Shown here: positions 1-64,000 of the stretch, piece after piece
Layout of the letters: each line of letters begins with the position of its first letter
How positions within the stretch are numbered: the stretch's first letter is position 1
Assembly: GCA_964608605.1 (NCBI GenBank)
Contig: CAZSOS010000001.1
Coordinates: 207,452-271,451, forward strand
Length of the DNA stretch: 64,000 bases
Reading direction: 5' to 3'
Source of the DNA: an uncultured Candidatus Saccharibacteria bacterium
Lineage (GTDB): Bacteria > Patescibacteriota > Minisyncoccia > Phycocordibacterales > UBA918
Notes under the pieces: model-generated
Seen by the model: only the letters and a program-made list of their open reading frames with translations
Told to the model about the DNA's origin: nothing
Databases searched by the model: none
Position numbers and translations under genes: made by a program

Positions 1-222
1 GTCGAAGTGCTCGCCAGCGATGAGATGAAGTACGATGCCGCCGCCTTGAGGCGGCCTTTTTGCCGGTCGCGGCCTGGGAATGATGGACCCCGGAATGGTG
101 AACCACATGATCGGTCTCCTAGTTTCTGTCTATCATAAAAATACCGTTCCGGACTGGATAACACAAGGCGGTTTTCCCCAAAATATGCTATAATATAAGG
201 ACTTAACAACGATTTTTCATCT

Positions 223-2274
223 ATGGCAAAAGGCAGTTACGACGCGTCCTCGATCAGCGTGCTGGAGGGATTGGAGCCGGTGCGAAAGCGCCCGGGCATG
301 TACATCGGCACCACCGGTCCGGACGGCCTGCACCATCTCATCTGGGAGATCTTCGACAACTCCCGCGACGAGGCCATGGGCGGACATGCCAACCGTATCG
401 AGGTAACCCTTCTGCCTGACAACTACATCCGCGTGGCCGACAACGGCCGAGGCATTCCGGTGGACAAGCATAAGCAGACCGGTGTCTCGGCCCTCGAGAC
501 CATCCTCTGCACTTTGCATGCCGGCGGCAAATTCGGCGGGGATGAATCCGGCTACAAGGTCTCGGGTGGCCTCCATGGCGTCGGTTCTTCGGTGGTGAAC
601 GCGCTGTCGACCCACATGATCGCCGAGGTCCACAAGGACGGCGGCTACTACATGCAGGAGTACTCGATCGGCAAAGCCAAGTACCAAGTGAAGAAAGTGG
701 GCAAGACCGAAGAGCACGGCACGATCATCACCTTCCAGGCCGACGTCAGCATTTTCAAGGAGATCAATTACGACTACAAGCGTATCGTCGCCCACCTGCG
801 CCAGCAGGCCTACCTGGTGAAGGCGCTCCGCATCACCGTCATCGACGCTCGAGAGCTCGACGAGAAGACCCTGAAGAAACTCGACCTTAAAGGCCAGATA
901 TACCTAGGCGATCTGGGAGTCGAAGCGCCGTCCATGACCTTCTACTTCGAAGAGGGCCTGCGTTCACTGGTCGCCTTCAACAACCAGCACCAGAAGGTCA
1001 TCCATAAGAACATCTTCTACGTGGAGAAGCTCGATCCGGCGCCGAACGTCTTTTCCGTCGAGGTGGCCCTGCAGTACGCTGACGATATCAGCCCGCGCGT
1101 CTCGGCCTTCGCCAACAACATCTTCAACCCGGAACACGGCACCCACATCACCGGCTTCAAGACCTCTCTCACCCGTACCCTCAATTCCTACGCGCGCAAG
1201 AACGGCTGGCTGAAGGAGAAGGACGATGCCTTCACCGGCGACGATGTCCTCGAGGGCATCACCGTGGTGGTGTCGGTGAAGATGCCGGAGATCCAGTTTG
1301 AAGGCCAGACCAAGGCCAAGCTTGGTTCCGTCGAGGCCCGTGGCGCGGTGGAGTCCGTCTTCAGCGAAGGCTTCTCCACCTTCCTCGAAGAGAATCCGGA
1401 CGACGCCAAGGCCATCATCAACAAGGTGATCATCGCCGTGAAGGCCCGCAAGGCGGCCAAGGCGGCCAAGGACAGCGTGCTTCGCAAGGGCGCTCTGGAG
1501 GGCATGTCGCTGCCTGGTAAGCTGGCCGACTGCCAATCCAAGCGAGCCGAGGACTCGGAGCTCTTCATCGTGGAGGGAGACTCCGCCGGCGGTTCGGCCA
1601 AGATGGGTCGCGACCGCAAGACCCAGGCCGTGCTGCCGCTTCGAGGCAAGATCCTCAACGTCGAGCGCGCCCGCATCGACAAGATGCTGGCCTCCGAACA
1701 GATCAAGAACCTAGTGGTGGCGCTTGGCACCGCCATCGGCGACGTCTTCGACCTGGGACGTCTGCGTTACCACAAGATTATCATCGCCACCGACGCCGAC
1801 GTCGACGGAGCGCATATTCGCACGCTGCTTTTGACCTTGTTCTACCGGCACTTCAAACCTTTGATCGACGGTGGCTATATCTACATCGCTCAGCCGCCGC
1901 TTTACAAGATCCAGAAAGGGAAGGAAGTGAGCTACGCCTATAGCGACGCCGAAAAATTCAACATCGTCGGCGAAGAGCCGGCCGAGGAGATCGAAGAGGG
2001 TGGAGAAGCCGAACCGGAGGCTGAAGAAGAAGGGGAGGTCGCCGCCAAGAAGAGCGGCAAGGCCCGCATCCAGCGCTACAAGGGCCTTGGCGAGATGAAC
2101 GCCGAAGAGCTTTGGGAGACCACCATGAATCCCGAGAACCGCGTCTTGAAGCAGGTCAATGTCGATGACGCCGAGGCTGCCGATCGCGTCTTCGACATCC
2201 TCATGGGCACGGACGTGCAGAACCGCAAGTCCTTCATCCAGTCGAACGCCAAGACCGCTAACTTGGATATTTAG
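223..2274 (+). CDS. gyrB: DNA gyrase subunit B
   Basis: 683 aa. GHKL ATPase motifs (IFDNSRDEAMGGH) and TOPRIM motif EGDSAGGSAKMGRDR are present. There is an acidic Glu-rich insertion (EEPAEEIEEGGEAEPEAEEEGE) near the C-terminus. -10 TATAAT at ~194. Confidence 0.95.
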   Translation: MAKGSYDASSISVLEGLEPVRKRPGMYIGTTGPDGLHHLIWEIFDNSRDEAMGGHANRIEVTLLPDNYIRVADNGRGIPVDKHKQTGVSALETILCTLHAGGKFGGDESGYKVSGGLHGVGSSVVNALSTHMIAEVHKDGGYYMQEYSIGKAKYQVKKVGKTEEHGTIITFQADVSIFKEINYDYKRIVAHLRQQAYLVKALRITVIDARELDEKTLKKLDLKGQIYLGDLGVEAPSMTFYFEEGLRSLVAFNNQHQKVIHKNIFYVEKLDPAPNVFSVEVALQYADDISPRVSAFANNIFNPEHGTHITGFKTSLTRTLNSYARKNGWLKEKDDAFTGDDVLEGITVVVSVKMPEIQFEGQTKAKLGSVEARGAVESVFSEGFSTFLEENPDDAKAIINKVIIAVKARKAAKAAKDSVLRKGALEGMSLPGKLADCQSKRAEDSELFIVEGDSAGGSAKMGRDRKTQAVLPLRGKILNVERARIDKMLASEQIKNLVVALGTAIGDVFDLGRLRYHKIIIATDADVDGAHIRTLLLTLFYRHFKPLIDGGYIYIAQPPLYKIQKGKEVSYAYSDAEKFNIVGEEPAEEIEEGGEAEPEAEEEGEVAAKKSGKARIQRYKGLGEMNAEELWETTMNPENRVLKQVNVDDAEAADRVFDILMGTDVQNRKSFIQSNAKTANLDI

Positions 2275-2310
2275 CACGCTAGGGTGAAGGGTTTAGGGTA
2301 GAGGGTTTAG

Positions 2311-2352
2311 AGACACAAAAGGCCGGCCCCAAGGGGCCGGCCTTTTGTGTCT
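2311..2352. terminator. bidirectional intrinsic terminator (GGCCGGCCCC-AA-GGGGCCGGCC hairpin flanked by ACACAAAA / TTTTGTGT)
   Basis: Perfect GC-rich inverted repeat with A/T tracts on both sides, lying between convergent genes. Confidence 0.7.
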
Positions 2353-2375
2353 AATACCAGTCTGACTAGTATATC
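2351..2375. repeat. AGTC-N-GACT palindrome family copy (ATACCAGTCTGACTAGTAT)
   Basis: Near-perfect palindrome immediately 3' of the gyrB terminator. Related copies at 8670, 29995, 6531 and 41265. Confidence 0.6.
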
Positions 2376-2377
2376 TG

Positions 2378-3130
2378 CTAGCGCACGTTCACGCGAGTCC
2401 GGAAGCTGTTATTCGAGCGATCGGAGTCAGAACCGCCTTCGACGGTCACGCCGACGTATTCCGAACCACGGGTCTCCGAAGCTCCGAAGACCACGGTCAA
2501 GGTGGCGCTTTCCTGAGGCTTCAGGGGGGCCTGCGACTTCGAGGTCATGCTAGAACCGTTAGGCAGCTCGGCAACGAACGTCCAATCGGACGAGGTCTTG
2601 GTGCCAAGGTTCTTCACCACGAACTGCATGGCGCCATTGTCGCGGCGAGACAGCTCGTCAGCGGCGACGAAACGGCCGGCAGAGTTCATGTAACCAACAG
2701 CTGAGAAGCTTACCGAAAGATCGGTGTGGCCCTTAGGATCGGAAACCGGGGTCTTGTAGGTGACCACAGTCTTCCACTGCACCGGCGTGGAAGTAGCGGG
2801 CTTGGAAACGACCGGAGTGATCGGGGCCGGAGTGGTGGTAACGGTCGAGGTCGCCGTCACTGCCGGAGTAGTGGTGGTAGCGGCCGGCGGGTTGGTGACC
2901 ACGATCTCATTATCGCCCTCGATCACGACAGTGTCGTTATCGTCATCATTGTCGGTCAACCGATCTTCATAGTCGCGCTGGTTGGCTTCGAAGATGTTGG
3001 CCAGGGAAGAGAAGGCGGTCGGGAGAAAACGTACTGCCTGCACGGCCAACCAGGCCAAGAGGCATACCATCACCACGAAGCCGATCACGGCCATCACGCG
3101 AAGCATCTGCTCGTTTCGTTCGTTGTTCAT
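2378..3130 (-). CDS. membrane-anchored Thr/Pro-rich surface protein (hypothetical)
   Basis: Likely start MNNERNEQ. N-terminal TM/signal anchor (VMAVIGFVVMVCLLAWLAV), acidic DNDDDND segment, T/P-rich linker (TTTTPAVTATSTVTTTPAPITPVV) and a beta-rich C-terminal domain. Confidence 0.55.
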   Translation of the reverse strand: MNNERNEQMLRVMAVIGFVVMVCLLAWLAVQAVRFLPTAFSSLANIFEANQRDYEDRLTDNDDDNDTVVIEGDNEIVVTNPPAATTTTPAVTATSTVTTTPAPITPVVSKPATSTPVQWKTVVTYKTPVSDPKGHTDLSVSFSAVGYMNSAGRFVAADELSRRDNGAMQFVVKNLGTKTSSDWTFVAELPNGSSMTSKSQAPLKPQESATLTVVFGASETRGSEYVGVTVEGGSDSDRSNNSFRTRVNVR

Positions 3131-3281
3131 AAATAAAATTCGATTAATCCTTATATGATACATGTTTTTAATGATTTGTCAAGGACGCTATCGTCGCGTT
3201 AAGTCAATGCCCGGCGGGTGGATATCCACCATCGCTTGGGCCCGGAGGGTAGGGGGCAGGTGGTCAGACGCGCCACCAACC

Positions 3282-3309
3282 TTGACAAATTACCTATTTC
3301 GTGTATTAT
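3282..3309 (+). promoter_or_regulatory. sigma70-like promoter TTGACA-N16-TATTAT followed by ATATAAGGA
   Basis: Read directly from the sequence upstream of the sortase start. AAGGA lies 8 nt before the ATG. Confidence 0.5.
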
Positions 3310-3324
3310 ATAAGGATCAAACCT

Positions 3325-4002
3325 ATGGATCTCTCCCGATTCTTCAACGAAATAATGCCGCGAATGAGCGCTTTCTTAGGCGTCTTCTTCGTGGTCATGA
3401 TGATCGGCTACGGCTTTCTCTATTTCATCGACTTCGTGCCCGAGGCCCCGACCGATAACGAGGCCAAGAAAGCCGAGGAAACCGCTTCAGTCATAGAGGA
3501 AGAACCGGCGGCAGCGCAGCCGGTCATCGAGGAAACCCCTACCGTGGCTATAAATAACGATCCTTTCCCGATCAGTATCTCTCTTAGCCCTCTAGATCGC
3601 ACCGTGACCGTCCTTAATCCCGCCTCCCGCAGCGTGGCCGATCTGGATGCCGCCTTGCTTAAGGGCGTGGTGCGCCACCCGGACTCGGCCGATCTCAACG
3701 ATGAACAGGGAAATATCCTTATTCTCGGCCATTCCAGTTACCTAAAGAACGTCTTCAATAAGAACTACCAGGCCTTCAACGGCATCCAGAACCTCAAATG
3801 GGGCGATACCATCACCCTCAAGTCGAGCGACATGGAATACACCTACCGCGTGGATAGGGTATACGAGGCCAAGGCTAGCGCCGTCATGGTGCCCACCAAG
3901 GCCAGCCAGGCCAAACTCACTCTGGCCACCTGCGATACTTTCGGCGCCAAGGAAGACCGCTTCATCGTCGAAGCCACTCTGGTATCCAAAAAGCCCCTAT
4001 AA
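3325..4002 (+). CDS. sortase family transpeptidase
   Basis: N-terminal TM anchor, catalytic His in ILILGHSSY and the TLXTC Cys motif (KLTLATCDTFG) typical of sortases. Confidence 0.8.
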   Translation: MDLSRFFNEIMPRMSAFLGVFFVVMMIGYGFLYFIDFVPEAPTDNEAKKAEETASVIEEEPAAAQPVIEETPTVAINNDPFPISISLSPLDRTVTVLNPASRSVADLDAALLKGVVRHPDSADLNDEQGNILILGHSSYLKNVFNKNYQAFNGIQNLKWGDTITLKSSDMEYTYRVDRVYEAKASAVMVPTKASQAKLTLATCDTFGAKEDRFIVEATLVSKKPL

Positions 4003-4145
4003 ACGGGGCTTTTTGGATGCTTGACAAAAAGACCCAAATATGCTAAGATGGTAGATAAGTAGGTTTCGGGAGTATAGTGCTTCCAAACCACCTCGTACCT
4101 TCATCAGTTCCTCAGGATTCGGTTCAAAACAGAAAGGAGCGCGTC

Positions 4146-4571
4146 ATGCGCCACATCATCCTCTCCGCCTTCGGCCTCCTGGCCGCGCTCATCATCTTCG
4201 CCTCATTCGGCGGCATCAACACCGCCGAAGCCGGACAGTACTGCAAGTCGGCCTCCACCTGCAAGGCGGAAGTCGCAGCCCTGACCAGAAGCCAGGACGC
4301 CGCGGCCCGCGGCGCGCAGTGGAAGGTCGGCCAGTCCAGCTGCCGCTCGGCGGCCGAACAGCAGAAGGCCAATGAGCGCCGCTGCCGAGCCTTCGACGCC
4401 AAATGGGGCGGCAAGACCCTGGAAGAATGCGCGCGCTGCTATCGGCAGGTCCGTGAGGACATCCGCCGGTGGGAAGCCTGCCACAAGGCTTCGGGGGGCA
4501 TCGTCCCGCCGCCGCCCGCGGCGATCTACGCTTCGCTGGCTCGCCTCGGCCAAATGGCCGGTTCGTTCTGA
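4146..4571 (+). CDS. small secreted Cys-rich protein (hypothetical)
   Basis: RBS AAAGGAG before the ATG. Signal peptide MRHIILSAFGLLAALIIFASFGGINTAEA, 8 Cys, Pro-rich tail PPPPAA. Confidence 0.5.
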   Translation: MRHIILSAFGLLAALIIFASFGGINTAEAGQYCKSASTCKAEVAALTRSQDAAARGAQWKVGQSSCRSAAEQQKANERRCRAFDAKWGGKTLEECARCYRQVREDIRRWEACHKASGGIVPPPPAAIYASLARLGQMAGSF

Positions 4572-4575
4572 ACTG

Positions 4576-4613
4576 AAAAAAGTGGTCGCGGATGATTCAT
4601 CCGCGACCACTAA
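4576..4613 (+). terminator. intrinsic terminator
   Basis: AGTGGTCGCGGATG-ATTC-ATCCGCGACCACT hairpin flanked by A/T runs. Confidence 0.6.
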
Positions 4614-4701
4614 AACATTCATTATGGATGTTGGCGACGAAACCATGTTTCGTCTTCATTATCCGGAATGATCCGGTAGTTACAAATTCTATCAATTATT
4701 T

Positions 4702-6381
4702 ATGAAAAATTTTATCAATACCAAGGTATTCCTCTTTGGCATCATCGCTGCCTCTACCGCAGCGGTCATGGTTTTTGTGGTCATACCTCAGTTTCCTCAG
4801 GTTAACAGTTCTATCGATGGCCTCAGCACTTCTATCGACAAGGTAGAGGCCTGGGGTGATTGGTCTGGTTCCGGAGACTACGGTTCCGGTTGTTGCGACT
4901 ATACCGGTGATAGTTATGATACTGGATGGGGCGACTGGTCTGGCACCGGCGACTATGGTTCCGGTTGTTGTGACTCCACTAGCGGTGGCGGCTACGGCGG
5001 AAGTTACACTCCTTCCACCCCCTCTACTCCAGACACCCCGACTTACACGCCTCCGACCTACGTTCCGCCTCCGACTCCGGCAGCCGTCTGTCATTATTTG
5101 ACAGCTAGTGCCTCGTCGGTGAAGTACGGCGGTGATACTGTCTACCTCTCATGGAGCACTAGCAACGCTGGATCGGTCTCGATCAGCGGCATCGGTAGCG
5201 TGGCCGCGAGTGGTAGTAACCACCCGGTATCCGTCAGCTCTGACACCACGTTCACTCTGACCGCCACTTCGGCCGGAGGCAACGGTTCTTGCGCCGTCAC
5301 TATCACGGTTCAGCCGCCTTTGGCCGCCGTTTGTAACTACCTTAATTCCAGCCACGTGAACGTGCCCGTCGAGGGCGCTACCGTGACCCTCTCCTGGTCG
5401 ACCACCAACGCTAGCTCGGTCTCGATCAGCGGCGTCGGTAACGTCTCTCCAGTGAATCAGGGACAGGTCAATGTCTTCGTTAGCGGTAACCGCACCTTCA
5501 CTCTGACCGCGGTCGGAACCGGAGGCAACGGTTCCTGCACCGTCTCTATCGGTACGAACATCACCAATAAGGATATCCCTCGCTGCGAATACCTGCGCGC
5601 CAACGTTGGCAACAACGTCAAGCGTGGCGATCGGATCACCCTTACTTGGGCGACCACCAACGCTGACATGGTCCACATCAGCCCGATGCCGGGAGGCGTC
5701 TCCCGCAACGGCTCCGAGACCGTGATCCTCGAGAACGACGTCAACACCTTCACTCTGACCGCTCGTAACTTCCAGACCAACAACGAAGCTACCTGTACGG
5801 TGACCGTGCGCGTCGATAAGGAGGACAAGACCCCTACCTGCGACCTCAAGGTCTCCAAGTCCCGCGTCAACCGCGGCGAGAAGGTAACCCTTTCTTGGAA
5901 GACCACCGACACCGAGGGTCTCCGCATCCGCGACGACCAGGGAAAGACCATCTTCGACATCTCGCACTACAGCGTCTCTGAGCGCCGCCACTACAAGACC
6001 GGCGAAGTGGACGTCATCGTCAACCGCAACACCGAGTTCATCATGAACGTTCGCGGTGAAGACAACTCCAGCCGCACCTGCCGCGTCGAGGTTACCGTTG
6101 GCGGACTCGAAGTCTACGAGAAGCGCGATCAGGGATACGTCATCGCTTTGACCCAGGTGCCTTACACCGGATTCGAAGCTGGCGCCTTCCTGACCTTCCT
6201 CTTCTACGCGGTATTGACCCTCTGGGCTCTCTTCATCGCTTACGTGCTCGTCATCAAGAAGGGCACTGTGCTTGGATTCTCTCTCTACGGCGCTACCGCC
6301 GGCTTGAGCGAGACCGACGTGGAGAACCGAAAAAAAGTAGAAGCGCTGGTAGCGAAGTACAGTGGACAGAACCAGAAGTAG
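4702..6381 (+). CDS. surface protein with Cys-rich tandem repeats, four Ig-like repeats and a C-terminal PYTG-TM-KKG segment
   Basis: N-terminal signal anchor, 2x GDWSG(S/T)GDYGSGCCD repeat, P/T linker, four ~85-aa repeats each bounded by Cys, then QVPYTGFEAG plus a hydrophobic stretch and KKG. Confidence 0.75.
   Translation: MKNFINTKVFLFGIIAASTAAVMVFVVIPQFPQVNSSIDGLSTSIDKVEAWGDWSGSGDYGSGCCDYTGDSYDTGWGDWSGTGDYGSGCCDSTSGGGYGGSYTPSTPSTPDTPTYTPPTYVPPPTPAAVCHYLTASASSVKYGGDTVYLSWSTSNAGSVSISGIGSVAASGSNHPVSVSSDTTFTLTATSAGGNGSCAVTITVQPPLAAVCNYLNSSHVNVPVEGATVTLSWSTTNASSVSISGVGNVSPVNQGQVNVFVSGNRTFTLTAVGTGGNGSCTVSIGTNITNKDIPRCEYLRANVGNNVKRGDRITLTWATTNADMVHISPMPGGVSRNGSETVILENDVNTFTLTARNFQTNNEATCTVTVRVDKEDKTPTCDLKVSKSRVNRGEKVTLSWKTTDTEGLRIRDDQGKTIFDISHYSVSERRHYKTGEVDVIVNRNTEFIMNVRGEDNSSRTCRVEVTVGGLEVYEKRDQGYVIALTQVPYTGFEAGAFLTFLFYAVLTLWALFIAYVLVIKKGTVLGFSLYGATAGLSETDVENRKKVEALVAKYSGQNQK
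4850..4990 (+). repeat. intragenic ~78-bp tandem repeat encoding GDWSG-GDYGSGCCD
   Basis: Two near-identical DNA units (tggggtgattggtctgg... / tggggcgactggtctgg...). Confidence 0.7.
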
Positions 6382-6512
6382 TCTGTCAGATCCCCACGAT
6401 CTGCCCGACCAAGGTCTACGAGCTTCCAGCGCCTACCGAGGATAGGCCAGAGCCTTACATAACCTATTATCACGACGATACTCCCCCGAACTTGCCTATA
6501 GGCGAGAAGCCC

Positions 6513-6547
6513 GACTACTTGAAGTAGTCCCACAAGTCAGACTTGTG
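6513..6547. repeat. two adjacent palindromes GACTACTTGAAGTAGTC and CACAAGTCAGACTTGTG
   Basis: Perfect odd palindromes 3' of the surface-protein gene. The second shares its core with 41265. Confidence 0.6.
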
Positions 6548-6567
6548 TAGACGGGCGGGAGCGAGAA

Positions 6568-6598
6568 AAAGCCGGACCATTTGGTCCGGCTTTTTCGT
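6568..6598. terminator. bidirectional intrinsic terminator
   Basis: AAAAAGCCGGACCATTTGGTCCGGCTTTTT. Confidence 0.75.
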
Positions 6599-6603
6599 TT
6601 TTG

Positions 6604-6742
6604 TTCTGTCATGATCGTATCATGAGAATCACTGGGCCATAGATCTTCATGATATCATCAATGATATCATGAAAAGGGCCGAGCAGATCGATCGCGTTCA
6701 CTGCGCCATGAAAAGACTAGGCGGATGATCTTACATGACAGA
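6604..6742. repeat. terminator-flanked module with clustered TCATGA palindromes and a 9-bp terminal inverted repeat (TCTGTCATG / CATGACAGA)
   Basis: Four TCATGA and two CATGA(A/C) sites within ~130 bp. The module is bounded by the terminators at 6568 and 6770. Confidence 0.4.
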
Positions 6743-6769
6743 ATATATTTATAGCACTCATCGTCCAAG

Positions 6770-6802
6770 ACAAAGGCCGGCCCCTTCGGGGCCGGCCTTT
6801 GT
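6770..6802. terminator. bidirectional intrinsic terminator
   Basis: CAAAGGCCGGCCCCTTCGGGGCCGGCCTTTG. Confidence 0.75.
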
Positions 6803-6821
6803 CTTGCCTCTGTGGCATCCG

Positions 6822-8564
6822 CTAAAGCGAACGCGCGGATACCTTGACTTTCAAGTAGTCAGCCAGCTCGTCGGCACTGTGCTCCAGCTTGCTGCCATCG
6901 CTCATTTCCAGGGTCAACTGTCCAGACTCGGCCTCCTTGTCGCCGATGACCACGAAGGCCGGGATCTTCTGTTGCTTCACCGCCCGGATCTTCTTGCCCA
7001 AGGACTCGTTGGCGTCATCCAGCATACATCTTATACCGGCCGCCTTGAGCTTCGCGTAGAGCTCGCGCGCCGGGTCATTGTGCTTCTCCGAGACCGGCAG
7101 GATGGCTACCTGCTCTGGTGCCAACCACAGCGGAAAGCGGCCGCCTAAGTGTTCGATCAAGACGGCCGAGAAACGCTCGATCGAACCCATGATGGCGCAG
7201 TGGATCATGACGATACGCTCTTTTTCGCCCGCCTCATTGATACAGGTGAGATCGAAGCGCTCCGGCAGGTTCATGTCGAGCTGGATGGTGGCCACCTGAT
7301 GCTCGCGGCCGATGGAATCCTTGGCCATGAAGTCGAGCTTGGGGCCGTACATGGCCGCTTCGCCAGGAGCTTCGAAGTAATCGGCCTGGCGCTCGCGAGC
7401 GATGTCACGGAGCGCGTTCTCGGCGTTATTCCAGATCTCTGGGGTGCCCAAGTACTTCTCCATCTCCGACGGTTCGTGGAAGGAGAGCCGGACTCGGAGC
7501 TTGAAGCCGAAGGTACCGTAGAAGGTGTCGACAATGTCCCAGATGCGGAAGAACTCTTCCTTAACCTGTCTGTGACGGCAGAACACGTGGCTATCGTCCT
7601 GAGTGATCGAAAGTACGCGGGTGAGACCGCCCAGCTCGCCTGACTGTTCGTCGCGATAGACCATGGTGGTCTCGGCGTAGCGTTGCGGCATCTCGCGATA
7701 GCTGTGCGGCTTGCGGTCGAAGATCTGCGTGTGGTGCGGACAGTTCATCGGCTTTAAAGCGTACTCCTTGCCCTCGCGGGTACTGATGCGAAAGAGTTCG
7801 TCGGCGAACTTCTCCCAGTGTCCGGAGGTCTCGTAGAGGTCCTTCTTGGTGATGTGAGGGATGGTGACCCGCTGATAGCCATGACTTTCCCGGAGCTCCC
7901 AGATGTAGGAATCAAGAGCGTGGCGCAAGACCGTGCCCTTAGTGGTCCAAAGCGGCAATCCGGCGCCGACCAGATCGGAGAAAGTGAAGAGATCGAGTTC
8001 CTTGCCGAGCTTGCGATGGTCGCGCTCTTTGGCTTCGGCCAGCTGCTTTTCGTAGGCTTCAAGCTCGTCTTTGGTCTCGAAGGCCAGGCCATAGATACGA
8101 GTCAACATGGCGTTCTGTTCGTCGCCGCGCCAATAGGCGCCGGCCACCTTGGTGAGCTTGAAGGACGCCGGGTCGATGTCCGCGGCCGGATTCTCACTAT
8201 GTCCGCCGCGACAGAGGTCCTCGAAGTCGCCGCTCTTGTAGAGAGTGATGGTCTCCCCGCTGTTCGCGATCTCCTCTATAAGCTCTAGTTTGTAGGGATT
8301 GCCCGCGAAGATGGTCCTGGCCTCCTCGGCCAAAACCTCGCGGTGAGAGAACTCCTTCCAGGCCGGCAATAGCTTCCTCATGACCTTCTCGATGGCCGGC
8401 AGATTGGCGTCGCCAACCGGTTCGCCTCCTTGGAAGTCGATGTCATAGTAAAAGCCGGTGTCGACGGCCGGACCGATGGTCAATTTGGCGTGCGGATATT
8501 TCTGCAGCACCGCCGCCGCCAAAAGGTGGGCAAGAGTGTGGCGTTTATGTTCGAGGTTGGACAT
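6822..8564 (-). CDS. thrS: threonyl-tRNA synthetase
   Basis: 580 aa with class II aaRS core and anticodon-binding domain, ThrRS-specific motifs, and the N-terminal HxxxH editing-like second additional domain. Confidence 0.95.
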   Translation of the reverse strand: MSNLEHKRHTLAHLLAAAVLQKYPHAKLTIGPAVDTGFYYDIDFQGGEPVGDANLPAIEKVMRKLLPAWKEFSHREVLAEEARTIFAGNPYKLELIEEIANSGETITLYKSGDFEDLCRGGHSENPAADIDPASFKLTKVAGAYWRGDEQNAMLTRIYGLAFETKDELEAYEKQLAEAKERDHRKLGKELDLFTFSDLVGAGLPLWTTKGTVLRHALDSYIWELRESHGYQRVTIPHITKKDLYETSGHWEKFADELFRISTREGKEYALKPMNCPHHTQIFDRKPHSYREMPQRYAETTMVYRDEQSGELGGLTRVLSITQDDSHVFCRHRQVKEEFFRIWDIVDTFYGTFGFKLRVRLSFHEPSEMEKYLGTPEIWNNAENALRDIARERQADYFEAPGEAAMYGPKLDFMAKDSIGREHQVATIQLDMNLPERFDLTCINEAGEKERIVMIHCAIMGSIERFSAVLIEHLGGRFPLWLAPEQVAILPVSEKHNDPARELYAKLKAAGIRCMLDDANESLGKKIRAVKQQKIPAFVVIGDKEAESGQLTLEMSDGSKLEHSADELADYLKVKVSARSL

Positions 8565-8566
8565 GA

Positions 8567-8880
8567 TCGAGAGGATGAATTGATAAATGGGAACGAAAAG
8601 CGCCCGGGCAAAAATTCAGGTGTCTGAATTTTTGCCCGGGCGATCTTGATCGCGGTTCCACCGGACTTCCCGTTATACTAGTCAGACTAGTATAACGGCT
8701 TATTGGACAGATTAGGCTTAAAAGCGTCCTTCGACCCATGGGTGGTAGCCACGGCAATCTCTGTTGTAAACATCATAACCGCTAGACCGCGGTCGTCAAC
8801 CCCGTTAGAGGGTACTGGCATATACCCGCAATAGACTAGTAGGTCATTAAGCACCCTGAACAGGGCTCTCTAACGGGGTC
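8567..8880 (-). promoter_or_regulatory. putative T-box leader (tRNA-Thr responsive) of thrS
   Basis: On the minus strand, GGTGGAACCGCG matches the T-box core GGUGGNACCGCG. It sits 10 nt upstream of a strong terminator hairpin (8599-8641) followed by CTTTTCG, ~30 nt before the thrS start. A long stem I (CCCCGTTAGAGAG...CTCTAACGGGG) has an ACC triplet at the 3' side of its internal loop. Confidence 0.55.
8670..8698. repeat. 29-bp perfect palindrome CCGTTATACTAGTCAGACTAGTATAACGG
   Basis: Lies inside the thrS leader. Same core as copies at 2351 and 29995. Confidence 0.7.
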
Positions 8881-11800
8881 AATAGCTTCGCGTTATCTAA
8901 GAGGATGGTCGGCTGGTCATTGCGCAGCTGCAACTTGCCCTTGACCGCCACGCAGGCGGCCGGCCGCAACACGTCCTGGAGCGCACGGTAGGTCTCGGGG
9001 AAGGCGGTCATCTCGATCTGATGGGTATGATCGACGAGCTGGATAAAGGCCATCTTGTCGCCCTTCTTAGTAAGGAGCTCGCGCACGCTTTCCACCATGC
9101 CGGCAGTGACCACACCGCCTTTCATGCGCACCACGTTGATCTCTTCCTTGTTATTGACCGCGTTCACGATCGCCCCGATCGGGATCCGCGGCGGCTTATT
9201 GAGCTCGCCTTGATACTGATCGAGCGGATGACCGGACACGTAGACGCCTAGCAGCTCCTTCTCCCAGGATAATTTCTGCGCGTCGAGGAGAGGAGCGACC
9301 GGATCGAGGCGGAGGGAGGCGGCGGCGAAGCCGCCGCCGAAAAGCGACTCCTGCGACGCCTCCTTGGCCGAGACTTCCGCCTTGTTGAAGGCGAGCAGAT
9401 TGTCGATATTTCCATACATGAGACCGCGGTCCTCGAACCGGTCCAAGGCGCCAGTCTGGATCAAGGCTTCAAGCGATTTCTTGTTCAGGTTGCGGTCGTG
9501 CACGCGGGAAAGGAAGTCGGCCAAAGAAGCGTACGGACCGTTCCGCTTCCGTTCCTCGATGATGGCTTCGGCAATGCCTTCGCCGAAATTCTTGATGGTG
9601 GTGAGACCGAAGCGGATCTTCTCCGTCCCCGGCACCACGGAGAAGTCGGCGAAGGATTCGTTGATGTCCGGCGGCAGGACTTCTAGTCCCATACGCTCGC
9701 ATTCGTGGATGATCTCGGAGATCTTCTCGGTGTCGCCCGAGTCGGCGGTCAAGACCGCCGACATGTATTCGACCGGATAGTTAGCCTTCATATAGGCCGT
9801 CTGGTAGGCCACGCGGCCGTAACTGGCGGCGTGCGCCTTGTTGAAGCCGTAAGCGGCGAACGGCTCGATCAATTTCCACAGCTGATCGGCCTTTTGAGGC
9901 GTAAGCTTGCCTTTCTCCACGAAGCCCTTTAAGAGCTTCTCCTTCTCGGCCTCCATCACCTCCGGGATCTTCTTACCCATGGCCTTGCGGAGCTTGTCGG
10001 CGTCGAGCCAGGAGTATCCGGCCAGGGTAATGGCCGTCATCATGACGTCGTCTTGGTAGGTGATCACGCCATAGGAGCGATCGAGGATGGTCTCGAGCCG
10101 GGGGTCGAGATACGAGACCAGGGCCGGATTATGCTTGCGCTCGATGTACTGCGGGATCGACTCCATCGGGCCCGGGCGATAGAGAGCCACCATGGCGTTG
10201 ATGTCGTGGATGGTCGACGGCCGGAGCTGCTTCAAGAAGGCCGTCATGCCGGTGCCGTTCAGCTGGAACAGGCCCATCGTCTCGCCGCGCGCCAGCATCT
10301 CGAAGGTCAGCTTGTCGTCGAGCGGAATGTTCTCGATGTCCACCTCGATGCCGCGGATCTTGCGCACGCGCCGGACGGCGTCAGCCAGGATGGCCAGGTT
10401 CTTGATACCCAGGAAGTCGAACTTGAGGAGTCCGACGCCGTCCTCGCCGACCGAGCGCATCTCGTATTGAGTGATCAGCTTGCCGGTCTTCGGGTCGGGC
10501 TGCACCGGCACGAAGTGATTCAAGGGTTCCGGCGCGATGACGACGCCGGCGGCGTGCACTCCCAGGTGCCGCACGCGTCCTTCGATCATCTTCGCCAAGT
10601 CGATCACCTCGCGCACTTCCGATTCGCCCTTGTATATCTTAGAGAGCTCCGGCTCGATCTCCAGAGCCTTCTTGATGGTCATGGGAAAGCCCTGGCTGCC
10701 CATGGGGATCAGCTTGGCCACCCGGTCGCCGACCGAGTATGCGTGGCCCAAGGCTCGGGCCACGTCGCGCACGGCGGCACGGGCCATCATGGTGCCGAAG
10801 GTACCGATCTGCGCCACCTTGTCCTCGCCGTACTTCTCTTTGGCGTACTCGATGATCTCGTCGCGCCGATTATCGGCGTAGTCCATGTCGATATCGGGAG
10901 CCGAAGGGCGCTCCGGGTTCAAGAACCGCTCGAAGGGAAGCTTGTATTCAAGCGGATCCACGTTGGTGATGCCCAAGACGTAGGTAGTGAGACTGCCGGC
11001 CACCGAACCGCGGATGGTTGTCAGGATCGCGCGTTCCCGCGCCTCGCGCAGCAGGTCGCCCACCACCAGGAAGTACTTGGCGTAGCCCTTCATCTTGATG
11101 ACCTCGAGCTCGTAGTCGAGGCGGGTCTTCACCTCAACATCATCGAGTGACAGCCCGCGCCAGGCGACTCCTTTGTAGGCCAGTTCCTTCAGCTCATCGT
11201 CCGGCTCCTGGCCGCTCTCGATGATGTAGTTAGGGAAGTACCAGACCGTGCCGATGGGGATCTCCACGTTGCAGGCCTCGGCCACCTTCACCGTGTTAGC
11301 GACCGCTTCCGGCACGTCGGCCATCCGCCGCTTCATCTCCTCTTGAGTGAGGAAGGAAAAGTCCTCGGCCTCATCCAGCGCGCCGCTTAAGTCCACCACG
11401 CCGCCGTTTTGGATCTTCACCATGGTCTCGCGGGCCACGCGGTCTTCCGGACGCAGATAGTACACGTCGTGCGCCGCCAAAAGCGGCACGCCCGTCTTCC
11501 GGGCTAGTTCCTTTATCCTCTCCTGATTCTCGTTATGATCGAGGATCTCCGGATGGTTCGTGATCTCCAAGTAGCAATCCTCGCCGAACACTTGCCGGTA
11601 CCAATCCAGGCGCTCGCCGGCTCTCTCGGCGTTCCTATCCTTCAAAGCCTGCGCCACCTCGCCGGCGAAAGAGGGAATGATGGCGATCAGGTCCTCCCGG
11701 TGGCGTTCCAGAAGCTCTTGGTCAAGACGGGGTCGATAGTAGAAGCCGTCGATGTAGGAACGGGTGACCAGCTCGATCAGATTACGGTAGCCGTTGTTGT

Positions 11801-12101
11801 TCTTAGCCAAGAGGACCAGGCGGCCGCGCGGCTTGTCGATGCCCGTGTCCTTATCGAAACGGGTGCGGGGAGCCAAGAAGGCGTCGATGCCGATGATCGG
11901 TTTTATCTCCTCCGCTTGGCAGGCCTTATAGAAGTCGATGGCACCGTAAAGGGCCCCGTTGTCGGTGATGGCCAAGGCGTCCTGGCCGTCGGCCTTGGCC
12001 GCCTTAGCGAGCTCTTTTGGCGTCGGCAGGGCGTTCAGAAGGGAATAGTGGGTATGGACGTGGAGGTGGACGAATTCAGCCGTCAGCGGTTTGCCGTTCA
12101 T
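8847..12101 (-). CDS. dnaE: DNA polymerase III alpha subunit
   Basis: 1084 aa with N-terminal PHP domain (HLHVHTHYSLL) and polymerase core. Confidence 0.95.
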   Translation of the reverse strand: MNGKPLTAEFVHLHVHTHYSLLNALPTPKELAKAAKADGQDALAITDNGALYGAIDFYKACQAEEIKPIIGIDAFLAPRTRFDKDTGIDKPRGRLVLLAKNNNGYRNLIELVTRSYIDGFYYRPRLDQELLERHREDLIAIIPSFAGEVAQALKDRNAERAGERLDWYRQVFGEDCYLEITNHPEILDHNENQERIKELARKTGVPLLAAHDVYYLRPEDRVARETMVKIQNGGVVDLSGALDEAEDFSFLTQEEMKRRMADVPEAVANTVKVAEACNVEIPIGTVWYFPNYIIESGQEPDDELKELAYKGVAWRGLSLDDVEVKTRLDYELEVIKMKGYAKYFLVVGDLLREARERAILTTIRGSVAGSLTTYVLGITNVDPLEYKLPFERFLNPERPSAPDIDMDYADNRRDEIIEYAKEKYGEDKVAQIGTFGTMMARAAVRDVARALGHAYSVGDRVAKLIPMGSQGFPMTIKKALEIEPELSKIYKGESEVREVIDLAKMIEGRVRHLGVHAAGVVIAPEPLNHFVPVQPDPKTGKLITQYEMRSVGEDGVGLLKFDFLGIKNLAILADAVRRVRKIRGIEVDIENIPLDDKLTFEMLARGETMGLFQLNGTGMTAFLKQLRPSTIHDINAMVALYRPGPMESIPQYIERKHNPALVSYLDPRLETILDRSYGVITYQDDVMMTAITLAGYSWLDADKLRKAMGKKIPEVMEAEKEKLLKGFVEKGKLTPQKADQLWKLIEPFAAYGFNKAHAASYGRVAYQTAYMKANYPVEYMSAVLTADSGDTEKISEIIHECERMGLEVLPPDINESFADFSVVPGTEKIRFGLTTIKNFGEGIAEAIIEERKRNGPYASLADFLSRVHDRNLNKKSLEALIQTGALDRFEDRGLMYGNIDNLLAFNKAEVSAKEASQESLFGGGFAAASLRLDPVAPLLDAQKLSWEKELLGVYVSGHPLDQYQGELNKPPRIPIGAIVNAVNNKEEINVVRMKGGVVTAGMVESVRELLTKKGDKMAFIQLVDHTHQIEMTAFPETYRALQDVLRPAACVAVKGKLQLRNDQPTILLDNAKLLTPLESPVQGA

Positions 12102-12124
12102 AAGTGATATTATTGTAGCAAATT

Positions 12125-12721
12125 ATGAAATGGTTGGTTGGTGTGGATGAAGCTGGACGCGGGCCTTTGGCCGGGCCGGTAGCGGTCGGGGTGGCGGTAG
12201 TGCCGGCGGATTTCGATTGGTCCCTGGTGCCGGGGGTGGGGGACTCGAAGAAATTGAGCGAGGCGAAGCGGGAAACGATATTTGCCAGGGCACATGAACT
12301 AAAGAAAGTAGGGGCGCTGGATTTCGCGGTCGGACAAGCCGCGGCCAGTGTCATAGACAGCCGCGGGATCGTGGGCGCCGTCGCGGCGGCGATGGGAAGC
12401 GCTCTTAATAAGCTAGCCCTGACTCCCGAAGATTGCGAGGTCCGCCTCGACGGCGCCCTCCGCGCCCCGACCATCTATACTCGACAGATCACCATCATCA
12501 AAGGCGACGCGCTGGAGCCGGTCATCGGCCTGGCGTCGATAATGGCGAAGGTGACCCGTGACCGTTACATGGCGCGAATGGCGGCTTCGCCGCCATTCGC
12601 GCCATACCAATTCGATATCCATAAAGGCTACGGCACCAAAGCCCACCGCGAACTCATCAAACAACATGGCCTATCCGATATCCACCGCCGAAGCTTCTGC
12701 CGCAATTGCCTGTCCGATTAA
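12125..12721 (+). CDS. rnhB: ribonuclease HII
   Basis: VDEAGRGPLAGPV motif and RNase HII fold. Confidence 0.9.
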   Translation: MKWLVGVDEAGRGPLAGPVAVGVAVVPADFDWSLVPGVGDSKKLSEAKRETIFARAHELKKVGALDFAVGQAAASVIDSRGIVGAVAAAMGSALNKLALTPEDCEVRLDGALRAPTIYTRQITIIKGDALEPVIGLASIMAKVTRDRYMARMAASPPFAPYQFDIHKGYGTKAHRELIKQHGLSDIHRRSFCRNCLSD

Positions 12722-12766
12722 AAGGGTGTATGGTTCTAGCCAGTACGTAACCAGGAGAGACTGAAA

Positions 12767-12934
12767 GTGAATGAACCATCCTTGGCTGGCGCCATAAAAC
12801 CCGACCAGAAGCCGGCGGAGCCTTTGAAAGGCAAGCTGGCCCTGATCGAAGAAGCCCGCAAATGCCGTTTGGCGGCCACGCCGATCGACCAGCGACTGCT
12901 GGAGCTGCCGCGGCTCATGCGCCAGGTGGCCTGA
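12767..12934 (+). CDS. small hypothetical protein (55 aa, GTG start)
   Basis: AGGAGAG RBS 7 nt upstream of GTG. The ORF ends just before the terminator at 12942. Not in the ORF track because it is <60 aa. Confidence 0.25.
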   Translation: MNEPSLAGAIKPDQKPAEPLKGKLALIEEARKCRLAATPIDQRLLELPRLMRQVA

Positions 12935-12941
12935 CCGGCCC

Positions 12942-12975
12942 TAGGCCCACCCGGAAGGGTGGGCCTTTCCTTTTT
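12942..12975 (+). terminator. intrinsic terminator
   Basis: GGCCCACCCGGAAGGGTGGGCC followed by TTTCCTTTTTT. Confidence 0.7.
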
Positions 12976-13003
12976 TAGAATATCTGCTATAATAGCCGCC
13001 ATT

Positions 13004-13282
13004 ATGGTAGTCCGAATGAGACATACGCGGTCGCACACCGCCAACCGCCGCAGCCACCACGCTCTTAAAGCGCCGGCTGTCGTGTCGTGCAAGAACTGCG
13101 GCGCCGGCCACCGCCCGCACCACATGTGCCTGGAATGCGGCTTTTATAACGGCCGACAGATCATCGACCTGGCCGGGAAGAAGGCCGCTCGCGAAGAACG
13201 CATGAAGGCTAAGCGCGAAGCCATGAAGGGTTCGGCTTTCGGAGACGAATCCGCCGCCACCCCGACCGAAGAGAAGAAATAA
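13004..13282 (+). CDS. rpmF: 50S ribosomal protein L32
   Basis: HTRSHTANRRSHHAL...CKNCGAGHRPHHMCLECGFY matches the L32 zinc-ribbon pattern. -10 TATAAT at 12983 and a near-leaderless start. Confidence 0.85.
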   Translation: MVVRMRHTRSHTANRRSHHALKAPAVVSCKNCGAGHRPHHMCLECGFYNGRQIIDLAGKKAAREERMKAKREAMKGSAFGDESAATPTEEKK

Positions 13283-13310
13283 TCAGTCGTAGGCTAAATT
13301 TTGAATGACG

Positions 13311-13349
13311 AATTTTGAATTTCGAGTCAATTTCGAAATTCAAAATTCG
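13311..13349. repeat. AT-rich perfect 16-bp inverted repeat (GAATTTTGAATTTCGA / TCGAAATTCAAAATTC)
   Basis: Hairpin between rpmF and nusB. Belongs to a TTTCGAAATT-rich family that also occurs before rnc. Confidence 0.6.
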
Positions 13350-13425
13350 AAATTTGTAATTCAGCCAGTAATCCCCACATGTTCTACTCCAGTGGACATG
13401 ATGGACAAAGAGTCTGTTATTATAA

Positions 13426-14343
13426 ATGACAGCACATCTCGCTATGGCTAATCGGCACCTTTCCAGATCCATCATCCTGCAGACCCTCTTCGAGTGGGAC
13501 CAGAACAGCATCGCCAAGGAAGATATGGCGGGCGTGCTCCGTCGCAACGTCGACGAGTTCGCCAAGAACAAGAGCGACCTGGCCTTCATGGAACGAGTGC
13601 TCGACGGAGTACTCCAAAAGCAGAAGGAGCTGGATCTGGTCATCGAGAAGGCCGCTCCGGAATGGCCTCTGGATCGCATCTCTCCGGTCGACCGCAACAT
13701 CCTGCGCCTCGGCCTGTTCGAACTGCTTTTCTCCGACCGCAAGGAAGTGCCGGCCAAGGTGGCCATCAATGAGGCCATCGAGCTGGCCAAACAGTTCGGC
13801 GGGGAGAATTCCGGCCGCTTCGTGAATGGCGTCCTCGGCGCCGTCTATAAGGAGATCGGCGAACCCGGCAAGGACGAGATCACTAAAAGGAAGAAGGACG
13901 TGCCTTTCGAGAAGATGCCGGTAGTGCGTCTGGCTGGAGCCGTGGTCTACGCCGTCCATGAGGGCGAGATGTATCTAGCTTTGGTGCACGACATCTTCGG
14001 CCATTGGACCCTCTCCAAGAGCAAGGTGGCCGAGAGCGAGACCTCGGAAGAAGGCGCCACCCGCGCCCTCAGGGAAGAGGTGGGACTCGACATATCCATC
14101 GAGGCGGAGCTCGGTTCTAACGAATACGTAGCCAACAAACCCGACATTGGCAAGCACCGCAAGCAGGTGACTTACTTCCTGGCCACCGCGCCGTACGTCG
14201 AGCTATCCATGGAGAAGAAGGGTGGGCTCGATGACGCCAAATGGTTCAAGGTGGCCGAGATACTTGACTTGAACTTCTACGAGGATATATTGCCCATAGT
14301 CACTAAGGCAGTGACTATCCTGGTTTCCAAGAAACTGGCCTAA
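13426..14343 (+). CDS. nusB: NusB antitermination factor fused to a C-terminal Nudix hydrolase domain
   Basis: Residues 1-~150 are NusB-like (RSIILQTLFEWD...RFVNGVLGAV). The C-terminal ~150 aa has Nudix-like strands and a Nudix-box-like RALREEVGL. The ORF is continuous. Confidence 0.75.
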   Translation: MTAHLAMANRHLSRSIILQTLFEWDQNSIAKEDMAGVLRRNVDEFAKNKSDLAFMERVLDGVLQKQKELDLVIEKAAPEWPLDRISPVDRNILRLGLFELLFSDRKEVPAKVAINEAIELAKQFGGENSGRFVNGVLGAVYKEIGEPGKDEITKRKKDVPFEKMPVVRLAGAVVYAVHEGEMYLALVHDIFGHWTLSKSKVAESETSEEGATRALREEVGLDISIEAELGSNEYVANKPDIGKHRKQVTYFLATAPYVELSMEKKGGLDDAKWFKVAEILDLNFYEDILPIVTKAVTILVSKKLA

Positions 14344-14354
14344 GAAAAATTATT

Positions 14355-14440
14355 AATTTCGAGTTTTGAGTTTCGAATCAATTTTGAATGCCTTAAGCAT
14401 TCTAATTTTGGAAATTGATTCGAAATTCGAAATTCATAAT
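14355..14440. repeat. nested AT-rich inverted repeats (TTTCGAATCAATTT...AAATTGATTCGAAA with inner GAATGC/GCATTC)
   Basis: Extended hairpin immediately upstream of rnc. Confidence 0.55.
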
Positions 14441-14453
14441 TCGAAATTGAATC

Positions 14454-15149
14454 ATGGACCACGACCTATCTAAACTCGAGCGGCTTTTAGGAACGACCTT
14501 CGAGCATAAGGAATATCTTCTGTCGGCGATCACGCACCGCTCTTATCTGAACGAACATCGCGGCGCCACCCAGGAGCACAACGAGCGCTTGGAGTTCCTC
14601 GGCGACGCCGTCCTGGAGCTGGTGGTCACCGATTATCTCTTCCGAAAATACCCAAACAAGCCCGAAGGCGAGCTGACCGCCGTGCGCGCCGCCTTGGTGA
14701 ACACGGTTTCCTTGTCGGACTCCGCTCAAAAGCTGGGGCTCAACGACTTCATGCTGATGTCCAAGGGCGAGGCCAAGGACACCGGTCGGGCGCGACAATA
14801 CATCCTAGCCAACGCCTTCGAGTCCTGCATCGGCGCCATCTACCTCGACCAAGGCTACGAGGCGGCCGAACGTTTCATTGGCGATCATTTGTTCTCCAAG
14901 ACCGATCGCATCGTCGAAAAGCGCCTGTGGCAAGACCCTAAAAGCCGTTTCCAGGAATTTGCCCAAGACAAGGTCTCTATCACTCCGTCCTATGAGCTCC
15001 TGGCCCAGGAGGGTCCGGATCACGACCGGGTCTTTACCGTGGGCGTCTTCCTGAAAGGGGAGAAGGTGGCCGAAGGCCAGGGAAGGTCCAAGCAAGAAGC
15101 TGAGCAGGACGCGGCCGAGAAGGCCATAGAAAAGAAGGGCTGGATGTGA
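14454..15149 (+). CDS. rnc: ribonuclease III
   Basis: ERLEFLGDAVLELVV signature and a C-terminal dsRBD. Confidence 0.95.
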   Translation: MDHDLSKLERLLGTTFEHKEYLLSAITHRSYLNEHRGATQEHNERLEFLGDAVLELVVTDYLFRKYPNKPEGELTAVRAALVNTVSLSDSAQKLGLNDFMLMSKGEAKDTGRARQYILANAFESCIGAIYLDQGYEAAERFIGDHLFSKTDRIVEKRLWQDPKSRFQEFAQDKVSITPSYELLAQEGPDHDRVFTVGVFLKGEKVAEGQGRSKQEAEQDAAEKAIEKKGWM

Positions 15150-15180
15150 CGTAGTGATCAGCTGTCAGTTTTTATTTGTT

Positions 15181-15215
15181 AGTAAACGGCGGCGGGGCTT
15201 TGCCCCGCCGCCGTT
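15181..15215 (+). terminator. intrinsic terminator
   Basis: ACGGCGGCGGGGCTTTGCCCCGCCGCCGT. Confidence 0.65.
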
Positions 15216-15278
15216 CACCTTCGGTCATGCACATGCCCGCCCTGAACGAGACCCGAGAATTGCGATACAATACAAGCA

Positions 15279-15776
15279 ATGAAAAGCAAACTAGGAACCG
15301 GCCGGGGCTTCACCCTGGTCGAGATCATCGTGGTTATGGCGGTTATAAGCGTTTTGATGATGGTAGTTTTTGCTTCGTTCAGCGAATCCAGGAAGAAAGC
15401 CAGGGACACGGCCAGAATAGCCGACATGCAACAGCTCGCCGCCGCTCTTCAAGTCTACGCCGCTACCTATGGCAAATACCCCTCCGCCACCGAAGGCGCT
15501 TGCACTTGGCAAAACAGTTTCAACAGCGGAGGCTGCCTGCGAGTGTTGGTGACGACCGGATTGCTTCCCGTGCTGCCTACTGACCCCATTAATGAAGCGA
15601 CCAACGGCTCGGTCAACCGGCATCACTATTTTTACGATAACTGGTGCCAGGGCACGGGTACTTCTAATAAAAGTTACAGAATGTGGACATTGGGGGAGAC
15701 GCCCCAAGGAGGAATAGCCAAGAATTGGTGGCATGAAAACACCATTGGCATGACCACGTGCGCCGATCCGTCATGA
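15279..15776 (+). CDS. type IV pilin / pseudopilin (prepilin-type N-terminal cleavage/methylation domain)
   Basis: Leader MKSKLGTGRG followed by FTLVEIIVVMAVISVLMMVV, the class III signal with Phe+1 and Glu+5. Confidence 0.85.
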   Translation: MKSKLGTGRGFTLVEIIVVMAVISVLMMVVFASFSESRKKARDTARIADMQQLAAALQVYAATYGKYPSATEGACTWQNSFNSGGCLRVLVTTGLLPVLPTDPINEATNGSVNRHHYFYDNWCQGTGTSNKSYRMWTLGETPQGGIAKNWWHENTIGMTTCADPS

Positions 15777-15798
15777 CATAAACTGAAATTCATTCTCC

Positions 15799-18051
15799 GT
15801 GTATCTAAAACACCTCACTATCAACGGCTTCAAATCCTTCGCCAAGAAAGGCGAGTTGGAGTTTTCCGCGCCCATCACTTCCATCGTGGGACCGAACGGT
15901 TCGGGAAAATCGAACGTGGCCGAATCCTTCCGCTTCGTGCTCGGAGAACAGTCACCCTCTAAGATGCGCGGCAAAAAGGGCGAGGATCTCATCTGGGGCG
16001 GTTCCGACCAGGTGTCCCGCGGCAATCGGGCCTCGGTATCCGTTACCCTCGACAATCAGAAGCGGGTCTTCGGTCTTGATTTCGACGAGATCGTCCTCGA
16101 GCGCGTCGTCCATCGCGACGGCCAGAACGAATACCTCATAAATGGCAGCCAAGTGCGTCTTAAGGACGTACAGGAACTTCTGGCTGCCGCCAACATCGGT
16201 CCCTCCGGCCACCACATCATCTCTCAGGGCGAGGCCGACCGTATCCTTTCAGCTAGCCCTAAGGAACGCCGCGAGATGATCGAGGACGCGCTCGGACTCA
16301 AGGTCTATCAGCTGAAGAAGGGCGAGGCCGAGAAGAAACTCGACAAGACCAAAGAGAACATCGAAAGGGTGGAAGGACTGCGCCGCGAGGTGGCCCCGCA
16401 CCTGCGGTTCTTGGAGAAGCAGGTGAAGAAGCTCGAGCGCGCCACGGAGACCCGCGAACGCTTACGCGCCACCTACGCCGAGTACCTGAAGCGGGAAGAT
16501 ATCTATCTGGCCGCTTGGCAGGACCGCGTCAAGAACGAGCTCGAACCGCTTAGGTCCAGCCTTAAAGACATAGAGGCTTCCTTGGCGGAAGCCCGCGACG
16601 TTCTGGAGTCCAAACAGCAGGACGAGCAGCGCGGGGCTTTGGTAGCCGCCGAAAGGGAGTTATCGGAAGCCCGCCAGGGTCGTCAGGACCTGCTGAGAAC
16701 GGTCGGCTCTTTGGAGGGACAAATAGCTTTCATAGAGCGGCGTGTCGAAGAGGCCAAGCGCCGTGAGGGGCAGGGAAAGGACGTCAAGATCGCCTACCTT
16801 GACCTGGACAAGGTGGTGACGGTACTCGAACGAGAGGCCGAGCGCGCCGCGGCGGAAAGCGACGTCTCGAGATTGCGCCGCACCATCGCCGATTTCGCCC
16901 GTACTCTGCGGCAGTTCTTGTCCCAGGCCGCGCGCGTCGAAGATCCTTCGACCGCGGCCGAGGAGAACGAGCTGGTCCGTTTGCGCGAACAGAAATCGAC
17001 AGTGGACGTCAAACTGAAGGCGGCGGAGAAGCGGGAGGCCGAGGCCGAGGCCGCGTACCAAAAGGTCCGGACCGAGATCGAAAAGGACCGCGACCAGAGC
17101 CGCGAGGCGGAGCGCCGGGTCTTCGCTTTGGTCAACGAACGCCGCGAGCTCGAATCCTCCCTGACGCGGCTGGAGTTCGAAGAGACGGCCCTGTCCCGCG
17201 ACCGCGACGAGTTCAAGCGGGAGCTCCAGGAAGCCGTGGCGCTTCTGGGCCGCGGCGCCACGGATTATCTGGAGCATGACCTCGGCGAACCCAAGAACGC
17301 GGTAACTTCCGAAGATCGCGAAAAGCAGCGCGACCGCCGTCGGGAACTGGAGAAGATGAAGATCCGCCTCGAAGAGCTTGGCGGCGCCAACGCCGACCTG
17401 GAAGCCGAATACAAGAACGTGAAGGAGCGGGATGACTTTTTAGTACGTGAGATCAACGACCTTAATACTTCGGTTTCCAAGCTCGAAGAGCTTATCGGGG
17501 AGCTCGAAGCGCAGCTCGACGCGCGTTTCGGCAGCGGTATCGAGAAGATCAGCGCTGAATTCAATAAATTCTTCGCGCTCATGTTCGGCGGGGGTACCGC
17601 CGAACTGACGCGGGTGAAGCTGGAGACCCGCCGGCGCAAGACGAGCGAAGACGAAGAGCTGCCGGAGGAGGAAGAGGTCCCGACCGCCAAGGCCGAGACC
17701 GGCATCGAGATCGGGGTGAAGCTGCCGAACAAACGGGTCAAAGGGCTCGACATGCTTTCCGGCGGCGAGCGGGCGTTGACCTCGATCGCACTCATCTTCG
17801 CCATGAGCCAGGTCAATCCGCCCTTGTTCATCATCCTCGACGAGACCGACGCAGCCTTGGACGAGGCCAACAGCCGCCGTTATGGCGACATGATCGAGGC
17901 TTTGGCGAAGAAGTCCCAGCTCATCCTCATCACCCATAACCGTGAGACCATGAGCCGCGCCGGTATCCTCTACGGCGTCACCATGTCCGGGGACGGCGTT
18001 TCGAAACTTCTTTCAGTGAAACTCCAGGATGCTCTGGCCGTGGCCAAATAA
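15799..18051 (+). CDS. smc: SMC-family chromosome segregation ATPase (short, 750 aa)
   Basis: GTG start. N-terminal Walker A GPNGSGKSN, long coiled coils, C-terminal LSGGERALTSIALIFAM...ILDETDAALD signature/Walker B. Confidence 0.85.
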   Translation: MYLKHLTINGFKSFAKKGELEFSAPITSIVGPNGSGKSNVAESFRFVLGEQSPSKMRGKKGEDLIWGGSDQVSRGNRASVSVTLDNQKRVFGLDFDEIVLERVVHRDGQNEYLINGSQVRLKDVQELLAAANIGPSGHHIISQGEADRILSASPKERREMIEDALGLKVYQLKKGEAEKKLDKTKENIERVEGLRREVAPHLRFLEKQVKKLERATETRERLRATYAEYLKREDIYLAAWQDRVKNELEPLRSSLKDIEASLAEARDVLESKQQDEQRGALVAAERELSEARQGRQDLLRTVGSLEGQIAFIERRVEEAKRREGQGKDVKIAYLDLDKVVTVLEREAERAAAESDVSRLRRTIADFARTLRQFLSQAARVEDPSTAAEENELVRLREQKSTVDVKLKAAEKREAEAEAAYQKVRTEIEKDRDQSREAERRVFALVNERRELESSLTRLEFEETALSRDRDEFKRELQEAVALLGRGATDYLEHDLGEPKNAVTSEDREKQRDRRRELEKMKIRLEELGGANADLEAEYKNVKERDDFLVREINDLNTSVSKLEELIGELEAQLDARFGSGIEKISAEFNKFFALMFGGGTAELTRVKLETRRRKTSEDEELPEEEEVPTAKAETGIEIGVKLPNKRVKGLDMLSGGERALTSIALIFAMSQVNPPLFIILDETDAALDEANSRRYGDMIEALAKKSQLILITHNRETMSRAGILYGVTMSGDGVSKLLSVKLQDALAVAK

Positions 18052-18486
18052 GACCTTCTTAAGGACACCTGGCTTGGGATATACTCTCTAAACAAAGTGA
18101 GTCGGCCTTAAAAAAGAAAAACCCGGACAGGAACGTGATGCTTGTTGGCATGCACGATCGCGTCCGGGCTGGTCGTAACGGCTGATGGCGATCACGACAC
18201 TTCCTCCTCGTGCTCGGTATGAAAAAAGTCGGCCTTGAACCTGTGTTCAACGGCCAGCTTCTCAAGATCCGGCAAGGGCAGGCCGGAATCGAATCGAAAC
18301 CAGGCGCTCGTCTGCATGTGGCTAACCCTGATATTGTCAGCTCGCGCTTGATCTATCAGGAACCGTCTGAACCTGTCAGTCTCGCCTCCCCGGAAGGGAG
18401 TAGAGAGGTTGGCAGTAAAAGTGGGCAATTTGATCACCTCCTTCCTATCTGTTGCAACAATAGCAGAAACGAGAAAGTTGCCGTGA

Positions 18487-18515
18487 TTGACTTTTATCTT
18501 TAAATATGATATACT
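18487..18515 (+). promoter_or_regulatory. near-consensus sigma70 promoter TTGACT-N17-TATACT
   Basis: Read directly. AAGGAG RBS 8 nt before the TTG start at 18549. Confidence 0.6.
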
Positions 18516-18548
18516 GTAAGGGTAACGTACCTTCAAGGAGAACTTGAT

Positions 18549-18842
18549 TTGCTTAGCATCGCGTTGAAAGACCTGCCAGTCCGCAAGCATTGGAAGAGGA
18601 AGCTACCGATGGCATTTCGCGCCAGACGACGGCCCCACCCGACCGAGTCGACACGCGTCGTCGTGCAGAAGCCCGAGCATGATCCCATGCTCGTCGAACT
18701 CGAGCGGGACGCCGCGATCGCGGCGGCCAAGATCAATCGCCTCACCGAGCAGCTCGCGCGGGAGCGGAAGAAGGCCGCCAAGATCGAAAAGAAGATCAGG
18801 GAGCGTCAGAAGGCGCTTGGCATCGAGCCCAAAGAGGCATGA
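18549..18842 (+). CDS. small basic coiled-coil protein (hypothetical, 97 aa; alternative ATG at 18609)
   Basis: Strong promoter and SD, Lys/Arg-rich helical C-terminus (ERKKAAKIEKKIRERQKALG), and a strong terminator immediately after the stop. Confidence 0.55.
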   Translation: MLSIALKDLPVRKHWKRKLPMAFRARRRPHPTESTRVVVQKPEHDPMLVELERDAAIAAAKINRLTEQLARERKKAAKIEKKIRERQKALGIEPKEA

Positions 18843-18846
18843 CACA

Positions 18847-18890
18847 GGCCCGCGGGAATTCAGGATCACTCCTGAATTCCCGCGGGCCTT
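18847..18890 (+). terminator. intrinsic terminator
   Basis: CCCGCGGGAATTCAGG / CCTGAATTCCCGCGGG perfect inverted repeat followed by CCTTTTCC. Confidence 0.7.
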
Positions 18891-18909
18891 TTCCTTATCG
18901 ACCGTGCCC

Positions 18910-20922
18910 TTAACGCTTGACCACGATCTCGTAATCCAATTGTTTCTCCTCCAAGTTGGCCCTAACTACTTTGAAACGCACGGTGTCGCCTAAACGATAG
19001 ACTTTGCCATTCCGCTGGCCCTTGACCGCGTAGGCGCTAGCTAGGTGCTCGTAGTAGTCGTCGCGCATGGAAGACAGGCGCACCATGCCTTCCGACTTCG
19101 ACTCCTTCTCCTCGACGTAGATGCCCCAGTCGGACACGCCGGAGATGACGCCGTCGAATTCCTGTCCCAGCTTCGGGGCCATATATTCCACCTGCTTGTA
19201 TTTGATCGAGTCGCGTTCGGCGCGGACCGCCTCCATCTCCCGCTCGGAAGACTGCACCGAGAGCCTCTCGAATCTAGCTACCTCTTGCGCGCTGATGATC
19301 GAACCGTCGAGATGGCGGCGCAGCAAGCGGTGGGCCATCATGTCGGGGTAGCGGCGGATCGGGGAAGTGAAGTGGGTATAGAACTTGAACGCCAGACCGA
19401 AGTGGCCGATGTTCTTGGTCGAGTAGATGGCCTTGGCCATGGAGCGGATGGTGGCGGTCTTGATCAGAGCCTCCTCCGGTTTGCCCTCGATGTCCTTGAG
19501 GAGCTTGTTGATGTCGCGCGCGTCCACCACCCCCTCCTTGGTCGCGAATTCGTATCCCAACGCCCGGATGAAAGTACCCAGTTCCTCGATCTTCTCGGGA
19601 TCCGGCAGGTCGTGGATGCGATAGACGAAGGCGGCGTCCCGCTTCCGGCTCTTGGCCAGTTTATGAATATACGTAGCCACGCTCTGGTTGGCCAGAAGCA
19701 TGTAATCCTCGATCATCATCATCGTCTCGGTGCGATGCTTCACGTAGGCGCGGATCGGGTAACCCTTTTCATCGAGCTCGAACTTCACCTCCGGCTGCTC
19801 GAAGGCGATGGCGCCTTCCTGGAAGCGTTCAGAACGGATAAGCCTGGAGAGCTCCATCATCTTAAAGAGTTCGTCATGGTGATCGCCAGCGCCTTTGTCG
19901 AGCACTTGCTGGGCCTCTTCATAAGTGAAGCGCCTATCGGAATGGATGATGGTCTGACCGTACCACTCGCCGACCACTTCGGCCCGTTCGTTCATCTCGA
20001 ATACCGCCGAAAAGGCCAACCGGTCTTCGTTCGGCCGCAGGGAGCAAAGATCGTTCGAGAGCACCTCCGGCAACATCGGGATCACCCGGTCCACCAGGTA
20101 GATGGAGGTGCCGCGCTCCTGCGCTTCTTCATCGATCGCGTCGCCCTCGCGCACGTAGTGCGACACGTCGGCGATGTGGATGCCGATCTCGTAGTTACCG
20201 TTGTCGAGCTTCTGGAAGGACAGGGCGTCGTCGAAATCCTTGGCGTCCTTGGGGTCGATGGTCATGGTCAGCACCGCTCGCATGTCGCGGCGTTTCGGGT
20301 CCGCTTCGGCCTCCGCAAATATCCGCTCCTTGTCGTCGTACAAGGCCTTGGCCGCCTCCGATACCTTGAGAGGGAAGTTCTCGGAGAAACCGCCGCCCCT
20401 GATAATGGCCTGCATCTCGGTCTCGTGATCCCCGGCCTTACCTAAGACTTCGGTGATGGCGCCCAGCGGCTCCCGAGAAGGGTCGCTCCACTTCACCATC
20501 TTGATGACCACCTTCATGCCCACCTTATCGGCCGCGTCGTCAGGTAGCGCGAAGCGGGTGTGGATCCTCCGGCTGTCCGGCTGGAAATAGTAGCGGCTCT
20601 TCTCGGCGTTCTTCTCGCGCAGAAAGTGATTGGAAATGGCCTTGGTCTCCGGCTCACGGTCCTTGACCACGCCGACGAACTCCTCTCGGGCCGACTCGAT
20701 GACCTCCAGCACCTTTCCTTCGCGGCGTTTGCCCTCGGTGGCTGGCAAAAGGGCGATCTTCACCAGGTCGCCATCGAAAGCGAAGCCCACATGACCGCTT
20801 TCTATCAAAATGTCCTCTTCATGTCCCGGCACCGGCACGAAACCGGTTCCCTTACCCCTAATGGCGATGATACCCTCGACGATCTCCTGTTTTGACATAA
20901 CTAAGTTCCGATAGCGTAACAC
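18910..20922 (-). CDS. rnr: ribonuclease R (RNB-family 3'-5' exoribonuclease)
   Basis: Cold-shock/OB N-terminus, RNB catalytic domain (TIDPKDAKDFDDALS) and C-terminal S1 domain. Confidence 0.9.
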   Translation of the reverse strand: MLRYRNLVMSKQEIVEGIIAIRGKGTGFVPVPGHEEDILIESGHVGFAFDGDLVKIALLPATEGKRREGKVLEVIESAREEFVGVVKDREPETKAISNHFLREKNAEKSRYYFQPDSRRIHTRFALPDDAADKVGMKVVIKMVKWSDPSREPLGAITEVLGKAGDHETEMQAIIRGGGFSENFPLKVSEAAKALYDDKERIFAEAEADPKRRDMRAVLTMTIDPKDAKDFDDALSFQKLDNGNYEIGIHIADVSHYVREGDAIDEEAQERGTSIYLVDRVIPMLPEVLSNDLCSLRPNEDRLAFSAVFEMNERAEVVGEWYGQTIIHSDRRFTYEEAQQVLDKGAGDHHDELFKMMELSRLIRSERFQEGAIAFEQPEVKFELDEKGYPIRAYVKHRTETMMMIEDYMLLANQSVATYIHKLAKSRKRDAAFVYRIHDLPDPEKIEELGTFIRALGYEFATKEGVVDARDINKLLKDIEGKPEEALIKTATIRSMAKAIYSTKNIGHFGLAFKFYTHFTSPIRRYPDMMAHRLLRRHLDGSIISAQEVARFERLSVQSSEREMEAVRAERDSIKYKQVEYMAPKLGQEFDGVISGVSDWGIYVEEKESKSEGMVRLSSMRDDYYEHLASAYAVKGQRNGKVYRLGDTVRFKVVRANLEEKQLDYEIVVKR

Positions 20923-20967
20923 AGGTTGACAATTAGCGCTATTTTGGTATCTTGGTGCTCACTATAT

Positions 20968-21387
20968 ATGTTAAAGATGAGATTACAGCGGGTTGGCCGC
21001 AAAAATGACCCCTCCTACCGAGTGGTGGTTACTGATTCCCGCAACGGCCCGAAATCAAGCAAGGAAGTTGATACCTTGGGTTCATACAGCGCCAAGAGCA
21101 ACGTTTTCGCCGTTGACGGCGAGCGGGCTAAGGACTGGATCGCTAAAGGCGTCCAGGTCTCTCCGACCGTTCACAACCTGCTCGTGACCAATAAGATGGT
21201 AGAAGGCAAGAAGATCAACGTCCTCCCGAAGAAATCTCCGATCATCGACGAAGAGAAGCTGAAGGCGGAAGCCGAAGCTAAGGCTGCAGAGGAAGCCGCT
21301 AAAAAGGCCGCTGAAGAAGCGGCCGCCGCTCCGGCTCCGGAACCAGCTCCCGAGACCGCTCCTGCCGAAGAGACTCAGGCCGCCTAG
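20968..21387 (+). CDS. rpsP: 30S ribosomal protein S16 with Ala/Glu/Pro-rich C-terminal extension
   Basis: MLKMRLQRVGRKNDPSYRVVVTD, plus a ~50-aa low-complexity tail. Confidence 0.9.
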   Translation: MLKMRLQRVGRKNDPSYRVVVTDSRNGPKSSKEVDTLGSYSAKSNVFAVDGERAKDWIAKGVQVSPTVHNLLVTNKMVEGKKINVLPKKSPIIDEEKLKAEAEAKAAEEAAKKAAEEAAAAPAPEPAPETAPAEETQAA

Positions 21388-21488
21388 TAACTCACAGCGC
21401 TCAATTGCGCTTTAGGTGGCGGTTGCTACCATTACCTAAGCAGCCGGACATACCGGACGCTTTAACTCAGACTAACTAATTTCAAGAT

Positions 21489-21842
21489 ATGCACGAAGAC
21501 CAGCAATTTTTAGAGATGCTCGTGAAGGCACTGGTCGACCACCCGGAAGCCGTGAAGACGAACCGTACCGTGGATGAAATGGGTGTCCTTCTCACTCTCG
21601 ACGTGCACGCCGAGGACATGGGCAAGATCATCGGCCGCTCCGGCAACACCGCCAAGGCCATCCGCACCCTCCTTCGCGTCGTCGGCATGAAGCACGACGC
21701 TCGGGTGAACCTCAAGATCAACGAGCCGGAAGGTGGTCGGGTCTCCCGCGACATGGCCGCTTCCATGGAGCCTTCAGCTGATGAGTCTATGCCAACTGAG
21801 CCCAAGTCTCTCGACCAAGCCATCGACGACCTGAAAATTTAA
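21489..21842 (+). CDS. KH-domain RNA-binding protein (UPF0109/YlqC-like)
   Basis: KH motif IIGRSGNTAKAIRTLL. Conserved position between rpsP and trmD. Confidence 0.8.
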   Translation: MHEDQQFLEMLVKALVDHPEAVKTNRTVDEMGVLLTLDVHAEDMGKIIGRSGNTAKAIRTLLRVVGMKHDARVNLKINEPEGGRVSRDMAASMEPSADESMPTEPKSLDQAIDDLKI

Positions 21843-21854
21843 AGTTGAAATTTC

Positions 21855-21950
21855 AAAATGGAAAATTTCGCTACGAGCTGGAAAGTACGTAGCGAAATTT
21901 TTCATTTTTAATTGTCATTTTGACTTTTGAGATTTGCATTTTACATTTAT
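21855..21950 (+). repeat. AT-rich repeated intergenic element, copy A (CAAAATGGAAAATT...TGTCATTTTGACTTTTGAGATTTGCATTTTACATT)
   Basis: ~35-bp 3' core nearly identical to 43702-43742 and a shared 5' 14-mer. Contains an embedded hairpin and a TTGACT-N17-TACATT promoter for trmD. Confidence 0.6.
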
Positions 21951-21953
21951 TCT

Positions 21954-22622
21954 ATGAACTTCCACGTTATCACTCTCTTTCCCGAAGTCTGCCAGGCGTA
22001 CACGGACGCCAGCGTGCTTGGCCGCGCCCAGAAGACCGACAAAGGAAAGGGGGCCAAGATACGGGGCAAGAAGATTTCCGTCAGTTACTACAATCCGCGC
22101 GACTTCACGACCGATAAACACCATAAAGCCGATGACCGTCCGTATGGTGGCGGTCCGGGCATGGTGATGAAAGCCGAGCCGATCTTAAAGGCTTGGGATA
22201 AAGCCGTTGGCCGCAAGAAAGGAAAGGTGAAGACACTCCTTATGTCGCCACGTGGCCAGAAGTTCGACCAACAGATGGCCAAAGACCTAGCGAGCAAGTA
22301 TGAACACGTAGTCTTGATCTCGGGCCGTTACGAGGGTATCGATGCTCGGGTAAAGGAAATACTAAAAGCTGAGGAAGTATCGGTGGGAGATTACGTGCTT
22401 ACCGGCGGTGAATTACCGGCCCTCACCATCATCGACGCCGTGGCTCGCGAAGTCCCCGGCGTCCTGGGCACCTTTGAATCCCTCGAAGACCAGCGCGTCT
22501 CCTCCGGCGAAATGTACACCCGCCCGGAAGTTTTGGAATATAAAAAGAAGAAGTACGAAGTCCCCGAAGTATTTTTAAGCGGAGATCATAAAAAGATCCA
22601 GAATAAACGTCGGGAAAAGTAA
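21954..22622 (+). CDS. trmD: tRNA (guanine37-N1)-methyltransferase
   Basis: MNFHVITLFPEV start and SPOUT knot motifs. Near-leaderless start. Confidence 0.9.
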   Translation: MNFHVITLFPEVCQAYTDASVLGRAQKTDKGKGAKIRGKKISVSYYNPRDFTTDKHHKADDRPYGGGPGMVMKAEPILKAWDKAVGRKKGKVKTLLMSPRGQKFDQQMAKDLASKYEHVVLISGRYEGIDARVKEILKAEEVSVGDYVLTGGELPALTIIDAVAREVPGVLGTFESLEDQRVSSGEMYTRPEVLEYKKKKYEVPEVFLSGDHKKIQNKRREK

Positions 22623-22623
22623 A

Positions 22624-22646
22624 ACCCGGACCACGATGGTCCGGGT
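22624..22646 (+). terminator. intrinsic terminator
   Basis: CCCGGACCACGATGGTCCGGG. Confidence 0.6.
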
Positions 22647-22799
22647 GCCCATTTCTCGGCGCAACCTGCCGTCCTTGAAGGATCAGTCACCTGCAGCCTA
22701 TGGGGACCTCGCGAGTCGTACCAATTATCGAGCTGACCGGTCCATGGGCCCGATTATCATACCTTTTAATATAATTGAAGGCCATTATCCCCAAAAACC

Positions 22800-23015
22800 C
22801 CTTGCCAAAAATCCTATTTTCTGCTATGTTTTATCCACTTGCGATTTGGGGGTGATTGTGTTGCGGTTGTCCGCTTCCAAATCTAGGTGGGTGGGGGACG
22901 GAAAGATCATAGGCCTATGATCTTTCCGTCCCAAGATAGACATCTGGGGAATGTTTATTTCTATAAAATAACCGCAAAAAATTAACTAACGGCACTTCGT
23001 GCCGGCTTTTGCGTG
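22800..23015 (+). other. structured intergenic region upstream of rpoB (possible leader RNA or small ncRNA)
   Basis: Putative promoter TTGCCA-N17-TATGTT (~22803-22832). Perfect 19-bp-stem hairpin GGGACGGAAAGATCATAGG/CCTATGATCTTTCCGTCCC (22886-22925). Second hairpin CCGGCACTTCGTGCCGG followed by CTTTTG (~22993-23015). Confidence 0.35.
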
Positions 23016-23058
23016 TTATAGCCTCGTTTTAATAAATTTATAAGCGTCACAGCAAGAT

Positions 23059-26274
<3,216 letters not shown>

Positions 26275-26300
26275 TAGCCTCACCATTCATATATAATCTT

Positions 26301-29300
26301 ATGGAAACAACAAACACGAATTCCGCCAGCCGTCCGCCGCGCCGTCCGCGGACGCCCCAGCAGTTCACCGGCGTCGGCCTCAAGCTGGCCAGCCCGGAGC
26401 GCATCCTGGAATGGTCGCATGGTGAGGTGACCAAGCCCGAGACCATCAACTACCGCACCCAGCGGCCGGAGAAGCACGGCCTCTTCGACGAGCGCATCTT
26501 CGGCCCGGTCGAGGACTACGAGTGCTCCTGCAAGAAATATCGCGGCATCCGCTACAAGGGCATCGTCTGCGAGAAGTGCGGAGTGGAGATCACTAGAGCC
26601 ATCGTGCGCCGCGAGCGCATGGGCCACATCGACCTTTGCGTGCCGGTGTCGCACATCTGGTTCTTGCGCGGCGTGCCTTCCCGCATCGCTCTCATCCTCG
26701 GCATCTCCGCCACCGACATCGAGAAGGTGATCTACTTCGCCGGCTATATCGTGACCAAGGTGTCTGAGACCGAGCGCGCCCGTCTTTTGGCCGAGCTCTC
26801 CACCGAGTTCAAGGCCAAGTCCAAGGAACTCAAGAACGAAGCCGCTCTCCTGGAACTCAAGGAGCGCATGGACGAGGTGAAGAAGGAGATCAACTCCATC
26901 CAGCAGGGCACGGTGCTCGACGAGAACAAATTCCACAAGTTCTCCATCAAGTACGGCACTCTCTTCGAAGCCAAGATCGGCGCCGAGAGCGTGTACGAGC
27001 TTTTCAAGCATATCGATCTGAAGACCCTGGAAGCCCGTCTGGTCGAGGAACGCGAGACCGCCGGCGCCATGGAGCGCGCCAAGCTCGACAAGCGCCTCGG
27101 TCTGGTGCGCGGGATGCTTCACTCTGGCGTTCGCCCGGAGTGGATGTTCCTCAACCGCCTGCCGGTCATCCCGCCGGCCCTGCGGCCGATGGTGGCCCTT
27201 GAAGGCGGCCGTCACGCTTCTTCCGACCTGAACGACCTTTATCGTCGCGTCATCAACCGCAACAACCGCCTCAAGAAGCTGATCGACATCATGGCGCCGG
27301 ACGTGATCCTCAGGAACGAAAAGCGCATCCTGCAGGAGGCCGTCGACGCCCTTATCGACAATTCCATCCGTCATGGCAATAGCGCCTACTCGATGATGAG
27401 TCAGGCTCAGCGCCGGCCGTTGAAGTCCCTTTCCGATTACCTCAAGTCCAAGCAGGGCTACTTCCGCCAGAACCTTCTCGGCAAGCGCGTGGACTACTCG
27501 GGACGCTCCGTGATCGTCATCGGTCCGGACCTGGACCTCGACCAGTGCGGTCTCCCTAAGCACATGGCGCTCGAGCTCTTCCGTCCGTTCGTCATCTCCG
27601 AGCTTTTGCGCCAGGAGTTGGCCTACAACATCCGCGGCGCCGGCCGTCTAATCGAAGACGGAGTACCCGAGGTGTGGGCGATCCTCGAGAATATCATCAA
27701 GAACAAGCACGTGATGCTGAACCGCGCCCCGACCCTGCACCGCCAGGGCATCCAGGCGTTCCGCCCGGTCCTGATCGAGGGTAACGCCATCCAGGTGCAC
27801 CCGCTGGTCTGCCGCGCCTTCAACGCCGACTTCGACGGCGACCAAATGGCCGTGCACGTGCCGCTCTCTGAAGAGGCGCAGCTCGAGGCCAAGGAGATCA
27901 TCTCGGCCAACAAGAACATCCTGAAGCCAGGCTCATCCGAGCCGGTCGTGTCCGAGAAGCTTCTCGACATGGCGCTAGGCGCTTACTGGATGACCAAGAT
28001 CATCGACGGCGCTAAGGGCGAGGGCAAATTCTTCGCTTCTCCCAACGACGCCATTAACGCCTACGACTACGGCATCATCGATTTCCGCGCCCGCATCAAG
28101 GTGCTGGCGACCGACACCGATAAGTACAAGCAGTTCGATAATAAGATCTTCGAGACCTCGGTCGGCCGTCTCTTGTTCAACAGCGTGCTACCGAGCGACC
28201 ACTCGTTCATCAACGACGTCGTGGTGCAGAAGACCCTCTTCAACATCATCATCGACATCATCGACGACCGCGGCGCCGACGCCGTGCCGCCGATCGTGGA
28301 CAAGCTGAAGAAGTTCGGCTTCAAGTACGCCACTCAGTCGGGCACCACTTGGGGCATCGACGAGGTGGTGGTTCCAAAAGAGAAGGAAACCATCATCGAG
28401 AAGGCTCGCGTGGCCGAGCGGGAAGTGTTCGCCCACTACGACGAGGGTCTCATCTCTCGCGACGAACGTCGCCGCATGATCGTGGAGATCTGGCACCGCG
28501 CCAAGAGCGAGCTGGAGACCATCCTGCCAGAGACCCTGGAGGAGACCGGTTCCGCCTTCGAGATGTGGAAGTCCGGCGCCCGCGGTTCTCTGGGACAGAT
28601 CGGCCAGATGGCCGGCATGAAGGGCCTCATCGTCAACACTCGCGGCGAGACCCTGGAGTTCCCGGTCCTTTCTTCGATGAAGGAGGGCATGACCCCGATC
28701 GAGTACTTCATCACCACTCACGGCTCCCGCAAAGGTCTCGCTGACACTGCGCTCCAGACCGCCAAGGCCGGTTACCTGACCCGCCGTCTCTTCGTGGTGG
28801 CCCAGGATGCCATCGTCACCGAAGAGGACTGCAAGACCAAGCAAGGCACCAAGATCAGCCGCGTCTCGGCTTCCGGCATCGAGATCGCCTTCTCGAAGGC
28901 CATCAAGGGCCGCGTGCTCGTCGAGGACGCCGTCGACGCGAAAGGTAACGTCGTCTTTAAGAAGGGCCATCTCTTGTCCCGTCGCGACGCCGTGGCGCTC
29001 GAAGGCACCACCTGCAGCTCAGTAGTGGTTCGCTCGCCGATGACCTGCGCCACTTTGCGCGGCGTCTGCCAGCAGTGCTACGGACACGATCTCACCACCA
29101 ATCAGATAGTGGACATCGGCGAGGCCGTTGGTACCGTGGCCGCCCAGGCGATCGGTGAACCGGGAACCCAGCTCACCATGAACACCAAGCACGCCGGCGG
29201 CGCCGCCTCAGTGGGAGGCGACGTGACCCAGGGTCTGCCGCGCGTCGAGGAGGTATTCGAGAAGCGCCAGCCGAAGATCCCGGCCGTCGTCTCTAAGACC

Positions 29301-29984
29301 GATGGTGTGGTTACCGACATCCGCCGCGAAGGCAAGGAGAAGGTGATCGTGGTCACTCCGGTCAAGGGCGCCAAGTACGCCAAGAAGACCTCCGACAATC
29401 TGGAATACGAGGTCAACTACCGCCGCGTCGTCACCGTCTCGGTGGGCGAGGAGGTGAAGGCCGGCCAGTTGATGACCGACGGTTCTGCCCACCTGCCGGA
29501 ACTCTTCAAGTACGGTACTCGCGAAATGACCCAGGACTACATCATTTCCGAGATCAACAAGATCTATGAGCTCCAGGGCGTGACCATCGCCCGCAAGCAC
29601 ATCGAGCTGATCGTCAAGCAGATGATGAGCCGCGTGAAGGTTACCGACGCTGGCGACACTCACTTCGCCATTGGCGACGTGGTGGAAGAATGGATCTTCG
29701 CCGAGGCCAACAAGAAGATGAAGGAGGAAGGGAAGGAAGGGGCTAAGGCTGACAAGCTTATCCTTGGTATCACCGAGACCTCGCTGTCCCGCAAGAGCTT
29801 CCTGTCGGCCGCTTCGTTCCAGAACACCACTCGTGTTCTCATCAACGCCGCGGTGAAGGGCAGCCAAGACAACCTCTCCGGACTCATGGAGAACGTCATC
29901 ATCGGCCGCCTCATCCCCGCTGGCTCCGGCTTCAAGGGATCGAAGAAGTACGACATGATCAAGAAGGTATCTGTCGAAGAATAG
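26301..29984 (+). CDS. rpoC: DNA-directed RNA polymerase subunit beta'
   Basis: 1227 aa with zinc finger CSCKKY...CEKCGVE and NADFDGD catalytic motif. Confidence 0.97.
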
Positions 29985-29994
29985 TTAAAAAAAT

Positions 29995-30017
29995 TATACT
30001 AGTCAGACTAGTATAAG
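29995..30017. repeat. 23-bp perfect palindrome TTATACTAGTCAGACTAGTATAA
   Basis: 11 nt after the rpoC stop and just before the terminator at 30027. Confidence 0.7.
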
Positions 30018-30026
30018 AGAAAGAAA

Positions 30027-30060
30027 AAGCGGGCGGCCCCTTCGGGGCCGCCCGCTTTTT
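30027..30060 (+). terminator. intrinsic terminator
   Basis: AAAAAGCGGGCGGCCCCTTCGGGGCCGCCCGCTTTTTT. Confidence 0.8.
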
Positions 30061-30129
30061 TATGTAAATTACCTATAATCAAACCAGACAAAAGAAAACC
30101 CCGGCGATGCCGCCAGGGCTTCGTCGGGG

Positions 30130-30393
30130 TCATGACGCTTGAACATGCGTCTGTTTTTCGGTATCGGCCTTCTCGGATAATTCCTTATCAGTTGCCTTGA
30201 GCAGATCTCCTAGAGCAAGGCCGATCCCAATAGGACCGAGAGCAAGACCCACCAGCATGGAATAGATCAAAGCGAATAGTCTCTCCATAAAGCTTTTCGG
30301 ATTTACCGCTTGCTTTAGATAGCTACCCAAGGCAATGCCACCGATCACTCCGCAAAACAACCATAGAACCCCCACAAGCTCGTTGGCAGTCAT
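30130..30393 (-). CDS. small 2-TM membrane protein (hypothetical)
   Basis: GGAGGA RBS 7 nt before the ATG, two hydrophobic helices, and its own terminator hairpin downstream. Confidence 0.5.
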   Translation of the reverse strand: MTANELVGVLWLFCGVIGGIALGSYLKQAVNPKSFMERLFALIYSMLVGLALGPIGIGLALGDLLKATDKELSEKADTEKQTHVQAS

Positions 30394-30490
30394 TTATTAG
30401 TCCTCCGATCTTTGAATTTACTTGTCCCAAAATAATACAGAATATTATATTAGTCAAGTATACTTTTGCGAGGTAAAATAGAGCCAAACT

Positions 30491-32197
30491 ATGGCTAGTG
30501 ACTCGGTACAACGAATAAAGGAACGGCTCAGCATCGTCGACGTGATCACGCCGTACGTGGAGCTTCATAAGGCTGGGAAGAACTTCAAGGGCAAGTCGCC
30601 GTTCACCGCTGAAAAGACTCCCTCTTTCTACGTGTCACCCGATCGCGGCATGTACTATTGCTTCTCCTCCTCCCAAGGCGGCGACATGTTCACCTTCGTG
30701 GAGAAGATGGAGGGCGTGGACTTCAAGGGCGCTTTGAAGATCCTGGCCGAAAAGGCCGGCGTGGAGCTAGTGCCGGAAGATCCCAAAGCGCGCGACTGGC
30801 GCGACACGCTCTATCAGGCCCTGGAAGAGGCGACCAAGTTCTTCGAGGTCGAACTCACCAAAACCAAAGAGGCGGAGGAATACTTGAAACGGCGCAAGGT
30901 CAACGATGAGACTCGGGCCGGCTGGCGTATCGGCTACGCGCCGAATGATTGGCGGCAATTGAAGGAATATCTAAATAAAAAAGGCTTCGAAGATAAGGTC
31001 CTACTGGAAGCCGGGCTGATCAAGCAGGCGGATCAAGGAAAGCAGCCGTACGATGTGTTCCGTGATCGGGTGATGTTTCCGATCCGCGACCCGTCCGGGC
31101 GAGTTATTGGCTTTTCCGGCCGCATCTTAAGCAAGGACAGCGAGGCCCCGAAGTATGTGAACAGCCCGGAGACTCAGCTATTCAACAAATCTGAAGCACT
31201 CTTTGGCTACGACAAGGCCAAGCACGGTATCCACAAGCTCGACTTCTCATTGATCGTGGAAGGACAGTTCGACGTGGTGCTGTCGCATCAAGCCGGCTAC
31301 AAGAACACGGTGGCCGTCTCCGGCACGGCGCTGACGCCAGCGCATGTCTCGCTCCTCCAGCGACTCTCCAACCGCGTGGTCTTGGCGCTCGACTCCGACC
31401 GCGCCGGGGTAGCTGCCGTGAAGCGGGCGGCCGAGCTGATGCTGGCCCGCGGCATCGACCTCAAGGTCGCCCGTTTGCACGGCGGCAAAGACCCGGCCGA
31501 CCTGGTGGCCGAAGACCCATCTCTATTAAAGAAAGACATCAAGGAGGCCAAGCACGTCATCGAATTTCTGCTCGACCTGCTCAAGGAAGAGTCGGGCGAC
31601 GCGCGCAAGTTCAAACTGCGGGCGAGGGACGAGATACTGCCGTACCTGCTGCAGATCGAAAGCCACATCGAACGAGAACACTTTGCCGGTATCGTGGCCG
31701 ATGCCATTGAGACCAACATCGAGTCGGTGCGTCTCGAGTTGGCCCGCCTCGAAACGACCAAAGCCAAAGAAGGGGAGCGCCAGCTTCGCGAGCCACAGCC
31801 GGAGACGGCCAAGCCGTCTCCGGCTCCGTCCGGCCGCAAAGAAAACGTACTGGGATACCTTTCGGTCATCGAGGACATATTAGAAGGGGAGGAGAAGTCG
31901 GCCGTGCGCGAGCAGTTCATCACCGTCGTCGGCGAAGCACCAGACGTTATTCGGACCTCACTGCCATCAGAATTGGTCAGCCAACTGATCTTCAAATTGG
32001 AAACCCACGTGTCCGAAAATCGACCCAAGGTCGTCCGCGAGGAATGGGAAGGGAAGATGCGGGAACTCAACGAGCTGCTGGTGAAAGAGCGGATGATGGC
32101 CAGCAGAGCGGCGCTCATCGAAGCCGAACAAAAGGGAGACGAAGAGGAGGTGCGTCGACTGCTGTCCCAGCTAGACGAGTTGAAGAAGCGGTTATAG
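30491..32197 (+). CDS. dnaG: DNA primase
   Basis: TOPRIM domain and primase core. The zinc-binding motif is degenerate: SPFT...CFSSS instead of CPFH...CFGCG. Confidence 0.9.
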   Translation: MASDSVQRIKERLSIVDVITPYVELHKAGKNFKGKSPFTAEKTPSFYVSPDRGMYYCFSSSQGGDMFTFVEKMEGVDFKGALKILAEKAGVELVPEDPKARDWRDTLYQALEEATKFFEVELTKTKEAEEYLKRRKVNDETRAGWRIGYAPNDWRQLKEYLNKKGFEDKVLLEAGLIKQADQGKQPYDVFRDRVMFPIRDPSGRVIGFSGRILSKDSEAPKYVNSPETQLFNKSEALFGYDKAKHGIHKLDFSLIVEGQFDVVLSHQAGYKNTVAVSGTALTPAHVSLLQRLSNRVVLALDSDRAGVAAVKRAAELMLARGIDLKVARLHGGKDPADLVAEDPSLLKKDIKEAKHVIEFLLDLLKEESGDARKFKLRARDEILPYLLQIESHIEREHFAGIVADAIETNIESVRLELARLETTKAKEGERQLREPQPETAKPSPAPSGRKENVLGYLSVIEDILEGEEKSAVREQFITVVGEAPDVIRTSLPSELVSQLIFKLETHVSENRPKVVREEWEGKMRELNELLVKERMMASRAALIEAEQKGDEEEVRRLLSQLDELKKRL

Positions 32198-32272
32198 GCT
32201 CCGGAAGCTCTCCGTGTTATACCCAACGGCTCATTGACTAAACCGTTGAATAATGTATAGTTGCGGAACCGT

Positions 32273-33586
32273 ATGGTTGCGAAAAAGAAAAAAGCAACGA
32301 AGAAGGTAAAGAAGGCGACCAAAAAAGTCGTCAAGAAAGCAGCAAAAAAAACGGCCAAAAAGACTCCGACCAAGCGAGTCACGGCATCAAAAAAGAAAGC
32401 TGCGAAGAAGCCGGCGGTGAAGAAGGTCCAGAAGGCCATCAAAAGACCCGCCAAAAAAGTTACCAAGAAGACTCCCAAAGCCGCGCCGAAGGCGACGCCC
32501 AAACAGACCAAATTCACTCGCGAACGCGAGACCAAAGCGGCCGACCTAATGAAGATCGGCCGTGATCGCGGATACGTCACTTATGACGATATCCTAAAAT
32601 ACTTTCCGACCATAGAAAGGGACGTGGAATTCCTGGAAGAGCTCTACGATCGCCTGCATATCGCCAACGTCGACGTGCTCCAAAGCGGCGGTCTCTTATC
32701 CGATGACCGCAGCGAAGAGCTGTTGGCCCAGAAGAACGCCTACAAGCGCGGTGAATCGAGCTACGACTCGATCCAGATGTACCTGCGCGAGATCGGCCAG
32801 TACCCACTACTGACCGCCATGGAGGAGCGTACCCTGGCTAAGCGCATCGTGGACGGCGACGATGAGGCGCGAAACCTGTTGGCGCGCGCCAACCTGCGCC
32901 TGGTGGTATCGATCGCCAAGAAGTACGTGGGCCGGTCACCCGACCTGACGCTCTTGGACCTCATCCAGGAAGGCAACCTGGGCCTTTTCAAGGCGGTCGA
33001 CAAGTTCGACTTCACCAAGGGCTTCAAGTTCTCCACTTACGCCACCTGGTGGATCCGCCAGGCTATCACTCGCGCCTTGGCCGACCAGTCGCGCACCATC
33101 CGCATCCCGGTCCACATGGTGGAGACCATGGCCAAGTACAAGCAGGTCTCGCGCCGCCTGGCGCAGGACCTGGGCCGCGATCCGATGCCGGAAGAGATCG
33201 CCACCGAAATGGGCATCGAAGTGGAGAAGGTCTATCAGATCGAGAAGATCAGCCAGGACACCATCTCGCTCGAACTGCCGGTGGGCGACGACGACGACCG
33301 CTCGCGGCTTTCGGACTTCATCGCCGACGACAAGATCACGGCGCCCGACCAAGAGGTAGCGCACAGCATCCTGACCGACCAGATCCTAGAGATACTGGAC
33401 ACTTTGTCGGAAAAGGAACGCAAGATCCTCGAGATGCGCCACGGGCTCATCGACGGCACGTACCACACCCTGGAGGAGGTGGGCGCCGAGTTCGGGGTCA
33501 CCCGCGAGCGCATCCGCCAGATCGAAGCCAAAGCGCTCGAAAAGATCCGCCAGCACGAGAAGGCCCGCCGACTGAAGAGTTACTAA
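32273..33586 (+). CDS. rpoD: RNA polymerase sigma-70 factor with N-terminal Lys/Ala-rich histone H1-like tail
   Basis: Regions 1.2, 2, 3 and 4 are conserved ([43 protein letters not shown]). A ~85-aa (A/T)KK(K) repeat tail precedes them. Confidence 0.93.
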
Positions 33587-33599
33587 TATGAACATGATA

Positions 33600-33640
33600 A
33601 AAGGCCGGAGACGCTATCGCGTCTCCGGCCTTTTGCTGAC
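33600..33640 (+). terminator. intrinsic terminator
   Basis: AAAAGGCCGGAGACGCTATCGCGTCTCCGGCCTTTTG. Confidence 0.75.
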
Positions 33641-33646
33641 CACCGG

Positions 33647-33762
33647 TTAATGGAACTGGAACGAGCCAGCGCGCTCGAAAACAGGGAACGCGTGATGCGC
33701 GCCGATACCCCAGAGCACTGAGAGCGCGAACGTCCAAGCACCGATCTTCTGCACCATCGTCA
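33647..33762 (-). CDS. 38-aa hydrophobic peptide (hypothetical)
   Basis: GGAGGTG RBS 4 nt before the ATG. Sequence MTMVQKIGAWTFALSVLWGIGAHH. Not in the ORF track. Confidence 0.25.
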
Positions 33763-33814
33763 TGGAACACCTCCGTAAATCAGCGGACAATCTACCACGA
33801 AATCGGTCGGCTTG

Positions 33815-35509
33815 TTAAGTGGTTAGTCCGATAGACTTAAGAGCCTCCTCGGTCCGAGCGGTGAAACGGCCAGACTCTTTGACGCGGGTAAACTGCGGCA
33901 GCTCTTGAAGCTCATGCCACACCTGCTCGCTGGCAGAAGAGACGTACACCTTCTTGCCGCGCCGTTCCAGCTCTTCGACAGCCTCGCCCAGCATTTCCTG
34001 ACCTTCGAAATCAGCGGCCAAAAGACCCCGCAGGCGAATGATGACATACTCCACGTTCTCAGCGCGGGCGATGCGGCGGAAGTTGTCAGCGTGACGGCCG
34101 CTATCGACGTAACCCAAAAGACCGGAGATGCTGTAAGTCAGAATCTTGATCGATCGATCAGACGGGATCTGGAGACTCTTGGCTCCGCGGACGGCAGACT
34201 TCGAGCCGTCAACGTAATTGAAGACGGCGTCGAAGCGACCGCGGCTCACCTGATCGGTGAACCAGAAGAGGGCCATGACGGCTCCCAAGACCACTGCAAT
34301 GCCAGCGTCCTCGAAGACCGTTACCAGAACCACCGTGATGGCGATGACGAAGCTGGGTTTTTCGGAAACGTAGAATTCCTTGAACTTGTCCACCTCAATT
34401 AGACCAAGTGCGGTGTTGACCAGAATGGCGGCGATGACCACCATCGGTATATAGATGAAAAGCGGTAGCACGATCACGGCTACTACGGCAGTGGCCACGG
34501 CGGCCACGGCGGCCGACATCTTGTGGGTGGCGCCAGCCTTGATGTTGGCTCCGGTGCGAATGAAGACACCCGTGGCTGGCAAACCGCCCATGGCGCCGGA
34601 ACCGAGATTCGCTAACGCCAGGCCAAAAAGCTCCTTGCGGCTGGACGACTGCGTCTTGGTGATCTTGTCGGCGATCTTAGCGGTGATAAGGGTCTCCAAG
34701 ACCGCGATAAGAGCGATGGTACCGGCTACCTTGAAGAGCCAAACTATCATTTCACCATCGGACAGTATCCGCGAAAGAGCGTCCCAGGCCACCGGCATCA
34801 TGAGGGCGCCCGATACCGAACCGAACTTATCGCCAAGCGATATCAACCCTAGATCCAGATACTGCGATTCGAAGTAACCAAAGAGGATACCGACGACCGA
34901 GATCGGGATGACCGCCGGGAGCGCCTTGATGTAGCGTTTCCAGATCAGAATGGCCGCCAGGAAGACCGCGAAGACGACGACCGACTCCAGGTGAGTCTCC
35001 GCCGCGTGAGCCACGTATAGCTTGATATCACCAAGGAAATGGCCGGTGCGCTTGAGAGCCGAGAGGCCGGTGGCGTCAAACAGCTGCGAAGCGGCTATCA
35101 GGAAGGCTACGCCGGCGGCGAAACCGTACATCACCGAAGAAGGAATGAAATAAAGATACTTATCCAAACCCAAAAGCCAGATGAGCAGGATCAAAAAACC
35201 GGTGGCTAGCGCCAGAAGCGGCAGCACGGCGGCTCCCAGGCCTAAGGGCGCGGCCAAAGTAGCGGCGAAAAGGACGGTCGTCAAAGCGCCGGCGGCGCCG
35301 ATGATGTTGTAGTTGTTGCCGCCGAAGATGCTGGCGATCAAGGTGGCCCAGATGCCGGTAATAAGACCAGGGATCGGACCAGCGCCCGAAGCGATCGAGA
35401 GCGCGATCGAGAGCGGCACGGAAATGAGCGCCACCGTCAGTCCGGCGCGCCAGTTCTGCTTTATCAGTTCGGAAATTTGGGCTGGATTGGGAATGGAAAA
35501 GGATTTCAT
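33815..35509 (-). CDS. SulP-family anion permease with C-terminal STAS domain
   Basis: Likely start MKSFSIPNP. Multiple TM segments with the SulP signature, and a STAS domain at the C-terminus. Confidence 0.85.
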   Translation of the reverse strand: MKSFSIPNPAQISELIKQNWRAGLTVALISVPLSIALSIASGAGPIPGLITGIWATLIASIFGGNNYNIIGAAGALTTVLFAATLAAPLGLGAAVLPLLALATGFLILLIWLLGLDKYLYFIPSSVMYGFAAGVAFLIAASQLFDATGLSALKRTGHFLGDIKLYVAHAAETHLESVVVFAVFLAAILIWKRYIKALPAVIPISVVGILFGYFESQYLDLGLISLGDKFGSVSGALMMPVAWDALSRILSDGEMIVWLFKVAGTIALIAVLETLITAKIADKITKTQSSSRKELFGLALANLGSGAMGGLPATGVFIRTGANIKAGATHKMSAAVAAVATAVVAVIVLPLFIYIPMVVIAAILVNTALGLIEVDKFKEFYVSEKPSFVIAITVVLVTVFEDAGIAVVLGAVMALFWFTDQVSRGRFDAVFNYVDGSKSAVRGAKSLQIPSDRSIKILTYSISGLLGYVDSGRHADNFRRIARAENVEYVIIRLRGLLAADFEGQEMLGEAVEELERRGKKVYVSSASEQVWHELQELPQFTRVKESGRFTARTEEALKSIGLTT

Positions 35510-35586
35510 GGCGCGTTGATTAATTTTATAAGAAGATCCCCCGGATCCCTGGACATGGTCCAAGGATCCGGGGGCAGCGAGCGGCC

Positions 35587-36270
35587 TTAGGCCGCGACGC
35601 GGTTTGCCGATCTTTCGACGAGACGTTCTCCGATCATATCGACGACGGAGTTGAATATCTCGTCCAGGAAACGATAAGGCTCGAAGATGACGCCCACCTG
35701 GCCGGTTTCCGGCTTGAAGTAGTCGGTGATGATGCGTTCCTCCTTGCGAATGAAAGCATGGCACTTCTCGACTGACAGATCCGGCATCTCGCGTTGCAAG
35801 TAGTCGGTCATGGCGTCGATATCGGAACGCGTGATGAAGTACTCGGGTGGGCTGATGCCCTGCTCGAGAACCCGCAGCCTGACCAGGCCGTGATGCATGC
35901 TGATCGCCGCTTCGTCATCCTCCCGGTTCTCGCCGATGACCGCGGTGGCGTAGAGCACGCCATTGAGGCCATACCCATCGACCACCACGACGTCATGCGC
36001 GCGCAAAGCCGGCAGCAGCCGCTTCATGTTGAACTCGTTGAGCATCTTCCAACAGTCGATGAGCCGACTGGTGGGCTCGAGCTCGCGCTCTTGGTGCGCC
36101 CACAACAGCGGGTGCGGCAGGGCGCCGAACGGGTCCTCAAAAAAGGCGAATGTGTGATCCCTGAAAATTCCAGGGAGCGCAGATTCGAGTCTCTTGAAGA
36201 GTCGGGTGCGGCCAGAACCCCTCATGCCGGAAATGGCGAAAAAAGAACAATTATTCCCCGACAATGTCAA
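35587..36270 (-). CDS. thymidylate kinase-like P-loop protein with atypical catalytic motifs
   Basis: The layout aligns to Tmk (P-loop, REPGG-like EDPFG, DRY-like DGY), but P-loop Lys is Arg (GMRGSGRT) and DRY Arg is Gly. TTG start is uncertain (the SD abuts it). Confidence 0.5.
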   Translation of the reverse strand: MTLSGNNCSFFAISGMRGSGRTRLFKRLESALPGIFRDHTFAFFEDPFGALPHPLLWAHQERELEPTSRLIDCWKMLNEFNMKRLLPALRAHDVVVVDGYGLNGVLYATAVIGENREDDEAAISMHHGLVRLRVLEQGISPPEYFITRSDIDAMTDYLQREMPDLSVEKCHAFIRKEERIITDYFKPETGQVGVIFEPYRFLDEIFNSVVDMIGERLVERSANRVAA

Positions 36271-36418
36271 CCTCCTTGGGTTTGTCGTGATTCTGTCGAT
36301 ACCTTTCGGTACCGACGGTGAAGAATGATACTCTTCTCAGCGCCGCTGTCAAAGGCGGTTGTGCACAACCCTGCCAATACCCTGGCCAAAAAAGTAGCGC
36401 GGACTGGGTGTTATAATC

Positions 36419-36871
36419 ATGAACATGAAACACCAAGCCTCGAAGTCCGTGGTGGTGGCCGGGATCATCACCGATGAACAGGATCGAGTCCTGATAGTCA
36501 GGCCCGCCCATAAGGATGGTTGGATATTCCCAGGCGGGTACGTGGAAGTAGGGGAAGCGCCCAGCGAGGCCTTCGAACGAGAGATGGAAGCCGAACTGGG
36601 AACGAAGCCCGCGCGGCTGCCGCGGCTTCTAAGCATCGATTACCGCGGCGATAACGAAGAGTACGTGATGTTCTTGTTCGACGGCGGTGTCTTCACGGCT
36701 GATATGATCGGTAGTATAGTGTTGCCTCCGGGTTTGCTGGAACATAGGTTCGTCACCCCGGAAGAAGCTTTAACAATGCTGCGTCCGAACAGCGCCCGAC
36801 GTCTCTTGCCCACGCTCGAGGCTCGCTCGCGTACCGGTATCGCGTATCTGGAAAATCAAGAACTCCTGTAA
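36419..36871 (+). CDS. Nudix hydrolase
   Basis: Canonical Nudix box GGYVEVGEAPSEAFEREMEAELG. Confidence 0.85.
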   Translation: MNMKHQASKSVVVAGIITDEQDRVLIVRPAHKDGWIFPGGYVEVGEAPSEAFEREMEAELGTKPARLPRLLSIDYRGDNEEYVMFLFDGGVFTADMIGSIVLPPGLLEHRFVTPEEALTMLRPNSARRLLPTLEARSRTGIAYLENQELL

Positions 36872-36975
36872 GTCGTTTCGATAATTGATAACGTATCGAA
36901 TGGGTTTGTGGGTGTTTTTGCCTTCTGGGCGAATAATCTAATCAAGACTCGAAAGTCTATAAACGATCAAATCTT

Positions 36976-38247
36976 ATGGCAGTCATAGCTGGCATCATCT
37001 TCGTGGTGGGTTACGTCCTGATCACGCTCGAGCATAGTTGGAAGATAAACAAGTCCGTGACGGCTACCGCCTTAGCGGCCATCTTATGGGCCCTGATAGC
37101 CTTCTCTGGCATAGACGCGCACATGGTCGAAGAAGAGCTGCATCATATTTCCGGTGAGACTTTTTCTCTGGTGGTGTTCCTGCTGGCGGCCATGACCCTG
37201 GTGGAGATACTGGTCCACTACCGTTTCTTCGATCTCCTGCGATCCAAACTCTTCGCGCTTGGACTCCAGGACACCGGTCAGCTGGTATTGATATCGATCA
37301 TTACTTTCTGTCTGTCAGCCATCATCGATAACCTCACCACGACCATCGTGATGATCCAGATCGCTCGTCGATTCTTTAAAGGAACTAACCTGCTGGTGGC
37401 GGCCGGATCCATCGTGGTGGCCGCCAATGCCGGGGGCGCGTTCTCACCGGTCGGCGACGTTACCACCATCATGATCTGGCTGGCAGGTAAATTTACCGCT
37501 TGGCAGGTGATGTTATGGGGGATACTGCCGTCAATAACCATCACCGGAGTGGCCACGTATCTATTCACCCGGCAAATTACTGGCACCACCGACGATGAAC
37601 GTCCCACGGACGAAGTCGTGAACTTGAATCTGTCAGACAAGGTCGTCATAGCCATGTCCTTTGGATCTTTCGGGCTGCCGCTCATGGCTCACCTAGCCGG
37701 ACTGCCACCTTTCATGGGTCTTTTATTCGGCGTCGGTCTGGTCGGTCTGACGATCGGTCTCTTCGCCAACGCTGGAAAGCGGCGCGAATCACATCTATCC
37801 ATGGAGATCGAGAAACTACTTGGCCGTGTCGACATCACCAGTCTGCTATTCTTCATCGGTATCTTGTTCGCGGTCGGCGCGCTGGGATTCCTGGGAATAC
37901 TGGATAACATCTCGCAGACCCTGTTCGGTGAAGACCCGTCTGATCTTCGTTTGATCGCCGGCAGCGTGCTTCTAGGAGCTTTTTCAGCGCTGGTCGATAA
38001 CATCCCCCTGACTGCCGCAGCCTTGGACATCCTTCAAACCACGGACTTCCGTCTATGGGTTTTGTTGGCCCTTTGCGTCGGCACGGGCGGTTCGATGCTG
38101 ATCATTGGTTCGGCGGCGGGAGTGGTCGCCATGGGCATGGTCAAGGAGCTGACCTTCAAGCAGTTTCTTAAGATCGCCACCATCCCCGCCGCCCTTGGAT
38201 ACGTAGCGGGTATCAGCGTGTGGTACGTCCAGTATCTAGTGCTTTAA
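36976..38247 (+). CDS. ArsB/NhaD-superfamily ion transporter permease
   Basis: 423 aa with ~10-12 TM segments and an internal repeat typical of the ion transporter (IT) superfamily. Confidence 0.7.
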   Translation: MAVIAGIIFVVGYVLITLEHSWKINKSVTATALAAILWALIAFSGIDAHMVEEELHHISGETFSLVVFLLAAMTLVEILVHYRFFDLLRSKLFALGLQDTGQLVLISIITFCLSAIIDNLTTTIVMIQIARRFFKGTNLLVAAGSIVVAANAGGAFSPVGDVTTIMIWLAGKFTAWQVMLWGILPSITITGVATYLFTRQITGTTDDERPTDEVVNLNLSDKVVIAMSFGSFGLPLMAHLAGLPPFMGLLFGVGLVGLTIGLFANAGKRRESHLSMEIEKLLGRVDITSLLFFIGILFAVGALGFLGILDNISQTLFGEDPSDLRLIAGSVLLGAFSALVDNIPLTAAALDILQTTDFRLWVLLALCVGTGGSMLIIGSAAGVVAMGMVKELTFKQFLKIATIPAALGYVAGISVWYVQYLVL

Positions 38248-38308
38248 GGATCGACACTGTCGTTTCGGGACGACTACCAGACGGCTTAATTTGTTATACT
38301 GACCCAAT

Positions 38309-41257
38309 ATGCAAAGAGAGCGGGAGGCGGGCGCAGCGTTCAATGAAGCGTACGCTTCATTGAACGCTGCGCAGAAACAGGCGGTGGACGCCATCGATGG
38401 CCCCGTCATGGTCATCGCCGGACCAGGGACAGGGAAGACGCAGATATTGGCGCTTCGGATCGCCAACATCCTCCTTAGGACCGATGCTCGGCCCGAGAAT
38501 ATCCTAGCTTTGACCTTCACCGACGCGGGTGCCAGCGCCATGCGCGAGCGGCTCCGCCGCTACCTGGGAGAAAGGGCCTACAAAGTGGCCATCCATACCT
38601 TCCACAGCCTCGCGGGCGAATTCATTCGGCGTTATCCCGATTGCTATCCCGGCATCATCGGCGGTCGGCCGGCCACCGACATCGAAAGGTTCTCCATCAT
38701 CGAGAGCATCATCGAAAGCGGCGGCTTCGTGGCCCTCCGGCCTCAGGGGGACCCGCTTTATTACGTGCGCAAGCTGCCAGGCGCGCTGGCCGATCTGAAG
38801 AAGGAGTACGTCACCCCCGACGTGCTGGCCGCCAGGATCGCTCATCTGGAAGAGCGTCTCGATCTGATGCCGAAATTCCACGAGAAAGGCGCCCACAAAG
38901 GCAAGGTGCGCGGCGAATACGGCCGGGAAGAGAAGCGCGTCATTAAACTAAAGGAACTGCTTCTGGTCTACCGCGCTTACCAAGCCGCGTTGCGAGAAAG
39001 GCGGCTCTTCGATTTCGAGGACATGATAGTGGAGACCGTGCGGGCGCTTCAGGACAACGAGGACATGCTGCGCGACCTGCAGGAGAGCTACCAGTATATC
39101 CTGGCCGACGAACATCAGGACGTGAACGAGGCCCAGAACAAGATCCTGGAACTGCTGGCTCATTTCCACGACCGGCCGAACATCTTCGCCGTCGGCGATG
39201 AAAAGCAGTCCATTTACCGCTTCCAAGGCGCCTCCCTCGACAACTTCCTTTACTTCGAAGACCGTTTCCCTGGGACCGAAGTCATAACCTTGACGGAGAA
39301 CTACCGCTCGACGCAGCCGATACTAGATCTAGCGCATCGGCACATCAAGAGCGACGACCCTGACCTGGCCAAACTGCGCGTGCCGCTTCAGGCGGGCCGC
39401 AGCTTCTCCTCCCCGGGCCGCCAGGAACTTCGCCGTTTCTCTCACGAAGCCGTCGAGGACGACTGGCTCATAGCGGAGGTAGAGAGACTCCTTAAGGCTA
39501 GGGTGCCAGCGGAGGAAATAGCCGTCATCGTCCGCTACAACCGAGACGTGGAGCATTTCGCCACGCTGTTGCGCCAACGCGATATCGACGTCAGCGCCTC
39601 GGCCGAAAGCGACATCCTGGATCATCCCATCACTAAGTCCACGGAGCAGCTTCTGATCGCCGCTTTGGAGGTGGACAATGAGACCGCTCTGTTCGACACC
39701 TTGCTAGGCGGCTGGTGGGGGCTTAAAGGAGGCGACCTGGCTCTAGCGCTCAGCGCCCGCTCCCATTCCCGTCCGCTGCGCCGCGTCATCGGAGACGAAG
39801 CGCTGCTCCTAGAGCTCGGCGTCGCCGACCCGGCCCCGATCCTCAGGGTCTCGCGCGTCCTCGAGTCCGCTAGAGATCTGGCGTCCACGACCGCACCGCA
39901 CCATTTGCTGCAGTCCCTATTTGAAGACAGCGGCTACCTCGACCACGTCATGTCGATCGACTCCATCGAAGGTGCCCGCGTGCTGCGCCGGCTTTATGAC
40001 GACATCGAATCCATGGTGGTCGAGGATCGCTCGACCACCGCGCGGGAAGTGCTTCGGCAGCTCCGCTACCGGCGCGATCATGGCTTAGCGCTCTCGGCCC
40101 CGTACATCGACGTCGACCAGACCGCCGTCCGGGTCATGACCGCCCACAAATCGAAAGGGCTCGAATTCCATACGGTGCTCATTCCGCGCGCCACCGACGC
40201 CGCTTTCGGCGCGTCCGACAAGAAGGACTATTTCAAACTGCCGCTGTCGGCACGGGAAACGGAAAGCGACCTGGAAGAGGAGGACGACCGTCGTCTGTTC
40301 TATGTGGCCATGACCCGCGCCAAGGAGAACCTGCTCATCTCCAGCTCCGAGACCGGCATCACTGGCAAGCACTGTGCCGCTAGCCGCTTCGCGGAAGCGC
40401 TGCCTCAAGGATCGATAGACGCCGTCTCCACTGCTGATGAAGAGGAAGACTTCGACCCGCTGCAGGCCTTGAAGGTCGGCCGACCCACTTTCACCGTCGA
40501 ACCCAAGTTCATCAAACAGCTCTTTCTGGCCCGCGGGCTGGCCGTCACCCACCTCAATAACTATCTGGAGGATCCGTTGAAATACTTTTACGAGAACCTG
40601 CTGCGCCGACCGCAGCCGCAAAGCCTGTCTCTTATGAAAGGGAACGCCGTGCATGAGGTCCTGGACCAGGCCATGAGGCGGTTCATCCGGGAAAAGGAGT
40701 GGCCTGACACCTCGACGATCGCGCGCGCGCTCCATGACGCTCTGGCACGGCTACCGATCAGCACGGTCGACATCGCCCGCACCCACGAGACCTCTCTGGC
40801 CGCCCTGACGGTCTACCTAGAAAGGCTGCGCTCATTAGCCGACGAACATTCGCGTCCGGAGTCGTCCTTCAAGGTCGCGCTCAGGACCGACGACCCAGAA
40901 CTGCCGGAGATACCGCTGACCGGCAAGATCGACCGCGTGGACTACGACCCAGAAGGCCGGGTCCTTCGGGTCATCGACTACAAGACCGGAAAGCCCAAAA
41001 GCCGCAACGAGATCGAAGGCAAGACCAAGAACGCCACTGGCAACTACAAGCGGCAGTTGGCTTTCTACGCTCTGCTTCTAGAACTGCAAGGTCTGGAGAC
41101 GGCTGGAGTGGAATTTGTCCTGTCCTTCGTGGAACCTAAGGAGAAGACCGGGGAGATCCTCGAACATTCGTTCACCATCGAGCGGGAAGAAGTAGAGACC
41201 TTGAAGGCGGAGATACTGCGGGTATCTAAAGAGATAATCTCCGGAGAAAGATTCTAG
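38309..41257 (+). CDS. UvrD/PcrA-family DNA helicase with C-terminal PD-(D/E)xK RecB-like nuclease domain
   Basis: N-terminal Walker A AGPGTGKTQ, helicase motifs, and the C-terminal IDYKTGK...QLAFYALL nuclease motif. Confidence 0.85.
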   Translation: MQREREAGAAFNEAYASLNAAQKQAVDAIDGPVMVIAGPGTGKTQILALRIANILLRTDARPENILALTFTDAGASAMRERLRRYLGERAYKVAIHTFHSLAGEFIRRYPDCYPGIIGGRPATDIERFSIIESIIESGGFVALRPQGDPLYYVRKLPGALADLKKEYVTPDVLAARIAHLEERLDLMPKFHEKGAHKGKVRGEYGREEKRVIKLKELLLVYRAYQAALRERRLFDFEDMIVETVRALQDNEDMLRDLQESYQYILADEHQDVNEAQNKILELLAHFHDRPNIFAVGDEKQSIYRFQGASLDNFLYFEDRFPGTEVITLTENYRSTQPILDLAHRHIKSDDPDLAKLRVPLQAGRSFSSPGRQELRRFSHEAVEDDWLIAEVERLLKARVPAEEIAVIVRYNRDVEHFATLLRQRDIDVSASAESDILDHPITKSTEQLLIAALEVDNETALFDTLLGGWWGLKGGDLALALSARSHSRPLRRVIGDEALLLELGVADPAPILRVSRVLESARDLASTTAPHHLLQSLFEDSGYLDHVMSIDSIEGARVLRRLYDDIESMVVEDRSTTAREVLRQLRYRRDHGLALSAPYIDVDQTAVRVMTAHKSKGLEFHTVLIPRATDAAFGASDKKDYFKLPLSARETESDLEEEDDRRLFYVAMTRAKENLLISSSETGITGKHCAASRFAEALPQGSIDAVSTADEEEDFDPLQALKVGRPTFTVEPKFIKQLFLARGLAVTHLNNYLEDPLKYFYENLLRRPQPQSLSLMKGNAVHEVLDQAMRRFIREKEWPDTSTIARALHDALARLPISTVDIARTHETSLAALTVYLERLRSLADEHSRPESSFKVALRTDDPELPEIPLTGKIDRVDYDPEGRVLRVIDYKTGKPKSRNEIEGKTKNATGNYKRQLAFYALLLELQGLETAGVEFVLSFVEPKEKTGEILEHSFTIEREEVETLKAEILRVSKEIISGERF

Positions 41258-41264
41258 ATCATTT

Positions 41265-41285
41265 ACACAAGTCAGACTTGTGTAA
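41265..41285. repeat. 21-bp perfect palindrome TACACAAGTCAGACTTGTGTA
   Basis: 8 nt after the helicase stop and before the terminator. Paralog of 6531-6547. Confidence 0.7.
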
Positions 41286-41289
41286 CGGG

Positions 41290-41330
41290 CTCAAAGGCTC
41301 GAAAAGGCCGGCCCTGGGGGCCGGCCTTTA
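41290..41330. terminator. bidirectional intrinsic terminator
   Basis: AAAGGCCGGCCCTGGGGGCCGGCCTTT. Confidence 0.75.
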
Positions 41331-41348
41331 TGGCACTCATAGAGTAAT

Positions 41349-42083
41349 TTATCGCAGCAGTCCGTCTATCAGCAACTTCACGGTCTCATAAGGCTGCGCG
41401 CCGTCGATGGCCGTCTTCTGGTCGCCGACGATCACCACCGAGTAAGGGGTGCCGATGGCGCCGATCTCAGCCGCGTTCACGGCGTTGTCCTCGATACCCT
41501 CCCGATGCCGGCCGCTGGCCACACAGGACTCGTAATCAGCCTTGGACACGCCGACGGTCTCAGCGAATTCCGGCAGGCGCACCAGATCGGTGCTGCCGGT
41601 CGAACCGCGCTCGCCGAAGACCAGGTCGGCGAATTTCCAAAAGGCTTCGTTGCCTCCCAGCTCCGCCACGCACTCCGACGCCTCGGCGATATGACCAGCG
41701 CTCGGATGCAGGGAAGTAATGGGCCAATGCCGATACACCCAGGCCACCTGTCCACCCGGACCGTACTCGTCCATGATCTTCTGCATGGTGGTGTGGAAGC
41801 GCTGGCAGAAAGGACAATCGAAGTCTGAATACTCGACTATAAGAAGCGGCGCGTTCGGGTTGCCGCGGATATGATCGTCGGCCGTGATGGGATCGACCTT
41901 CGATAGGTCGGCGGTCGGCGACTGGTTACCCAGCCCCGGAGCGACCGCTGCTTGCTTGCCACCGCTGAGGTAGATCGACGCGGCGATCAGACCGAAACCG
42001 ATAATGATCGCGGCCGGAATAGCCAGAGGGGAGCTACCCCTAGGCGCTCGCGCCACCGCGTTCTCAGTGTTTGTTTCATTCAT
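41349..42083 (-). CDS. DsbA-family thiol:disulfide oxidoreductase (membrane-anchored)
   Basis: N-terminal TM plus the thioredoxin-fold CPFC active site (YSDFDCPFCQRFH). Confidence 0.85.
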   Translation of the reverse strand: MNETNTENAVARAPRGSSPLAIPAAIIIGFGLIAASIYLSGGKQAAVAPGLGNQSPTADLSKVDPITADDHIRGNPNAPLLIVEYSDFDCPFCQRFHTTMQKIMDEYGPGGQVAWVYRHWPITSLHPSAGHIAEASECVAELGGNEAFWKFADLVFGERGSTGSTDLVRLPEFAETVGVSKADYESCVASGRHREGIEDNAVNAAEIGAIGTPYSVVIVGDQKTAIDGAQPYETVKLLIDGLLR

Positions 42084-42115
42084 ATGGCGAAATTATATCA
42101 TGCTATCATGGAGGC

Positions 42116-42925
42116 ATGGATGCTCTGAACAGTGCGTTATTCGGCCTGCTGCAGGGACTGACGGAATTCCTGCCGGTCTCCTCGACCGGGCACCTGGTCC
42201 TGCTTCACGAAGTCTTCGGCGCCGGAGACAACGACATGGCCTTCGACGCCGTCCTGCAACTGGCCACCGTCCTGGCGGTGGTGATCTACTTCCGCCGCGA
42301 TATCTTCGACATGGTGAACGCCGTGCTACGCCAGCTTTCCCGACTGCCGGTCAATCAGAAGGAGATCACCCTGGCCTACGCGCTTTTAGCCGGAACCATC
42401 CCGGCCATCATCTTCGGCCTGATGCTGGAATCATACATGGAGACCATCTTCCGCAGCCCGCTTTTCGTGGCCGGAGTGCTGGTCGCCGGCTCGGTGCTGT
42501 TCATGATCGCCGAGTGGGTATACATCACCAAGAAGCGCGACGACAAAGTGACGGTGATGAAAGGCTTCAAGATCGGCCTCTTTCAATGCCTGGCCCTGAT
42601 GCCCGGATTCTCCAGAAGCGGCGCCTCCATCGCCGGCGGCATGATCTTGGGCCTGACCCGCGCCGAAGCGGCCCGATTCTCATTCTTGCTGGCCGTGCCC
42701 GTCATTCTCGGTAGCGGCCTGAAGAAATTGTTGGACCTGATGATGGCCGGCGGCAGCGTCGCCTGGGGCGACCTGGCCGTGGCCGCCCTGGTCGCCTTCC
42801 TGGCGGGACTTTTCGCCATCCACTTTATGCTGTCCTTTGTCCGCCGCCACACCCTTTGGCCCTTCATTTGGTATCGTCTCATCCTGGCCGGCATCGTGCT
42901 CTTCGTCTTCTATTTTGGACAGTAG
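42116..42925 (+). CDS. uppP: undecaprenyl-diphosphate phosphatase
   Basis: GGAGG RBS. LQGLTEFLPVSSTGHL BacA/UppP signature. Confidence 0.9.
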   Translation: MDALNSALFGLLQGLTEFLPVSSTGHLVLLHEVFGAGDNDMAFDAVLQLATVLAVVIYFRRDIFDMVNAVLRQLSRLPVNQKEITLAYALLAGTIPAIIFGLMLESYMETIFRSPLFVAGVLVAGSVLFMIAEWVYITKKRDDKVTVMKGFKIGLFQCLALMPGFSRSGASIAGGMILGLTRAEAARFSFLLAVPVILGSGLKKLLDLMMAGGSVAWGDLAVAALVAFLAGLFAIHFMLSFVRRHTLWPFIWYRLILAGIVLFVFYFGQ

Positions 42926-43064
42926 AACACAACATCGGCGCATCGGCTGCCTGAAAATAGATGAGATGCTAGGAGCGCTAGCAAAATAATGCGAATGGGA
43001 CGATCTAGTCCAGTGAGTATTGTTTTGCGACGCGCGACAACGCAGATCGCAATTTTCAGACAGC

Positions 43065-43640
43065 CTAAAACGGCAACGCGTGGGTCATTGAAGAGTCTTC
43101 TTTAGTCAGCCAGGTGGATGTATCAAGTGGAATTTCGCGTTTGCGCGAGCCGTCTTTGAACTTCACGTGTCCATTCGCTAAGGCGTAGTCGAAAACCTTT
43201 TTGGTCACCTTCACGTCTTGGGTGCAGTATTTCTTGATCTCCTCGATCTTGCCCTCGCGCCACCAGCGGACGGCCTGCAGGCCGTCCGCTGACTTCTTGG
43301 CACCCACGGTGGCCTCGGCCACCGAATCGAGCCGCAACCGGCGGCCAAGCGAATTCTTGATCGACTCCAGAAGATCGATGCTTTTGATGGTCCTAAGGTC
43401 CCCGGGGTAGTACTTATTCAAAAGCGGGATATCGAAGTGGTTGGAATTGTATCCGACCAAGGCGTCGGCTCGTTCCAGTATCGGCCAGGCTTGCGCCAGT
43501 TCATCGATGGTCAAAGCGGTGTACTTGTCGGTCTCGCTGTCATAGAAACAACCGACCGAGATATCCAAACCAGCCGGGTCACTGCCGCCGACGTCTGAGA
43601 AGATATTCTGGGTTTCAAGGTCAAAGACGACGTATCGCAC
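43065..43640 (-). CDS. DEDD-family 3'-5' exonuclease (hypothetical function)
   Basis: GTG start. Exo motifs FDLET and YNSNHFD, plus the C-terminal H...D DnaQ-like fold. Confidence 0.7.
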   Translation of the reverse strand: MRYVVFDLETQNIFSDVGGSDPAGLDISVGCFYDSETDKYTALTIDELAQAWPILERADALVGYNSNHFDIPLLNKYYPGDLRTIKSIDLLESIKNSLGRRLRLDSVAEATVGAKKSADGLQAVRWWREGKIEEIKKYCTQDVKVTKKVFDYALANGHVKFKDGSRKREIPLDTSTWLTKEDSSMTHALPF

Positions 43641-43649
43641 GTTGCAAGT

Positions 43650-43745
43650 TCAAAAGTTAAAAGTCAAAATGGAAAATTACAGGGAAAAATTAAAAAATTC
43701 CAATTTTAACCTGTCATTTTGCATTTTGAGATTTGCATTTTACAT
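43650..43745 (+). repeat. AT-rich repeated intergenic element, copy B
   Basis: TGTCATTTTGCATTTTGAGATTTGCATTTTACATT and the upstream CAAAATGGAAAATT match copy A at 21855-21950. Sits between hisS and the exonuclease gene. Confidence 0.6.
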
Positions 43746-43748
43746 TCT

Positions 43749-44996
43749 TTATGCAAATCTGTCTGTAATTTTATCCAAATTGCCCGACACTTCTGTGCCA
43801 TCTGCAAGATTCCTGAGCACGTACTCGCCGCGTGCCACTTCGTCCTCACCGACCACCAGAATGTGTCCGGCGCCGGAATGATCAGCCGCGGCGATCTTCT
43901 TGCCAAGCTTCTTCGAAGAGATGTCCACCAGCACGGCCACGCCGGCATCCCGGAATTTCATCGCCGCCTTCTCGGCATCGAGGTTGAAGCCGGCTTCGGT
44001 CGGGATCACAATCAATTGCGCGCCGGCCTTCCTTTGCGGCAACAACCCGTGCGTCTCCAGGAAATCCCGCATGGTCACGTCGCCCATGCCGAAGCCGACG
44101 CCACCAATCTTCTCCTCTCCGAACAAGGAAGTGAGGTTGTCATAGCGGCCGCCGCCAAGCATCGAGCGATTATTCTTGGGGTCAGTATCGAATACCTCGA
44201 AGATAGTGCCGGTGTAGTAGTCGAAACCACGGGCCAAAGACCGATCGATCCTCACGTTGGTGATGCCGAGCTTCATCAAGGCTTTGGTGATCTCGTTCTC
44301 TGAGTCATCGGCACCTTCCACGAACCGCAAGATCTTGTCGGCCGCTTCGGGAGCCAGAGCCCGCAATCCTTCCAGATACTCGGCCCTCTCGATCTTATGG
44401 AAACGGTCGTTAAGACGGGTGATGGCGGTCATGGTGTCGACATCCTCCACGCCGACGCTTTTGTAGAAATTCGCCATCTCGCGCCGGTCGTTGACGGCGA
44501 TGGAGAACATCTCCGGACGAGCGCCGAAGTTTATCAGTGTCTGGTATGCCAGCGCGATAATCTCCACGTCGGCGGCGATATCATCCGACCCGAAGATGTC
44601 ACAGTTGAGCTGCCAGTGCTCGCGCACCCGGCCGCGCTGTGAGCGCTCGTAACGGAAAAGATTCGGGATCGAGTACCAGCGAGCCGGGAAGGCCAGTTCC
44701 TTGTGGCGACCGGCGATCATGCGCGCCACTGTCGGCGTCATCTCCGGCCGCAGCGTCACTTCGCGCTCGCCGCGGTCCAGGAAGGTATAGGTCTGTTCAT
44801 TGACCATCTCCTCGTTCTCGGCACCCTTGCTCTTGTAGAGTTCTGAAGGCTCCAGGACCGACGCGTCATAGCGCTCGAAGCCGAAACTTTCGGCCGTCCG
44901 ACTCCAAGTGTCAAAGATATGCTGTTGTACCGCCATATCCTCCGGATAAAAATCCCGCACGCCTTTGTACGGTTCGGTAGAGAGTTTAGAAGCCAT
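43749..44996 (-). CDS. hisS: histidyl-tRNA synthetase
   Basis: Class II motifs and the GGGRYDNL motif 3 region. 415 aa. Confidence 0.93.
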   Translation of the reverse strand: MASKLSTEPYKGVRDFYPEDMAVQQHIFDTWSRTAESFGFERYDASVLEPSELYKSKGAENEEMVNEQTYTFLDRGEREVTLRPEMTPTVARMIAGRHKELAFPARWYSIPNLFRYERSQRGRVREHWQLNCDIFGSDDIAADVEIIALAYQTLINFGARPEMFSIAVNDRREMANFYKSVGVEDVDTMTAITRLNDRFHKIERAEYLEGLRALAPEAADKILRFVEGADDSENEITKALMKLGITNVRIDRSLARGFDYYTGTIFEVFDTDPKNNRSMLGGGRYDNLTSLFGEEKIGGVGFGMGDVTMRDFLETHGLLPQRKAGAQLIVIPTEAGFNLDAEKAAMKFRDAGVAVLVDISSKKLGKKIAAADHSGAGHILVVGEDEVARGEYVLRNLADGTEVSGNLDKITDRFA

Positions 44997-45063
44997 AATT
45001 TAGTAGATTGTATGGTATTAGACCCCAATAAACAAGTTCGAATAACCCCATTGAAATCATTGG

Positions 45064-48000
45064 TTGTCTATGTATAATTCGCACATAATGAACGGCAAGA
45101 ATGTTACTGCCGCCGTACTGGTCGCTATACTCAGTGTCGGCCAGATCGCCTACGGAGCGACCGAAATATCTGAAGACATAGAGGGTGATATCACCTGGAC
45201 CGTTGCCAATAGTCCGTATATAGTCACTACCAACATAGGCTTCAGCCCTATCACTCCCGGCGCGACGCTTACAATAGAACCGGGGGTTGAGGTTAAATTT
45301 TCTCCTAATGCCAGTATCAGCATATTTGGCAATCTGATATCGAAAGGGGATGAAAACATGCCCATAAAATTCACTTCAACGGAACCCGACACTGCTTGGA
45401 GAATCAATATTTTTGACTCCCAAAATAGTGAATTACTCCATATCATCAACGGCTCCACTCTGGGTGGCATCGCGTCATACAATTCAAACATTCACGCGCG
45501 CGACCTCTCCGGCGACAGTGAGCTGATGTTGTTTGACGGAACCTCTGATCTTAAAGATATTTCTTTCACGAACAACAGGCTTTTTATCAACGGTGGATCG
45601 ACGATCATCAATGACCTAAATATCATCGGCGGTGGCGCGAGTTTTTTCGATACTAACGTCACGCTTCAAAACGCCAATATCAGCCATACAAATTCTTCTC
45701 CCGCCATCATCACTTCCGATCGAGCGGTCAGTTTTAATAACGTATACATAAACAACGCCGAGCATGGCATTATCGCCAGCAACGTACCTAACCTACAGCT
45801 ACATAACGCGGTCATTTCGAACGTTGTCAATAATGGACTGACCTTCGATGGAGGGTTGGCTAATTTGTCCAATGTATCCATAGAAAATTCCTACTATGGC
45901 GCCGGTCTTCAGGGCAGTCAGATATCCCTAGACGATCTCCATATTAATAATATCCAAGCCCCGGCGTTGCAGGTTAATGCTGATCTGACCAATATCTCCA
46001 ATTCTTCCTTCGCGAATGGTGCCAATACCGGCGTGAGTGTCAGCGGCGCGTCAGCCGAACTGCAAAATGTCACGATCACTGGTTTTCCAAACGCGCCAGC
46101 GCTATTGCCAAGTACCGCGAGCCTTCACGGCCAGCAATTGACTCTAAAGAACAACCTGATCGGTATTTATAACTACTCATCCGGCACCACCACTATCAGG
46201 CAAAGCAATATCAGCGACAATACCCAATTCGGAGCCATTGGCAGTAGAAGTGTATTAGATGCCAGAAATAACTTCTGGGGACACGCGGCCGGGCCGACAA
46301 CCGGCGACACTGGAAATCCTGAAACCATCATCAAAGGTGACGCGGTCGTAGGCAATGTGATGTATGAACCTTGGTTGGAGGAGTTCTGTGAATCCGCCTG
46401 TCATTCTAATATCATGTTTTTGCCGGGGATCATGTCATCTCGATTGTATGATGGGAGCGAACAACTTTGGGAGCCGGGGATATTCACCCGCGACAGAGAA
46501 TTTGAAGCGTTGTATCTGGACGCGGCTGGCAAAAGCATCCGCGATATTCATACGAAAGACGTGCTTGATAACGGCTATGCCTACGGCAAGCTCGTAGAAG
46601 ACCTGAATGAACTTAAAGCTGCTGGAACCATCAACGACTACGAGGCTGTGCCGTACGACTGGCGACTGTCGATAGAAGATATTTTAAATACCGGTACAAA
46701 GCGTGAAGACGGCTCTATCATCTATGGTAGCGCTACCTCAGAACCATATATTGAGAGCGCTCTCCGTCGCCTAGCCGCCAATTCCAAATCAGGCAAAGTG
46801 ACCATCATAGCGCACTCCAACGGCGGACTGGTCACCAAAGCCCTAATAAACCGCCTCAACAGTGAGGCGTCCGACCTTATCGATAAGGTTATCTTCGTCG
46901 CCGTCCCGCAACTCGGCACGCCGCAAGCTATCGGTGCCTTGCTTCACGGCTACAACGCCGGACAACCCGGCTTGTATCCGTTCATACTATCGCCAGAGCG
47001 CGCTCGGGACCTGGCCATCAATATGCCAATGATTTATCAGCTCATGCCGTTCGCTGATTATTACAATAGCGACGGCGCAACTATTTATACGCCTTATGTA
47101 AGCTTTGAGGACAGTGCCGCAACACAGTCATTCATAGACAAGTATGGGTACGACGTTAGACACGAACATTTGTATTCTTTCCTCATTGGTTCCGAAGGTC
47201 GCTCAACTCCAGCCTACGATGATAGAGAAAATCCAGCCCTAGCCAACGCAACGCTATTGGCCGAAGCCCAAACATTGCAGCAAGTCATCGATTCTTCCTG
47301 GACGGTCCCGGAGGGAATTGAGGTACACCAAATCGCTGGCGTTGGTGAGAGAACCTTGGCAGGCATTATCTATCAAACTTTCCCCGACTGCACAGAACGT
47401 GATTTCTTATTCCGCTGCCAACAATATGATAATCGTCTTACTTATTACCCAAACACGGTTATCGATGGCGATGGGACTGTAGTAGTACCTAGCGCGCTGG
47501 CAATGAGTACCACTAGCGATTCTGTGAAGAGGTGGTGGTTGAACTTACAGTCTTACAATGGAGCAACACCGAGTTTTTTGAGAGAGCAACACTCTGACAT
47601 ACTTGAAGTGGACGAATTGCGTCGTTTCATCATGGAAAATCTCCTTAAAGACGACCTGGCCAGTACACCAATCTTTATATCTTCTTCTGCTCCATACTTG
47701 GAACAGGGTAACCGTCTGGTCTTCACCCTCCATTCTCCGCTCGCACTTTCAGCCACCGACGAGCACGGGAATATAACCAACGAACAAGAAACCAGCATCC
47801 CCGGCGCTACCTACACCCGCTATGGCGAAGTTCAGGTTATCACAGTACCGACAGGCACCAAATTCACCCTGGTTCTCACTGGCGAAGCTGAAGGATCATT
47901 CACTCTGGAAATGGAGGAGTTCGAGGGTGACGACTTGGTGGATATCAGCACCTTCTCGGCCATACCTTCCAGCACCGATACTCTGGCTACCATCTTTTTC

Positions 48001-48369
48001 ACTGATGGTTCTCTGGAAAATGTGGGCGAACTGCAAATAGATCACAACGGCGACTCCATCGTAGACCTCACCTACACGCCGATACTCGGCGAGACAGTAA
48101 CCGCGCCCGACCCCATCGCCATGATCGTGGAGCGAATTATTTTAGGTGGTAGTAGCGGAGGTTCGCTACCGCTCGGCCGCGTGCTCGGAGTTTCTGATAA
48201 CACGCTCACTCTTGAACAACTGGCCCATATCGTCAAACAGTTACATATTGTCGTGACTGCACTCTCTCACCTAAGGGGCCAAATACCCGAAGAACAGTAT
48301 GCGACAATCTCTGGCCAAGTCCTCACGATATTAAGCACACTTGAGATGTTGCTACAGAGTAAAAGTTAG
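45064..48369 (+). CDS. large secreted protein: N-terminal parallel beta-helix repeats fused to an LCAT/PGAP1-like alpha/beta-hydrolase (lipase/acyltransferase) domain
   Basis: Signal peptide. PbH1-like repeats (NVxISN...). Central FLPGIMSSRLYDG, YDWR and IIAHSNGGLV motifs characteristic of the LCAT-like lipase family. GC is lower than in neighbouring genes. Confidence 0.75.
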   Translation: MSMYNSHIMNGKNVTAAVLVAILSVGQIAYGATEISEDIEGDITWTVANSPYIVTTNIGFSPITPGATLTIEPGVEVKFSPNASISIFGNLISKGDENMPIKFTSTEPDTAWRINIFDSQNSELLHIINGSTLGGIASYNSNIHARDLSGDSELMLFDGTSDLKDISFTNNRLFINGGSTIINDLNIIGGGASFFDTNVTLQNANISHTNSSPAIITSDRAVSFNNVYINNAEHGIIASNVPNLQLHNAVISNVVNNGLTFDGGLANLSNVSIENSYYGAGLQGSQISLDDLHINNIQAPALQVNADLTNISNSSFANGANTGVSVSGASAELQNVTITGFPNAPALLPSTASLHGQQLTLKNNLIGIYNYSSGTTTIRQSNISDNTQFGAIGSRSVLDARNNFWGHAAGPTTGDTGNPETIIKGDAVVGNVMYEPWLEEFCESACHSNIMFLPGIMSSRLYDGSEQLWEPGIFTRDREFEALYLDAAGKSIRDIHTKDVLDNGYAYGKLVEDLNELKAAGTINDYEAVPYDWRLSIEDILNTGTKREDGSIIYGSATSEPYIESALRRLAANSKSGKVTIIAHSNGGLVTKALINRLNSEASDLIDKVIFVAVPQLGTPQAIGALLHGYNAGQPGLYPFILSPERARDLAINMPMIYQLMPFADYYNSDGATIYTPYVSFEDSAATQSFIDKYGYDVRHEHLYSFLIGSEGRSTPAYDDRENPALANATLLAEAQTLQQVIDSSWTVPEGIEVHQIAGVGERTLAGIIYQTFPDCTERDFLFRCQQYDNRLTYYPNTVIDGDGTVVVPSALAMSTTSDSVKRWWLNLQSYNGATPSFLREQHSDILEVDELRRFIMENLLKDDLASTPIFISSSAPYLEQGNRLVFTLHSPLALSATDEHGNITNEQETSIPGATYTRYGEVQVITVPTGTKFTLVLTGEAEGSFTLEMEEFEGDDLVDISTFSAIPSSTDTLATIFFTDGSLENVGELQIDHNGDSIVDLTYTPILGETVTAPDPIAMIVERIILGGSSGGSLPLGRVLGVSDNTLTLEQLAHIVKQLHIVVTALSHLRGQIPEEQYATISGQVLTILSTLEMLLQSKS

Positions 48370-48387
48370 ATAGATTATAATGAGATT

Positions 48388-48807
48388 ATGGAATTTTTCT
48401 CTAAGAAAAACACTCTCGTCGTTAGCCTTTTAGGTACGATCGTCTTGTCGTCACTGACGATAGTGTCTTTTTCTGAAATCTGCCGCTATAGCCAAGCATG
48501 TGTTTCCTTATTTGTAAGGTATGATCTTTGGGATTGGGCAAATTATATCTTGATAACACCACTCATTCTGCTGCTCTCTCTTTTGACTTACTGGCTTAAT
48601 CAGAGAGTCTTTGAATCCTGGAAAAAGTTTGCTGTGATTGGGGTTCCTATTGTGCTGGTTCTGACATACTTCATCACCCGTCCGACCGGCGGCAGTAACT
48701 TTTTTACGATGGATTGGTCGTTGTATTTCTTAGCTGTTATTTACGGTCTCTTTTTCTTGATCTCCTTGATCATCATTATGGTCTCCGTACTTCGGAGTCG
48801 ACGCTAA
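48388..48807 (+). CDS. 4-TM membrane protein (hypothetical)
   Basis: AT-rich ORF 19 bp after the large secreted protein gene, with four hydrophobic helices. Confidence 0.5.
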   Translation: MEFFSKKNTLVVSLLGTIVLSSLTIVSFSEICRYSQACVSLFVRYDLWDWANYILITPLILLLSLLTYWLNQRVFESWKKFAVIGVPIVLVLTYFITRPTGGSNFFTMDWSLYFLAVIYGLFFLISLIIIMVSVLRSRR

Positions 48808-48812
48808 AGAAC

Positions 48813-49346
48813 TCATCGAGCATCTGGTCGCGACTCCACAGCGTTCATGATCTTGGCCTTGAGGGCGCGAGGGTCGGGAAGGTGGTCCATATGGAATTCT
48901 TCCTCGCCGTGGCCGGCGGTTTCAGCGCGGAGTGTGCCGAAGTCGAGCAAGGTGGGCAGGATGCCATCGATCTCCACGTTCACTTCCTGCAAGCGCTCCA
49001 GGCGGAAGCTGGCGAGACTCCGACGCCAAAAGCCTTTTTGATTGGCGATGATCAGTCGGTGGTTGGTGATGACCAGAACGTCGAGATAGTAGTCGGTCCA
49101 AGCGGTAAAAGCAGCGATCCAGGTAAACAAGATCCACACCGCGTAGCCGTAGATCAGGTGCGGAGTATACGAAGCGAGATCAAAAGGGAAGACAGTTTGA
49201 TTGCTGCTCACAAATATCAAGAGGATCGGTGGGATCAACGCCACCAGGAAGAAACCCGCCAATTGCACGATGATAAGAAACTTGTGGCGGCGTGTGACCG
49301 CCAACACCTCCTCTCCAGCTTCCAGGTTGACGCGGTCAATTAACAT
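48813..49346 (-). CDS. bacterial PH-domain (bPH_2/YdbS-like) membrane protein
   Basis: Two N-terminal TM helices followed by a PH-like domain (VLITNHRLIIANQKGFWRRS). Confidence 0.65.
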   Translation of the reverse strand: MLIDRVNLEAGEEVLAVTRRHKFLIIVQLAGFFLVALIPPILLIFVSSNQTVFPFDLASYTPHLIYGYAVWILFTWIAAFTAWTDYYLDVLVITNHRLIIANQKGFWRRSLASFRLERLQEVNVEIDGILPTLLDFGTLRAETAGHGEEEFHMDHLPDPRALKAKIMNAVESRPDAR

Positions 49347-49539
49347 ATTGCAGACTTAAAAACATCACGCCAAGACAAATGATGGCACCGCCGAGGAAGA
49401 TCAAGAGCGCCAAACTAGCGTGACCTTGCTTGGTGCCGTACTGATACCAGTGATAGCCGAAGATCCAGGCATAGCCGACAGTGAGCGGCAAAACCGCATA
49501 GAAGAATAGGGTAGCCACCAGCGGTATCAGGGTTTCCAT
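49336..49539 (-). CDS. small 2-TM membrane protein (hypothetical)
   Basis: Likely start METLIPLVATLFFYAV. Tightly packed between prmC and the bPH gene. Confidence 0.4.
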   Translation of the reverse strand: METLIPLVATLFFYAVLPLTVGYAWIFGYHWYQYGTKQGHASLALLIFLGGAIICLGVMFLSLQYVN

Positions 49540-49546
49540 GCGGATA

Positions 49547-50425
49547 TTATGACATGAGTACACTGAAGCGTTCGATGCCGTACTGGTCGGGGTGGGTGGA
49601 GGCGCGGAAGCCTTTGGCTTCCGCGCTTTGTCGTATGGTCGTCGATTGTTCAGGCTCATGCTCGATCCATAGCTGGCCGCCGGGATTCAGATATTCGGCA
49701 GCGGTGTTTATGATATCATTGATGATATCAAGACCATGTTTCCCCCCATAGAGGGCCAGCCGTGGTTCAAATTTTTTCACCGAGGTTTCCGCTCGGTCCA
49801 ATACTGGATCAATGTATGGAGGATTGGTCAGGATAAAGTCATATCGAAACTCGCGGAAATGGCGATCTTCTTCGTTGCGGGTCCCCGACGGCTCCTCACC
49901 ATATAGCGCATATGGCTCCTTCTCCGTCGTACCCGCGCCTTGAAGCTCATCCATTTCCGCGAGTTTCGGTCGTGTCTTGGGAACGTTTTCAAAAAGATCG
50001 CCTCCGAAGACGCGCGAGCGTTCACCGTCGATACCGTTCATCTCTAAATTTTTACGGATAGTGGCGTGATGGCCCGCGTCGATCTCGGCGAGATCGACGC
50101 GGGCCATCGGCACGGCCTTAGCGACCGCCACCCCGACACAGCCGGAGCCGGCACACAGATCGAGCACGCGGGAGTTCCGTCTAGTCTGACGAGCCGAGAT
50201 CGTGGCGATAGCTTGTTCCACCCAATACTCGGTCTCGGGGCGGGGGATAAGCGGTTTAGAATCCAGGTGAATGCAACAACCGAGAAAGGGGACATGGCCG
50301 ATGACGTAAGCCAATGGTTCGCCAGATCGCAGGCGCTCTAAGTCGGCTCGGAAAGCTTCACTTTCCGCGCCTTCATGCTTCTCCGAAAGCAGCCATCTTT
50401 CTTCTTGATTTAGACTCATTTTCAT
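49547..50425 (-). CDS. prmC: release factor glutamine N5-methyltransferase
   Basis: SAM-binding DLCAGSGCVGVA and the NPPY motif. Contains an internal insertion. Confidence 0.88.
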   Translation of the reverse strand: MKMSLNQEERWLLSEKHEGAESEAFRADLERLRSGEPLAYVIGHVPFLGCCIHLDSKPLIPRPETEYWVEQAIATISARQTRRNSRVLDLCAGSGCVGVAVAKAVPMARVDLAEIDAGHHATIRKNLEMNGIDGERSRVFGGDLFENVPKTRPKLAEMDELQGAGTTEKEPYALYGEEPSGTRNEEDRHFREFRYDFILTNPPYIDPVLDRAETSVKKFEPRLALYGGKHGLDIINDIINTAAEYLNPGGQLWIEHEPEQSTTIRQSAEAKGFRASTHPDQYGIERFSVLMS

Positions 50426-50478
50426 GATATAATCATAGATAGAGACCTATTGTCAATGTCAATTGCGGAGAAGCATCC

Positions 50479-50886
50479 ATGACGACCATCTTTCTCAACC
50501 TCGGTCCTCGGCAGAGCGGTGGTGAACTGCTTGCCGACGCGCCGTTCAGAGCCTTCGTGAAGTTCAAAACCGCTCACGTAAAGGATGGCGGCGTGGCGGT
50601 TTTGAAACTGAAAGAGGGCGAAAGCCACATCGGTACTGCCACCATCGACTGGTCCGAGGCCGAGGCGCGGAGACATCCGAAGCAAGGCGGCAAGTATCTG
50701 GTCGGAAACGGATCCCTCGACGAGTTCGACCTGCAAACAAAGCGCGTGTTTCGTGACTGGCAAGTTGCCGACCTTATCGCCAACTCCATGAGCAAGGCTG
50801 GGTGGATCTACCACTGCTATGACCACGGCATCAGCGACAAGGAGAGCCATGACATGTTCGAAGCATGGATCGAGAAAAACCTATGA
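50479..50886 (+). CDS. hypothetical protein, paralog 1 (135 aa)
   Basis: GGAGAAG RBS and its own terminator. Its C-terminal DMFEAWIEKNL and internal IDW resemble the next gene. Confidence 0.6.
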   Translation: MTTIFLNLGPRQSGGELLADAPFRAFVKFKTAHVKDGGVAVLKLKEGESHIGTATIDWSEAEARRHPKQGGKYLVGNGSLDEFDLQTKRVFRDWQVADLIANSMSKAGWIYHCYDHGISDKESHDMFEAWIEKNL

Positions 50887-50925
50887 ACAAACCCCGTGGT
50901 GCTCAGGCACCACGGGGGTTTATCT
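50887..50925 (+). terminator. intrinsic terminator
   Basis: ACAAACCCCGTGGTGCTCAGGCACCACGGGGGTTTAT. Confidence 0.75.
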
Positions 50926-51021
50926 TGACCCCGAGCTAAGCGGAGATGGATTATTGTTTGATTTCTATATGAATTCATGTTATAATAGAAACAGATAGGC
51001 TTTTTCGAAAGGGAGAACGCC

Positions 51022-51432
51022 ATGGGTCTGTTGCTGGACATTCGCGGACCGAAGCTGGATTCTACATTCCGAGTCTTCGCCAACGTGCCGACCATCCTGC
51101 CGATCCGGTCTGATGGCGGTTCGGTCAGGATCGACCTTTATCACCACAGTTTCGAACAGGGATATGCCCTGATCGACTGGGGGCAGGTCAGAGAAGCACA
51201 CAACGCGCTCATCGGTACCTACGTCTTCGCTGACGCCGCCATCACCGAGCTCTACACCCACAAGGATGAGTCCGAGAAGCAGATCTTGCCGCTTCTCATG
51301 GGGGCCATGCTCAACTGCGGTTGGCATCCCGAAGTGGGGTCGGTGAATTCGACCAAGCATAACAACGATCCGGATTTCCAGTCCTGGATCCGGCGACATC
51401 TGGCGCGACCTCGTCACGCCAGAGCCATATGA
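51022..51432 (+). CDS. hypothetical protein, paralog 2 (136 aa)
   Basis: GGGAGA RBS, C-terminal DFQSWIRRHL and its own terminator. Confidence 0.6.
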   Translation: MGLLLDIRGPKLDSTFRVFANVPTILPIRSDGGSVRIDLYHHSFEQGYALIDWGQVREAHNALIGTYVFADAAITELYTHKDESEKQILPLLMGAMLNCGWHPEVGSVNSTKHNNDPDFQSWIRRHLARPRHARAI

Positions 51433-51437
51433 GAGAT

Positions 51438-51475
51438 CCCCCGGCGCGCTAGCGCGCCGGGGGATCATTTCGTCT
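51438..51475 (+). terminator. intrinsic terminator
   Basis: ATCCCCCGGCGCGCTAGCGCGCCGGGGGATCATTT. Confidence 0.75.
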
Positions 51476-51514
51476 TAAAGCCGAAATCGGCCCATCGTGC
51501 TATCATCTTAACCT

Positions 51515-52276
51515 ATGGCAAACAGCACGCTGGCCCTGGAGATCAAGCATCTCACTAAAAGATACGGCGATAAAACGGCAGTAGACGACATCTCCTTGAC
51601 CATCAACAAAGGAAGCTTTTTCGGTCTCTTGGGTCCCAACGGCGCCGGAAAGTCCACCACTATCCACTGCATCACCGGCATCGCCCAGCCGACCGAGGGG
51701 CAGATCCTGATCGACGGCACGGACGTCGTCGAAGACTACAAGCTGGCCCGGACCAAGGTCGGCCTGTCGCCGCAGGAGTTCAACGTGGATATCTTCGCCA
51801 CGCCGGAGCAGCTCATGGACTACATGGGAGGCTACTACGGCATTCCACGAGAACGACGCTCCGAACGGATCAACGAGCTGATCGCTCGTTTCGATCTTGA
51901 AAAACACCGCCACGTGAAGTTCCAAAAACTCTCTGGCGGCCTCAAGCGTCGAGCTATGTTGGCTCGCGCCTTGGTCCACACTCCGGATCTACTCATCCTG
52001 GACGAGCCGACCGCCGGCGTGGACGTGGAGCAACGCCACGACCTTTGGGCCTACCTCAAGGAGATGAACGAGCGCGGCAAGACCATCATCCTCACCTCCC
52101 ACTATCTCGAGGAAGTGCAATATCTCTGTAACGAGATCGCCATTATCAACCATGGAAAGATCGTCGCCGAAGGCACCAAGGAGGAATTCATGAAGGAAGG
52201 GAAGTCGGTCGAGCAAACTTACCTGGAGGTAATTAAAAATGAAAATCTTAAAATGCAAAGTGACAATTTAAAGTAA
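51515..52276 (+). CDS. ABC transporter ATP-binding protein
   Basis: Walker A GPNGAGKST, signature LSGGLKRR and Walker B ILDEPTAGVD. Confidence 0.92.
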   Translation: MANSTLALEIKHLTKRYGDKTAVDDISLTINKGSFFGLLGPNGAGKSTTIHCITGIAQPTEGQILIDGTDVVEDYKLARTKVGLSPQEFNVDIFATPEQLMDYMGGYYGIPRERRSERINELIARFDLEKHRHVKFQKLSGGLKRRAMLARALVHTPDLLILDEPTAGVDVEQRHDLWAYLKEMNERGKTIILTSHYLEEVQYLCNEIAIINHGKIVAEGTKEEFMKEGKSVEQTYLEVIKNENLKMQSDNLK

Positions 52277-52343
52277 AAAGTTTGGCTCGCCGCTTCGCGG
52301 CTCGCCAACATTTTCCACTTTGAGATTTTAACTTTAAAATTTT

Positions 52344-53105
52344 ATGAACTGGATAGGACTTTACACGATGCTACGCCGCGAAGTCACCCGAACCTTCCGG
52401 GTGGTGGTGCAGACCTTGGTCGCTCCGGTCATTTCGGCAGCCTTATACATCTTTATCTTCGGCACGGTGATCGGCACTCGTATCGATGACTTTGCGGGCG
52501 TGCCGTACATATCGTTCGTCTTTCCCGGTGTGCTAATGCTTTCTATCATTAACGCTTCTTTCGCTTCCGCCTCGAGCTCTCTGTATTTCATGCGCTTCAC
52601 CCGGGGTATCGAAGAAATCCTGATCGCTCCGTTCTCTTACCTGGAAATGCTCTTTGGATTCGTCGGTAGCGCCGTCACCAGGGCGATGATGGTGGCCTTC
52701 TTGATCTTGGGAGTTGGTGTGCTTTTCGGCGCCGTCAGCTTGGTCAATCCACTGATGTTCGTGGTCTATGTGGCCGCCATCTCCGCCATCTTCGCCATGC
52801 TCGGCATCATCGTCGCGCTGTGGGCCGAGAGCTTCGAGCAACTCCAGGTATTGAATACCTTTGTTATCACGCCTTTGACCTATCTCGGCGGTATCTTCTA
52901 CTCCATCACCTTCCTGCCGCCGCTAGCCCAGGAAATTACCCGGCTCAATCCGTTCTTTTATTTCGCCGATGGTATCCGCGGCAGTATGATCGGCTATCAC
53001 GAGGCTAACTCGCTTATCGGCGCGGTGGTTATCTTCGGTCTGGTGATCGTACTAGGCACCCTGGTAACGAATCTGTTCCGGATCGGGTGGAAGATACGAA
53101 ATTAG
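52344..53105 (+). CDS. ABC-2 family transporter permease
   Basis: 6 TM segments with the ABC-2 exporter pattern. Immediately follows the ATPase gene. Confidence 0.85.
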   Translation: MNWIGLYTMLRREVTRTFRVVVQTLVAPVISAALYIFIFGTVIGTRIDDFAGVPYISFVFPGVLMLSIINASFASASSSLYFMRFTRGIEEILIAPFSYLEMLFGFVGSAVTRAMMVAFLILGVGVLFGAVSLVNPLMFVVYVAAISAIFAMLGIIVALWAESFEQLQVLNTFVITPLTYLGGIFYSITFLPPLAQEITRLNPFFYFADGIRGSMIGYHEANSLIGAVVIFGLVIVLGTLVTNLFRIGWKIRN

Positions 53106-53124
53106 GGTAGAGGGTTTAGTATCA

Positions 53125-53165
53125 ACACGCGGGAGGGCGAAGCCCTCCCGCGTGTTGATATAATC
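53125..53165 (+). terminator. intrinsic terminator preceded by TAGGGTAGAGGGTTTAG motif
   Basis: ATCAACACGCGGGAGGGCGAAGCCCTCCCGCGTGTTGAT. The 17-mer upstream also occurs at 2296-2312. Confidence 0.7.
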
Positions 53166-53170
53166 AAACG

Positions 53171-54178
53171 ATGGAAAAAGAAGCTCTCTACAGGACCGCG
53201 AAGCTGTTGATGTCGCCAGGAAAAGGTATCCTAGCGGCTGATCAGAGCGTTACCACCATGGACAAGCAGCTCCAGGCCATCGGTGCTCCCGCCGATGCCG
53301 AGTCCCGCCGTCTCTATCGCCAGCTTCTTTTCACCGCGCCCGGCATCGAAAAGTACGTCACCGGCATCATCCTCTATGACGCCACCATCAGAAATCACAC
53401 CGACGACGGCACCGCCTTCGTGGATTTCCTCATCGCCAAGGGCATCATCCCGATCATCAAGGTCGATAAGAGTACCGTGCCGTTTGAAGGTTTCGAAGGT
53501 GAAGTGGTGACCGAAGGACTCGATGGCCTCAAAGAACGTTTGGAGGAATATCACAAAATGGGCGCCCGAGCCGCCAAGTGGCGGGCGGTCATCACCATCG
53601 GTGAAAACCTGCCGACTCTCGATAGTATTAAGTTCAACGCCATGCTGCTGGCCCGCTACGCTCGTCTCTGCCAAGAGACCGGGATCGTGCCTATCGTCGA
53701 GCCGGAAGTTATCTATGAGGGTGCTCACGACCTAGCGCGCGCCGAGGAGGTGACCGCGCTCACCATCAAGACCGTCTTCGCGGTCTTGATCCAATACCGC
53801 GTGGATTTGAAGGCCGTCATCTTAAAGACCAGTATGGTCTTAGCCGGCAGTAACAACGAAAAGGCCAGCACATCGGAAGAAGTAGCCGAAGCCACCGTAC
53901 GAGTCCTGGATTCGGCGGTGCCAAGCGAGGTGCCGGGCGTGGTCTTTCTCTCCGGCGGCCAGACTCCCGAACAGGTGACGGCCAACTTCAATGCCATCGG
54001 AAAAGTGGAGAAGGAAAGAGGCGGACTGCCATGGCAGCTAGCTTTCTCCTTCTCCCGCGGCATCGAGCAGCCGGTCCAGGAAACCTGGAAAGGACAGCCG
54101 GAAAATGTAGCGGCGGCTCAGCAGAAACTGATAGAAGTGTTGGAAAGGAATTGTAAGGCGGATCAGGGACAGCTGTAG
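53171..54178 (+). CDS. fba: fructose-bisphosphate aldolase class I
   Basis: LLMSPGKGILAADQSVTTMDKQL...and Schiff-base lysine region typical of class I FBA. Confidence 0.88.
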   Translation: MEKEALYRTAKLLMSPGKGILAADQSVTTMDKQLQAIGAPADAESRRLYRQLLFTAPGIEKYVTGIILYDATIRNHTDDGTAFVDFLIAKGIIPIIKVDKSTVPFEGFEGEVVTEGLDGLKERLEEYHKMGARAAKWRAVITIGENLPTLDSIKFNAMLLARYARLCQETGIVPIVEPEVIYEGAHDLARAEEVTALTIKTVFAVLIQYRVDLKAVILKTSMVLAGSNNEKASTSEEVAEATVRVLDSAVPSEVPGVVFLSGGQTPEQVTANFNAIGKVEKERGGLPWQLAFSFSRGIEQPVQETWKGQPENVAAAQQKLIEVLERNCKADQGQL

Positions 54179-54214
54179 TTACAAAGTGGCAGAGTTTCAG
54201 AGTTACAGAGTCAA

Positions 54215-54255
54215 ACCCCCGCGGGCCTTCGGCCCGCGGGGGTTTTGATATTTAT
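54215..54255 (+). terminator. intrinsic terminator
   Basis: CAAACCCCCGCGGGCCTTCGGCCCGCGGGGGTTTTG. Confidence 0.75.
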
Positions 54256-54555
54256 AAAAATAAAAAGGCCCTGCCGTGCGATAGTCGCGCAGCAGGGCCT
54301 CCATGACCATCATGTCCCGCTCTGCGGGACTTTTGGTGACCGGTTGTTGTTGATCAAAGAGCGAGCCGCGAATGAATCTGGTCAGAATTCCATCCGGCTG
54401 GGGGTTCTGTCACACTGACGGCAGTTACGAACATTCGGGAACCATCCCAGTTCACATTTATGTCACGAAGGACAGGTCGTGTGCTGGGTCGTCGGTCGGT
54501 CACCTCCATTGGAACCAGCGATTAGGCTTCGAGCTGGACTGCCCGCGACGGCGGA

Positions 54556-54705
54556 CTAGATGCCGACCTCGTCGCCGAGGTCCTGGATCGCGGTGGTGCC
54601 GAGGTCGACGTAGACGTCGCTCGCGGCGCCGACCGGCGTGATGCGGATGTTCAGCTTGTTGGCCTTGGGGCCGAAAACAAAGGTCTTGTTCTTCACTTCC
54701 TGCAT
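54556..54705 (-). CDS. 49-aa small protein (hypothetical) with strong promoter
   Basis: GGAAAGGAA RBS. Sequence MQEVKNKTFVFGPKANKLNIRITPVGAASDVYVDLGTTAIQDLGDEVGI. Terminator on the same strand at ~54270-54303. Confidence 0.4.
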   Translation of the reverse strand: MQEVKNKTFVFGPKANKLNIRITPVGAASDVYVDLGTTAIQDLGDEVGI

Positions 54706-54740
54706 AGGATTCCTTTCCCTGCTGGTTGAAGTTACCCATA

Positions 54741-54768
54741 TAGTATACACAAAATAGGGTAAAAGTCA
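54741..54768 (-). promoter_or_regulatory. near-consensus promoter TTGACT-N16-TATACT (minus strand)
   Basis: Read as the reverse complement of the plus strand. Lies upstream of the 49-aa ORF. Confidence 0.5.
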
Positions 54769-54785
54769 AGTGGTTGGGGGATAAA

Positions 54786-54860
54786 AGCGGCGGGCCTTCG
54801 ATCCCGCCGCTTTTAACTTCCAAAAAACAAAGAAACCCGCCGATTTGGCGGGTTTTACTT
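54786..54860 (-). terminator. tandem intrinsic terminators downstream of rpmG
   Basis: AAAGCGGCGGGCCTTCGATCCCGCCGCTTTT and AAACCCGCCGATTTGGCGGGTTTT. Confidence 0.7.
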
Positions 54861-55038
54861 ATTTCTTCTGGGTGTAGACCACGTGCTTCCTAAGCTTCTT
54901 GTTGTACTTCTTGAGGGAAAGCTTCTTGGAAGGGTCCTTTTTGTTCTTGTTATTGTAACGAGTGTAGTACACGTCGGCAGACACCCCGGTATTCGGGTCG
55001 GCCTTGGATACCAGCTTGATAAGTCTATCCTGTGACAT
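54859..55038 (-). CDS. rpmG: 50S ribosomal protein L33
   Basis: DRLIKLVSKADPNTGVSADVYYTRYNNKNKK...LKKYNKKLRKHVVYTQKK matches the L33 pattern. Promoter TTGACC-N17-TATCTT ends 10 nt before the ATG, so the mRNA is leaderless. Confidence 0.8.
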   Translation of the reverse strand: MSQDRLIKLVSKADPNTGVSADVYYTRYNNKNKKDPSKKLSLKKYNKKLRKHVVYTQKK

Positions 55039-55048
55039 AGTGGCTAGA

Positions 55049-55077
55049 AAGATACCAGAAAATGCCTTTTTGGTCAA
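55049..55077 (-). promoter_or_regulatory. promoter TTGACC-N17-TATCTT for leaderless rpmG
   Basis: Read directly from the reverse complement. Confidence 0.5.
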
Positions 55078-55111
55078 TCAGGGAGGGACACAGGCTCCTT
55101 ATATCGGATTC

Positions 55112-55933
55112 TCAAAACCGCTTCCGCCAAAATCCGAACCCGAAGGGCAGCGGGCGATAGATTCCTATCGTAGAGCGGTGGATGGAATAGGCCAGTCCGT
55201 CCGTACCCAACCGTCTGGCGATCTCGCCAGCGAGCGAACGCATGTAGGTGCCGCTTGAAGCCACGCACCTAAGGCGAGCTATCTGGACCCGCTGGCCTTT
55301 GTGAGCCTCCAGCCAGGCCTGCCACGCGGCTCGCACCTCGTGGCGGCGGAAATCGCGGCCGAGCGCTTTACTCTCTTCGGTGACCGGCAAAATGGAATCG
55401 ATCCGGGCCAAGGCGTCGTCATAGACCTGTTCGGCCGCGACTTCTCGAAGCGAGAGGAGCGACAGATTATGAATGACCGTATGGGCCATGGGGATCTCGA
55501 TCTCCGCCAGTCGTCCTTCCAACGTCCAGACATGGAGCGGTTTGCCCTGGACGGTGCGGGCAGAGAAGTGGGGATAGGGAAGGGAGAGTGGGCCGGTGAG
55601 GCCGCGCGCGGCGGCGCGAAGCGCCGCCGGCCCGATCCGTGTCGAGCCCACGCCTTCGATCAAGCCGAGGATGTCGCCGGTGTCAGACCGGCTGCCGAAC
55701 AACACCTCGAATTCGTACTCCTTATCAAGCCCATGATATCGGGCTTGGCGTTTGCATTCCTCGCCGATGAGGACGAGAAGCTTGCCCGAAGCCATCGGAT
55801 CGAGGCGACCAGCGTAGGCAAGTGGCACGTCGGCCAGCTGGGGATGCTCTTGCTGATAGCGCCGGAGGGCCTGGAGCGGTGTCTCGCCGATCCGCTTTTC
55901 TAGCACCACGTATTTCGGTAACTCATTCATCAC
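55112..55933 (-). CDS. truB: tRNA pseudouridine(55) synthase
   Basis: YAGRLDPMASGKLLVLIGEECK catalytic Asp motif of TruB. Confidence 0.85.
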   Translation of the reverse strand: MMNELPKYVVLEKRIGETPLQALRRYQQEHPQLADVPLAYAGRLDPMASGKLLVLIGEECKRQARYHGLDKEYEFEVLFGSRSDTGDILGLIEGVGSTRIGPAALRAAARGLTGPLSLPYPHFSARTVQGKPLHVWTLEGRLAEIEIPMAHTVIHNLSLLSLREVAAEQVYDDALARIDSILPVTEESKALGRDFRRHEVRAAWQAWLEAHKGQRVQIARLRCVASSGTYMRSLAGEIARRLGTDGLAYSIHRSTIGIYRPLPFGFGFWRKRF

Positions 55934-56075
55934 CGACTAGATATATAGGCATTCACTATAAGAAGCAAGATGAAGCCGAGGATCCAGGGCAGTAGGGTTT
56001 TTAACATCAGAATAGTATACCGCAAAGAAAAAGGGCGGCGGGCCATTGGCCCGCCGCCCGATGAAGGGGATCGTC

Positions 56076-56450
56076 TCACTTTTTCCAGCAGTGCCGGGAA
56101 GCCTTCCAGGGTTTCGTGCCTTCGGTGCGATAGAGGTGACGTGCGTAGGCCAGGTTGCCCTCAAGCTTGTGGATATCGAACCCTAGCCTGGCCGCCGGCC
56201 GCCGATGTACCGATGACATGATCTGCATCACGCCGGTGGCGCTGGAGGCCGGATTCTTGAGCACCCTTCCTTTATCGTCGAAATGGCGCATCCCCGATTC
56301 GCACTTGGCGATGGAAATGAGTACCGGGTGGGAGGCGAAGGTTTTCCTCACCTCCTGTTCCGTGTACGACCGGGCATGTGTCGTGGTGGCGGCCGTCATC
56401 ATAACAATGGCAGTCCCCAACAAAACGCATATCAGACCCTTATTTTTCAA
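56076..56450 (-). CDS. small secreted lytic transglycosylase (SLT domain)
   Basis: TTG start with AAAGGAG RBS. Signal peptide, catalytic ES in IAKCESGMRHFD, and ATGVMQIM. Confidence 0.75.
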   Translation of the reverse strand: MKNKGLICVLLGTAIVMMTAATTTHARSYTEQEVRKTFASHPVLISIAKCESGMRHFDDKGRVLKNPASSATGVMQIMSSVHRRPAARLGFDIHKLEGNLAYARHLYRTEGTKPWKASRHCWKK

Positions 56451-56506
56451 CGTTCAAACTCCTTTGAACCATTGCGGTGTACCGCCCGAACACTAAGACG
56501 CATAGC

Positions 56507-56545
56507 GGCGGGATTTCTTTCAGGCCACTGAAAGAAATCCCGCCG
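56507..56545. other. strong hairpin in divergent intergenic region (GGCGGGATTTCTTTCAG-GCCAC-TGAAAGAAATCCCGCC)
   Basis: Perfect 17-bp stem. Lies in the 5' UTR of the GH18 gene, between it and the SLT gene. Confidence 0.5.
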
Positions 56546-56555
56546 CCGTTCGTCT

Positions 56556-57743
56556 TTGGACAATATGGCAAAGATAAAGATACTAATAGGAGTATTGATA
56601 CTCGTATTATTCACCCCGGCCTCCTTGGCCTCGGCCGCGGCGCTGGAGGTCGGAGGCTGGATACCTTATTGGCAGGACACCATGGGTACCGAAAGTGCCT
56701 TTAGGCAGATGGACAAGCTCGACACCGTCTATCCCTTCGCTTTCGAAGTATCGTCGGTCGGCATCCCCGTGGACAAGGCCGATCTGACCGAACGCAAATG
56801 GCAGGACCTGTTCAAGGAAGCCCGCCAGAACGACGTGGAGATCATCCCGACCATCCTCTGGAATAACGGCGCCGAGATACATCGGGTGCTCAGCAATCCG
56901 ATCTGGCGGGCCGTGCACATTGAGATCATCGCCCGCATGGTGGAAGCTGGTGATTTCGACGGCATCAACATCGACTACGAATCCAAGCTGGCCGAGACCA
57001 AGGACCATTACTCCACCTTCCTCAAGGAACTTAAGGAACGGCTGAACGGTAGATCTCTTACTTGTACCGTCGAAGCACGCATGCCGCCTGAGAGCCGCTG
57101 GCGCGAGATCCCGGCCGTCATCGAGTACGCCAACGACTACCGCGCCATCGGCCAGCACTGCGACGTCGTGGAGATCATGGCCTACGACCAGCAGCGCGCC
57201 GACCTGCTCTTGAACGACGCCCGCAAAGGCGAGCCGTACATCCCGGTCGCCGATACCGAGTGGGTGGAGAAGGTGGTGAAGCTGGCGCTCAAGGACATTC
57301 CCGCCTCCAAGATAATGCTCGGAGTCCCCACCTATGGCCGCCAATGGACCCTGACCGTCGAACCGGATTGGTTCAAGGAATACCAGAGCGTCGGCGCCAT
57401 CAACCTGCCGGACGCCGAGGAGCTGGCCGAGGACTACGACGCCCCGATCGGCCGCAACAGCGCCGGCGAGGCCAGCTACACCTTCTTCCACCAGGATTCC
57501 ATCTTCAGCATCCTCAATGTCCTGCCGACGCCGGACGGCACTAAGCCCGGCTTCGAAGCCGCCGCCAAGGCTCTGCTCTTTGCTAACATCGCCAAGATGC
57601 CGGTCCAGGTGAACATCGTCTGGTACTCCGACGCGGTGGCGATCGCCGAGAAGGTCGACCTGGCCGAGAAGCTAGGCCTCAAAGGCATCGCCATCTTCAA
57701 GGTCGACGGGGAAGAGGACCAAGATATCTGGGACCTGTTCTAG
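56556..57743 (+). CDS. secreted glycoside hydrolase family 18-like protein
   Basis: Signal peptide. GH18 catalytic-region motif DFDGINIDYE (DxxDxDxE with the second Asp replaced by Asn), and YDQ. Confidence 0.75.
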   Translation: MDNMAKIKILIGVLILVLFTPASLASAAALEVGGWIPYWQDTMGTESAFRQMDKLDTVYPFAFEVSSVGIPVDKADLTERKWQDLFKEARQNDVEIIPTILWNNGAEIHRVLSNPIWRAVHIEIIARMVEAGDFDGINIDYESKLAETKDHYSTFLKELKERLNGRSLTCTVEARMPPESRWREIPAVIEYANDYRAIGQHCDVVEIMAYDQQRADLLLNDARKGEPYIPVADTEWVEKVVKLALKDIPASKIMLGVPTYGRQWTLTVEPDWFKEYQSVGAINLPDAEELAEDYDAPIGRNSAGEASYTFFHQDSIFSILNVLPTPDGTKPGFEAAAKALLFANIAKMPVQVNIVWYSDAVAIAEKVDLAEKLGLKGIAIFKVDGEEDQDIWDLF

Positions 57744-57816
57744 ACCTAGATCATCTAAGAATCAGTCAGCAAAACGAAAAGAATAAGCGGCGCGGGACTT
57801 ACGTCCCGCGCCGCTT

Positions 57817-58209
57817 TCATGTTGACAATCCCAGCGATCGCGCTTCGATCCTGGAGGCTGGCGACAGCCAATCATACCAGTGGCCTTTGGAAGGTATGGG
57901 CTTGCTCCGTATCAATTTGAGCATCGCTCGATGTTCCTCCGGTATGTGCTGATAAGACAGTCTCCACGCGCCCAGACCACCGACCCAAGGGCGGACCACG
58001 ATCCGTCCGGCCCGGCTCGGATAGAGCCAATACGGCGCGGTCGGATTGAGCGGGTGGACCACTACGATATCGATCGGCGTCTTTCGCCGGTCAGGATTGG
58101 CGTCGAAAATAAGATAACCCGCCTTACCGAGCAATCTCCTCAGCAAAGTTATTCGTCCCCTCATCTCCAAACTATCGGAAATAGGGAGAAGCGATGAATG
58201 TACGTTCAT
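57817..58209 (-). CDS. hypothetical protein (130 aa)
   Basis: GAAGGAG RBS 7 nt before the ATG, directly downstream of ung. No recognisable motifs. Confidence 0.4.
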   Translation of the reverse strand: MNVHSSLLPISDSLEMRGRITLLRRLLGKAGYLIFDANPDRRKTPIDIVVVHPLNPTAPYWLYPSRAGRIVVRPWVGGLGAWRLSYQHIPEEHRAMLKLIRSKPIPSKGHWYDWLSPASRIEARSLGLST

Positions 58210-58251
58210 GGAAACACTCCTTCTTCTGTCACTATCTAACTACGATGAACG

Positions 58252-58914
58252 CTACCAGTCAATCGGTTCCTTCCCTTGAGAGACAAGATACTCATTTGCC
58301 CGGCTGAAATGCTTGGAACCGAACCAGCCGCTATGGGCCGATAAAGGCGAAGGATGCGGCGCCTTGAGAATCAAATGCTTCGAGCCGTCGATGAGCGCGG
58401 CTTTGTTCTGAGCATAGCGACCCCAGAGCATGAAGACCACGCCCGCTTTCTGATCGGCCACGACTTTGATGGCCGCGTCAGTGAATTCCTCCCAGCCCCA
58501 ACCCTGATGCGAACCGGCGCGGGATTCGAAGACTGTCAGGGTAGCGTTTAGGAGCAATACGCCCTGCTTGGCCCAGCGTTCCAGGTTGCCGCTCGCGGGA
58601 ACATCCTTGCCGAGATCGCTTTTGATCTCCTTATAGATATTTTGGAGCGATGGCGGAATGGCTACGCCATCCTGGACCGAGAAGGAGAGGCCGTGCGCCT
58701 GGCCGTGGCCGTGGTACGGATCCTGGCCGATAATTACCACCTTCACCGCGTCGAAAGGACAAAGATCGAAGGCGTTGAAGACCTGCTTCGGGGGAGGGAA
58801 GACATGGTCAGCAAGATAGGCTTCGCGCACCTTGGCGGCCAACTCCTGGAAATACCCCTTGCCGAACTCCTCTTTCAGAGCCTCTTTCCAGCTAGGTTCG
58901 ATGGAGACGTTCAT
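58252..58914 (-). CDS. ung: uracil-DNA glycosylase
   Basis: VVIIGQDPYHG water-activating motif and C-terminal HPSPLS. Confidence 0.93.
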   Translation of the reverse strand: MNVSIEPSWKEALKEEFGKGYFQELAAKVREAYLADHVFPPPKQVFNAFDLCPFDAVKVVIIGQDPYHGHGQAHGLSFSVQDGVAIPPSLQNIYKEIKSDLGKDVPASGNLERWAKQGVLLLNATLTVFESRAGSHQGWGWEEFTDAAIKVVADQKAGVVFMLWGRYAQNKAALIDGSKHLILKAPHPSPLSAHSGWFGSKHFSRANEYLVSQGKEPIDW

Positions 58915-59031
58915 AGGGCGATTTTAACACGACGGGCCAGGAGGGGCGGCGGCTCCGCCGCCGCCCCGTTTGCCTATCCTCCAAAAACCAGTATATTTCG
59001 ATCAGTTTGATCAAATTCGCAGGAGTCTAAA

Positions 59032-59874
59032 ATGCTACGGATAATGTTCCTTAACACCTGGGGCGGGGAATTGTGGGAGGAACTGCGCTGGTACGTCACC
59101 ACGCAAGTACAAAAATTCGACGTGATTTGCCTCACCGAGGTGCATCATTTGCCCGGTGCCAAAGACGCGTTCATAACCCCAACGCTTCCCGGTAGCCGTA
59201 AGAGCGACATATTCGCATGTCAGTTCGAAGCTCTTTGCAAACTGCTGCCCAAGCATGTCGGCTACTACACCGCGCATGGCGAATTCATGTTGCATGATCT
59301 GGAGCGTCATGAGTCTCCGATAAAATATGGCAACGCCATGTTCATCTCGCGCCATTTGTCCCACTTCATCAGCACCGGCATGGTGTTTGGCCAATACAAT
59401 CGGTCCTCGGCCGGCTGGCCGGCGCCTAGGTCGATACAAGGAGTGACCTTCAGGAAAGGAAACGACGCGTACGCGGTGGCGCACTTCCACGGTGTCTGGA
59501 CCGGAGGCCCAAAAGAAGACACCGAGGACCGTTATCGCCAGTCGATAAATGCCGACGCCTTCGTCACCGACCTTGCTCTCAAGTCGCGGAGCGTGTTCAA
59601 TATCCAACCAAAAGTGATCATCGGAGGCGACTTTAACCTCACTTCGAAAACCACTTCGCTCCGCATGTTGGCCAAAAGCAAGGCATTCGACCAGCGAGGC
59701 CGGATACTGAACCACGAGTTCGGCGTCACGGACACCAGGACCAGCCACTATGCTAAAGAGGTCCGGGAAGCCGACTTCGCTCTGGTGTCTCCAAGCGTCA
59801 AAGTTTTTTCCTTCACGGCACCGGCCGAACCGGAGATCTCCGATCATCGGCCGCTCATTCTCGAGTGCGAGTGA
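59032..59874 (+). CDS. endonuclease/exonuclease/phosphatase (EEP) family protein
   Basis: N-terminal LNTWGG, GGDFNL and C-terminal SDHRPL motifs. Confidence 0.75.
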   Translation: MLRIMFLNTWGGELWEELRWYVTTQVQKFDVICLTEVHHLPGAKDAFITPTLPGSRKSDIFACQFEALCKLLPKHVGYYTAHGEFMLHDLERHESPIKYGNAMFISRHLSHFISTGMVFGQYNRSSAGWPAPRSIQGVTFRKGNDAYAVAHFHGVWTGGPKEDTEDRYRQSINADAFVTDLALKSRSVFNIQPKVIIGGDFNLTSKTTSLRMLAKSKAFDQRGRILNHEFGVTDTRTSHYAKEVREADFALVSPSVKVFSFTAPAEPEISDHRPLILECE

Positions 59875-59886
59875 TCAGACGCCAAC

Positions 59887-59920
59887 TGGCGGCCCACCTG
59901 GGCCGCCAGTTTTCTTCTTC
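59887..59920 (+). terminator. intrinsic terminator
   Basis: CTGGCGGCCCACCTGGGCCGCCAG followed by TTTTCTTCTTC. Confidence 0.7.
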
Positions 59921-59961
59921 TCAGTTCAGGATTTATCTGCTATATTTGAGCGCATTCTATC

Positions 59962-60032
59962 GGGCCCATAGTATAGCGGTAGAACGCCTCCATGGCATGG
60001 AGGAGGTCGGGGTTCGACTCCCCGTGGGTCCA
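59962..60032 (+). tRNA. tRNA-Ala (anticodon GGC)
   Basis: Hand-folded. Acceptor GGGCCCA/TGGGTCC with G3:U70. Anticodon loop ATGGCAT. T-arm GGGGTTCGACTCCCC. Discriminator A. No encoded CCA. The D-stem has one A-A mismatch. Confidence 0.7.
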
Positions 60033-60050
60033 CGCGGTTATGGTATTTCG

Positions 60051-60070
60051 GTGGTAGTGTTCGCGATTCG
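60051..60070 (+). repeat. 20-bp exact duplicate of the tRNA-Pro D-loop/anticodon-stem segment (GTGGTAGTGTTCGCGATTCG)
   Basis: Identical to 60101-60120 inside tRNA-Pro. Lies 17 nt upstream of the intact gene. Confidence 0.7.
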
Positions 60071-60086
60071 AGATAAAACGCATTGT

Positions 60087-60157
60087 CGGGCCGTAGCATA
60101 GTGGTAGTGTTCGCGATTCGGGTTCGCGAGGTCCGAGTTCGATTCTCGGCGGCCCGA
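60087..60157 (+). tRNA. tRNA-Pro (anticodon CGG)
   Basis: Hand-folded. C1:G72 acceptor CGGGCCG/CGGCCCG with A73, as is typical of bacterial tRNA-Pro. Anticodon stem-loop CGCGA-TTCGGGT-TCGCG. T-arm CCGAG-TTCGATT-CTCGG. Confidence 0.75.
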
Positions 60158-60209
60158 CAATGTGTTGTATCGGAAGTCCCGGGGACTTCCGTGGCTACAA
60201 CGAAGGTGT

Positions 60210-60237
60210 GGTCCGAGTTCGATTCTCAGTGGGCCAG
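60210..60237 (+). pseudogene. tRNA 3'-half fragment (T-arm plus partial acceptor) duplicated from tRNA-Pro
   Basis: GGTCCGAGTTCGATTCTC is identical to 60130-60147. No matching 5' acceptor strand is present. Preceded by the CGGAAGTCCC/GGGACTTCCG hairpin. Confidence 0.6.
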
Positions 60238-60239
60238 CA

Positions 60240-60557
60240 TCAGATTTTGATGAGTCCTTCATGTATTTCCATATGGCAATTAGCACACACGAGGATACAC
60301 TTCTCGACCTCAGCCTTTGTTTTTTCCCAAGAACGAGTCAAACCTCTGGACGATAAACCGAAATCTTTTTTGCTAGGGTCGGTGTGGTGAAATGATAAAG
60401 CACGTTTACATTTCGCATAACCACACATTCGGCATTTACCACCTCCGTACTCAATAGCCATATCCTTGAGTTTCTTTCGCCTCTTTATAACGGCCGCTTT
60501 TATATATTCGGCCCTGTCCGCATAAGTTCTTTTTTCAATTCTTCGTGGCATATACAC
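60240..60557 (-). CDS. HNH endonuclease (105 aa, free-standing)
   Basis: GTG start. CRMCGY...HH-DP...CANCHMEIH HNH/zinc-finger motif. Wedged between tRNA fragments and the intron-bearing tRNA-Asn. Confidence 0.8.
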   Translation of the reverse strand: MYMPRRIEKRTYADRAEYIKAAVIKRRKKLKDMAIEYGGGKCRMCGYAKCKRALSFHHTDPSKKDFGLSSRGLTRSWEKTKAEVEKCILVCANCHMEIHEGLIKI

Positions 60558-60657
60558 ATGTATTCTACCACAATAATCATGCTTGAATATTGAAAGAATG
60601 TGGATTTTCTGTAGAATAGACGCAACTTGGTCGATATCGCCGATCCAAGTAGTACAT

Positions 60658-61007
60658 TCCCCTGTAGCTCAGCGGTAGAGCAGTCGACTGTATGTATTGC
60701 AGCTTCCTAGGGAAACCTAGGTCGAAAAGAAGGTGAATTGTCCGAAGCGCGCAAGCGCAACGGATCCGGAACCGCAAGGTTCTAGGACTGGAAACCCAAA
60801 CGTGTAGTCGTGGGCAATCAGCAGCCAAGTCCTCAGAGTAATCTAAGGAAAGGTTCAGAGACTATCCCTAACGGGAGTAGCCGAGCAAGAAATTGCTCCA
60901 GGCGAAGCGCCTTCCACCCCTTTCGGGTGATGATATAGTCCACGCCCTTTGGAAACATCGGGATCAGTGTAATCGATTGGTCGCAGGTTCGAATCCTGCC
61001 GGGGGAG
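60658..61007 (+). tRNA. tRNA-Asn (anticodon GUU) interrupted by a group I intron between positions 35 and 36
   Basis: The 5' exon TCCCCTGTAGCTCAGCGGTAGAGCAGTCGACTGT and the 3' exon TAATCGATTGGTCGCAGGTTCGAATCCTGCCGGGGGAG splice to a canonical Asn tRNA (U1:A72, G73, loop CUGUUAA) closely matching E. coli tRNA-Asn. Confidence 0.8.
60692..60969 (+). ncRNA. group I self-splicing intron (278 nt, no ORF)
   Basis: R element GTTCAGAGACTA at 60853-60864 and S-like GATATAGTCC at 60933-60942, giving P7 GACUA/UAGUC. The 5' exon ends in U and pairs with IGS GCAG through a U-G wobble. The intron ends in G. Confidence 0.75.
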
Positions 61008-61008
61008 C

Positions 61009-61045
61009 AAATGAAAAAGCACCGTTTTGGTGCTTTTTCATTTGC
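61009..61045 (+). terminator. intrinsic terminator
   Basis: AAATGAAAAAGCACC-GTTTT-GGTGCTTTTTCATTT. Confidence 0.75.
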
Positions 61046-61192
61046 GAGCCCGGAGAAAGTGCCAGTGGCACTTTCGTCAGGATTCGAAGACCTTGCCAGA
61101 TATTTTGTGACGCAAAGAAACAAAATATCGACAAGGTGTACCGCCCATGTAATGGGAGAAATTCCTGCCGGGGAGCTGAGGTATAATTTTAT

Positions 61193-61699
61193 ATGTTAGG
61201 TTTTGTATCTATGGAATTTTTAATACTTTCCCTCGTAATACTAGGAGTAGTGGTACTGGCAGTAGTTACATTAAAGCTCTTTTCAATATCAAAGACCGAC
61301 CAACCACTCCCTTACCGAGCTAAACAATATTTCTTTTCTCGCTCGGAGCAAGAGTTTCTTAGAATTTTAAACGAATCACTCGATAGGCAACGCTTTGTGA
61401 TTTTTCCAAAAGTGAGACTTGCTGACTTTATAGAAGTGACTATTAGAGGACGTGAGTACCAAGGTTGGTTGAGTAAAATTAAATCAAAGCATGTCGACTT
61501 TCTAATTTGGGATGTTAAAAATCACAAAATAGCCTTAGCAGTTGAGTTAGACGGTAAATCCCACAACATTGAACCTATGCAAACAAGAGATGAGTTTGTT
61601 AACCGGCTATATGACAAGGTGGAAATAAGATTAGTAAGAGTCAAAGTAGGTAGCAATTTCTTGACAGAAGCAAAAATTATATCTGAATCTTTAAGTTAA
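61193..61699 (+). CDS. DUF2726-like (restriction-endonuclease-fold) membrane-anchored protein
   Basis: AT-rich. N-terminal TM, then FPKVRLADFI...HVDFLIWDV...LAVELDGKSH, which resembles the DUF2726/NERD-like nuclease fold. Confidence 0.6.
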   Translation: MLGFVSMEFLILSLVILGVVVLAVVTLKLFSISKTDQPLPYRAKQYFFSRSEQEFLRILNESLDRQRFVIFPKVRLADFIEVTIRGREYQGWLSKIKSKHVDFLIWDVKNHKIALAVELDGKSHNIEPMQTRDEFVNRLYDKVEIRLVRVKVGSNFLTEAKIISESLS

Positions 61700-61741
61700 T
61701 TAGACTGAGGCGTATACTAAGCACAATAAAACTTCTGGCTG

Positions 61742-62791
61742 ATGAAAAAGGAATTCCCTGAATTTTATAGTTTAAGTAAAGACGAGATAACCGCACTATG
61801 GGAGGGGTGCATATTCGCTTTTGATGCAAATGTCCTTCTTAATCTCTACAGATATTCTCTAGACACTAGCGATAATCTAATCTCAATCTTAAAAAATTTC
61901 TCCGACCGCATTTGGATGCCACACCAGTTCGCTCTTGAGTACCAAAGGAATCGAATGGTGGTGATAGAAGGTCAGCGGGTTAAGTACATGGGGAGTATAA
62001 AGAATATTCTAGGTGAACTGGAGGTCGTAGAGGAACTCCTAGGTAACTACTACGGGAAAATGCCTTTTGACATCAAGAAGATAAAGAATGATTTGTTGAA
62101 GTCTCAGGAAGAGTACCCTGGATGCACATCAGAGGACAAAATGCGGGAGGAAATCGACGCACTTTTCGAGAATAAGGTAGGTAGTCCTTTCGACGAAAAA
62201 AGAATGCTCGCAGTGATAGACGAGGGCAAAGAAAGATACCAAAAAGAAATGCCGCCGGGTTACTGCGACGCGTTAGAAAAAGATAAGAATGATCCCACTA
62301 AGACTCGGAAATATGGAGACCTTATTGGGTGGCTTCAAATGATCGAGAAAGCTAAAACCGAGAAGAAACCCCTTGTATTTATCACCAGTGAGCGAAAGGA
62401 AGACTGGTGGCAAATCGTAAAGGGAAAAACTGTTGGTCCTAGGCACGAATTATTGAAAGAGTTTCAGAAAGAAACTGGAGAAGCATTTCATATGTATGAT
62501 ATGAAACGCTTTCTTGACTATGCGAAAGAAAAACACACAGTCAAAAAGAAAACTATTGATGAAGTTATAAAAATTGATGAAGTGTATAATAACAGCGTCG
62601 CAAGTGAACTTGGGGTAGTTGTTGGTGGTGATACTCCCACTTTGTCAGACTATCTAGTGAACCCTGTAGGTTGGCCAATTACGGAAGCATCATCACAAAC
62701 TTCATCTGTGGAAAAGGAGTCCGCTTGGATTATTGTGCCAGAAAATGATGACGGCACAGGAAATCTGGCAACAGGTGACAGGGAACAATGA
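61742..62791 (+). CDS. PIN-like domain protein (DUF4935-type) with uncharacterised C-terminal half
   Basis: AT-rich. N-terminal IFAFDANVLLNLY (PIN strand 1 Asp), YGDLIGW and ITSERKEDWW acidic positions. 349 aa. Confidence 0.6.
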   Translation: MKKEFPEFYSLSKDEITALWEGCIFAFDANVLLNLYRYSLDTSDNLISILKNFSDRIWMPHQFALEYQRNRMVVIEGQRVKYMGSIKNILGELEVVEELLGNYYGKMPFDIKKIKNDLLKSQEEYPGCTSEDKMREEIDALFENKVGSPFDEKRMLAVIDEGKERYQKEMPPGYCDALEKDKNDPTKTRKYGDLIGWLQMIEKAKTEKKPLVFITSERKEDWWQIVKGKTVGPRHELLKEFQKETGEAFHMYDMKRFLDYAKEKHTVKKKTIDEVIKIDEVYNNSVASELGVVVGGDTPTLSDYLVNPVGWPITEASSQTSSVEKESAWIIVPENDDGTGNLATGDREQ

Positions 62792-62795
62792 ATCT

Positions 62796-63074
62796 ATGAA
62801 GACTTATTTGATAACATACGACTTAATTAAGCCGGAAACTAGCGCGGATTACGTAAAGCTTTTCGCTAATATAAAATCACATCTTGGCTGGGCCAAGCCC
62901 ATGAGATCAGTCTGGTTGATAAAAACTAACAGGTCTAGGGATGAAATCATGAAATTGTTGAGATCAGCAGGTGACAGCAATGATAAATTTTTAGTGATGG
63001 AAGTTACAAGGGAATGGATAGCTTTTAACCTTCCAGCAAGTGTCATTACATGGATGAAGGATGAGATTAAATAA
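62796..63074 (+). CDS. small alpha/beta protein (93 aa), translationally coupled partner of the PIN-like gene
   Basis: Its ATG overlaps the upstream TGA (ATGA). MKTYLITYDL...DYVKLFANIKSHLGWAKPMRSVWLIK resembles the beta1-alpha1-beta2 pattern of Cas2/VapD-like folds, but there is no CRISPR context. Confidence 0.5.
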   Translation: MKTYLITYDLIKPETSADYVKLFANIKSHLGWAKPMRSVWLIKTNRSRDEIMKLLRSAGDSNDKFLVMEVTREWIAFNLPASVITWMKDEIK

Positions 63075-63202
63075 TTTATTAAGATTTTAGTTGTTTATAA
63101 AAGTTCTAACGTCCTCCCAAGCGGTGAGCCAATAAAATCACCTTATTTTACAAGGTGATTTTTTGATATCCAAATAGGGTTCAGAACTGATATAATAAAA
63201 AT

Positions 63203-63598
63203 ATGAAATTAGATGCAATAAGCGTAACCAGCACAGACTTAGAAAAATCAGCCAAGTTCTATTCCTTACTAGGTTTTACTTTCCCTACATTTGGGAAGGA
63301 TGAAAAACATATAGAACCCCAAACAAAAAATGGCGAGGTGAGACTTATGATAGATACTGCTGATTTGATTGAAAGTATCACTGGCTCAAAACCAGTGCCT
63401 CCAAATCATTCTTCGTTTGCAATACTGTGTGAGCAACCTTCAAAAGTAGACGAGGTCTGTATAAAAATAAAAAATGAAGGGTTTGTTGTCATAAAAGAAC
63501 CTTGGGATGCATTTTGGGGACAAAGGTATGCAATTGTTCAAGACCCAGATGGTTATATGATTGATTTATTTGCACCGCTAGAAAATAGTACCACTTAG
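63203..63598 (+). CDS. VOC/glyoxalase-bleomycin resistance family protein
   Basis: 131 aa with the glyoxalase-like beta-alpha-beta-beta-beta module pattern. AT-rich. Confidence 0.7.
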   Translation: MKLDAISVTSTDLEKSAKFYSLLGFTFPTFGKDEKHIEPQTKNGEVRLMIDTADLIESITGSKPVPPNHSSFAILCEQPSKVDEVCIKIKNEGFVVIKEPWDAFWGQRYAIVQDPDGYMIDLFAPLENSTT

Positions 63599-63861
63599 TT
63601 CTGAAGAGCAATCTCCGAAAACATTTCAGAAATCTTAGAGTACTCAATATCTCTTTTAATTTGAACCCAATTGAGAGTTCTGAATGCGTCCACTAGAGGG
63701 AGCTAGTGAAAAAGACCCTTACAAAGGTCTTTTTCGTTTGCTCCGTGGGAGAGAATCCTCTCGGAAAGTTTTCATACGTGTTACCAAACCGCCGATATTT
63801 CCCCAAGAAATACTTACCGAAGCTGAATCCTTGCCACCCTGAAGTGTTAAAATAATTAACA

Positions 63862-64000
63862 ATGAAAGATATCTTTAAACTCGCCGCCGCCATCGCGATC
63901 TCCGAATTCGCCGGCATCATCGGTTCGGCGTTCACCGTTCCGGCCATTCCGGCGTGGTATGCGACTCTCAATAAGCCCGCTCTCAACCCACCCAGCTGGA
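63862..64000 (+). CDS. TspO/MBR family protein (5' partial, runs off the window end)
   Basis: AWYATLNKPALNPPSW matches the conserved TspO N-terminal motif. GC returns to the chassis level here. Confidence 0.6.
   Translation, partial: MKDIFKLAAAIAISEFAGIIGSAFTVPAIPAWYATLNKPALNPPSW

Follow-up and report, generated by a model that had tools for sequence, protein, structure and literature searches.

The window, by which we mean the whole 64,000-nucleotide stretch analysed here, is core genome, and the relatives of its rpoC gene place it in the Patescibacteria/Parcubacteria. Five short palindromes with the core AGTCWGACT lie in it, and Table 1 lists them together with the terminators that they adjoin and a putative thrS leader. 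All five had been claimed in a preliminary description of this DNA and all were found in place, far beyond chance: the core has 5 matches in the window against 0.28 expected, and at least five occurred in none of 100 shuffles. Each match is embedded in a longer palindrome, ACWAGTCWGACTWGT being matched exactly in four copies and with one mismatch in the fifth. The window has 12 perfect odd palindromes whose arms reach 8 nt or more, compared with a shuffle mean of 1.2. The copies are singlets, four of the five perfect, with none in an imperfect-hairpin doublet, and their centre base is A or T regardless of orientation. Copy C had rightly been called degenerate and the 29 bp given for copy A stand, whereas copy B had been placed one nucleotide off (29995-30017) and copy E, a perfect palindrome as claimed, is longer than the 21 bp (41265-41285) ascribed to it. 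The density is modest, at 1 per 13 kb, all copies being in the first 41 kb. A second small palindrome, GACTACTTGAAGTAGTC, was seen at 6513-6529, 5′ of copy D.

Table 1. Candidate REP copies and neighbouring features, with positions counted from the first nucleotide of the window
Feature	Position	Strand	Remarks
Bidirectional intrinsic-terminator hairpin	2313-2350		between gyrB (+) and ORF 2378-3163 (-); read from sequence; abuts copy C
Candidate REP, copy C	2351-2375	-	degenerate subfamily 1; minus strand = GATATACTAGTCAGACTGGTATTAG; perfect 9-nt core, arms with 2 mismatches
Candidate REP, copy D	6531-6547	+	subfamily 2, CACAAGTCAGACTTGTG, 17 bp
Intrinsic terminator	6565-6596	+	14-pair stem, then T run; 3′ of copy D
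Putative thrS T-box leader	8565-8808	-	promoter-like site, T-box sequence, terminator 8642-8601; weak Rfam score
Candidate REP, copy A	8670-8698	-	subfamily 1, CCGTTATACTAGTCWGACTAGTATAACGG, 29-bp perfect palindrome
Candidate REP, copy B	29994-30016	+	subfamily 1, TTATACTAGTCAGACTAGTATAA, 23 bp, perfect
Intrinsic terminator after rpoC	30024-30060		17-18-pair stem, read on both strands
Candidate REP, copy E	41263-41285	+	subfamily 2, TTACACAAGTCAGACTTGTGTAA, 23 bp, perfect
Terminator hairpin	41303-41329		between convergent UvrD-like and DsbA-like genes

Placement at gene ends and in a putative leader

All five copies lie outside long ORFs, and each adjoins a GC-rich terminator hairpin of 12-19 pairs, as had been described, with gaps of 0, 17, 27, 6-7 and 17 nt for copies C, D, A, B and E respectively. 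In the direction of transcription the palindrome is always 5′ of the hairpin. Proximity to a stop codon, which had been put at 10-30 bp for every copy, was found for three of them: copy C is 2 nt past the stop of ORF 2378-3163 (-), copy E 5 nt past that of a UvrD/PD-(D/E)XK helicase gene and copy B 9 nt past that of rpoC, but for copies D (6531) and A (8670) the closest stop of a long ORF is some 150 nt away. Likewise, the AACGGG/GACGGG tail that had been remarked on follows three of the five window copies but is not a general feature of the palindrome family. REPs are reported mainly from sites 3′ of coding regions, between unidirectional or convergent ORFs, with some of them intragenic (PMC3733652; PMC3479197), and the window palindromes match this profile. 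A rough count of the palindromes' intergenic contexts with a home-made ORF caller, noisy from spurious ORFs, gave 17 tandem, 8 convergent and 7 divergent. No conserved target site, tag or duplication was found in 98 palindrome flanks, nor was a GTAG/CGTC tetranucleotide conserved at the hairpin foot in these flanks, CGT being present in 11 of the 98.

Copy A lies in the region described earlier as a thrS T-box leader, an assignment that we find weakly supported. On the leader, the Rfam T-box model reaches 26.5 bits where its gathering score is 93 (E = 4e-4 for a search of 400 nt), and most of Stem I is lacking. The T-box sequence GGUGGAACCGCG and the terminator nevertheless align well, a sigma-70-like promoter can be read at 8799-8772 (-), and ACC-A is readable as a candidate specifier. 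Copy A aligns to Stem III, 27 nt 5′ of the attenuator hairpin.

Comparison with related genomes

Orthologous sites were compared in five relatives (L077, L125, L128, L129 and L134), whose rpoC products have 91-93% amino-acid identity, L134 having about 80% nucleotide identity. The palindrome after rpoC is absent in all five, with the terminators kept; the one after uvrD is absent in three of them, and no AGTCWGACT core was found in 14-24 kb of sequence from the five relatives. Because the relatives keep their terminators but are without palindromes at the orthologous rpoC and uvrD 3′ ends, the window palindromes are lineage-specific insertions. Presence and absence thus differ between relatives, which is the behaviour expected of mobile REP/RAYT elements.

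This result goes against the view, put forward in the preliminary description, of a site for a termination or antitermination factor or a nucleoid protein; a protein-binding site would survive in the narrow sense that RAYT is the expected binder. The conservation at orthologous regulatory positions that characterises operators was not found, and we regard it as very unlikely that the palindrome is a double-stranded operator of a dimeric protein, be it a roadblock or termination helper, a KorB/ParB- or MatP-like nucleoid organiser or a GntR-type regulator. The perfect odd-centred symmetry over 13-17 bp is typical of dimer sites, TAGTCAGACTA conforms to the pattern T-N-GT-NNN-AC-N-A, the half site TTACACAAGT forms iteron-like arrays in contig L119, and phage genomes carry tandem palindrome pairs 27-38 bp apart, with two copies inside a ParB-like gene. 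However, the copies lie downstream of genes and not at promoters, their arms differ symmetrically from one lineage to the next, in step with the neighbouring RAYT, around an unchanged core, and a scan of window ORFs gave no candidate regulator. The two copies in the phage ParB-like gene had raised the possibility of a ParB/KorB-like centromere or operator, which was set aside as the main reading for the window after the RAYT association described below; a ParB, too, was absent from the window ORFs that were scanned.

The comparison also bears on the idea that the palindrome is a functional RNA hairpin of 3′ UTRs and leaders, which might protect mRNA 3′ ends, tune termination or be a site for RNase III or another protein. 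All five copies are transcribed before a terminator in the sense strand, copy A occupies the T-box Stem III, and the window copies, folded as single-stranded DNA, form stable hairpins with a C-W-G triloop (-2.4 to -12.1 kcal/mol); moreover, REPs have been reported to be probably transcribed and to be RNA elements (PMC3733652). Against this, the copies are absent from relatives that have the same genes and terminators, the centre base does not follow orientation, copies are found on both sides of RAYT and upstream of start codons (L060 and L103), and phage copies lie inside ORFs. A functional RNA hairpin is therefore unlikely in our estimation, and it could in any case be an exaptation of a REP and not a true alternative to one.

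Transposase genes bracketed by the palindromes

A scan of metagenome contigs with TAYACWAGTCWGACTWGTRTA gave 47 loci, and in 13 of these a gene for an IS200-like Y1 (HUH) transposase of about 230 aa (Pfam Y1_Tnp) lies from about 30 nt to a few hundred nt from the palindrome, with the same palindromes bracketing the gene. In contig L086, TATACTAGTTAGACTAGTATA stands 7 nt ahead of the ATG of the RAYT ORF (2163-2861), and directly past the stop of that ORF comes TTATACTAGTCAGACTAGTATAA, which is identical to window copy B of subfamily 1. RAYT homologues that were retrieved by protein alone are bracketed by CCTTAGTCWGACTAAGG, four times, in L130 and by doublets of AGAGCAGCCTGACTACTCT in L132 and of ATACACAAGTCTGACTTATGTA in L135, where a dispersed perfect singlet also lies 7.7 kb from RAYT and 12 nt past a stop codon. 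Within each of six lineages (L086, the L111 group, L108/L097, L130, L132 and L135) RAYT is bracketed on both sides by one and the same repeat, each lineage having its own palindrome arms and all having the common core, and doublets of imperfect units flank the gene in L111, L099, L132 and L135. Next to the RAYT of L120 (30% identity) the flanking palindrome is unrelated. The RAYT genes described in the literature are likewise flanked by REPs (PMC3733652; PMC3479197).

About 600 RAYT homologues were found, with source annotations such as 'REP element-mobilizing transposase RayT' and 'transposase [Patescibacteria group bacterium]'. All of 38 RAYT sequences have H84 and H86, which form the HUH motif, as well as Y144-x3-K-N, and Y144 is the putative catalytic residue, assigned by its position. 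An AlphaFold model (pLDDT 90.4) had as its best match in a fold search of the PDB 4ER8 (E = 2e-5), the E. coli REP-associated tyrosine transposase bound to REP, followed by ISDra2, IS608 and IS200 TnpA; sequence-only PDB searches gave weak ISDra2 matches alone (E = 0.03-0.14). REP_Tyr_transpos is the top NCBIfam family, ahead of IS200, with scores of 42.3, 29.4 and 25.4 bits, all below the cut-off of 80. In model and sequence, the HUH motif, the position of the catalytic tyrosine, the Y1 fold and a nearest neighbour in TnpA-REP are those of a RAYT.

The palindromes are short and have multiple, mainly extragenic copies, as REPs do, with more copies in related contigs. We consider it probable that they are REP-type repeats of a Patescibacteria-specific RAYT clade, with the enzyme gene expected elsewhere in the source genome and bracketed there by these palindromes; no RAYT was found in the 64-kb window by tblastn or by an HMM run on all six translated frames. 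The best explanation is thus an element of a familiar kind, the REP, a short, non-autonomous hairpin repeat that a dedicated tyrosine transposase (RAYT) spreads through the genome, in an unusual form in an ultra-small bacterium of the candidate phyla radiation. A REP-like mobile palindrome had been the alternative offered in the preliminary description, and it is supported by the bracketing of a RAYT-like Y1 gene by the same palindromes in related Patescibacteria contigs; the remark that the feature is no standard annotated one was fair, as REPs are rarely annotated. We found no description of REPs in Patescibacteria in the literature, and a sequence search of the literature also gave nothing relevant.

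The REP reading suggests how the copies may have come about. The repeat, when single-stranded, would fold into a hairpin with the core AGTC-W-GACT, common to the whole family, at its apex, each RAYT lineage having a stem sequence of its own; RAYT would bind this hairpin, cut it and rejoin single strands, and in this way seed new copies. Those that survive in a compact genome would mark the few neutral slots, mainly between a gene end and its terminator, the slot of copy A being presumably the variable Stem III of the thrS T-box leader. Perfect singlets could arise from the imperfect inverted doublets at RAYT if the outer halves were joined at the cores.

Phage copies and comparison with known systems

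The identical 17-mer is common in phages: one complete genome of 57 kb has 8 copies, and 54 IMG/VR stretches contain it. Roughly half of the phage copies are intragenic, in the sole frame that has no stop on either strand, where they often encode T-S-Q/L-T-S. No RAYT homologue was found in the viral contigs or in the complete phage genome MW202545.1. It is possible, although we hold it to be doubtful, that this RAYT clade recognises and probably cuts the apex AGTC-W-GACT and not a GTAG foot, and that its repeats also reach phage genomes. Alternatively, a protein common to these phages and bacteria may read the palindrome, and given phages without RAYT, a RAYT-independent binder or function of the 17-mer is conceivable. 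In 185,579 species genomes the exact 17-mer is nearly absent, with 22 stretches that are mostly unrelated Prevotella Thr/Ser-coding ACTAGT repeats, one being from Kaiserbacteria and one from a phage-like contig.

Such rarity, together with a density far below that of known uptake sequences, makes it most improbable that the palindrome is a DNA-uptake sequence or a restriction-modification or methylation target (ACTAGT). Each subfamily 1 copy has two ACTAGT sites, and 5 of the 6 such sites in the window and 16 of the 17 in MW202545.1 are inside palindromes; in Neisseria, inverted pairs of uptake sequences frequently make up terminators, and competence genes are present in Patescibacteria. Yet ACTAGT is absent from the families of L130 and L132 and from subfamily 2, and its absence from the latter, like the lack of conservation between relatives, speaks against the restriction-modification target proposed earlier.

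To our knowledge, nearly all work on REP/RAYT elements has been done in Proteobacteria, and it portrays them as long-lived replicators that are nested in the bacterial genome and inherited vertically. A distinct RAYT clade in streamlined Patescibacteria would mean that such elements persist even in genomes of about 1 Mb, and its many homologues, with lineage-own palindromes around a common core, would offer a natural enzyme-hairpin series for the study of how Y1 enzymes read DNA. The REP/RAYT reading would also account for a class of unannotated palindromes adjoining terminators that could pass for regulatory sites and that appear to break assemblies, since many RAYT contigs are merely 1-3 kb long. 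If the phage copies could be linked to host RAYTs, they would help in assigning hosts to phages of uncultured bacteria: RAYTs that write REPs into infecting phage DNA would leave a direct molecular record of phage-Patescibacteria pairs and would give phage proteins a new supply of peptides inserted in frame.

The closest known systems are REP/BIME/REPIN with RAYT in E. coli, Pseudomonas and Stenotrophomonas, which are also short palindromic repeats with many extragenic copies, mostly just downstream of genes. As in a REPtron, an HUH/Y1-fold transposase gene is bracketed by the same repeats, the repeat sequences are lineage-specific, inverted doublets lie at the RAYT flanks, and presence or absence differs between relatives. 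Unlike in a REPtron, there is no GTAG/CGTC foot and a 9-nt palindromic apex core is common to all lineages, the dispersed window copies are perfect singlets whereas classical ones are bulged hairpins, and RAYT has about 230 aa compared with 165 aa in E. coli and stays under the NCBIfam equivalog cut-off; the host, too, differs in its ultra-small Patescibacteria genome. IS200/IS605 elements (IS608 and ISDra2 TnpA) and their gene-less derivatives, the PATEs, share the enzyme fold and catalytic motifs, and IS200/IS605 enzymes likewise recognise subterminal hairpins on single-stranded DNA. Their mobile unit, however, is a whole IS with distinct left and right ends, whereas the dispersed unit here is a gene-less palindrome of 17-29 bp: the five window palindromes come without tnpA, and in L086 and L130 the gene has the same palindrome on either side. 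The in-frame phage 17-mers, which add a short tolerated peptide, resemble Rickettsia palindromic elements and intragenic REPs, but the insert has 15-17 bp compared with 100-150 bp in Rickettsia, and the carrier phages are without a transposase. KorB operators of RK2 (13 bp) and the L5 'stoperators' are also short dispersed sites near gene ends, and KorB sites share the odd-centred symmetry of the window palindromes; unlike these, they are conserved double-stranded regulatory sites that have no transposase and stay constant between close relatives.

The palindrome family in the window

Where 0.28 matches to the nine-nucleotide core AGTCWGACT would be expected in the 64 kb, there are five, a number that none of the shuffled sequences reached. 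Every match carries palindromic arms, which fall into a subfamily TTATACTAGTCWGACTAGTATAA (copies A, B and C) and a subfamily TACACAAGTCWGACTTGTGTA (copies D and E). The preliminary description had been right that five palindromes are present, essentially where it placed them, although copy B lies one base to the left of the 29995-30017 assigned to it and copy E is longer than the 21 bp reported. All five copies fold, as single strands, into hairpins whose triloop is C-W-G. As had been claimed, each copy stands next to a strong, GC-rich terminator hairpin; the distance is 0-27 nt, and in terms of transcription the copy is always 5′ of that hairpin. The proximity to stop codons, also claimed for every copy, holds for three of them, which are preceded at 2-9 nt by the stop codons of rpoC, of the UvrD/PD-(D/E)XK helicase gene and of ORF 2378-3163; for the remaining two, the closest stop of a long ORF is some 150 nt away. 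No gene for a REP-associated tyrosine transposase (RAYT) was found in the 64-kb window.

Features located in the window
Feature	Position	Strand	Description
REP copy A	8670-8698		29 bp palindrome
REP copy B	29994-30016		23 bp maximal palindrome
REP copy C	2351-2375		degenerate
REP copy D	6531-6547		17 bp
REP copy E	41263-41285		23 bp
Promoter-like site	8799-8772	-	thrS leader
thrS leader	8565-8808	-	T-box-like
Small palindrome	6513-6529		GACTACTTGAAGTAGTC
Even palindrome	38331-38372		42 bp, perfect
Long palindrome	50068-50108		41 bp, perfect
Long palindrome	43264-43291		28 bp, perfect
Long palindrome	22895-22932		38 bp, perfect
tRNA-Ala and tRNA-Pro	59962-60158
Group I intron match	60667-60962	+	Rfam, 53 bits (gathering score 50)

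Copy A is part of the thrS leader and not of the 3′ end of dnaE. The putative T-box proposed earlier has a T-box sequence, GGUGGAACCGCG, and an attenuator, both of which come after the palindrome, but the Rfam T-box model, which aligns the palindrome to Stem III, scores 26.5 bits and so falls below its gathering score of 93. The leader looks like a shortened T-box in which Stem I is largely missing, with a candidate ACC specifier, and the REP palindrome occupies the place of Stem III. The hairpins may influence the mRNA or the T-box.

Other palindromes were also observed. The small one directly 5′ of copy D has ends (GTAGTC/GACTAC) that resemble the REP core of L132, a locus discussed below. 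The 42-bp palindrome lies in the first 20 or so codons of the UvrD/PD-(D/E)XK helicase ORF, and its right arm appears to encode an LNAAQ-type motif of the helicase N-terminus. Two of the three long perfect palindromes outside the AGTCWGACT family fall within long ORFs. The group I intron match is just downstream of the two tRNA genes, and in the 60-64 kb region the GC content goes down to 42%.

Syntenic relatives and other carriers

The core genes of the window include gyrB, dnaE, thrS, rpoB/C, dnaG, sigma-70, SMC, RNase III, RNase R and hisS, and its nearest rpoC proteins are those of Patescibacteria (Paceibacterota, Parcubacteria and Kaiserbacteria). Five syntenic relatives were compared, four of which (L077, L125, L128 and L129) have an rpoC with 91-93% amino-acid identity to that of the window, while the fifth, L134, has about 80% nucleotide identity over rpoBC. 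The terminator directly after rpoC is kept in all five, and that after the UvrD-like gene in L077, L129 and L134. The palindrome is absent from these 3′ ends in all relatives examined, and the core does not occur in the 14-24 kb compared from each. Because the relatives keep the terminators without the palindromes, the latter are lineage-specific insertions and not conserved regulatory sites, and the protein-binding site favored by the preliminary description is the wrong reading.

A metagenome scan with TAYACWAGTCWGACTWGTRTA, a pattern spanning both subfamilies, returned 47 loci. Clear relatives of the window among them are L103, with 78% identity to window 51535-51846, and L107, which carries thrS. 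Many matches adjoin terminator hairpins or come just after stop codons. By their arms the loci form families (TATACTAGTC, TACACAAGTC, TACACTAGTC and AGAGCAGTC), and the core is common to all.

The transposase beside the palindromes

Thirteen of the 47 loci have, at a distance of about 30 nt to a few hundred nt from the palindrome, a gene that codes for some 230 aa and matches Pfam Y1_Tnp (IS200-like transposase). In L111 two inverted doublets bracket this RAYT gene. In L086 (ORF 2163-2861), TATACTAGTTAGACTAGTATA stands 7 nt ahead of the ATG and TTATACTAGTCAGACTAGTATAA, identical to window copy B, directly follows the stop codon. That the same palindromes bracket RAYT genes supports the alternative raised earlier, a REP-like mobile palindrome, as the right reading. 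We infer a cognate RAYT in the source organism as well.

A search with the L086 protein retrieved 601 homologues with a length of about 230 aa, and a few of the names given at source are "transposase [Patescibacteria group bacterium]" or "REP element-mobilizing transposase RayT". Across 38 sequences, H84 and H86 of the HUH motif and Y144, with K148-N149 downstream, are invariant; the predicted cleavage site is in or beside the GTC-W-GAC apex of the hairpin. REP_Tyr_transpos ranked first in NCBIfam, although its 42 bits fall short of the cut-off of 80. Searches of the PDB by sequence alone gave weak matches to ISDra2 TnpA. The AlphaFold model is confident (pLDDT 90.4), and among solved structures it best matches that of the REP-associated tyrosine transposase of E. 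coli bound to a REP hairpin (4ER8), with the ISDra2, IS608 and IS200 TnpA proteins next.

Three loci were fetched through the RAYT protein alone, not through the palindrome. Their RAYT genes are surrounded by four copies of CCTTAGTCWGACTAAGG (L130), doublets of AGAGCAGCCTGACTACTCT (L132) and doublets of ATACACAAGTCTGACTTATGTA (L135). Besides its doublets, L135 contains a perfect singlet, AATACACAAGTCAGACTTGTGTATT, dispersed from them by 7.7 kb and lying 12 nt past a stop codon; it consists of the outer halves of the two doublet units, fused at the cores. Perfect singlets may arise in this way, either through joining by the enzyme or through slippage between the two cores. In the control locus L120, a RAYT of only 30% identity is bracketed by an unrelated palindrome, TGTGGGACGT..ACGTCCCACA, at 1245-1275 and 1970-2000. 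The same contig bears a TACACAAGTC-type singlet, so that two REP families may coexist in a single organism.

Phage copies and comparison with known systems

The inner 17-mer, TACTAGTCWGACTAGTA, was found in 54 IMG/VR stretches and is frequent in a group of uncultured tailed phages, L059 being another carrier. About 62 of some 70 IMG/VR sites have the symmetric T..A form, and the other arm combinations that the pattern permits do not rise above background. The complete phage MW202545.1 (57,457 bp) has eight copies, within which 16 of its 17 ACTAGT sites fall. About half of the phage copies are in ORFs, where the reading is almost always T-S-Q/L-T-S, the sole frame open on both strands. Several sites recur: the spacers on both sides of the terminase large subunit, the first of which separates it from the small subunit; the linker in a ParB-like protein; and the C-terminal ends of two proteins, the portal protein and a small one. 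Copy number at these sites differs among related contigs. These phages encode no RAYT gene, and Caulobacter phage RLK, a cultured relative, has no palindromes. The phage copies may have been deposited by host RAYTs or may be read by another protein. At 2634-2930 in L119, which is a phage-like replication module (VapE-like, VRR-NUC, SNF2), at least eight arm half-sites, TTACACAAGT, direct and inverted, form an intergenic array around one full palindrome; the array looks like iterons or an origin. In rumen Prevotella MAGs (L055-L076) the same 17-mer occurs within ACTAGT-NNN repeat runs read as Thr-Ser-X linkers, which looks like a different phenomenon.

RAYTs are described as enzymes of the HUH/Y1 type that occupy one species-specific locus, always with REP clusters on its flanks, and the REPs linked to them form hairpins with a bulged stem and a GTAG at the foot (PMC3479197). 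Most REPs are reported to lie downstream of coding regions where the adjoining ORFs are unidirectional or convergent, and some to lie inside genes or provide stop codons (PMC3733652). The window family agrees with these systems in position, gene bracketing and enzyme fold. However, its conserved element sits at the hairpin apex rather than at a GTAG foot (neither GTAG, CGTC nor any other conserved flank was found in the family), and the window copies are perfect singlets where known REPs have bulged stems. The literature searched held no paper tying RAYT or REPIN to Patescibacteria. The palindromes are real, and they are best explained by an element of a known kind, here as a variant and in a host group that is new for it.

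What the first reader, a model, noticed from the sequence alone, without database searches (positions are those of the whole stretch)
2378..6381. Sortase locus with a candidate substrate bearing a non-canonical VPYTG-TM-KKG signal that is not at the C-terminus
A sortase gene (TLATC catalytic motif) is flanked by three secreted or anchored protein genes. The 559-aa protein has QVPYTGFEAG, followed by a 24-residue hydrophobic segment, followed by KKG. That is the tripartite layout of an LPXTG sorting signal. However, the motif is VPYTG and about 38 more residues follow the basic patch. Either this sortase recognises an atypical motif with an extended cytoplasmic tail, or the segment is simply a C-terminal membrane anchor.
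Basis: partly seen in the sequence, partly recalled or inferred. Interest (0 to 1): 0.5.

Follow-up and report, generated by a model that had tools for sequence, protein, structure and literature searches.

The report
Sortase partner protein with frameshifted tail
An ultra-small (CPR) bacterium keeps a sortase next to one dedicated surface protein, whose invariant VPYTG anchor signal is followed by an intracellular tail that seems to be read in two frames, so the same gene would give two versions with different intracellular ends.

Summary
A sortase (3325-4002; His/Cys/Arg intact) sits two genes upstream of a 559-aa exported protein. That protein ends in VPYTG (6157-6171), a 24-residue membrane helix, KK and 39 further residues.

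This is a clade signature, not a chance motif. VPYTGF[ED]AG occurs once per genome in 143 of 185,579 species genomes, all Kaiserbacteria-type Patescibacteria. The same sortase lies upstream in all 68 loci with enough flank. The motif segment is better conserved than GyrB.

Most orthologues carry a 250-300-aa cytoplasmic tail unique to this family (P-x-NLP-x-G motif plus two folded domains). "Not at the C-terminus" is therefore the family norm.

Unexpectedly, in 22 of 86 loci the tail continues in the -1 frame from an A7 or A9 run. This window is one of them: A7 at 6330-6336, 0-frame stop 6379-6381, -1 ORF to 6527. The -1 peptide DDTPPNLPIGEKPDYLK shows third-codon-position variation, and all 17 lineage sequences have A7.

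Best reading: a dedicated sortase-substrate pair with a VPxTG signal, plus recoding that yields two C-terminal isoforms. Cleavage by the sortase is inferred, not shown.

The parts
2378..3163 (-). Conserved cassette gene, divergently transcribed from the sortase. It has an N-terminal membrane helix (aa 23-44), a Thr/Pro-rich linker and a C-terminal CARDB-like domain. The probable start is M12 at nt 3130.
   Evidence: ORF. Weak CARDB hit (E 0.001, below cutoff). Orthologues in 70 loci. Same position in L001-L007. A promoter-like site at 3182-3155 scores 11 of 12.
3325..4002 (+). Membrane-anchored sortase of no defined class (the ORF is open from 3301). The conserved membrane helix is FLGVFFVVMMIGYGFLYFIDFVPE (nt 3373-3444). 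Catalytic residues are His in ILGHSSY (3721-3741), Cys in TLATC (3919-3933) and Arg in EDRFIVEA (3952-3975).
4146..4571 (+). Small Cys-containing protein with a signal-peptide-like N-terminus (ORF open from 4077). It is lineage-specific filler, not a conserved member of the cassette.
   Evidence: Homologues in only 3 other loci (4 of the 88 searched, counting the window). Other loci hold unrelated small secreted proteins at this position.
4702..6381 (+). Standard-frame ORF of the candidate sortase substrate (559 aa). It has an N-terminal signal or anchor (aa 1-30), a Gly/Ser/Cys-Cys and Pro/Thr low-complexity stalk, four Cys-bracketed Ig-like repeats (aa 130-464, nt 5089-6093), the VPYTG module and a 39-aa tail.
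6130..6267 (+). The 46-aa conserved module: [ST]-x-VPYTGF[ED]AGP, a membrane helix with one conserved face (L, T, FY, L, W, AY, LV), then KK. VPYTG is at 6157-6171, the helix at 6184-6255 and KK at 6256-6261.
   Evidence: Column statistics. The profile finds 601 proteins (E<=1e-3) among 1.84 billion representatives. It occurs in 143 species, once each. The motif segment has 85% mean pairwise identity, against 80% for GyrB.
6330..6336 (+). A7 run (CGA AAA AAA G). This is the candidate -1 frameshift or transcriptional-slippage site.
   Evidence: All 17 sequences of this lineage have A7. It is one of only three A/T runs of 7 or more in the 64-kb window.
6336..6527 (+). The -1-frame extension (63 codons plus the TAG at 6525-6527). 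It would give a 608-aa product ending in YYHDDTPPNLPIGEKPDYLK. No ATG, GTG or TTG precedes the conserved peptide in this frame.
   Evidence: Variable columns by codon position are 10, 6 and 21 of 21 each. The same ORF and C-terminal peptide are present in 8 genome loci and 9 metagenome loci.
6565..6596 (+). Strong intrinsic terminator (14-bp stem plus T-run). It lies 38 nt after the -1 stop and 184 nt after the 0-frame stop.
   Evidence: No terminator-like site lies between 6381 and 6527.

Best explanation
The locus is a clade-specific, single-copy envelope cassette of Kaiserbacteria-type Patescibacteria. It comprises an N-anchored CARDB-like protein, an unclassified membrane sortase and one dedicated partner protein.

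The partner is exported. It displays a low-complexity stalk and four disulfide-bracketed Ig-like repeats. It is held in the membrane by an invariant VPYTGF(E/D)AGP motif, a membrane helix and KK.

Most likely (inferred, not shown) this module is the sortase's sorting signal. The sortase would cut between T489 and G490 and transfer the ectodomain to an envelope acceptor, such as lipid II or peptidoglycan. The helix and whatever follows it would stay in the membrane.

What follows the helix is functional. The family's usual state is a 250-300-aa cytoplasmic tail: LGFSL, a P-x-NLP-x-G motif, a small alpha/beta domain (DomA) and a helical domain (DomB).

In about a quarter of lineages the tail is reached only by a -1 shift at an A7 or A9 run. 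In this window the shift would occur at the A7 run 6330-6336. Standard decoding gives a 559-aa form ending RKKVEALVAKYSGQNQK. A -1 shift, by ribosomal frameshifting or RNA-polymerase slippage, gives a 608-aa form ending DDTPPNLPIGEKPDYLK.

The gene would therefore make two C-terminal isoforms of one sortase-linked surface protein.
For: Shown:
1. The cassette order gyrB | (-) anchored protein | sortase | small gene(s) | VPYTG protein | thrS dnaE is the same in every context looked up.
2. A same-strand sortase lies 2.3-7.2 kb upstream of the motif in all 68 GTDB loci with enough flank. The 12 loci without it are all cut within 3.3 kb upstream.
3. The motif is single-copy and restricted to one clade. 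There are 146 pattern hits in 185,579 species genomes, 143 confirmed, and the 80 kept come from 80 different assemblies. The profile finds 601 proteins among 1.84e9 representatives.
4. V, P, T, G, F, A and G are invariant. The motif segment has 85% mean identity, against GyrB 80%, ThrRS 63%, the sortase 52% and the adjacent ectodomain 43%.
5. The topology is right for a sorting signal: N-terminal signal, motif at the outer face of the helix, and basic residues inside.
6. In 8 species the 0-frame product stops 2-10 residues after the KKK (1 after the RKK in L049), which gives a textbook C-terminal signal.
7. The sortase has intact His, Cys and Arg, and a confident sortase-fold model.
8. VPxTG is a proven sortase motif (RrgC VPDTG, PMC5640630).

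Recoding:
1. DomA lies in the -1 frame in 14 loci. All 14 transitions fall at an A9 run (13 loci) or an A7 run (1 locus).
2. The window's lineage has A7 in 17 of 17 sequences, with a conserved -1 C-terminal peptide.
3. That peptide shows third-position variation: 10, 6 and 21 variable columns of 21 at codon positions 1, 2 and 3.
4. There is no start codon in the -1 ORF.
5. The terminator follows the -1 stop, not the 0-frame stop.
6. The shifted loci fall in at least 3 clades, one with an in-frame locus nested inside it.
7. A-runs of 7 or more are rare in this genome: 3 in 64 kb.
Against: - No cleavage or anchoring is shown.
- All evidence for the pairing comes from one syntenic clade, so adjacency could be inherited gene order rather than functional coupling.
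- A conserved, folded 250-300-aa cytoplasmic region after a sorting signal has no precedent that I know of.
- One face of the membrane helix is conserved (F, Y, L, W, A, Y). That is unusual for a helix that is discarded after cleavage and fits a permanent membrane role.
- No NCBIfam LPXTG-anchor or sorting-signal model matches the protein at E<=0.1.
- No convincing frameshift-stimulating RNA structure was found. Only an invariant 4-bp hairpin lies 7 nt downstream, with no covariation.
- A7 is short for efficient transcriptional slippage.
- Whether other [LIV]PxTG proteins exist elsewhere in these genomes could not be tested.
Confidence: 0.55

Rival explanations
1. Permanent bitopic anchor. The VPYTGFEAGP motif and helix are never cleaved. 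They would be a conserved juxtamembrane and membrane-helix element that holds a surface protein and its cytoplasmic tail together, perhaps in a membrane complex with the sortase and the upstream anchored protein. The sortase would act on other proteins encoded elsewhere, or have a non-catalytic role.
For: - Most orthologues carry conserved, folded cytoplasmic domains after the helix. That makes sense if the outside and the inside stay connected.
- One helical face of the membrane segment is nearly invariant.
- The membrane helices of the sortase (Y..LY.IDF.PE) and of the upstream protein are also conserved.
- No sorting-signal HMM matches the protein.
Against: - It does not explain why P, T and G of a sortase pentapeptide are invariant exactly at the outer membrane face.
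- It does not explain why the sortase is always adjacent.
- In 8 species the default product ends right after the KKK.
- No other candidate substrate exists in the cassette, in the 64-kb window or in about 1.4 Mb of related loci.
Confidence: 0.28
2. Pilus- or fibre-type polymerisation. The sortase would join the Thr of VPYTG of one subunit to a Lys of the next, as class C sortases do with VPDTG or IPQTG pilins. The tailed isoform would serve as the membrane-embedded base.
For: - VPxTG is typical of pilin subunits (PMC5640630).
- The ectodomain is a string of Ig-like repeats.
- Two isoforms could act as 'polymerising' and 'base' subunits.
Against: - No YPK-type pilin motif is present.
- Only one signal-bearing gene lies in the cassette.
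- The class C sortase model scores lowest among the credible classes (27 bits).
- The D-P-x-P segment before strand 1 is not conserved as a class C lid.
Confidence: 0.1
3. The frame changes are not decoded. They would be homopolymer assembly errors, decaying pseudogene tails, or DNA-level phase variation. Under this reading the 559-aa product is the only product in this genome.
For: - Homopolymers are classic sites of sequencing error and slipped-strand mutation.
- One locus (L032) has a +1 break without any A-run.
- No stimulatory RNA structure was found.
Against: - All 22 A-run cases shift in the same direction.
- Run length is identical in 17 of 17 independent assemblies of the window's lineage.
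- The -1 ORFs stay open for 50-290 codons and keep the DomA and DomB consensus.
- The -1 peptide shows a third-position variation pattern.
- Dozens of independent database proteins share the same 0-frame ending.
- The terminator follows the -1 stop.
- Phase variation is not excluded, but no in-frame variant of the window's lineage was seen.
Confidence: 0.07

Closest known systems
LPXTG-type cell-wall sorting signal with class A, D or E sortases
   Same: - A membrane-anchored sortase with the His-Cys-Arg triad.
- The fold is closest to SrtA, SrtE and SrtD structures, with target-normalised TM-scores of 0.63-0.78.
- The substrate has an N-terminal signal, a [LIV]PxTG pentapeptide, a membrane helix and basic residues.
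   Different: - The sortase reaches no class cutoff (best 39 bits against cutoffs of 140-165).
- The signal is not at the C-terminus in most orthologues.
- The membrane helix is itself conserved.
- There is one substrate per genome, not many.
Streptococcus pneumoniae RrgC (VPDTG) and other pilin signals read by class C sortases (PMC5640630)
   Same: Val at the first motif position, Ig-like ectodomains, and a sortase gene next to its substrate gene.
   Different: There is no pilin Lys motif, no lid-bearing class C sortase, and only a single subunit gene.
Dedicated one-sortase, one-substrate pairs, such as SrtB-IsdC and the class GN ('marine') sortase with its target (own knowledge; class GN model TIGR03784 hit at 22 bits)
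   Same: One-to-one pairing of a specialised sortase with an adjacent substrate that carries a boutique motif.
   Different: The motif, the phylum and the sortase lineage all differ. None of those substrates is known to carry a large cytoplasmic domain or a recoding site.
dnaX tau/gamma recoding: E. coli -1 frameshift at A AAA AAG, and Thermus thermophilus transcriptional slippage at A9 (PMC1088944, PMC5009743)
   Same: - An A-run inside a coding region.
- Standard and shifted reading give a long and a short C-terminal isoform.
- In-frame and out-of-frame configurations both occur among homologues (L047 carries an in-frame A9; L019 and L015 carry an out-of-frame A9).
   Different: - The gene family is unrelated.
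- At least three different sites are used within one family (+98, +143 to +177, +292 to +298 nt from the V codon).
- No stimulatory element was identified.
- Nothing has been shown experimentally.
Tripartite C-terminal sorting domains found by comparative genomics: PEP-CTERM, GlyGly-CTERM and MYXO-CTERM (PMC3237569, PMC11980579)
   Same: A signature motif, a membrane helix and a basic cluster, recognised by co-occurrence with a processing enzyme.
   Different: Those are many-to-one systems, strictly C-terminal, and processed by polytopic membrane enzymes. Here the pairing is one-to-one, the enzyme is a classical sortase, and the motif usually lies 140-330 residues from the C-terminus.

Membership tests
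Sortase (Pfam PF04203 transpeptidase family) | Sortase domain above the curated threshold | tested here: met
   65 bits against a cutoff of 26.6. Foldseek gives probability 1.0 to many solved sortases.
Sortase (Pfam PF04203 transpeptidase family) | Catalytic His, Cys (TLxTC) and Arg | tested here: met
   H144, C211 (TLATC) and R220 are present. All three are invariant in 31 homologues.
Sortase (Pfam PF04203 transpeptidase family) | N-terminal membrane anchor | tested here: met
   The hydrophobic helix at aa 25-48 is modelled as a long helix with pLDDT above 83.
Defined sortase classes A-F and GN (NCBIfam models) | Score above the class-specific cutoff | tested here: not met
   The best scores are SrtD-LPxTATN 39.0, class E 38.5, class D 35.5 and class C 26.9 bits, against cutoffs of 140-166. 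The generic sortase_fam model scores 36.9 against 39.35.
LPXTG-type cell-wall sorting signal | N-terminal export signal | tested here: met
   The N-terminus MKNFINTK is followed by a 20-residue hydrophobic stretch. This was read from the sequence. No dedicated predictor was available.
LPXTG-type cell-wall sorting signal | [LIV]-P-x-T-G pentapeptide just before a membrane helix, followed by basic residues | tested here: met
   VPYTG at aa 486-490, the helix at 495-518 and KK at 519-520. V, P, T and G are invariant in 99 distinct module sequences.
LPXTG-type cell-wall sorting signal | Located at the extreme C-terminus (only a short charged tail after the helix) | tested here: not met
   39 residues follow KK in the 0 frame and 88 in the -1 frame. 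In 63 of 86 loci DomA follows the helix in frame, giving 142-333 residues from the V of VPYTG to the stop. The criterion is met only by the 0-frame product of 8 loci.
LPXTG-type cell-wall sorting signal | Match to curated sorting-signal models (LPXTG anchor, SrtB-type signals) | tested here: not met
   No NCBIfam family matches the 559-aa protein at E<=0.1.
LPXTG-type cell-wall sorting signal | Cleavage between T and G, and transfer to an acceptor | not testable with these tools
   This needs a peptide-cleavage assay or proteomics.
Sortase-assembled pilin | Pilin motif with the nucleophile Lys (YPKN-like), and a class C sortase with a lid | tested here: not met
   No [YFW]PK or PK[NDGS] motif is present. 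The class C model scores 27 bits. The D-P-x-P segment is not conserved.
Programmed -1 frameshift or transcriptional-slippage gene | Slippery homopolymer at the frame junction, in the right register | tested here: met
   CG-A AAA AAA-G at 6330-6336. A9 or A7 runs mark all 14 loci whose DomA lies in the -1 frame.
Programmed -1 frameshift or transcriptional-slippage gene | The downstream frame is conserved as protein and has no start codon of its own | tested here: met
   Variable columns are 10, 6 and 21 of 21 by codon position. DomA and DomB HMM hits fall in the -1 frame. No ATG, GTG or TTG lies before the conserved peptide.
Programmed -1 frameshift or transcriptional-slippage gene | The same genotype in independent assemblies (so not an error or a switching tract) | tested here: met
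   All 17 sequences of the window's lineage have A7.
Programmed -1 frameshift or transcriptional-slippage gene | A stimulatory element (downstream structure or upstream SD-like site) | tested here: inconclusive
   Only an invariant 4-bp hairpin lies 7 nt downstream (-3.3 kcal/mol, no covariation). The upstream GGAG is not conserved.
Programmed -1 frameshift or transcriptional-slippage gene | Both protein products detected | not testable with these tools
   This needs metaproteomics, RNA sequencing or a reporter assay.

The most novel reading that the evidence does not exclude
The cassette may be an outside-in device and not a simple wall anchor. The sortase would cut at VPYT|G and uncouple an Ig-repeat ectodomain from a membrane-tethered cytoplasmic module: the P-x-NLP-x-G docking motif plus domains whose predicted fold resembles the lid and collar domains of clamp-loader subunits. 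Recoding at A-runs would set the ratio of tail-less to tailed molecules. Sortase processing would then act like a site-1 cleavage that changes what the cytoplasmic module does. It would be the first case of a sorting signal that is also the hinge of a transmembrane signalling or coupling protein, and the first conserved recoding system described in CPR bacteria.
Probability: 0.12. Interest if true: 0.85.

Novelty: new variant of a known kind. Interest (0 to 1): 0.66.

Why it matters
- **Sortase biology.** More than half of CPR genomes encode a sortase (PMC6744442), yet no CPR substrate or motif has been defined. This locus offers a precise, testable enzyme-motif pair: a one-to-one pairing with an invariant 10-residue motif.
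- **A rule under challenge.** If the motif is cleaved, sorting signals need not be C-terminal throwaway peptides. Here the part left behind is a conserved, folded cytoplasmic module.
- **Recoding.** Three independent A-run sites within one gene family, with both reading frames under protein-level constraint, would be a new natural example of dnaX-like two-isoform decoding. It would come from a phylum where recoding has not been described.
- **Annotation.** Gene callers currently truncate the protein and call the tail as separate 180-330-aa hypothetical proteins. These need correcting.

Tried and rejected
- **Literature.** A search for 'VPYTG' found only two unrelated papers. Searches combining LPXTG or frameshifting with CPR names found nothing relevant.
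- **Sortase class.** Assignment by NCBIfam failed for every class. The structural search did not separate classes A, E, D and C.
- **A second substrate.** None was found in the six-frame scan of the window or in about 1.4 Mb of related loci. The other cassette proteins have no C-terminal signal.
- **P0120.** This protein from another CPR lineage has a canonical C-terminal VPYTG, helix and KRRR. It has no sortase within 10 kb, so it neither supports nor weakens the pairing.
- **Tail domains in the window.** tblastn for DomA and DomB in the 64-kb window gave nothing better than E 0.4.
- **Identity of the tail domains.** Pfam and a PDB sequence profile search found no families. A profile search of 5.8 billion proteins found only this family.
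- **Gene fission.** I first read the short-tail orthologues as 'gene fission'. I rejected this once the frames were inspected: the 'separate ORF' is the -1 continuation from an A-run.
- **Frameshift stimulator.** The search for an RNA structure found only a 4-bp hairpin.
- **Pilus features.** A class C lid and a pilin motif were checked and not found.

Full report
**1. What is in the window**

The region between gyrB (223-2274) and thrS (6822-8564, minus strand) holds four genes.
- A 261-aa protein on the minus strand (2378-3163). It has an N-terminal membrane helix and a weak CARDB-like C-terminal domain.
- A sortase, open from 3301. Its likely start is 3325, which matches database protein P0243.
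- A small protein with a signal-peptide-like N-terminus (4146-4571).
- The 559-aa ORF (4702-6381).

The sortase hits Pfam Sortase at 65 bits. It carries His144 (ILGHSSY), Cys211 (TLATC) and Arg220 (EDRFIVEA).

The 559-aa protein has the following parts:
- an N-terminal hydrophobic signal;
- a Gly/Ser/Cys-Cys and Pro/Thr-rich stalk;
- four Cys-bracketed Ig-like repeats (aa 130-464);
- VPYTG at aa 486-490;
- a 24-residue hydrophobic helix at aa 495-518;
- KK, then 39 more residues.

A relaxed six-frame scan of the whole window found no second protein of this kind. My sortase HMM found no second sortase.

**2. The motif is a clade signature**

Homologues of the 559-aa protein come from Candidatus Kaiserbacteria and related Paceibacteria. 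Of the 120 best hits, 116 carry a nearly invariant 46-residue module:

[ST]-x-V-P-Y-T-G-F-[ED]-A-G-P-x-L-T-x-x-F-Y-x-x-L-x-L-W-[AG]-x-x-x-A-Y-x-L-V-x-[KR]-[KR]

An exhaustive profile search of 1.84 billion representative proteins found only 601 matches at E<=1e-3 and 250 at E<=1e-10.

A scan of one genome for each of 185,579 species found 146 stretches matching VPYTGF[ED]AG, and 143 were confirmed. All 80 retained loci come from different Patescibacteria assemblies, so there is one copy per genome.

Across these loci the motif segment is more conserved than housekeeping proteins. Mean pairwise identities:

| Segment | Mean pairwise identity |
|---|---|
| Motif segment | 85% |
| GyrB | 80% |
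| ThrRS | 63% |
| Sortase | 52% |
| Neighbouring ectodomain | 43% |

**3. Pairing with the sortase**

Five orthologues with different tail lengths, looked up in their contigs, all showed the same gene order: gyrB, minus-strand anchored protein, sortase, small gene(s), VPYTG protein, thrS, dnaE.

In the 80 GTDB loci, an HMM built from sortase orthologues found a same-strand sortase 2.3-7.2 kb upstream of the motif in 68. The other 12 loci are all cut within 3.3 kb upstream of the motif.

The upstream anchored protein is also conserved (70 loci). The small secreted protein is not: blastp found it in 3 other loci (4 counting the window).

The limitation is that all loci are syntenic members of one clade. 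Adjacency is therefore perfect but not phylogenetically independent.

**4. What kind of sortase**

No NCBIfam class model comes near its cutoff. The best scores are 39 bits (SrtD) and 38.5 bits (class E), against cutoffs of 140-166.

The closest solved sequences are the B. anthracis SrtD-type sortase 2LN7 and C. perfringens SrtD 4D70, at E about 1e-4.

An AlphaFold model (pLDDT 82) matches class A, E, D and C structures about equally, with target-normalised TM-scores of 0.63-0.78.

All of these classes read [LIV]-[PA]-x-T-[GA] motifs. VPDTG is the proven signal of pneumococcal RrgC (PMC5640630). VPYTG is therefore compatible with the enzyme and only mildly unusual.

The sortase's own membrane helix is strongly conserved (F..Y..L...D..PE invariant). 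So is that of the upstream protein.

**5. What follows the membrane helix**

The distance from Val of VPYTG to the stop falls into classes: 38-46, about 74, about 105, about 145-200 and about 270-333 residues.

The full tail, present in most species, has these elements in order:
- KK, then LGFSL;
- a linker;
- an invariant P-x-N-L-P-x-G motif;
- an acidic stretch;
- DomA;
- DomB.

No Pfam family and no PDB sequence matches the tail. A profile search of 5.8 billion proteins found the tail only in this family.

A position away from the C-terminus is therefore the normal state of the family, and the tail is under selection.

**6. Recoding**

I first read the short-tail orthologues as having the tail domains in a separate downstream gene. 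Inspection of the frames showed otherwise.

In L001, L002, L021, L023, L035, L053 and L082 there is an A9 run exactly at the KKK after the helix; L049 has an A7 run there. The 0 frame stops 1-10 codons after the basic cluster. The conserved tail continues without stops in the -1 frame.

More A9 sites lie further into the tail:
- +153 to +177 nt from the V codon in L015, L019 and L031;
- +292 to +298 nt in L036, L040 and L051.

Summary over 86 distinct loci:

| Configuration | Loci | Junction |
|---|---|---|
| DomA in frame 0 | 63 | none needed |
| DomA in frame -1 | 14 | A9 (13 loci) or A7 (1 locus) |
| DomA in frame +1 | 1 (L032) | no A-run |
| No DomA/DomB (window lineage) | 8 | A7 |

Of 21 runs of 9 or more A or T in 1.4 Mb of loci, 14 lie in this tail. 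The shifted loci fall in at least three clades of a sortase tree, and one clade has an in-frame locus nested inside it. In-frame A-runs occur at the same hot spots in L047 (A9), L048 (A8), L057 (A7) and L054 (A7).

The window belongs to a clade that has lost DomA and DomB but keeps the device. It has an A7 run at 6330-6336 (CGA AAA AAA G).
- The 0 frame ends ...NRKKVEALVAKYSGQNQK, with the stop at 6379-6381.
- The -1 frame runs on to 6527 and ends ...YYHDDTPPNLPIGEKPDYLK, which contains the family's P-x-NLP-x-G motif.

Evidence that the -1 frame is decoded in this lineage:
- In eight species the last 21 codons of the -1 ORF vary at 10, 6 and 21 of 21 columns at codon positions 1, 2 and 3. This is the signature of purifying selection on that frame.
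- The -1 ORF has no start codon before the conserved peptide.
- A metagenome scan with the conserved downstream 21-mer found nine more members. All have A7 and the same two C-termini, giving 17 of 17.
- The strong terminator (6565-6596) follows the -1 stop, not the 0-frame stop.
- Only three A or T runs of 7 or more exist in the 64-kb window.

The 33 nt after the run are almost invariant in DNA (3 variable columns), as expected for dual coding.

No convincing stimulatory structure was found: only an invariant 4-bp hairpin. I therefore cannot say whether ribosomal frameshifting or RNA-polymerase slippage is used. Both are established for A-runs in dnaX (PMC1088944, PMC5009743).

**7. Mechanism: shown and inferred**

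Shown:
- the cassette, and the invariance and single-copy nature of the motif;
- its topology;
- the intact catalytic triad;
- the conserved cytoplasmic tail;
- the A-run frame junctions, with protein-level conservation in both frames.

Inferred:
- that the sortase cleaves VPYT|G and transfers the ectodomain;
- that a -1 event produces a second isoform;
- that the P-x-NLP-x-G motif and DomA/DomB dock a cytoplasmic partner.

The main rival is an uncleaved bitopic anchor (about 0.28). It is supported by the conserved helix face and the conserved cytoplasmic domains. It leaves the invariant sortase pentapeptide and the obligatory neighbouring sortase unexplained. A pilus-type polymerisation (about 0.1) lacks a pilin motif and a class C enzyme. 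Treating the frame changes as errors or decay (about 0.07) conflicts with the uniform direction, the uniform run length and the codon-position signal.

**8. Comparison and novelty**

The system works like a dedicated sortase-substrate pair, and its decoding works like dnaX tau/gamma. It fails two membership criteria for a classical cell-wall sorting signal: C-terminal position, and a match to curated signal models. The sortase fits no defined class.

I found no description of the motif, of the tail domains or of recoding in CPR bacteria. I rate it a new variant of known kinds.

**9. Limits**

There is no experimental evidence. I could not read whole genomes of the clade, so other substrates elsewhere cannot be excluded. 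All comparative evidence comes from one clade.

Noticed in passing
window 6330-6527; also L001, L002, L015, L019, L021, L023, L031, L035, L036, L040, L049, L051, L053, L082 and L008-L014: A7 or A9 runs at three positions in the tail of the VPYTG gene. The conserved tail continues in the -1 frame. This looks like programmed -1 frameshifting or transcriptional slippage that gives two C-terminal isoforms. Gene callers split these genes into a truncated protein plus a separate 180-330-aa 'hypothetical protein'.
   Followed up: yes
[not shown]
   Followed up: partly
all tails; window 6489-6503 (-1 frame): An invariant short cytoplasmic motif, P-x-N-L-P-x-G, often followed by V/I-G-Y. It is retained even in the lineage that lost DomA and DomB. 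Its partner and function are unknown.
   Followed up: partly
window 3373-3444 (sortase helix), about 3032-3097 (upstream protein helix, aa 23-44) and 6184-6255 (substrate helix): All three membrane helices of the cassette proteins are unusually well conserved, with specific aromatic and polar positions. This hints at a membrane complex and possibly helix-helix recognition of the substrate.
   Followed up: no
L088 10001-11827 (protein P0120, another CPR lineage): A PKD-domain protein ends in ...SSVPYTGPNDG, a membrane helix, then KRRRQVMELLNI. This is a canonical C-terminal VPYTG signal, with no sortase within 10 kb. VPYTG may therefore be used more widely as a sorting motif in Paceibacteria.
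   Followed up: partly
window 60001-64000: G+C falls from about 0.55-0.60 to 0.40-0.44. The stretch encodes a DUF2726 protein (61193-61699), a PIN_8 protein (61742-62791) and a glyoxalase-family protein (63203-63598). It is possibly a horizontally acquired island.
   Followed up: partly
window 41349-42925: A membrane-anchored DsbA-like thioredoxin (41349-42083, minus strand) lies next to BacA/UppP, the undecaprenyl-pyrophosphate phosphatase (42071-42925). This fits disulfide formation in the Cys-bracketed Ig repeats and a lipid-II-type carrier cycle that a sortase could use.
   Followed up: no
window 45064-48369 and 56556-57743: A 1101-aa protein with a hydrophobic N-terminal segment and an LCAT-type lipase domain, and a GH18 (chitinase-like) protein. 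An LCAT-domain protein also lies next to the cassette in L003.
   Followed up: no
L001 1654-5064: In this relative, gyrB carries an intein (1136 aa, Pfam Intein_splicing). The window's gyrB (683 aa) does not.
   Followed up: no
window 32344-32351: An A8 run lies inside the Lys-rich N-terminus of the 441-aa ORF at 32261-33586. It is the only other long A-run inside a coding region of the window. It was not examined for frame changes.
   Followed up: no

Follow-up and report, generated by a model that had tools for sequence, protein, structure and literature searches.

A T-box-type leader with a compact candidate anticodon-reading domain upstream of the threonyl-tRNA synthetase gene thrS in Patescibacteria

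We analysed the interval between a gene for a DnaE-type polymerase and the threonyl-tRNA synthetase gene thrS. The interval lies within a stretch of DNA of 64 kb, hereafter the window, and is read on the minus strand; all coordinates are those of the window. The thrS product has no N-terminal TGS domain. The interval contains a promoter-like site, a candidate sensing domain, a Stem III, a T-box with an antiterminator, and an intrinsic terminator. The features are as follows.

12101-8847, minus strand: dnaE-type polymerase gene, identified by Pfam, stop codon TAA at 8849-8847
8878-8800, minus strand: branched hairpin outside the switch, spanning the dnaE stop codon TAA 8849-8847
8799-8772, minus strand: promoter-like site, TTGACG 8799-8794, spacer of 16 nt, TATGAT 8777-8772
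8764-8707, minus strand: candidate sensing domain at the 5' end of the transcript, 58 nt, a junction closed by P1
8764-8760, minus strand: P1 5' strand ACAGA, partner UCUGU 8711-8707
8759-8755, minus strand: J1/2, junction strand GAUUG, near-invariant in the leader alignment
8754-8736, minus strand: P2, candidate specifier hairpin, CCGUGG 8754-8749, loop CUACCAC 8748-8742, CCAUGG 8741-8736
8746-8744, minus strand: proposed Thr specifier ACC in the P2 loop, followed by an invariant A at 8743
8735-8726, minus strand: P3, variable arm GUCGAAGGAC, predicted by folding
8725-8716, minus strand: P4, variable arm GCUUUUAAGC, predicted by folding
8715-8712, minus strand: J4/1, junction strand CUAA, near-invariant
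8711-8707, minus strand: P1 3' strand UCUGU, pairing with ACAGA 8764-8760
8706-8666, minus strand: linker CCAAU, purine run AAGCC, Stem III and G-AA-G, from alignment, covariation and RNAalifold
8698-8686 with 8682-8670, minus strand: Stem III, 13 bp, loop CUG, from covariation and RNAalifold
8662-8651, minus strand: T-box core GGUGGAACCGCG (GGTGGAACCGCG), exact match to GGTGGNACCGCG
8665-8635, minus strand: antiterminator, consisting of A1, the bulge, A2 and the loop CAAG
8665-8661 with 8639-8635, minus strand: A1, UCCGG with 3' strand CCGGG
8660-8654, minus strand: T-box bulge UGGAACC
8653-8649 with 8644-8640, minus strand: A2, GCGAU, loop CAAG, 3' strand AUCGC
8642-8601, minus strand: intrinsic terminator stem, 19 bp, loop ACAC
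8600-8592, minus strand: U-run of the terminator, CUUUUCGUU
8564-6822, minus strand: thrS, the regulated gene, threonyl-tRNA synthetase of 580 amino acids, identified by Pfam

The promoter-like site is sigma-70-like and matches the consensus at 10 of 12 positions. The transcription start predicted from it, at about 8765, falls right at P1.

The downstream half of the leader has the elements of a T-box discriminator. The initial annotation had reported an exact T-box core on the thrS strand, and indeed the 12-mer at 8662-8651 matches GGTGGNACCGCG exactly, as no other site in the 64 kb window does. The strong terminator with a U-tract, placed by the same annotation shortly downstream, is also present: its hairpin starts 8 nt 3' of the core, and the end of its 19 bp stem is separated by 36 nt from the thrS ATG at 8564. 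The alternative pairing of the T-box with the 5' strand of the terminator yields the predicted antiterminator with a UGGA bulge (UCCGG/UGGAACC/GCGAU-CAAG-AUCGC/CCGGG). The 3' strands of A2 and A1 overlap the 5' strand of the terminator, and thus the two folds are mutually exclusive. Both the elements and their exclusivity are directly supported. Folding in both states, as proposed with the initial annotation, gave -35.0 kcal/mol for the terminator versus -9.8 kcal/mol for the antiterminator. A weak antiterminator that needs tRNA to compete is the usual T-box arrangement.

Relatives were collected by a scan with ThrS as the query, taking one genome per species, which yielded 80 loci. The ThrS sequences most similar to the query (76% identity) belong to genomes of Patescibacteria, Paceibacteria and Kaiserbacteria, in agreement with the Patescibacteria-like lineage that had been considered at first. 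Nearly all of the 80 loci are labelled Patescibacteria, Paceibacteria, Parcubacteria, Kaiserbacteria or (Candidatus) Saccharibacteria. Forty-one of them have the pattern GGUGGAACC(G/A)C(G/C) at a distance of approximately 95-325 nt from thrS, on its upstream side. These leaders follow a common plan. Firstly, the promoter is followed after 6-10 nt by NCAGA-GAUUG, a hairpin with ACC in the loop, one or two variable hairpins, and CUAA-UCUGN. Secondly, there is a linker, AAGYG, Stem III, (G)AA, the antiterminator strands CUCGG-UGGAACC-GCGGU...AUCG(U/C)-CCGAG, and the terminator with its U-run. Of 34 parsed leaders, 29 have the promoter pattern TTGACN-16/17-TAnnAT, with 6-10 nt between the end of the -10 hexamer and P1. 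An equivalent terminator was observed in all parsed relatives. In the relatives that do not carry the element, thrS directly follows the promoter and there is no substitute leader.

The helices are supported by compensatory changes. Covariation was assessed in a MAFFT alignment of 33 full leaders for P1, P2, Stem III, A1 and A2 together. Standard pairs fill 93.2% of the cells of the whole structure, and 16 of the 26 pairs have at least one compensatory change. The covariation score is 0.453, versus a mean of 0.193 for shuffled columns (none of 500 shuffles scored as high); controls with slid partners gave 0.05-0.12. In P1, 98% of the cells are paired and three of the five pairs are compensatory, with CAG/CUG replaced by CGG/CCG, CUGG/CCAG or GGG/CCC. 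The corresponding values are 95.5% and five of six pairs for P2, 86.2% and all four tested pairs for Stem III, and 96% and three of six pairs for A1. The covariation of these four helices is thus a direct observation. RNAalifold, to which the structure was not supplied, recovered P2, Stem III, A1 and A2. An alternative register of the closing helix, AGAUUG/UAAUCU, was rejected: it has no compensatory change and seven mismatches at one pair, and NCAGA/UCUGN is preferred.

A covariance model built from the alignment of the 33 leaders was run over the window and the 80 loci (0.76 Mb in total). It produced 42 matches, each immediately upstream of thrS, and none before any other gene in this set; the conservation with thrS only is likewise observed directly. 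The window copy was found at 8765-8633 with 87.4 bits (E = 2.5e-17). The bulge UGGAACC is invariant across the 42 leaders, and its variable base (UGGN) is A in 42 of 42. In T-boxes this base is complementary to the discriminator base of the cognate tRNA, and the invariant A of UGGA predicts U73 for tRNA-Thr(GGU). No tRNA-Thr gene was found in the window or in the 80 thrS loci (L001-L080). An intron-containing tRNA at 60658-61008 was considered as tRNA-Thr(UGU), since on paper it splices so, and was set aside; the P1 pairing of its intron favours tRNA-Asn(GUU).

The upstream half of the leader is less usual. A P1 helix of 5 bp closes a junction whose first arm, P2, consists of 6 bp and a 7-nt loop. 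The loop reads N-Y-ACC-A-M in all 36 junction-type leaders, upstream of thrS, and there is no variation in ACC or in the following A. A Thr specifier ACC had been claimed in the initial annotation, and the codon stands; the location does not, as the proposed ACC at 8746-8744 lies 65 nt downstream of the triplet 8813-8811 that had been selected. In a distant subfamily (L060, L061, L062, L077, L080) P1, P3 and P4 have been lost and one hairpin has been kept. Its loop is UCAC(C/U)AC, and in L060 and L062 it is UCACUAC with ACU, a synonymous Thr codon. The region following P2 is variable and 19-63 nt in length. Of 34 leaders, 23 fold it as two hairpins side by side and the other 11 as a single hairpin. 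When the 5' domain is folded alone, it adopts the junction fold; the single-sequence minimum-energy fold of the whole leader did not contain it.

The anticodon loops of tRNAs have the consensus Y32, U33, positions 34-36, R37, A38. The P2 loop, written as N-Y-NNN-A-M, fits this consensus, and thus we propose that P2 is a mimic of an anticodon arm, through which the codon ACC would meet the GGU anticodon loop to loop. The pairing of ACC with GGU includes two G-C pairs. Strong codon-anticodon pairing has been argued to be the reason why glycine T-boxes dispense with Stem II (PMC7583486). GAUUG and CUAA, the two junction strands, hardly vary across the leaders. They might build a tertiary motif that serves to orient P2 or touches the codon-anticodon helix, and P3 or P4 may likewise have some role.

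The motifs by which canonical T-boxes recognize tRNA were sought by inspection. There is no K-turn (3-nt bulge with tandem G-A/A-G) beside P1 in the 36 leaders. Neither an internal specifier loop with an S-turn nor an AG bulge with a distal loop or platform was seen in the leader alignment. Inspection of sequence and secondary structure revealed no Stem II S-turn and no IIA/B or F-box pseudoknot, although GAUUG and CUAA could conceivably form a tertiary equivalent of the S-turn or pseudoknot.

Since no family member was found before another gene, the specifier assignment rests on the invariance of ACC and one synonymous change. Metagenome contigs were searched for copies of the 5' domain in which the second codon base is not C. 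This gave 11 matches, none of which has P2 pairing; they are chance matches, except L089, which is an ordinary Firmicute-type T-box. One possibility is that the T-box discriminator is genuine, but the 5' junction is read by a protein, for example ThrRS as with the thrS operator of E. coli, or is a mere scaffold, so that ACC is no specifier. The family offers no covariation of codon and gene to set against it, because it occurs with thrS only; P2 does resemble an anticodon arm, and GAUUG and CUAA are conserved without an explained role. However, the loop holds the codon ACC, whereas mimicry of tRNA-Thr for ThrRS would need the anticodon (NGU). Moreover, ACC followed by a purine is the exact signature of a T-box specifier, the sole variation is the synonymous ACU, and a T-box discriminator must select its tRNA somehow. 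We consider recognition by a protein, or a purely structural role, to be improbable, and retain ACC as the candidate specifier.

The leader was compared with the curated T-box model RF00230, a check proposed with the initial annotation. At the gathering score the model has no match in the window and none in 15 relatives. A permissive search of 551 nt gave a sub-threshold match of 26.5 bits (threshold 93, E = 5.6e-4), and so the outcome goes only half way against the element as first annotated. In the sub-threshold alignment Stem III, the bulge, A1 and A2 are well matched, while 84 positions of the Stem I model are deleted. By this model the leader is not a standard T-box, and it is overlooked by standard, Rfam-based annotation. 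It falls below the gathering threshold and has no canonical Stem I motifs, and thus it should be assigned to a variant class rather than counted as a standard member.

The initial annotation had instead assumed a canonical T-box, in which a long Stem I at 8878-8800 overlaps the end of dnaE, presents ACC 8813-8811 as the specifier at the edge of its internal loop, and controls thrS on a transcript reading through from dnaE. The hairpin (CCCCGUUAGAGAG...CUCUAACGGGG) does exist and is stable (-36.4 kcal/mol, z = -3.96), and it contains AGAGAG and an ACC. However, this ACC is base-paired (GGGUAU/GUACCC) in the minimum-energy fold. The hairpin ends where the -35 box begins, on the upstream side of a promoter that 29 of 34 relatives share, and no equivalent was found among 41 homologous leaders. 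The Rfam alignment does not put Stem I at this hairpin, and a different, invariant ACC loop is found inside the conserved leader. Thus the stem does not control thrS through read-through from dnaE, and the hairpin is not Stem I. This reading is largely refuted, and we regard it as very unlikely.

The window copy of the leader deviates slightly from the family. The discriminator of T-boxes has been defined by a 7-nt bulge, helices A1 and A2, and a Stem III flanked by the purine string RRRxG...AA (PMC7583486). The downstream half of the leaders matches this definition at the level of the family, with a 7-nt bulge, A1/A2 and RRRxG-Stem III-AA; the consensus is AAGYG-Stem III-(G)AA, in which AA is invariant. 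The window has AAGCC for AAGYG, and the change of the final G to C extends Stem III. The G-U wobble at the base of A2 serves in T-boxes as a steric sensor of the aminoacyl group (PMC7583486). In the family alignment this pair is G-U in 23, G-C in nine and A-U in one of 33 leaders, and the window copy has G-C (8653 with 8640).

These two deviations, together with a score of 87.4 bits, which ranks among the lowest third of family scores, could be taken as signs of a decaying or constitutive terminator, or of a chance 12-mer resembling a T-box, with no tRNA-dependent switching in this genome. However, the window copy retains every helix and every invariant base of the family, and the G-C pair at the A2 base is shared with other family members (nine of 33). 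Further, a constitutive terminator of -35 kcal/mol before an essential gene would be deleterious. By our arithmetic a chance match of 11 bases is expected about 0.03 times in the window, and one exact match is observed. Decay or chance is hardly a credible explanation. An attenuator based on ribosome stalling at tandem ACC ACC codons is the least plausible of all: although a TTG-initiated ORF of 70 amino acids (8757-8545) crosses the leader, with the window sequence CUACCACC, the tandem Thr codons are not conserved, relatives having CUACCAA and similar, and the region changes by compensatory base pairs rather than by codon-preserving substitutions.

Taken together, the leader is probably a T-box-type tRNA-sensing transcription switch with a compact, previously undescribed anticodon-reading half. 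We estimate at approximately 85% the probability that the region 8764-8592 is an attenuator of T-box type responding to tRNA-Thr, with a non-canonical anticodon-reading domain. We infer tRNA binding, the identity of the specifier and the direction of regulation from the comparative analysis. The following mechanism may be suggested. Transcription would start at the conserved promoter, just before P1, and the first 58 nt would fold into the P1-closed junction, whose first arm, P2, would display the Thr codon ACC and the invariant A in a 7-nt terminal loop similar to an anticodon loop. Uncharged tRNA-Thr(GGU) would make two contacts, one between its anticodon and ACC and one between its free 3' NCCA end and the UGGA in the bulge. 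The antiterminator, weak by itself (-9.8 kcal/mol), would thereby be stabilised against the much stronger terminator (-35 kcal/mol), and RNA polymerase would enter thrS. Charged tRNA-Thr would be unable to stabilise the antiterminator, and transcription would stop at 8600-8592.

T-boxes are the textbook example of an mRNA reading a tRNA and are regarded as essentially a Gram-positive feature. Patescibacteria are episymbionts of ultra-small size, and to our knowledge hardly any work has been devoted to their gene regulation. They must import amino acids, and the leader would be a concrete marker for whether these organisms monitor threonine charging. If the assignment holds, the T-box is thereby placed in Patescibacteria, and a conserved discriminator can be coupled to an anticodon reader far simpler than that of any described transcriptional T-box. 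This bears on how little is needed to recognize a tRNA when elbow stacking, K-turn and Stem II S-turn are all absent. The leader would also be a natural compact tRNA-responsive switch that could serve as a regulatory part where tools are scarce; riboswitches have been named as candidate tools for Patescibacteria (PMC11665869).

In the part of the literature covered by our searches, no paper on T-boxes in Patescibacteria, the candidate phyla radiation or Parcubacteria was found. The phyla and classes of known T-boxes also differ from the present case, and for these two reasons we rate the leader as a previously undescribed variant. A stronger reading gives it the rank of a class of its own, apparently limited to thrS genes of Patescibacteria with genomes of the Paceibacteria/Kaiserbacteria type, in which an ACC-bearing kissing mimic of the anticodon arm replaces the whole apparatus of Stem I, K-turn and Stem II; we would give even odds on it. 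The same balance applies to the architecture proposed for this class, namely a mimic sitting in a P1-closed junction, with one sublineage reduced to a single hairpin and the discriminator. If true, this would be the smallest natural transcriptional T-box known, and tRNA-sensing riboswitches would extend to the reduced genomes of the candidate phyla radiation.

Among the closest known systems are the class I transcriptional T-boxes of Firmicutes (RF00230; B. subtilis thrS, tyrS, glyQS). They share with the thrS leader the T-box sequence and the UGGNACC bulge between A1 and A2, a Stem III that purines flank, an intrinsic terminator whose formation excludes the antiterminator, an aminoacyl-tRNA synthetase gene as the regulated gene, and an NNC specifier codon (here ACC) followed by a purine. 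Like the thrS leader, the glyQS T-box has no Stem II. However, class I T-boxes have a long Stem I with a basal K-turn, an internal specifier loop with an S-turn, and an AG bulge and distal platform for the tRNA elbow, none of which was found in the thrS leader. Instead, the candidate codon lies in the terminal loop, 7 nt long, of a hairpin with 6 bp, itself an arm of a junction closed by P1. T-boxes have been reported from Firmicutes (more than 95%), Actinobacteria, Chloroflexi, Deinococcus-Thermus and two deltaproteobacteria (PMC2494555), and the host of the present leader, a member of Patescibacteria, is outside these phyla. The class II model of TBDB is applied to Actinobacteria only.

There is a precedent for placing the specifier in the terminal loop of a short helix, namely the ileS T-boxes with ultrashort Stem I (bioRxiv 10.1101/2023.02.28.530422), such as those of M. 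tuberculosis and N. farcinica; the arrangement is known only from these T-boxes of Actinobacteria. Neither they nor the thrS leader have a distal platform for the tRNA elbow, and each family is limited to one synthetase gene in its own phylum. However, the ultrashort ileS T-boxes keep the K-turn and need an S-turn in Stem II as well as the IIA/B pseudoknot (PMC7583486), whereas in the thrS leader the P1-closed junction with its variable arms takes the place of both Stem II and pseudoknot. Further, the ileS elements are translational and sequester the Shine-Dalgarno box, whereas the thrS leader has an intrinsic terminator and U-run. They respond to tRNA-Ile (AUC), and the thrS leader carries ACC.

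Another related system is the thrS operator of E. coli, whose loops carry the anticodon of tRNA-Thr, bind ThrRS and block the ribosome. In the present thrS leader, too, one hairpin looks like an anticodon arm and has a loop of 7 nt. This loop differs in holding the complementary codon, ACC, and in being coupled to a terminator and to the discriminator of a T-box.

The T-box leader is absent from 39 of the 80 related thrS loci recovered with a ThrS query from one genome per species, two of the 39 having upstream sequence too short for judgement. As it is thus missing in roughly half of the closely related species, the switch is patchily distributed within the group.

L012, L018, L023, L026, L027, L032, L034-L037 and others: thrS loci without the T-box leader

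In the leader-less loci examined, only a few nucleotides separate the thrS start from a TATAAT-like box, and hence the thrS mRNA appears, judging from this spacing, to be leaderless or nearly leaderless.

Two divergent forms of the leader were observed among the remaining loci.

L060, L061, L062, L077, L080; about 3760-3940, upstream of thrS: minimal leader subfamily
L033 (Kaiserbacteria); 2995-3087: thrS leader matching R1, the covariance model built from 33 thrS leaders, with 42.9 bits

The 5' part of the minimal leaders consists of one 4-bp hairpin whose 9-nt loop includes UCAC(C/U)AC; a linker then leads to Stem III, which is followed by the antiterminator/terminator. The closing helix P1 and the variable arms P3 and P4 are all absent from the five members. 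The corresponding records are labelled 'uncultured Gammaproteobacteria', yet their ThrS proteins are 62-64% identical to the Patescibacteria query. The L033 leader retains an intact discriminator and terminator, and neither an ACC hairpin nor a junction can be recognised in its 5' region. This leader represents either a degenerate copy or one more variant.

Another structure in the window precedes the thrS leader.

8800-8878, minus strand: branched hairpin across the dnaE stop codon (-36.4 kcal/mol, z = -3.96)

This stable hairpin stops exactly where the -35 box of the promoter for the thrS leader begins. It lacks a U-run and is not conserved among the relatives, several of which have an ordinary terminator in its place. 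A role at the dnaE 3' end or as an insulator is possible.

At the other end of the window, a tRNA gene is found shortly downstream of those for tRNA-Ala(GGC) and tRNA-Pro(CGG) (59962-60158).

60658-61008, plus strand: tRNA gene with the anticodon loop split by a group I intron (Rfam RF00028)

The intron is about 278 nt long (RF00028 match at 60667-60962, 53 bits), and no intact form of the gene was detected by ARAGORN. Splicing on paper yields tRNA-Asn(GUU) if the cut follows ...CUGU and tRNA-Thr(UGU) if it follows ...GACU. Two features favour tRNA-Asn(GUU) over tRNA-Thr(UGU): the candidate intron P1, in which CUGU pairs with GCAG and the splice site falls at a U-G wobble, and the discriminator base G. 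The G+C content falls from about 0.55-0.60 to 0.40-0.44 across the last 4 kb (60001-64000), beginning at the tRNA cluster; this stretch may be an island inserted beside the tRNA genes.

The product of thrS differs in domain structure from most bacterial ThrRS.

6822-8564, minus strand: thrS, encoding a 580-aa ThrS

It starts directly with the editing/SAD region, with HxxxH near residue 7. Alignments of the relatives' ThrS to it begin at residues 1-4; the absence of the N-terminal TGS domain is therefore characteristic of the lineage and does not reflect a truncated protein. Most bacterial ThrRS have this domain; the ThrS of this lineage, in the window and in loci L001-L080, do without it.

Follow-up and report, generated by a model that had tools for sequence, protein, structure and literature searches.

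Within the window (the whole stretch of DNA analysed here, 64,000 nucleotides in length), which derives from a Saccharibacteria-like genome of the Patescibacteria, two genes lie between hisS on one side and a bPH-domain gene followed by prmC on the other (Table 1). The first encodes a large, multidomain LCAT-like enzyme, and the second a small protein with four predicted transmembrane segments (hereafter the 4-TM partner). The genes upstream of the pair are dsbA-like, uppP, RNase-H-like and hisS, and those downstream are bPH, prmC and ABC. No secretion-system genes are found among these neighbours, and those of a T6SS are likewise absent from the locus. A search of NCBIfam with the enzyme, its partner and the two downstream ORFs yielded no match.

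Table 1. Coordinates of the enzyme gene, its predicted domains and motifs, and the partner gene within the window.
Feature	Position	Strand	Remarks
Promoter-like site TTGAAA-16-TATAAT	45051..45078	+	Consensus scan, 11/12 matches; near-consensus; putative function
Longest ORF of enzyme	45064..48369	+	1101 aa, start TTG
NCBI gene model P0001	start ATG 45070	+	100% identical
Probable enzyme CDS	45088..48369	+	1093 aa, start ATG (MNGK...); orthologues begin MNG...
Sec-type signal peptide MNGKNVTAAVLVAILSVGQIAYG	45088..45156	+	Predicted cleavage before ATEIS
Right-handed parallel beta-helix	45157..46344	+	ORF residues about 32-427; ends in NNFWGxxxGP cap
LCAT/LPLA2-fold alpha/beta hydrolase	46396..47679	+	ORF residues about 445-872
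FLPGIMSSRL	46417..46446	+	Residues 452-461; F, P, G invariant in 45 diverse relatives
YDWR	46654..46665	+	Residues 531-534; invariant in family
Nucleophile elbow AHSNGG	46810..46827	+	Residues 583-588; H, S, G invariant in 148 sequences
Ser585, predicted catalytic serine	46816-46818	+	Within AHSNGG
DGDGTVV	47464..47484	+	Invariant G and D
Asp803, predicted catalytic acid	47470-47472	+	Within DGDGTVV
His843, predicted catalytic histidine	47590..47592	+	Invariant in 148 sequences
Beta-sandwich	47707..48084	+	ORF residues 882-1007; invariant LHSP, acidic D-x-N/D-G-D loop
Gly/Ser-rich linker	48106..48204	+	Predicted disordered, pLDDT <50 at model residues 1017-1045
C-terminal amphipathic helical hairpin	48211..48363	+	Helices 1048-1068 and 1074-1098 in model
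4-TM partner	48388..48807	+	139 aa, 18 nt past enzyme stop codon

The true start of the enzyme is probably the ATG at 45088 and not the TTG at 45064, because a promoter-like site lies immediately upstream of this ATG and because most orthologues begin with the residues MNG. If the site is used, transcription would start about 2-3 nucleotides 5' of the ATG, and the enzyme gene would thus be expressed from a near-leaderless mRNA that probably carries the partner gene as well. The original prediction that the protein carries a signal peptide holds. It reads VTAAVLVAILSVGQIAYG with an AxA-type cleavage site before the following A, it is the sole hydrophobic segment of the large protein, and an A-x-A-like site is kept in homologues. 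The enzyme contains four cysteines, which are arranged as two close pairs. This pairing and the proximity of a DsbA-like gene to the locus are counted in favour of export.

The central portion of the protein is the part that can be classified with the greatest assurance. Pfam model LCAT (PF02450), the profile by which the original prediction was to be checked, matches residues 500-808 with a score of 58.4 bits against a cutoff of 21 (E 9.5e-16), and the same model matches 45 of 45 diverse relatives, which form the subsample of 148 representatives used for our Pfam census. Since His843 falls past the Pfam match, the hydrolase domain must run to about residue 872, and an alpha/beta-hydrolase core with the cap and membrane-binding subdomains of the LCAT family is found in this region. 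The three motifs that first drew attention to this family (FLPGIMSSRL, YDWR and AHSNGG) are all present, and YDWR, HSxG, Asp803 and His843 are invariant across 148 sequences, as are the FLPG residues among the 45 diverse relatives. Judged by sequence alone, Ser585, Asp803 and His843, each invariant in the set of 148, would form a Ser-Asp-His triad. A profile search against the PDB aligns FLPGIMSSRL with 'VIFIPGIMGTNL' of the phospholipase Tle4, and AHSNGG with the HSMGG of Tle4 and class-2 lipases, whereas a single-sequence phmmer search of the same database returned only chance matches to Fab chains. We take the FLPGIMSSRL position to be the oxyanion-hole strand-loop of this lipase class. Assignment of the predicted protein to the LCAT/LPLA2 type of enzyme is therefore well supported.

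Preceding the hydrolase is a domain that had been described as a run of beta-helix repeats of about 450 residues. The AlphaFold model shows this fold clearly, with continuous short strands at residues of about 30-425 and pLDDT values mostly >90, although Pfam repeat models do not recognise it (the only hit, to NosD, scores 11.8 bits, where 23.6 would be needed). Several orthologues of the enzyme do match PF13229. Both the three-faced, right-handed arrangement in the model and its fold neighbours, which include alginate epimerases, PL6 lyases, AlgE6, AlgG, NosD, phage tailspikes, capsule depolymerases and adhesins, agree with a beta-helix. The domain is hypervariable from one lineage to another and shows the lowest conservation within the enzyme, with a column identity of 24-43% versus 60-77% in the hydrolase. 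Among the 29 closest homologues its body holds no invariant residue, which argues against a catalytic groove, and conservation is confined to the N- and C-terminal caps, the latter carrying the NNFWGxxxGP motif. A search of viral contigs uncovered no relative, which argues against an origin from a phage tailspike. In the 45-sequence census, the beta-helix is altogether absent from many family members, and others carry Ig-like or MBG surface domains in its place.

A further 300 or so residues beyond the hydrolase had originally been left without a function. The region is real, but it can be divided into three parts, namely a beta-sandwich (882-1007), a linker predicted to be disordered and a hairpin of two helices (about 1050-1100). 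The beta-sandwich is possibly Ca-dependent, although its scores against TerD-type Ca-binding beta-sandwiches and the C2/PLAT-type domains of lipases are too low for homology. The hairpin, whose hydrophobic moment was calculated, is too weakly hydrophobic to span a membrane. Co-variation of this helical tail with the partner was considered and rejected, given that the tail of homologue P0009 is 30% identical to that in the window, yet its partner is the closest of all at 65%.

The partner gene had also been correctly anticipated, and its product contains four hydrophobic segments whose charge distribution fits an N-in/C-in topology. In this predicted arrangement, the first loop on the outside would hold two cysteines, and the loop on the inside would carry a VFxxWKKFA motif. 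In 13 of 14 loci, among them those of Moranbacteria and Taylorbacteria, the gene comes immediately after that of the enzyme, and the partners are homologous to one another (hhalign probability 93%). Each locus carries one enzyme-partner cassette, with no extra unpaired partners and no arrays of several pairs, while in one relative (L001) the partner is duplicated in tandem. The exceptional locus is that of L012, the most distant homologue examined, which has no adjacent partner. The partner matches no family in Pfam or NCBIfam and has no likeness to known families of immunity or transport proteins. Both this lack of likeness and the solitary L012 enzyme count against the explanation that we favour below.

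The pair was originally noted as a low-GC block, and its composition does differ from that of its surroundings. The enzyme gene has a GC content of 0.489 and a GC3 of 0.540 and the partner gene 0.414 and 0.507, versus 0.575 and 0.733 for hisS and 0.547 and 0.584 for prmC. Compared with 38 chassis ORFs (mean GC3 0.727, sd 0.070), the two genes have the lowest GC3 values, with z of about -2.7 and -3.1, respectively. An LCAT-family match and a composition distinct from the chassis were the two points on which the original prediction had staked itself, and both were found. However, the suggestion that the block is a compositional island of perhaps variable presence does not survive comparison with other genomes. 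In five relatives (L001, L002, L003, L007 and L008), with genomes of between 37% and 55% GC, the pair again follows hisS directly and is oriented in the same way, and the same genes lie beyond it wherever the contig extends. Among these relatives, L002 was the sole match in a scan of genome contigs. All high-GC relatives show the same drop in GC3, which is thus a property of the orthologous pair and not a sign of recent import. There is no integrase, transposase, tRNA or evident repeat at the borders of the pair, which is flanked by hisS and the bPH-domain gene, with the nearest tRNAs 11 kb away. The window does contain a genuine low-GC island, at 61-64 kb, which has a GC content of 0.39, lies beside tRNAs and carries genes for PIN and DUF2726 proteins.

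Within this conserved setting the two genes change rapidly. Identity between relatives amounts to 80-94% for the genes on either side, 48-71% for the enzyme and 33-65% for the partner, and from lineage to lineage it is mosaic by domain. Because the enzyme and its partner diverge faster than their flanks and in this mosaic manner, we read the module as surface-protein-like. Synonymous sites are saturated at the divergences among these relatives. The core enzyme family comprises no fewer than 1,526 clusters (50% identity, E<=1e-30). This large family has been given only generic annotation, and all its named members belong to Patescibacteria. Our search of the literature on LCAT, lipase or phospholipase in Saccharibacteria and Patescibacteria found no description of it. 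In the annotation tables for Southlakia epibionticum ML1, which to our knowledge is the only Saccharibacterium to have been studied genetically, no PF02450 protein is listed, and hisS of this organism has other neighbours. The enzyme family thus appears to be missing from ML1, which means that the module is not required by every epibiotic Saccharibacterium.

On balance, we lean towards the view that the pair is a vertically inherited, fast-evolving surface module of Patescibacteria that attacks the membrane of a host or neighbour, harvests lipid from it, or both. The first gene product would leave the cell by the Sec pathway with removal of its predicted signal peptide. The hypervariable beta-helix, in which no catalytic residues are conserved, is most likely a glycan-binding, adhesin-like targeting domain or a spacer. 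The Ser-Asp-His hydrolase would then cleave the acyl ester of a glycerophospholipid by way of an acyl-serine intermediate, and the beta-sandwich, perhaps with the aid of calcium, may help to hold the enzyme at the membrane. Transfer of the acyl chain to water would constitute phospholipase A activity and yield a lysolipid and a fatty acid, whereas transfer to an acceptor alcohol would be a transacylation. We infer the lipid substrate, the target membrane and the role of the partner from these features, and the substrate could be another ester. Most likely, the 4-TM partner resides in the producer's own membrane and shields it from the enzyme in an immunity-like manner, although it might instead tether or receive the enzyme or its products. 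The target would be the membrane of a host or neighbouring cell, exposed to attack or lipid harvest by an organism that is unable to make lipids.

Patescibacteria lack lipid biosynthesis, and their membranes are reported to be rich in lysolipids. As of a perspective published in 2024, no mechanism for lipid uptake or breakdown had been identified in these organisms, and lysolipids from neighbouring bacteria were proposed as a possible source (PMC11665869). A role as a host-membrane effector, as originally proposed, is plausible and fits this published lack of a known route (PMC11665869). A bolder proposal, which we offer only tentatively and consider unlikely, is that the pair provides the lipid-acquisition device that has so far been missing for many Patescibacteria. 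The variable module would dock on the host envelope, the enzyme would break host phospholipids down to lysolipids and fatty acids, and the 4-TM partner would import or flip these products or shield the membrane. If true, this would account for the lysolipid-rich membranes and for the building of membranes without synthesis of fatty acids or phospholipids. An exported enzyme of a lysolipid-producing class is in any case a concrete candidate for the acquisition step, because the family is widespread, is fused to variable adhesin-like modules and is tied to a membrane partner. Were the protein to prove no more than a generic esterase, or to serve only the producer's own envelope, the result would amount to routine annotation of a hypothetical protein.

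Service to the producer's own envelope is the strongest competing explanation, and we give it a real but minor share of the probability. Here the enzyme would be, for instance, a housekeeping transacylase that takes acyl chains from phospholipid and passes them to the ligand of the beta-helix, be it a lipoglycan, a lipoprotein or a wall polymer, and the 4-TM protein would act as a co-factor or present the substrate. The locus is core and syntenic and lies near the dsbA-like gene and uppP, whose product recycles undecaprenyl-phosphate, and such housekeeping and envelope neighbours suit this role as well as the one that we prefer. Furthermore, the LCAT family is one of acyltransferases no less than of hydrolases, and the regular adjacency of the partner fits a pairing of an enzyme with an integral-membrane co-factor. 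However, envelope enzymes with a housekeeping role tend to be well conserved, whereas this enzyme and especially its partner diverge much more rapidly than the genes around them, the N-terminal module is exchanged among adhesin-like domains across the family, and the family is absent from the ML1 tables.

Improbable, in our judgement, is a polysaccharide-active system in which the beta-helix serves as a depolymerase, lyase or epimerase and the hydrolase as a carbohydrate esterase (deacetylase), jointly degrading an acylated host capsule or wall polymer. The best fold neighbours of the beta-helix are enzymes or tailspikes of this kind, and esterases are known to be combined with beta-helices in polysaccharide-degrading enzymes, but neither a beta-helix body devoid of invariant residues nor the many family members that do without the domain would be expected. 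We place marginally less weight still on a pure toxin-immunity pair, a Sec-exported analogue of the T6SS proteins Tle4 and Tli4 with no nutritional role. Its partner is a polytopic membrane protein, unlike Tli4, no secretion-system genes are nearby, and the multi-pair arrays or unpaired partners common in such systems are missing. This proposal overlaps our preferred explanation and differs from it in purpose only. Least probable of all is a recently acquired, horizontally imported effector cassette, since the low GC3 and the mosaic identities (the closest partner, at 65%, accompanies an enzyme that is only 49% identical, which suggests allele exchange) are outweighed by the slot after hisS and before bPH/prmC, the borders free of mobility genes, the GC3 depression common to high-GC relatives, the lack of viral-contig relatives and the quite different look of the real island at 61-64 kb. 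Synteny largely refutes this reading, and at most, homologous recombination has exchanged alleles at an ancestral locus.

Our preferred interpretation of a two-gene surface module can be set against several known systems. Most similar in its catalytic domain are animal LPLA2/PLA2G15 and LCAT (PF02450), which share the motif order FxPG, YDWR, AHSxGG (nucleophile), GDGTV (Asp) and a distal His, and which are secreted or luminal proteins that work at lipid interfaces, as the enzyme described here presumably does. LCAT, LPLA2 and PDAT illustrate that this family comprises acyltransferases as much as hydrolases. However, sequence identity to LPLA2/PLA2G15 and LCAT is only about 15-18%, and the patescibacterial hydrolase is set between a 400-residue beta-helix and a beta-sandwich with a helical tail, and is genetically coupled to a 4-TM partner. 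The N-terminal domain resembles PbH1/CASH (PF13229/NosD) surface proteins, such as tailspikes, depolymerases, alginate C5-epimerases and PfbA, in predicted fold and size, in an NNWWG-type C-terminal cap and probably in its extracellular, glycan-associated location. Unlike these proteins, it falls below the Pfam cutoff, has no conserved catalytic residues, is hypervariable and is swapped for other modules in paralogous members. The gene arrangement recalls Tle4 (PA1510) and Tli4 of P. aeruginosa (PDB 4r1d), where the gene for a T6SS phospholipase effector likewise lies beside that of a small, conserved and fast-evolving partner, and the presumed target is another cell's membrane, as we propose by analogy here. 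In contrast to Tle4, the enzyme has added beta-helix and beta-sandwich domains and bears a Sec signal peptide in a neighbourhood of hisS, bPH, prmC, uppP and dsbA-like genes, which indicates export by a route other than a T6SS. Similarly, whereas Tli4 is periplasmic, the conserved adjacent gene in Patescibacteria encodes a 4-TM membrane protein that is set apart by its topology as well as by its lack of Pfam and NCBIfam matches.

The short sequence motifs, the signal peptide and the open reading frame (ORF) of the original prediction are all present, and a Pfam search shows that its assignment of the central domain to the LCAT family was correct, because the LCAT model (PF02450) scores 58.4 bits (gathering score 21) over enzyme residues 500-808. 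Around the nucleophile elbow lie further, weaker Pfam matches, to DUF7379, DUF900, PGAP1 and other alpha/beta hydrolases. When the domain was compared using Foldseek, LPLA2 ranked first (E 2.6e-9, TM 0.68), followed by LCAT and then by Tle4. The latter is also the best PDB match of the family sequence profile (E 1.2e-4), in an alignment that includes the oxyanion motif FxPGI as well as the elbow HSxGGLVA. Among 148 representatives that reach down to about 31% full-length identity, Y-D-W-R, H-S-x-G with Ser585, Asp803 in DGDGTVV and His843 are invariant, as are the F, P and G of FLPG in a 45-sequence subsample. On the strength of these structural and profile matches and of the invariant residues, the central domain truly belongs to the LCAT/LPLA2 structural family, and its predicted Ser-Asp-His set is intact.

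Features of the enzyme gene, its product and the partner gene. Domain boundaries are from an AlphaFold2 model built on 29 homologues (mean pLDDT 86), whose numbering equals ORF numbering minus 2.
Feature	Position	Strand	Remarks
Promoter-like site	window 45051-45078		TTGAAA, 16 nt, TATAAT; 11/12 matches, near-consensus
Enzyme ORF	window 45064-48369	+	uninterrupted, 1101 aa, TTG start
Signal peptide	model residues about 10-28		
Right-handed beta-helix	model residues about 30-425		continuous; pLDDT mostly >90
Alpha/beta hydrolase	model residues about 443-870		
FLPGIMSSRL	enzyme residues 452-461		
YDWR	enzyme residues 531-534		
AHSNGG	enzyme residues 583-588		
Beta-sandwich	model residues 880-1005		
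Gly/Ser linker	model residues 1017-1045		disordered
Two-helix amphipathic hairpin	model residues 1048-1098		
Partner ORF	window 48388-48807	+	139 aa, four hydrophobic segments

The signal peptide is the sole hydrophobic stretch of the enzyme and ends in an A-x-A-type site that is kept in homologues. As expected for an exported protein, the four cysteines form two close pairs (C442/C446 and C776/C785). Translation probably begins at the ATG at 45088, given the position of the promoter-like site and the MNG(K/R) N-terminus of most orthologues, and an identical NCBI protein (P0001, on a 332-kb contig) is 1099 aa long. Since the -10 box ends 9 nt 5′ of this ATG, the mRNA would be leaderless or nearly so; no Shine-Dalgarno sequence is visible upstream of the start (window 45051-45090).

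The expected beta-helix is borne out both by the model and by fold matches to alginate C5-epimerases, PL6 lyases, capsule depolymerases, phage tailspikes, NosD and the adhesin PfbA. In the window enzyme it escapes the Pfam repeat models (NosD 11.8 bits). Even among the 29 closest homologues, no residue in the helix body is invariant, and conservation is confined to the N- and C-terminal caps, which include an NNFWGxxxGP motif. This pattern suggests that the domain serves as a binding module or spacer rather than as a catalytic unit. The beta-sandwich reaches a pLDDT of 91 when modelled separately. Its LHSP motif is invariant, it also has an acidic D-x-D/N-G-D loop, and we hypothesize that it might take part in Ca-dependent membrane binding.

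Only 18 nt separate the enzyme stop codon from the start of the four-TM partner that had been predicted downstream. Lys/Arg clusters at its N-terminus, second loop and C-terminus fit an N-in/C-in topology. Of the 14 loci examined, 13 have a partner homologue directly 3′ of the enzyme gene, and an adjacent copy is absent only at L012, the most distant of these. Homologues share a conserved Cys and a VFxxWKKFA motif, and the most divergent is recognised with an hhalign probability of 93%. The partner matched no family in Pfam or NCBIfam. L001 comes from the closest relative (enzyme 71% identical); there, two tandem copies of the partner form a single fused protein of 296 aa, for which eight TM segments are predicted (L001 5671-6561), and both halves retain VFxxWKxFA.

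A gene for a bacterial PH-domain (bPH_2) membrane protein overlaps a 107-aa 2-TM ORF (window 48813-49659, minus strand), and both converge on the partner gene, from which just 5 nt separate them. Both are kept in L001, L002 and L008 (L007 ends too soon to tell) and, in common with the other flanking genes, are much better conserved (63-83% and 46-68%) than the enzyme and partner. Between prmC and the ABC transporter, two adjacent plus-strand ORFs of about 135 aa (50479-50886 and 51022-51432) match no Pfam family, and each shows weak similarity to the relatives' counterparts of the other. Identities are 60% and 44% in the case of the first ORF and 27% (versus L003) in that of the second, and the two look like a small tandem paralogue pair.

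The locus thus encodes an exported multidomain protein, with a catalytic domain predicted to be a serine hydrolase of LCAT/LPLA2 fold, that is genetically coupled to a polytopic membrane protein. Enzymes of the LCAT/LPLA2 family form an acyl-Ser intermediate from a glycerophospholipid and then pass the acyl chain either to water, yielding lysophospholipid and fatty acid, or to a lipophilic alcohol. We propose that the variable N-terminal module would attach the enzyme to a surface rich in glycans, the envelope of a host or prey cell being the most plausible candidate, and that the beta-sandwich would aid binding at the lipid interface. The partner would reside in the producer's own membrane, where it might shield that membrane, anchor the enzyme or take up enzyme products. 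Shielding would be analogous to the function of effector-immunity pairs such as Tle4-Tli4, although the partner appears unrelated in sequence. Action on the producer's own envelope, which the neighbouring uppP and dsbA-like genes would fit, is an unlikely but credible alternative. It is improbable that the protein combines a polysaccharide depolymerase with an esterase, and the prospects of a purely antagonistic toxin-immunity pair are poorer still.

The lower GC content that had been noted for the pair is real. The enzyme gene (GC 0.489, GC3 0.540) and the partner gene (GC 0.414, GC3 0.507) fall below every one of 38 ordinary ORFs of the window in GC3 (mean 0.727, sd 0.070), with z-scores of -2.7 and -3.1. 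The framing of the pair as a distinct low-GC block does not survive. The window is core chromosome (gyrB, thrS, dnaE, smc, rnr, rpoB, rpoC, dnaG, addA-like, hisS, prmC and fba), and enzyme and partner lie directly 3′ of hisS both here and in five relatives (L001, L002, L003, L007 and L008) with enzyme identities of 48-71% and locus GC values of 0.375, 0.475, 0.517, 0.519 and 0.552. Where the relatives' contigs reach, the same dsbA-like, uppP and RNase-H-like genes are found upstream and bPH, prmC and the ABC transporter downstream, except that bPH was not found at L003. This shared position and these shared flanks argue strongly against a foreign block, and recent acquisition as an island, contradicted by synteny, is very improbable. 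Moreover, all high-GC relatives show the GC3 depression as well (enzyme 0.55-0.62, partner 0.37-0.51, flanking genes 0.72-0.81); it is less marked in the 47%-GC L003 and essentially gone in the 37%-GC L002. Therefore, low GC is a standing property of these two orthologous genes and no sign that the window genome acquired them recently.

The pair evolves quickly. In comparisons with L001, L003 and L007, the flanking tRNA-synthetase, RNase-H-like, ABC-transporter and aldolase genes are 80-94% identical, whereas the enzyme is 48-71% and the partner 33-52% identical. The window beta-helix is 83% identical to that of one homologous enzyme (P0002) and 46% to that of another (P0003), whereas for the C-terminal tail the values are 33% and 70%. 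Likewise, the closest match of the window partner (65%) adjoins an enzyme only 49% identical to that of the window. This domain-level mosaic (window 45064-48807 versus L001, L007, L008 and L009) suggests recombination within and around the enzyme gene. Our best guess is that mosaicism and low GC3 arose because Saccharibacteria lineages, some of them lower in GC, have repeatedly exchanged alleles by homologous recombination; a relaxation of codon selection, acting on surface genes that evolve fast, may contribute. An 'ancestral, fast-evolving, recombining surface-gene pair' is an apt replacement for 'low-GC block'.

A genuine low-GC island does occupy window 61000-64000 (GC 0.39-0.41 versus 0.57 for the chassis; GC3 0.28-0.42). 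The case for horizontally acquired or defence-related DNA is much stronger here than for the enzyme/partner pair. The island carries genes for a DUF2726 protein (82.6 bits), a PIN_8 protein (180 bits) and a glyoxalase-family protein, and sits just past a cluster of tRNA-Ala, tRNA-Pro and a plus-strand tRNA gene (60652-61007) that seems to be split by a group I intron (Rfam RF00028, 60667-60962, 53 bits versus a cutoff of 50). The flanking exons, TCCCCTGTAGCTCAGCGGTAGAGCAGTCGACT... and ...AATCGATTGGTCGCAGGTTCGAATCCTGCCGGGGGAGCA, form a 7-bp acceptor stem by eye; ARAGORN makes no call for this interrupted gene, and a hairpin terminator follows at about 61012-61045.

An exhaustive HMMER search using the hydrolase-to-C-terminus region recovered 3,261 cluster representatives at E<=1e-3, of which 1,526 reach E<=1e-30. 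In almost every case the matched core consists of the hydrolase and the beta-sandwich, with 30-870 variable residues ahead of it. All 45 subsampled members match Pfam LCAT, and their N-terminal regions carry Beta_helix or NosD in some cases and MBG or Ig-like surface domains in others. The few members with a named source are all Patescibacteria (Saccharibacteria, Moranbacteria, Taylorbacteria and Woesebacteria) and their annotations go no further than 'hypothetical protein', 'alpha/beta hydrolase' or 'pimeloyl-ACP methyl ester carboxylesterase', the last evidently an automatic label. The enzyme class is already known. In the literature searched, we found no description of the combination of an architecture joining beta-helix, LCAT-like hydrolase, beta-sandwich and helical tail with a large Patescibacteria-centred family and a near-obligatory 4-TM partner. 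No PF02450 protein appears in the tables for Southlakia epibionticum ML1 (Cell 2023), whose hisS has neighbours different from those in the window. Therefore, the module is dispensable for at least one epibiotic Saccharibacterium, and it is possibly characteristic of environmental lineages.

Lipid synthesis is missing from Patescibacteria. According to a recent perspective, no mechanism by which these organisms take up or break down lipids has been identified, and the lysolipids of neighbours are indicated as the source (PMC11665869). This combination makes the proposed mechanism attractive, and a role in lipid acquisition has already been proposed for a secreted phospholipase of Vampirococcus (PMC8080830).
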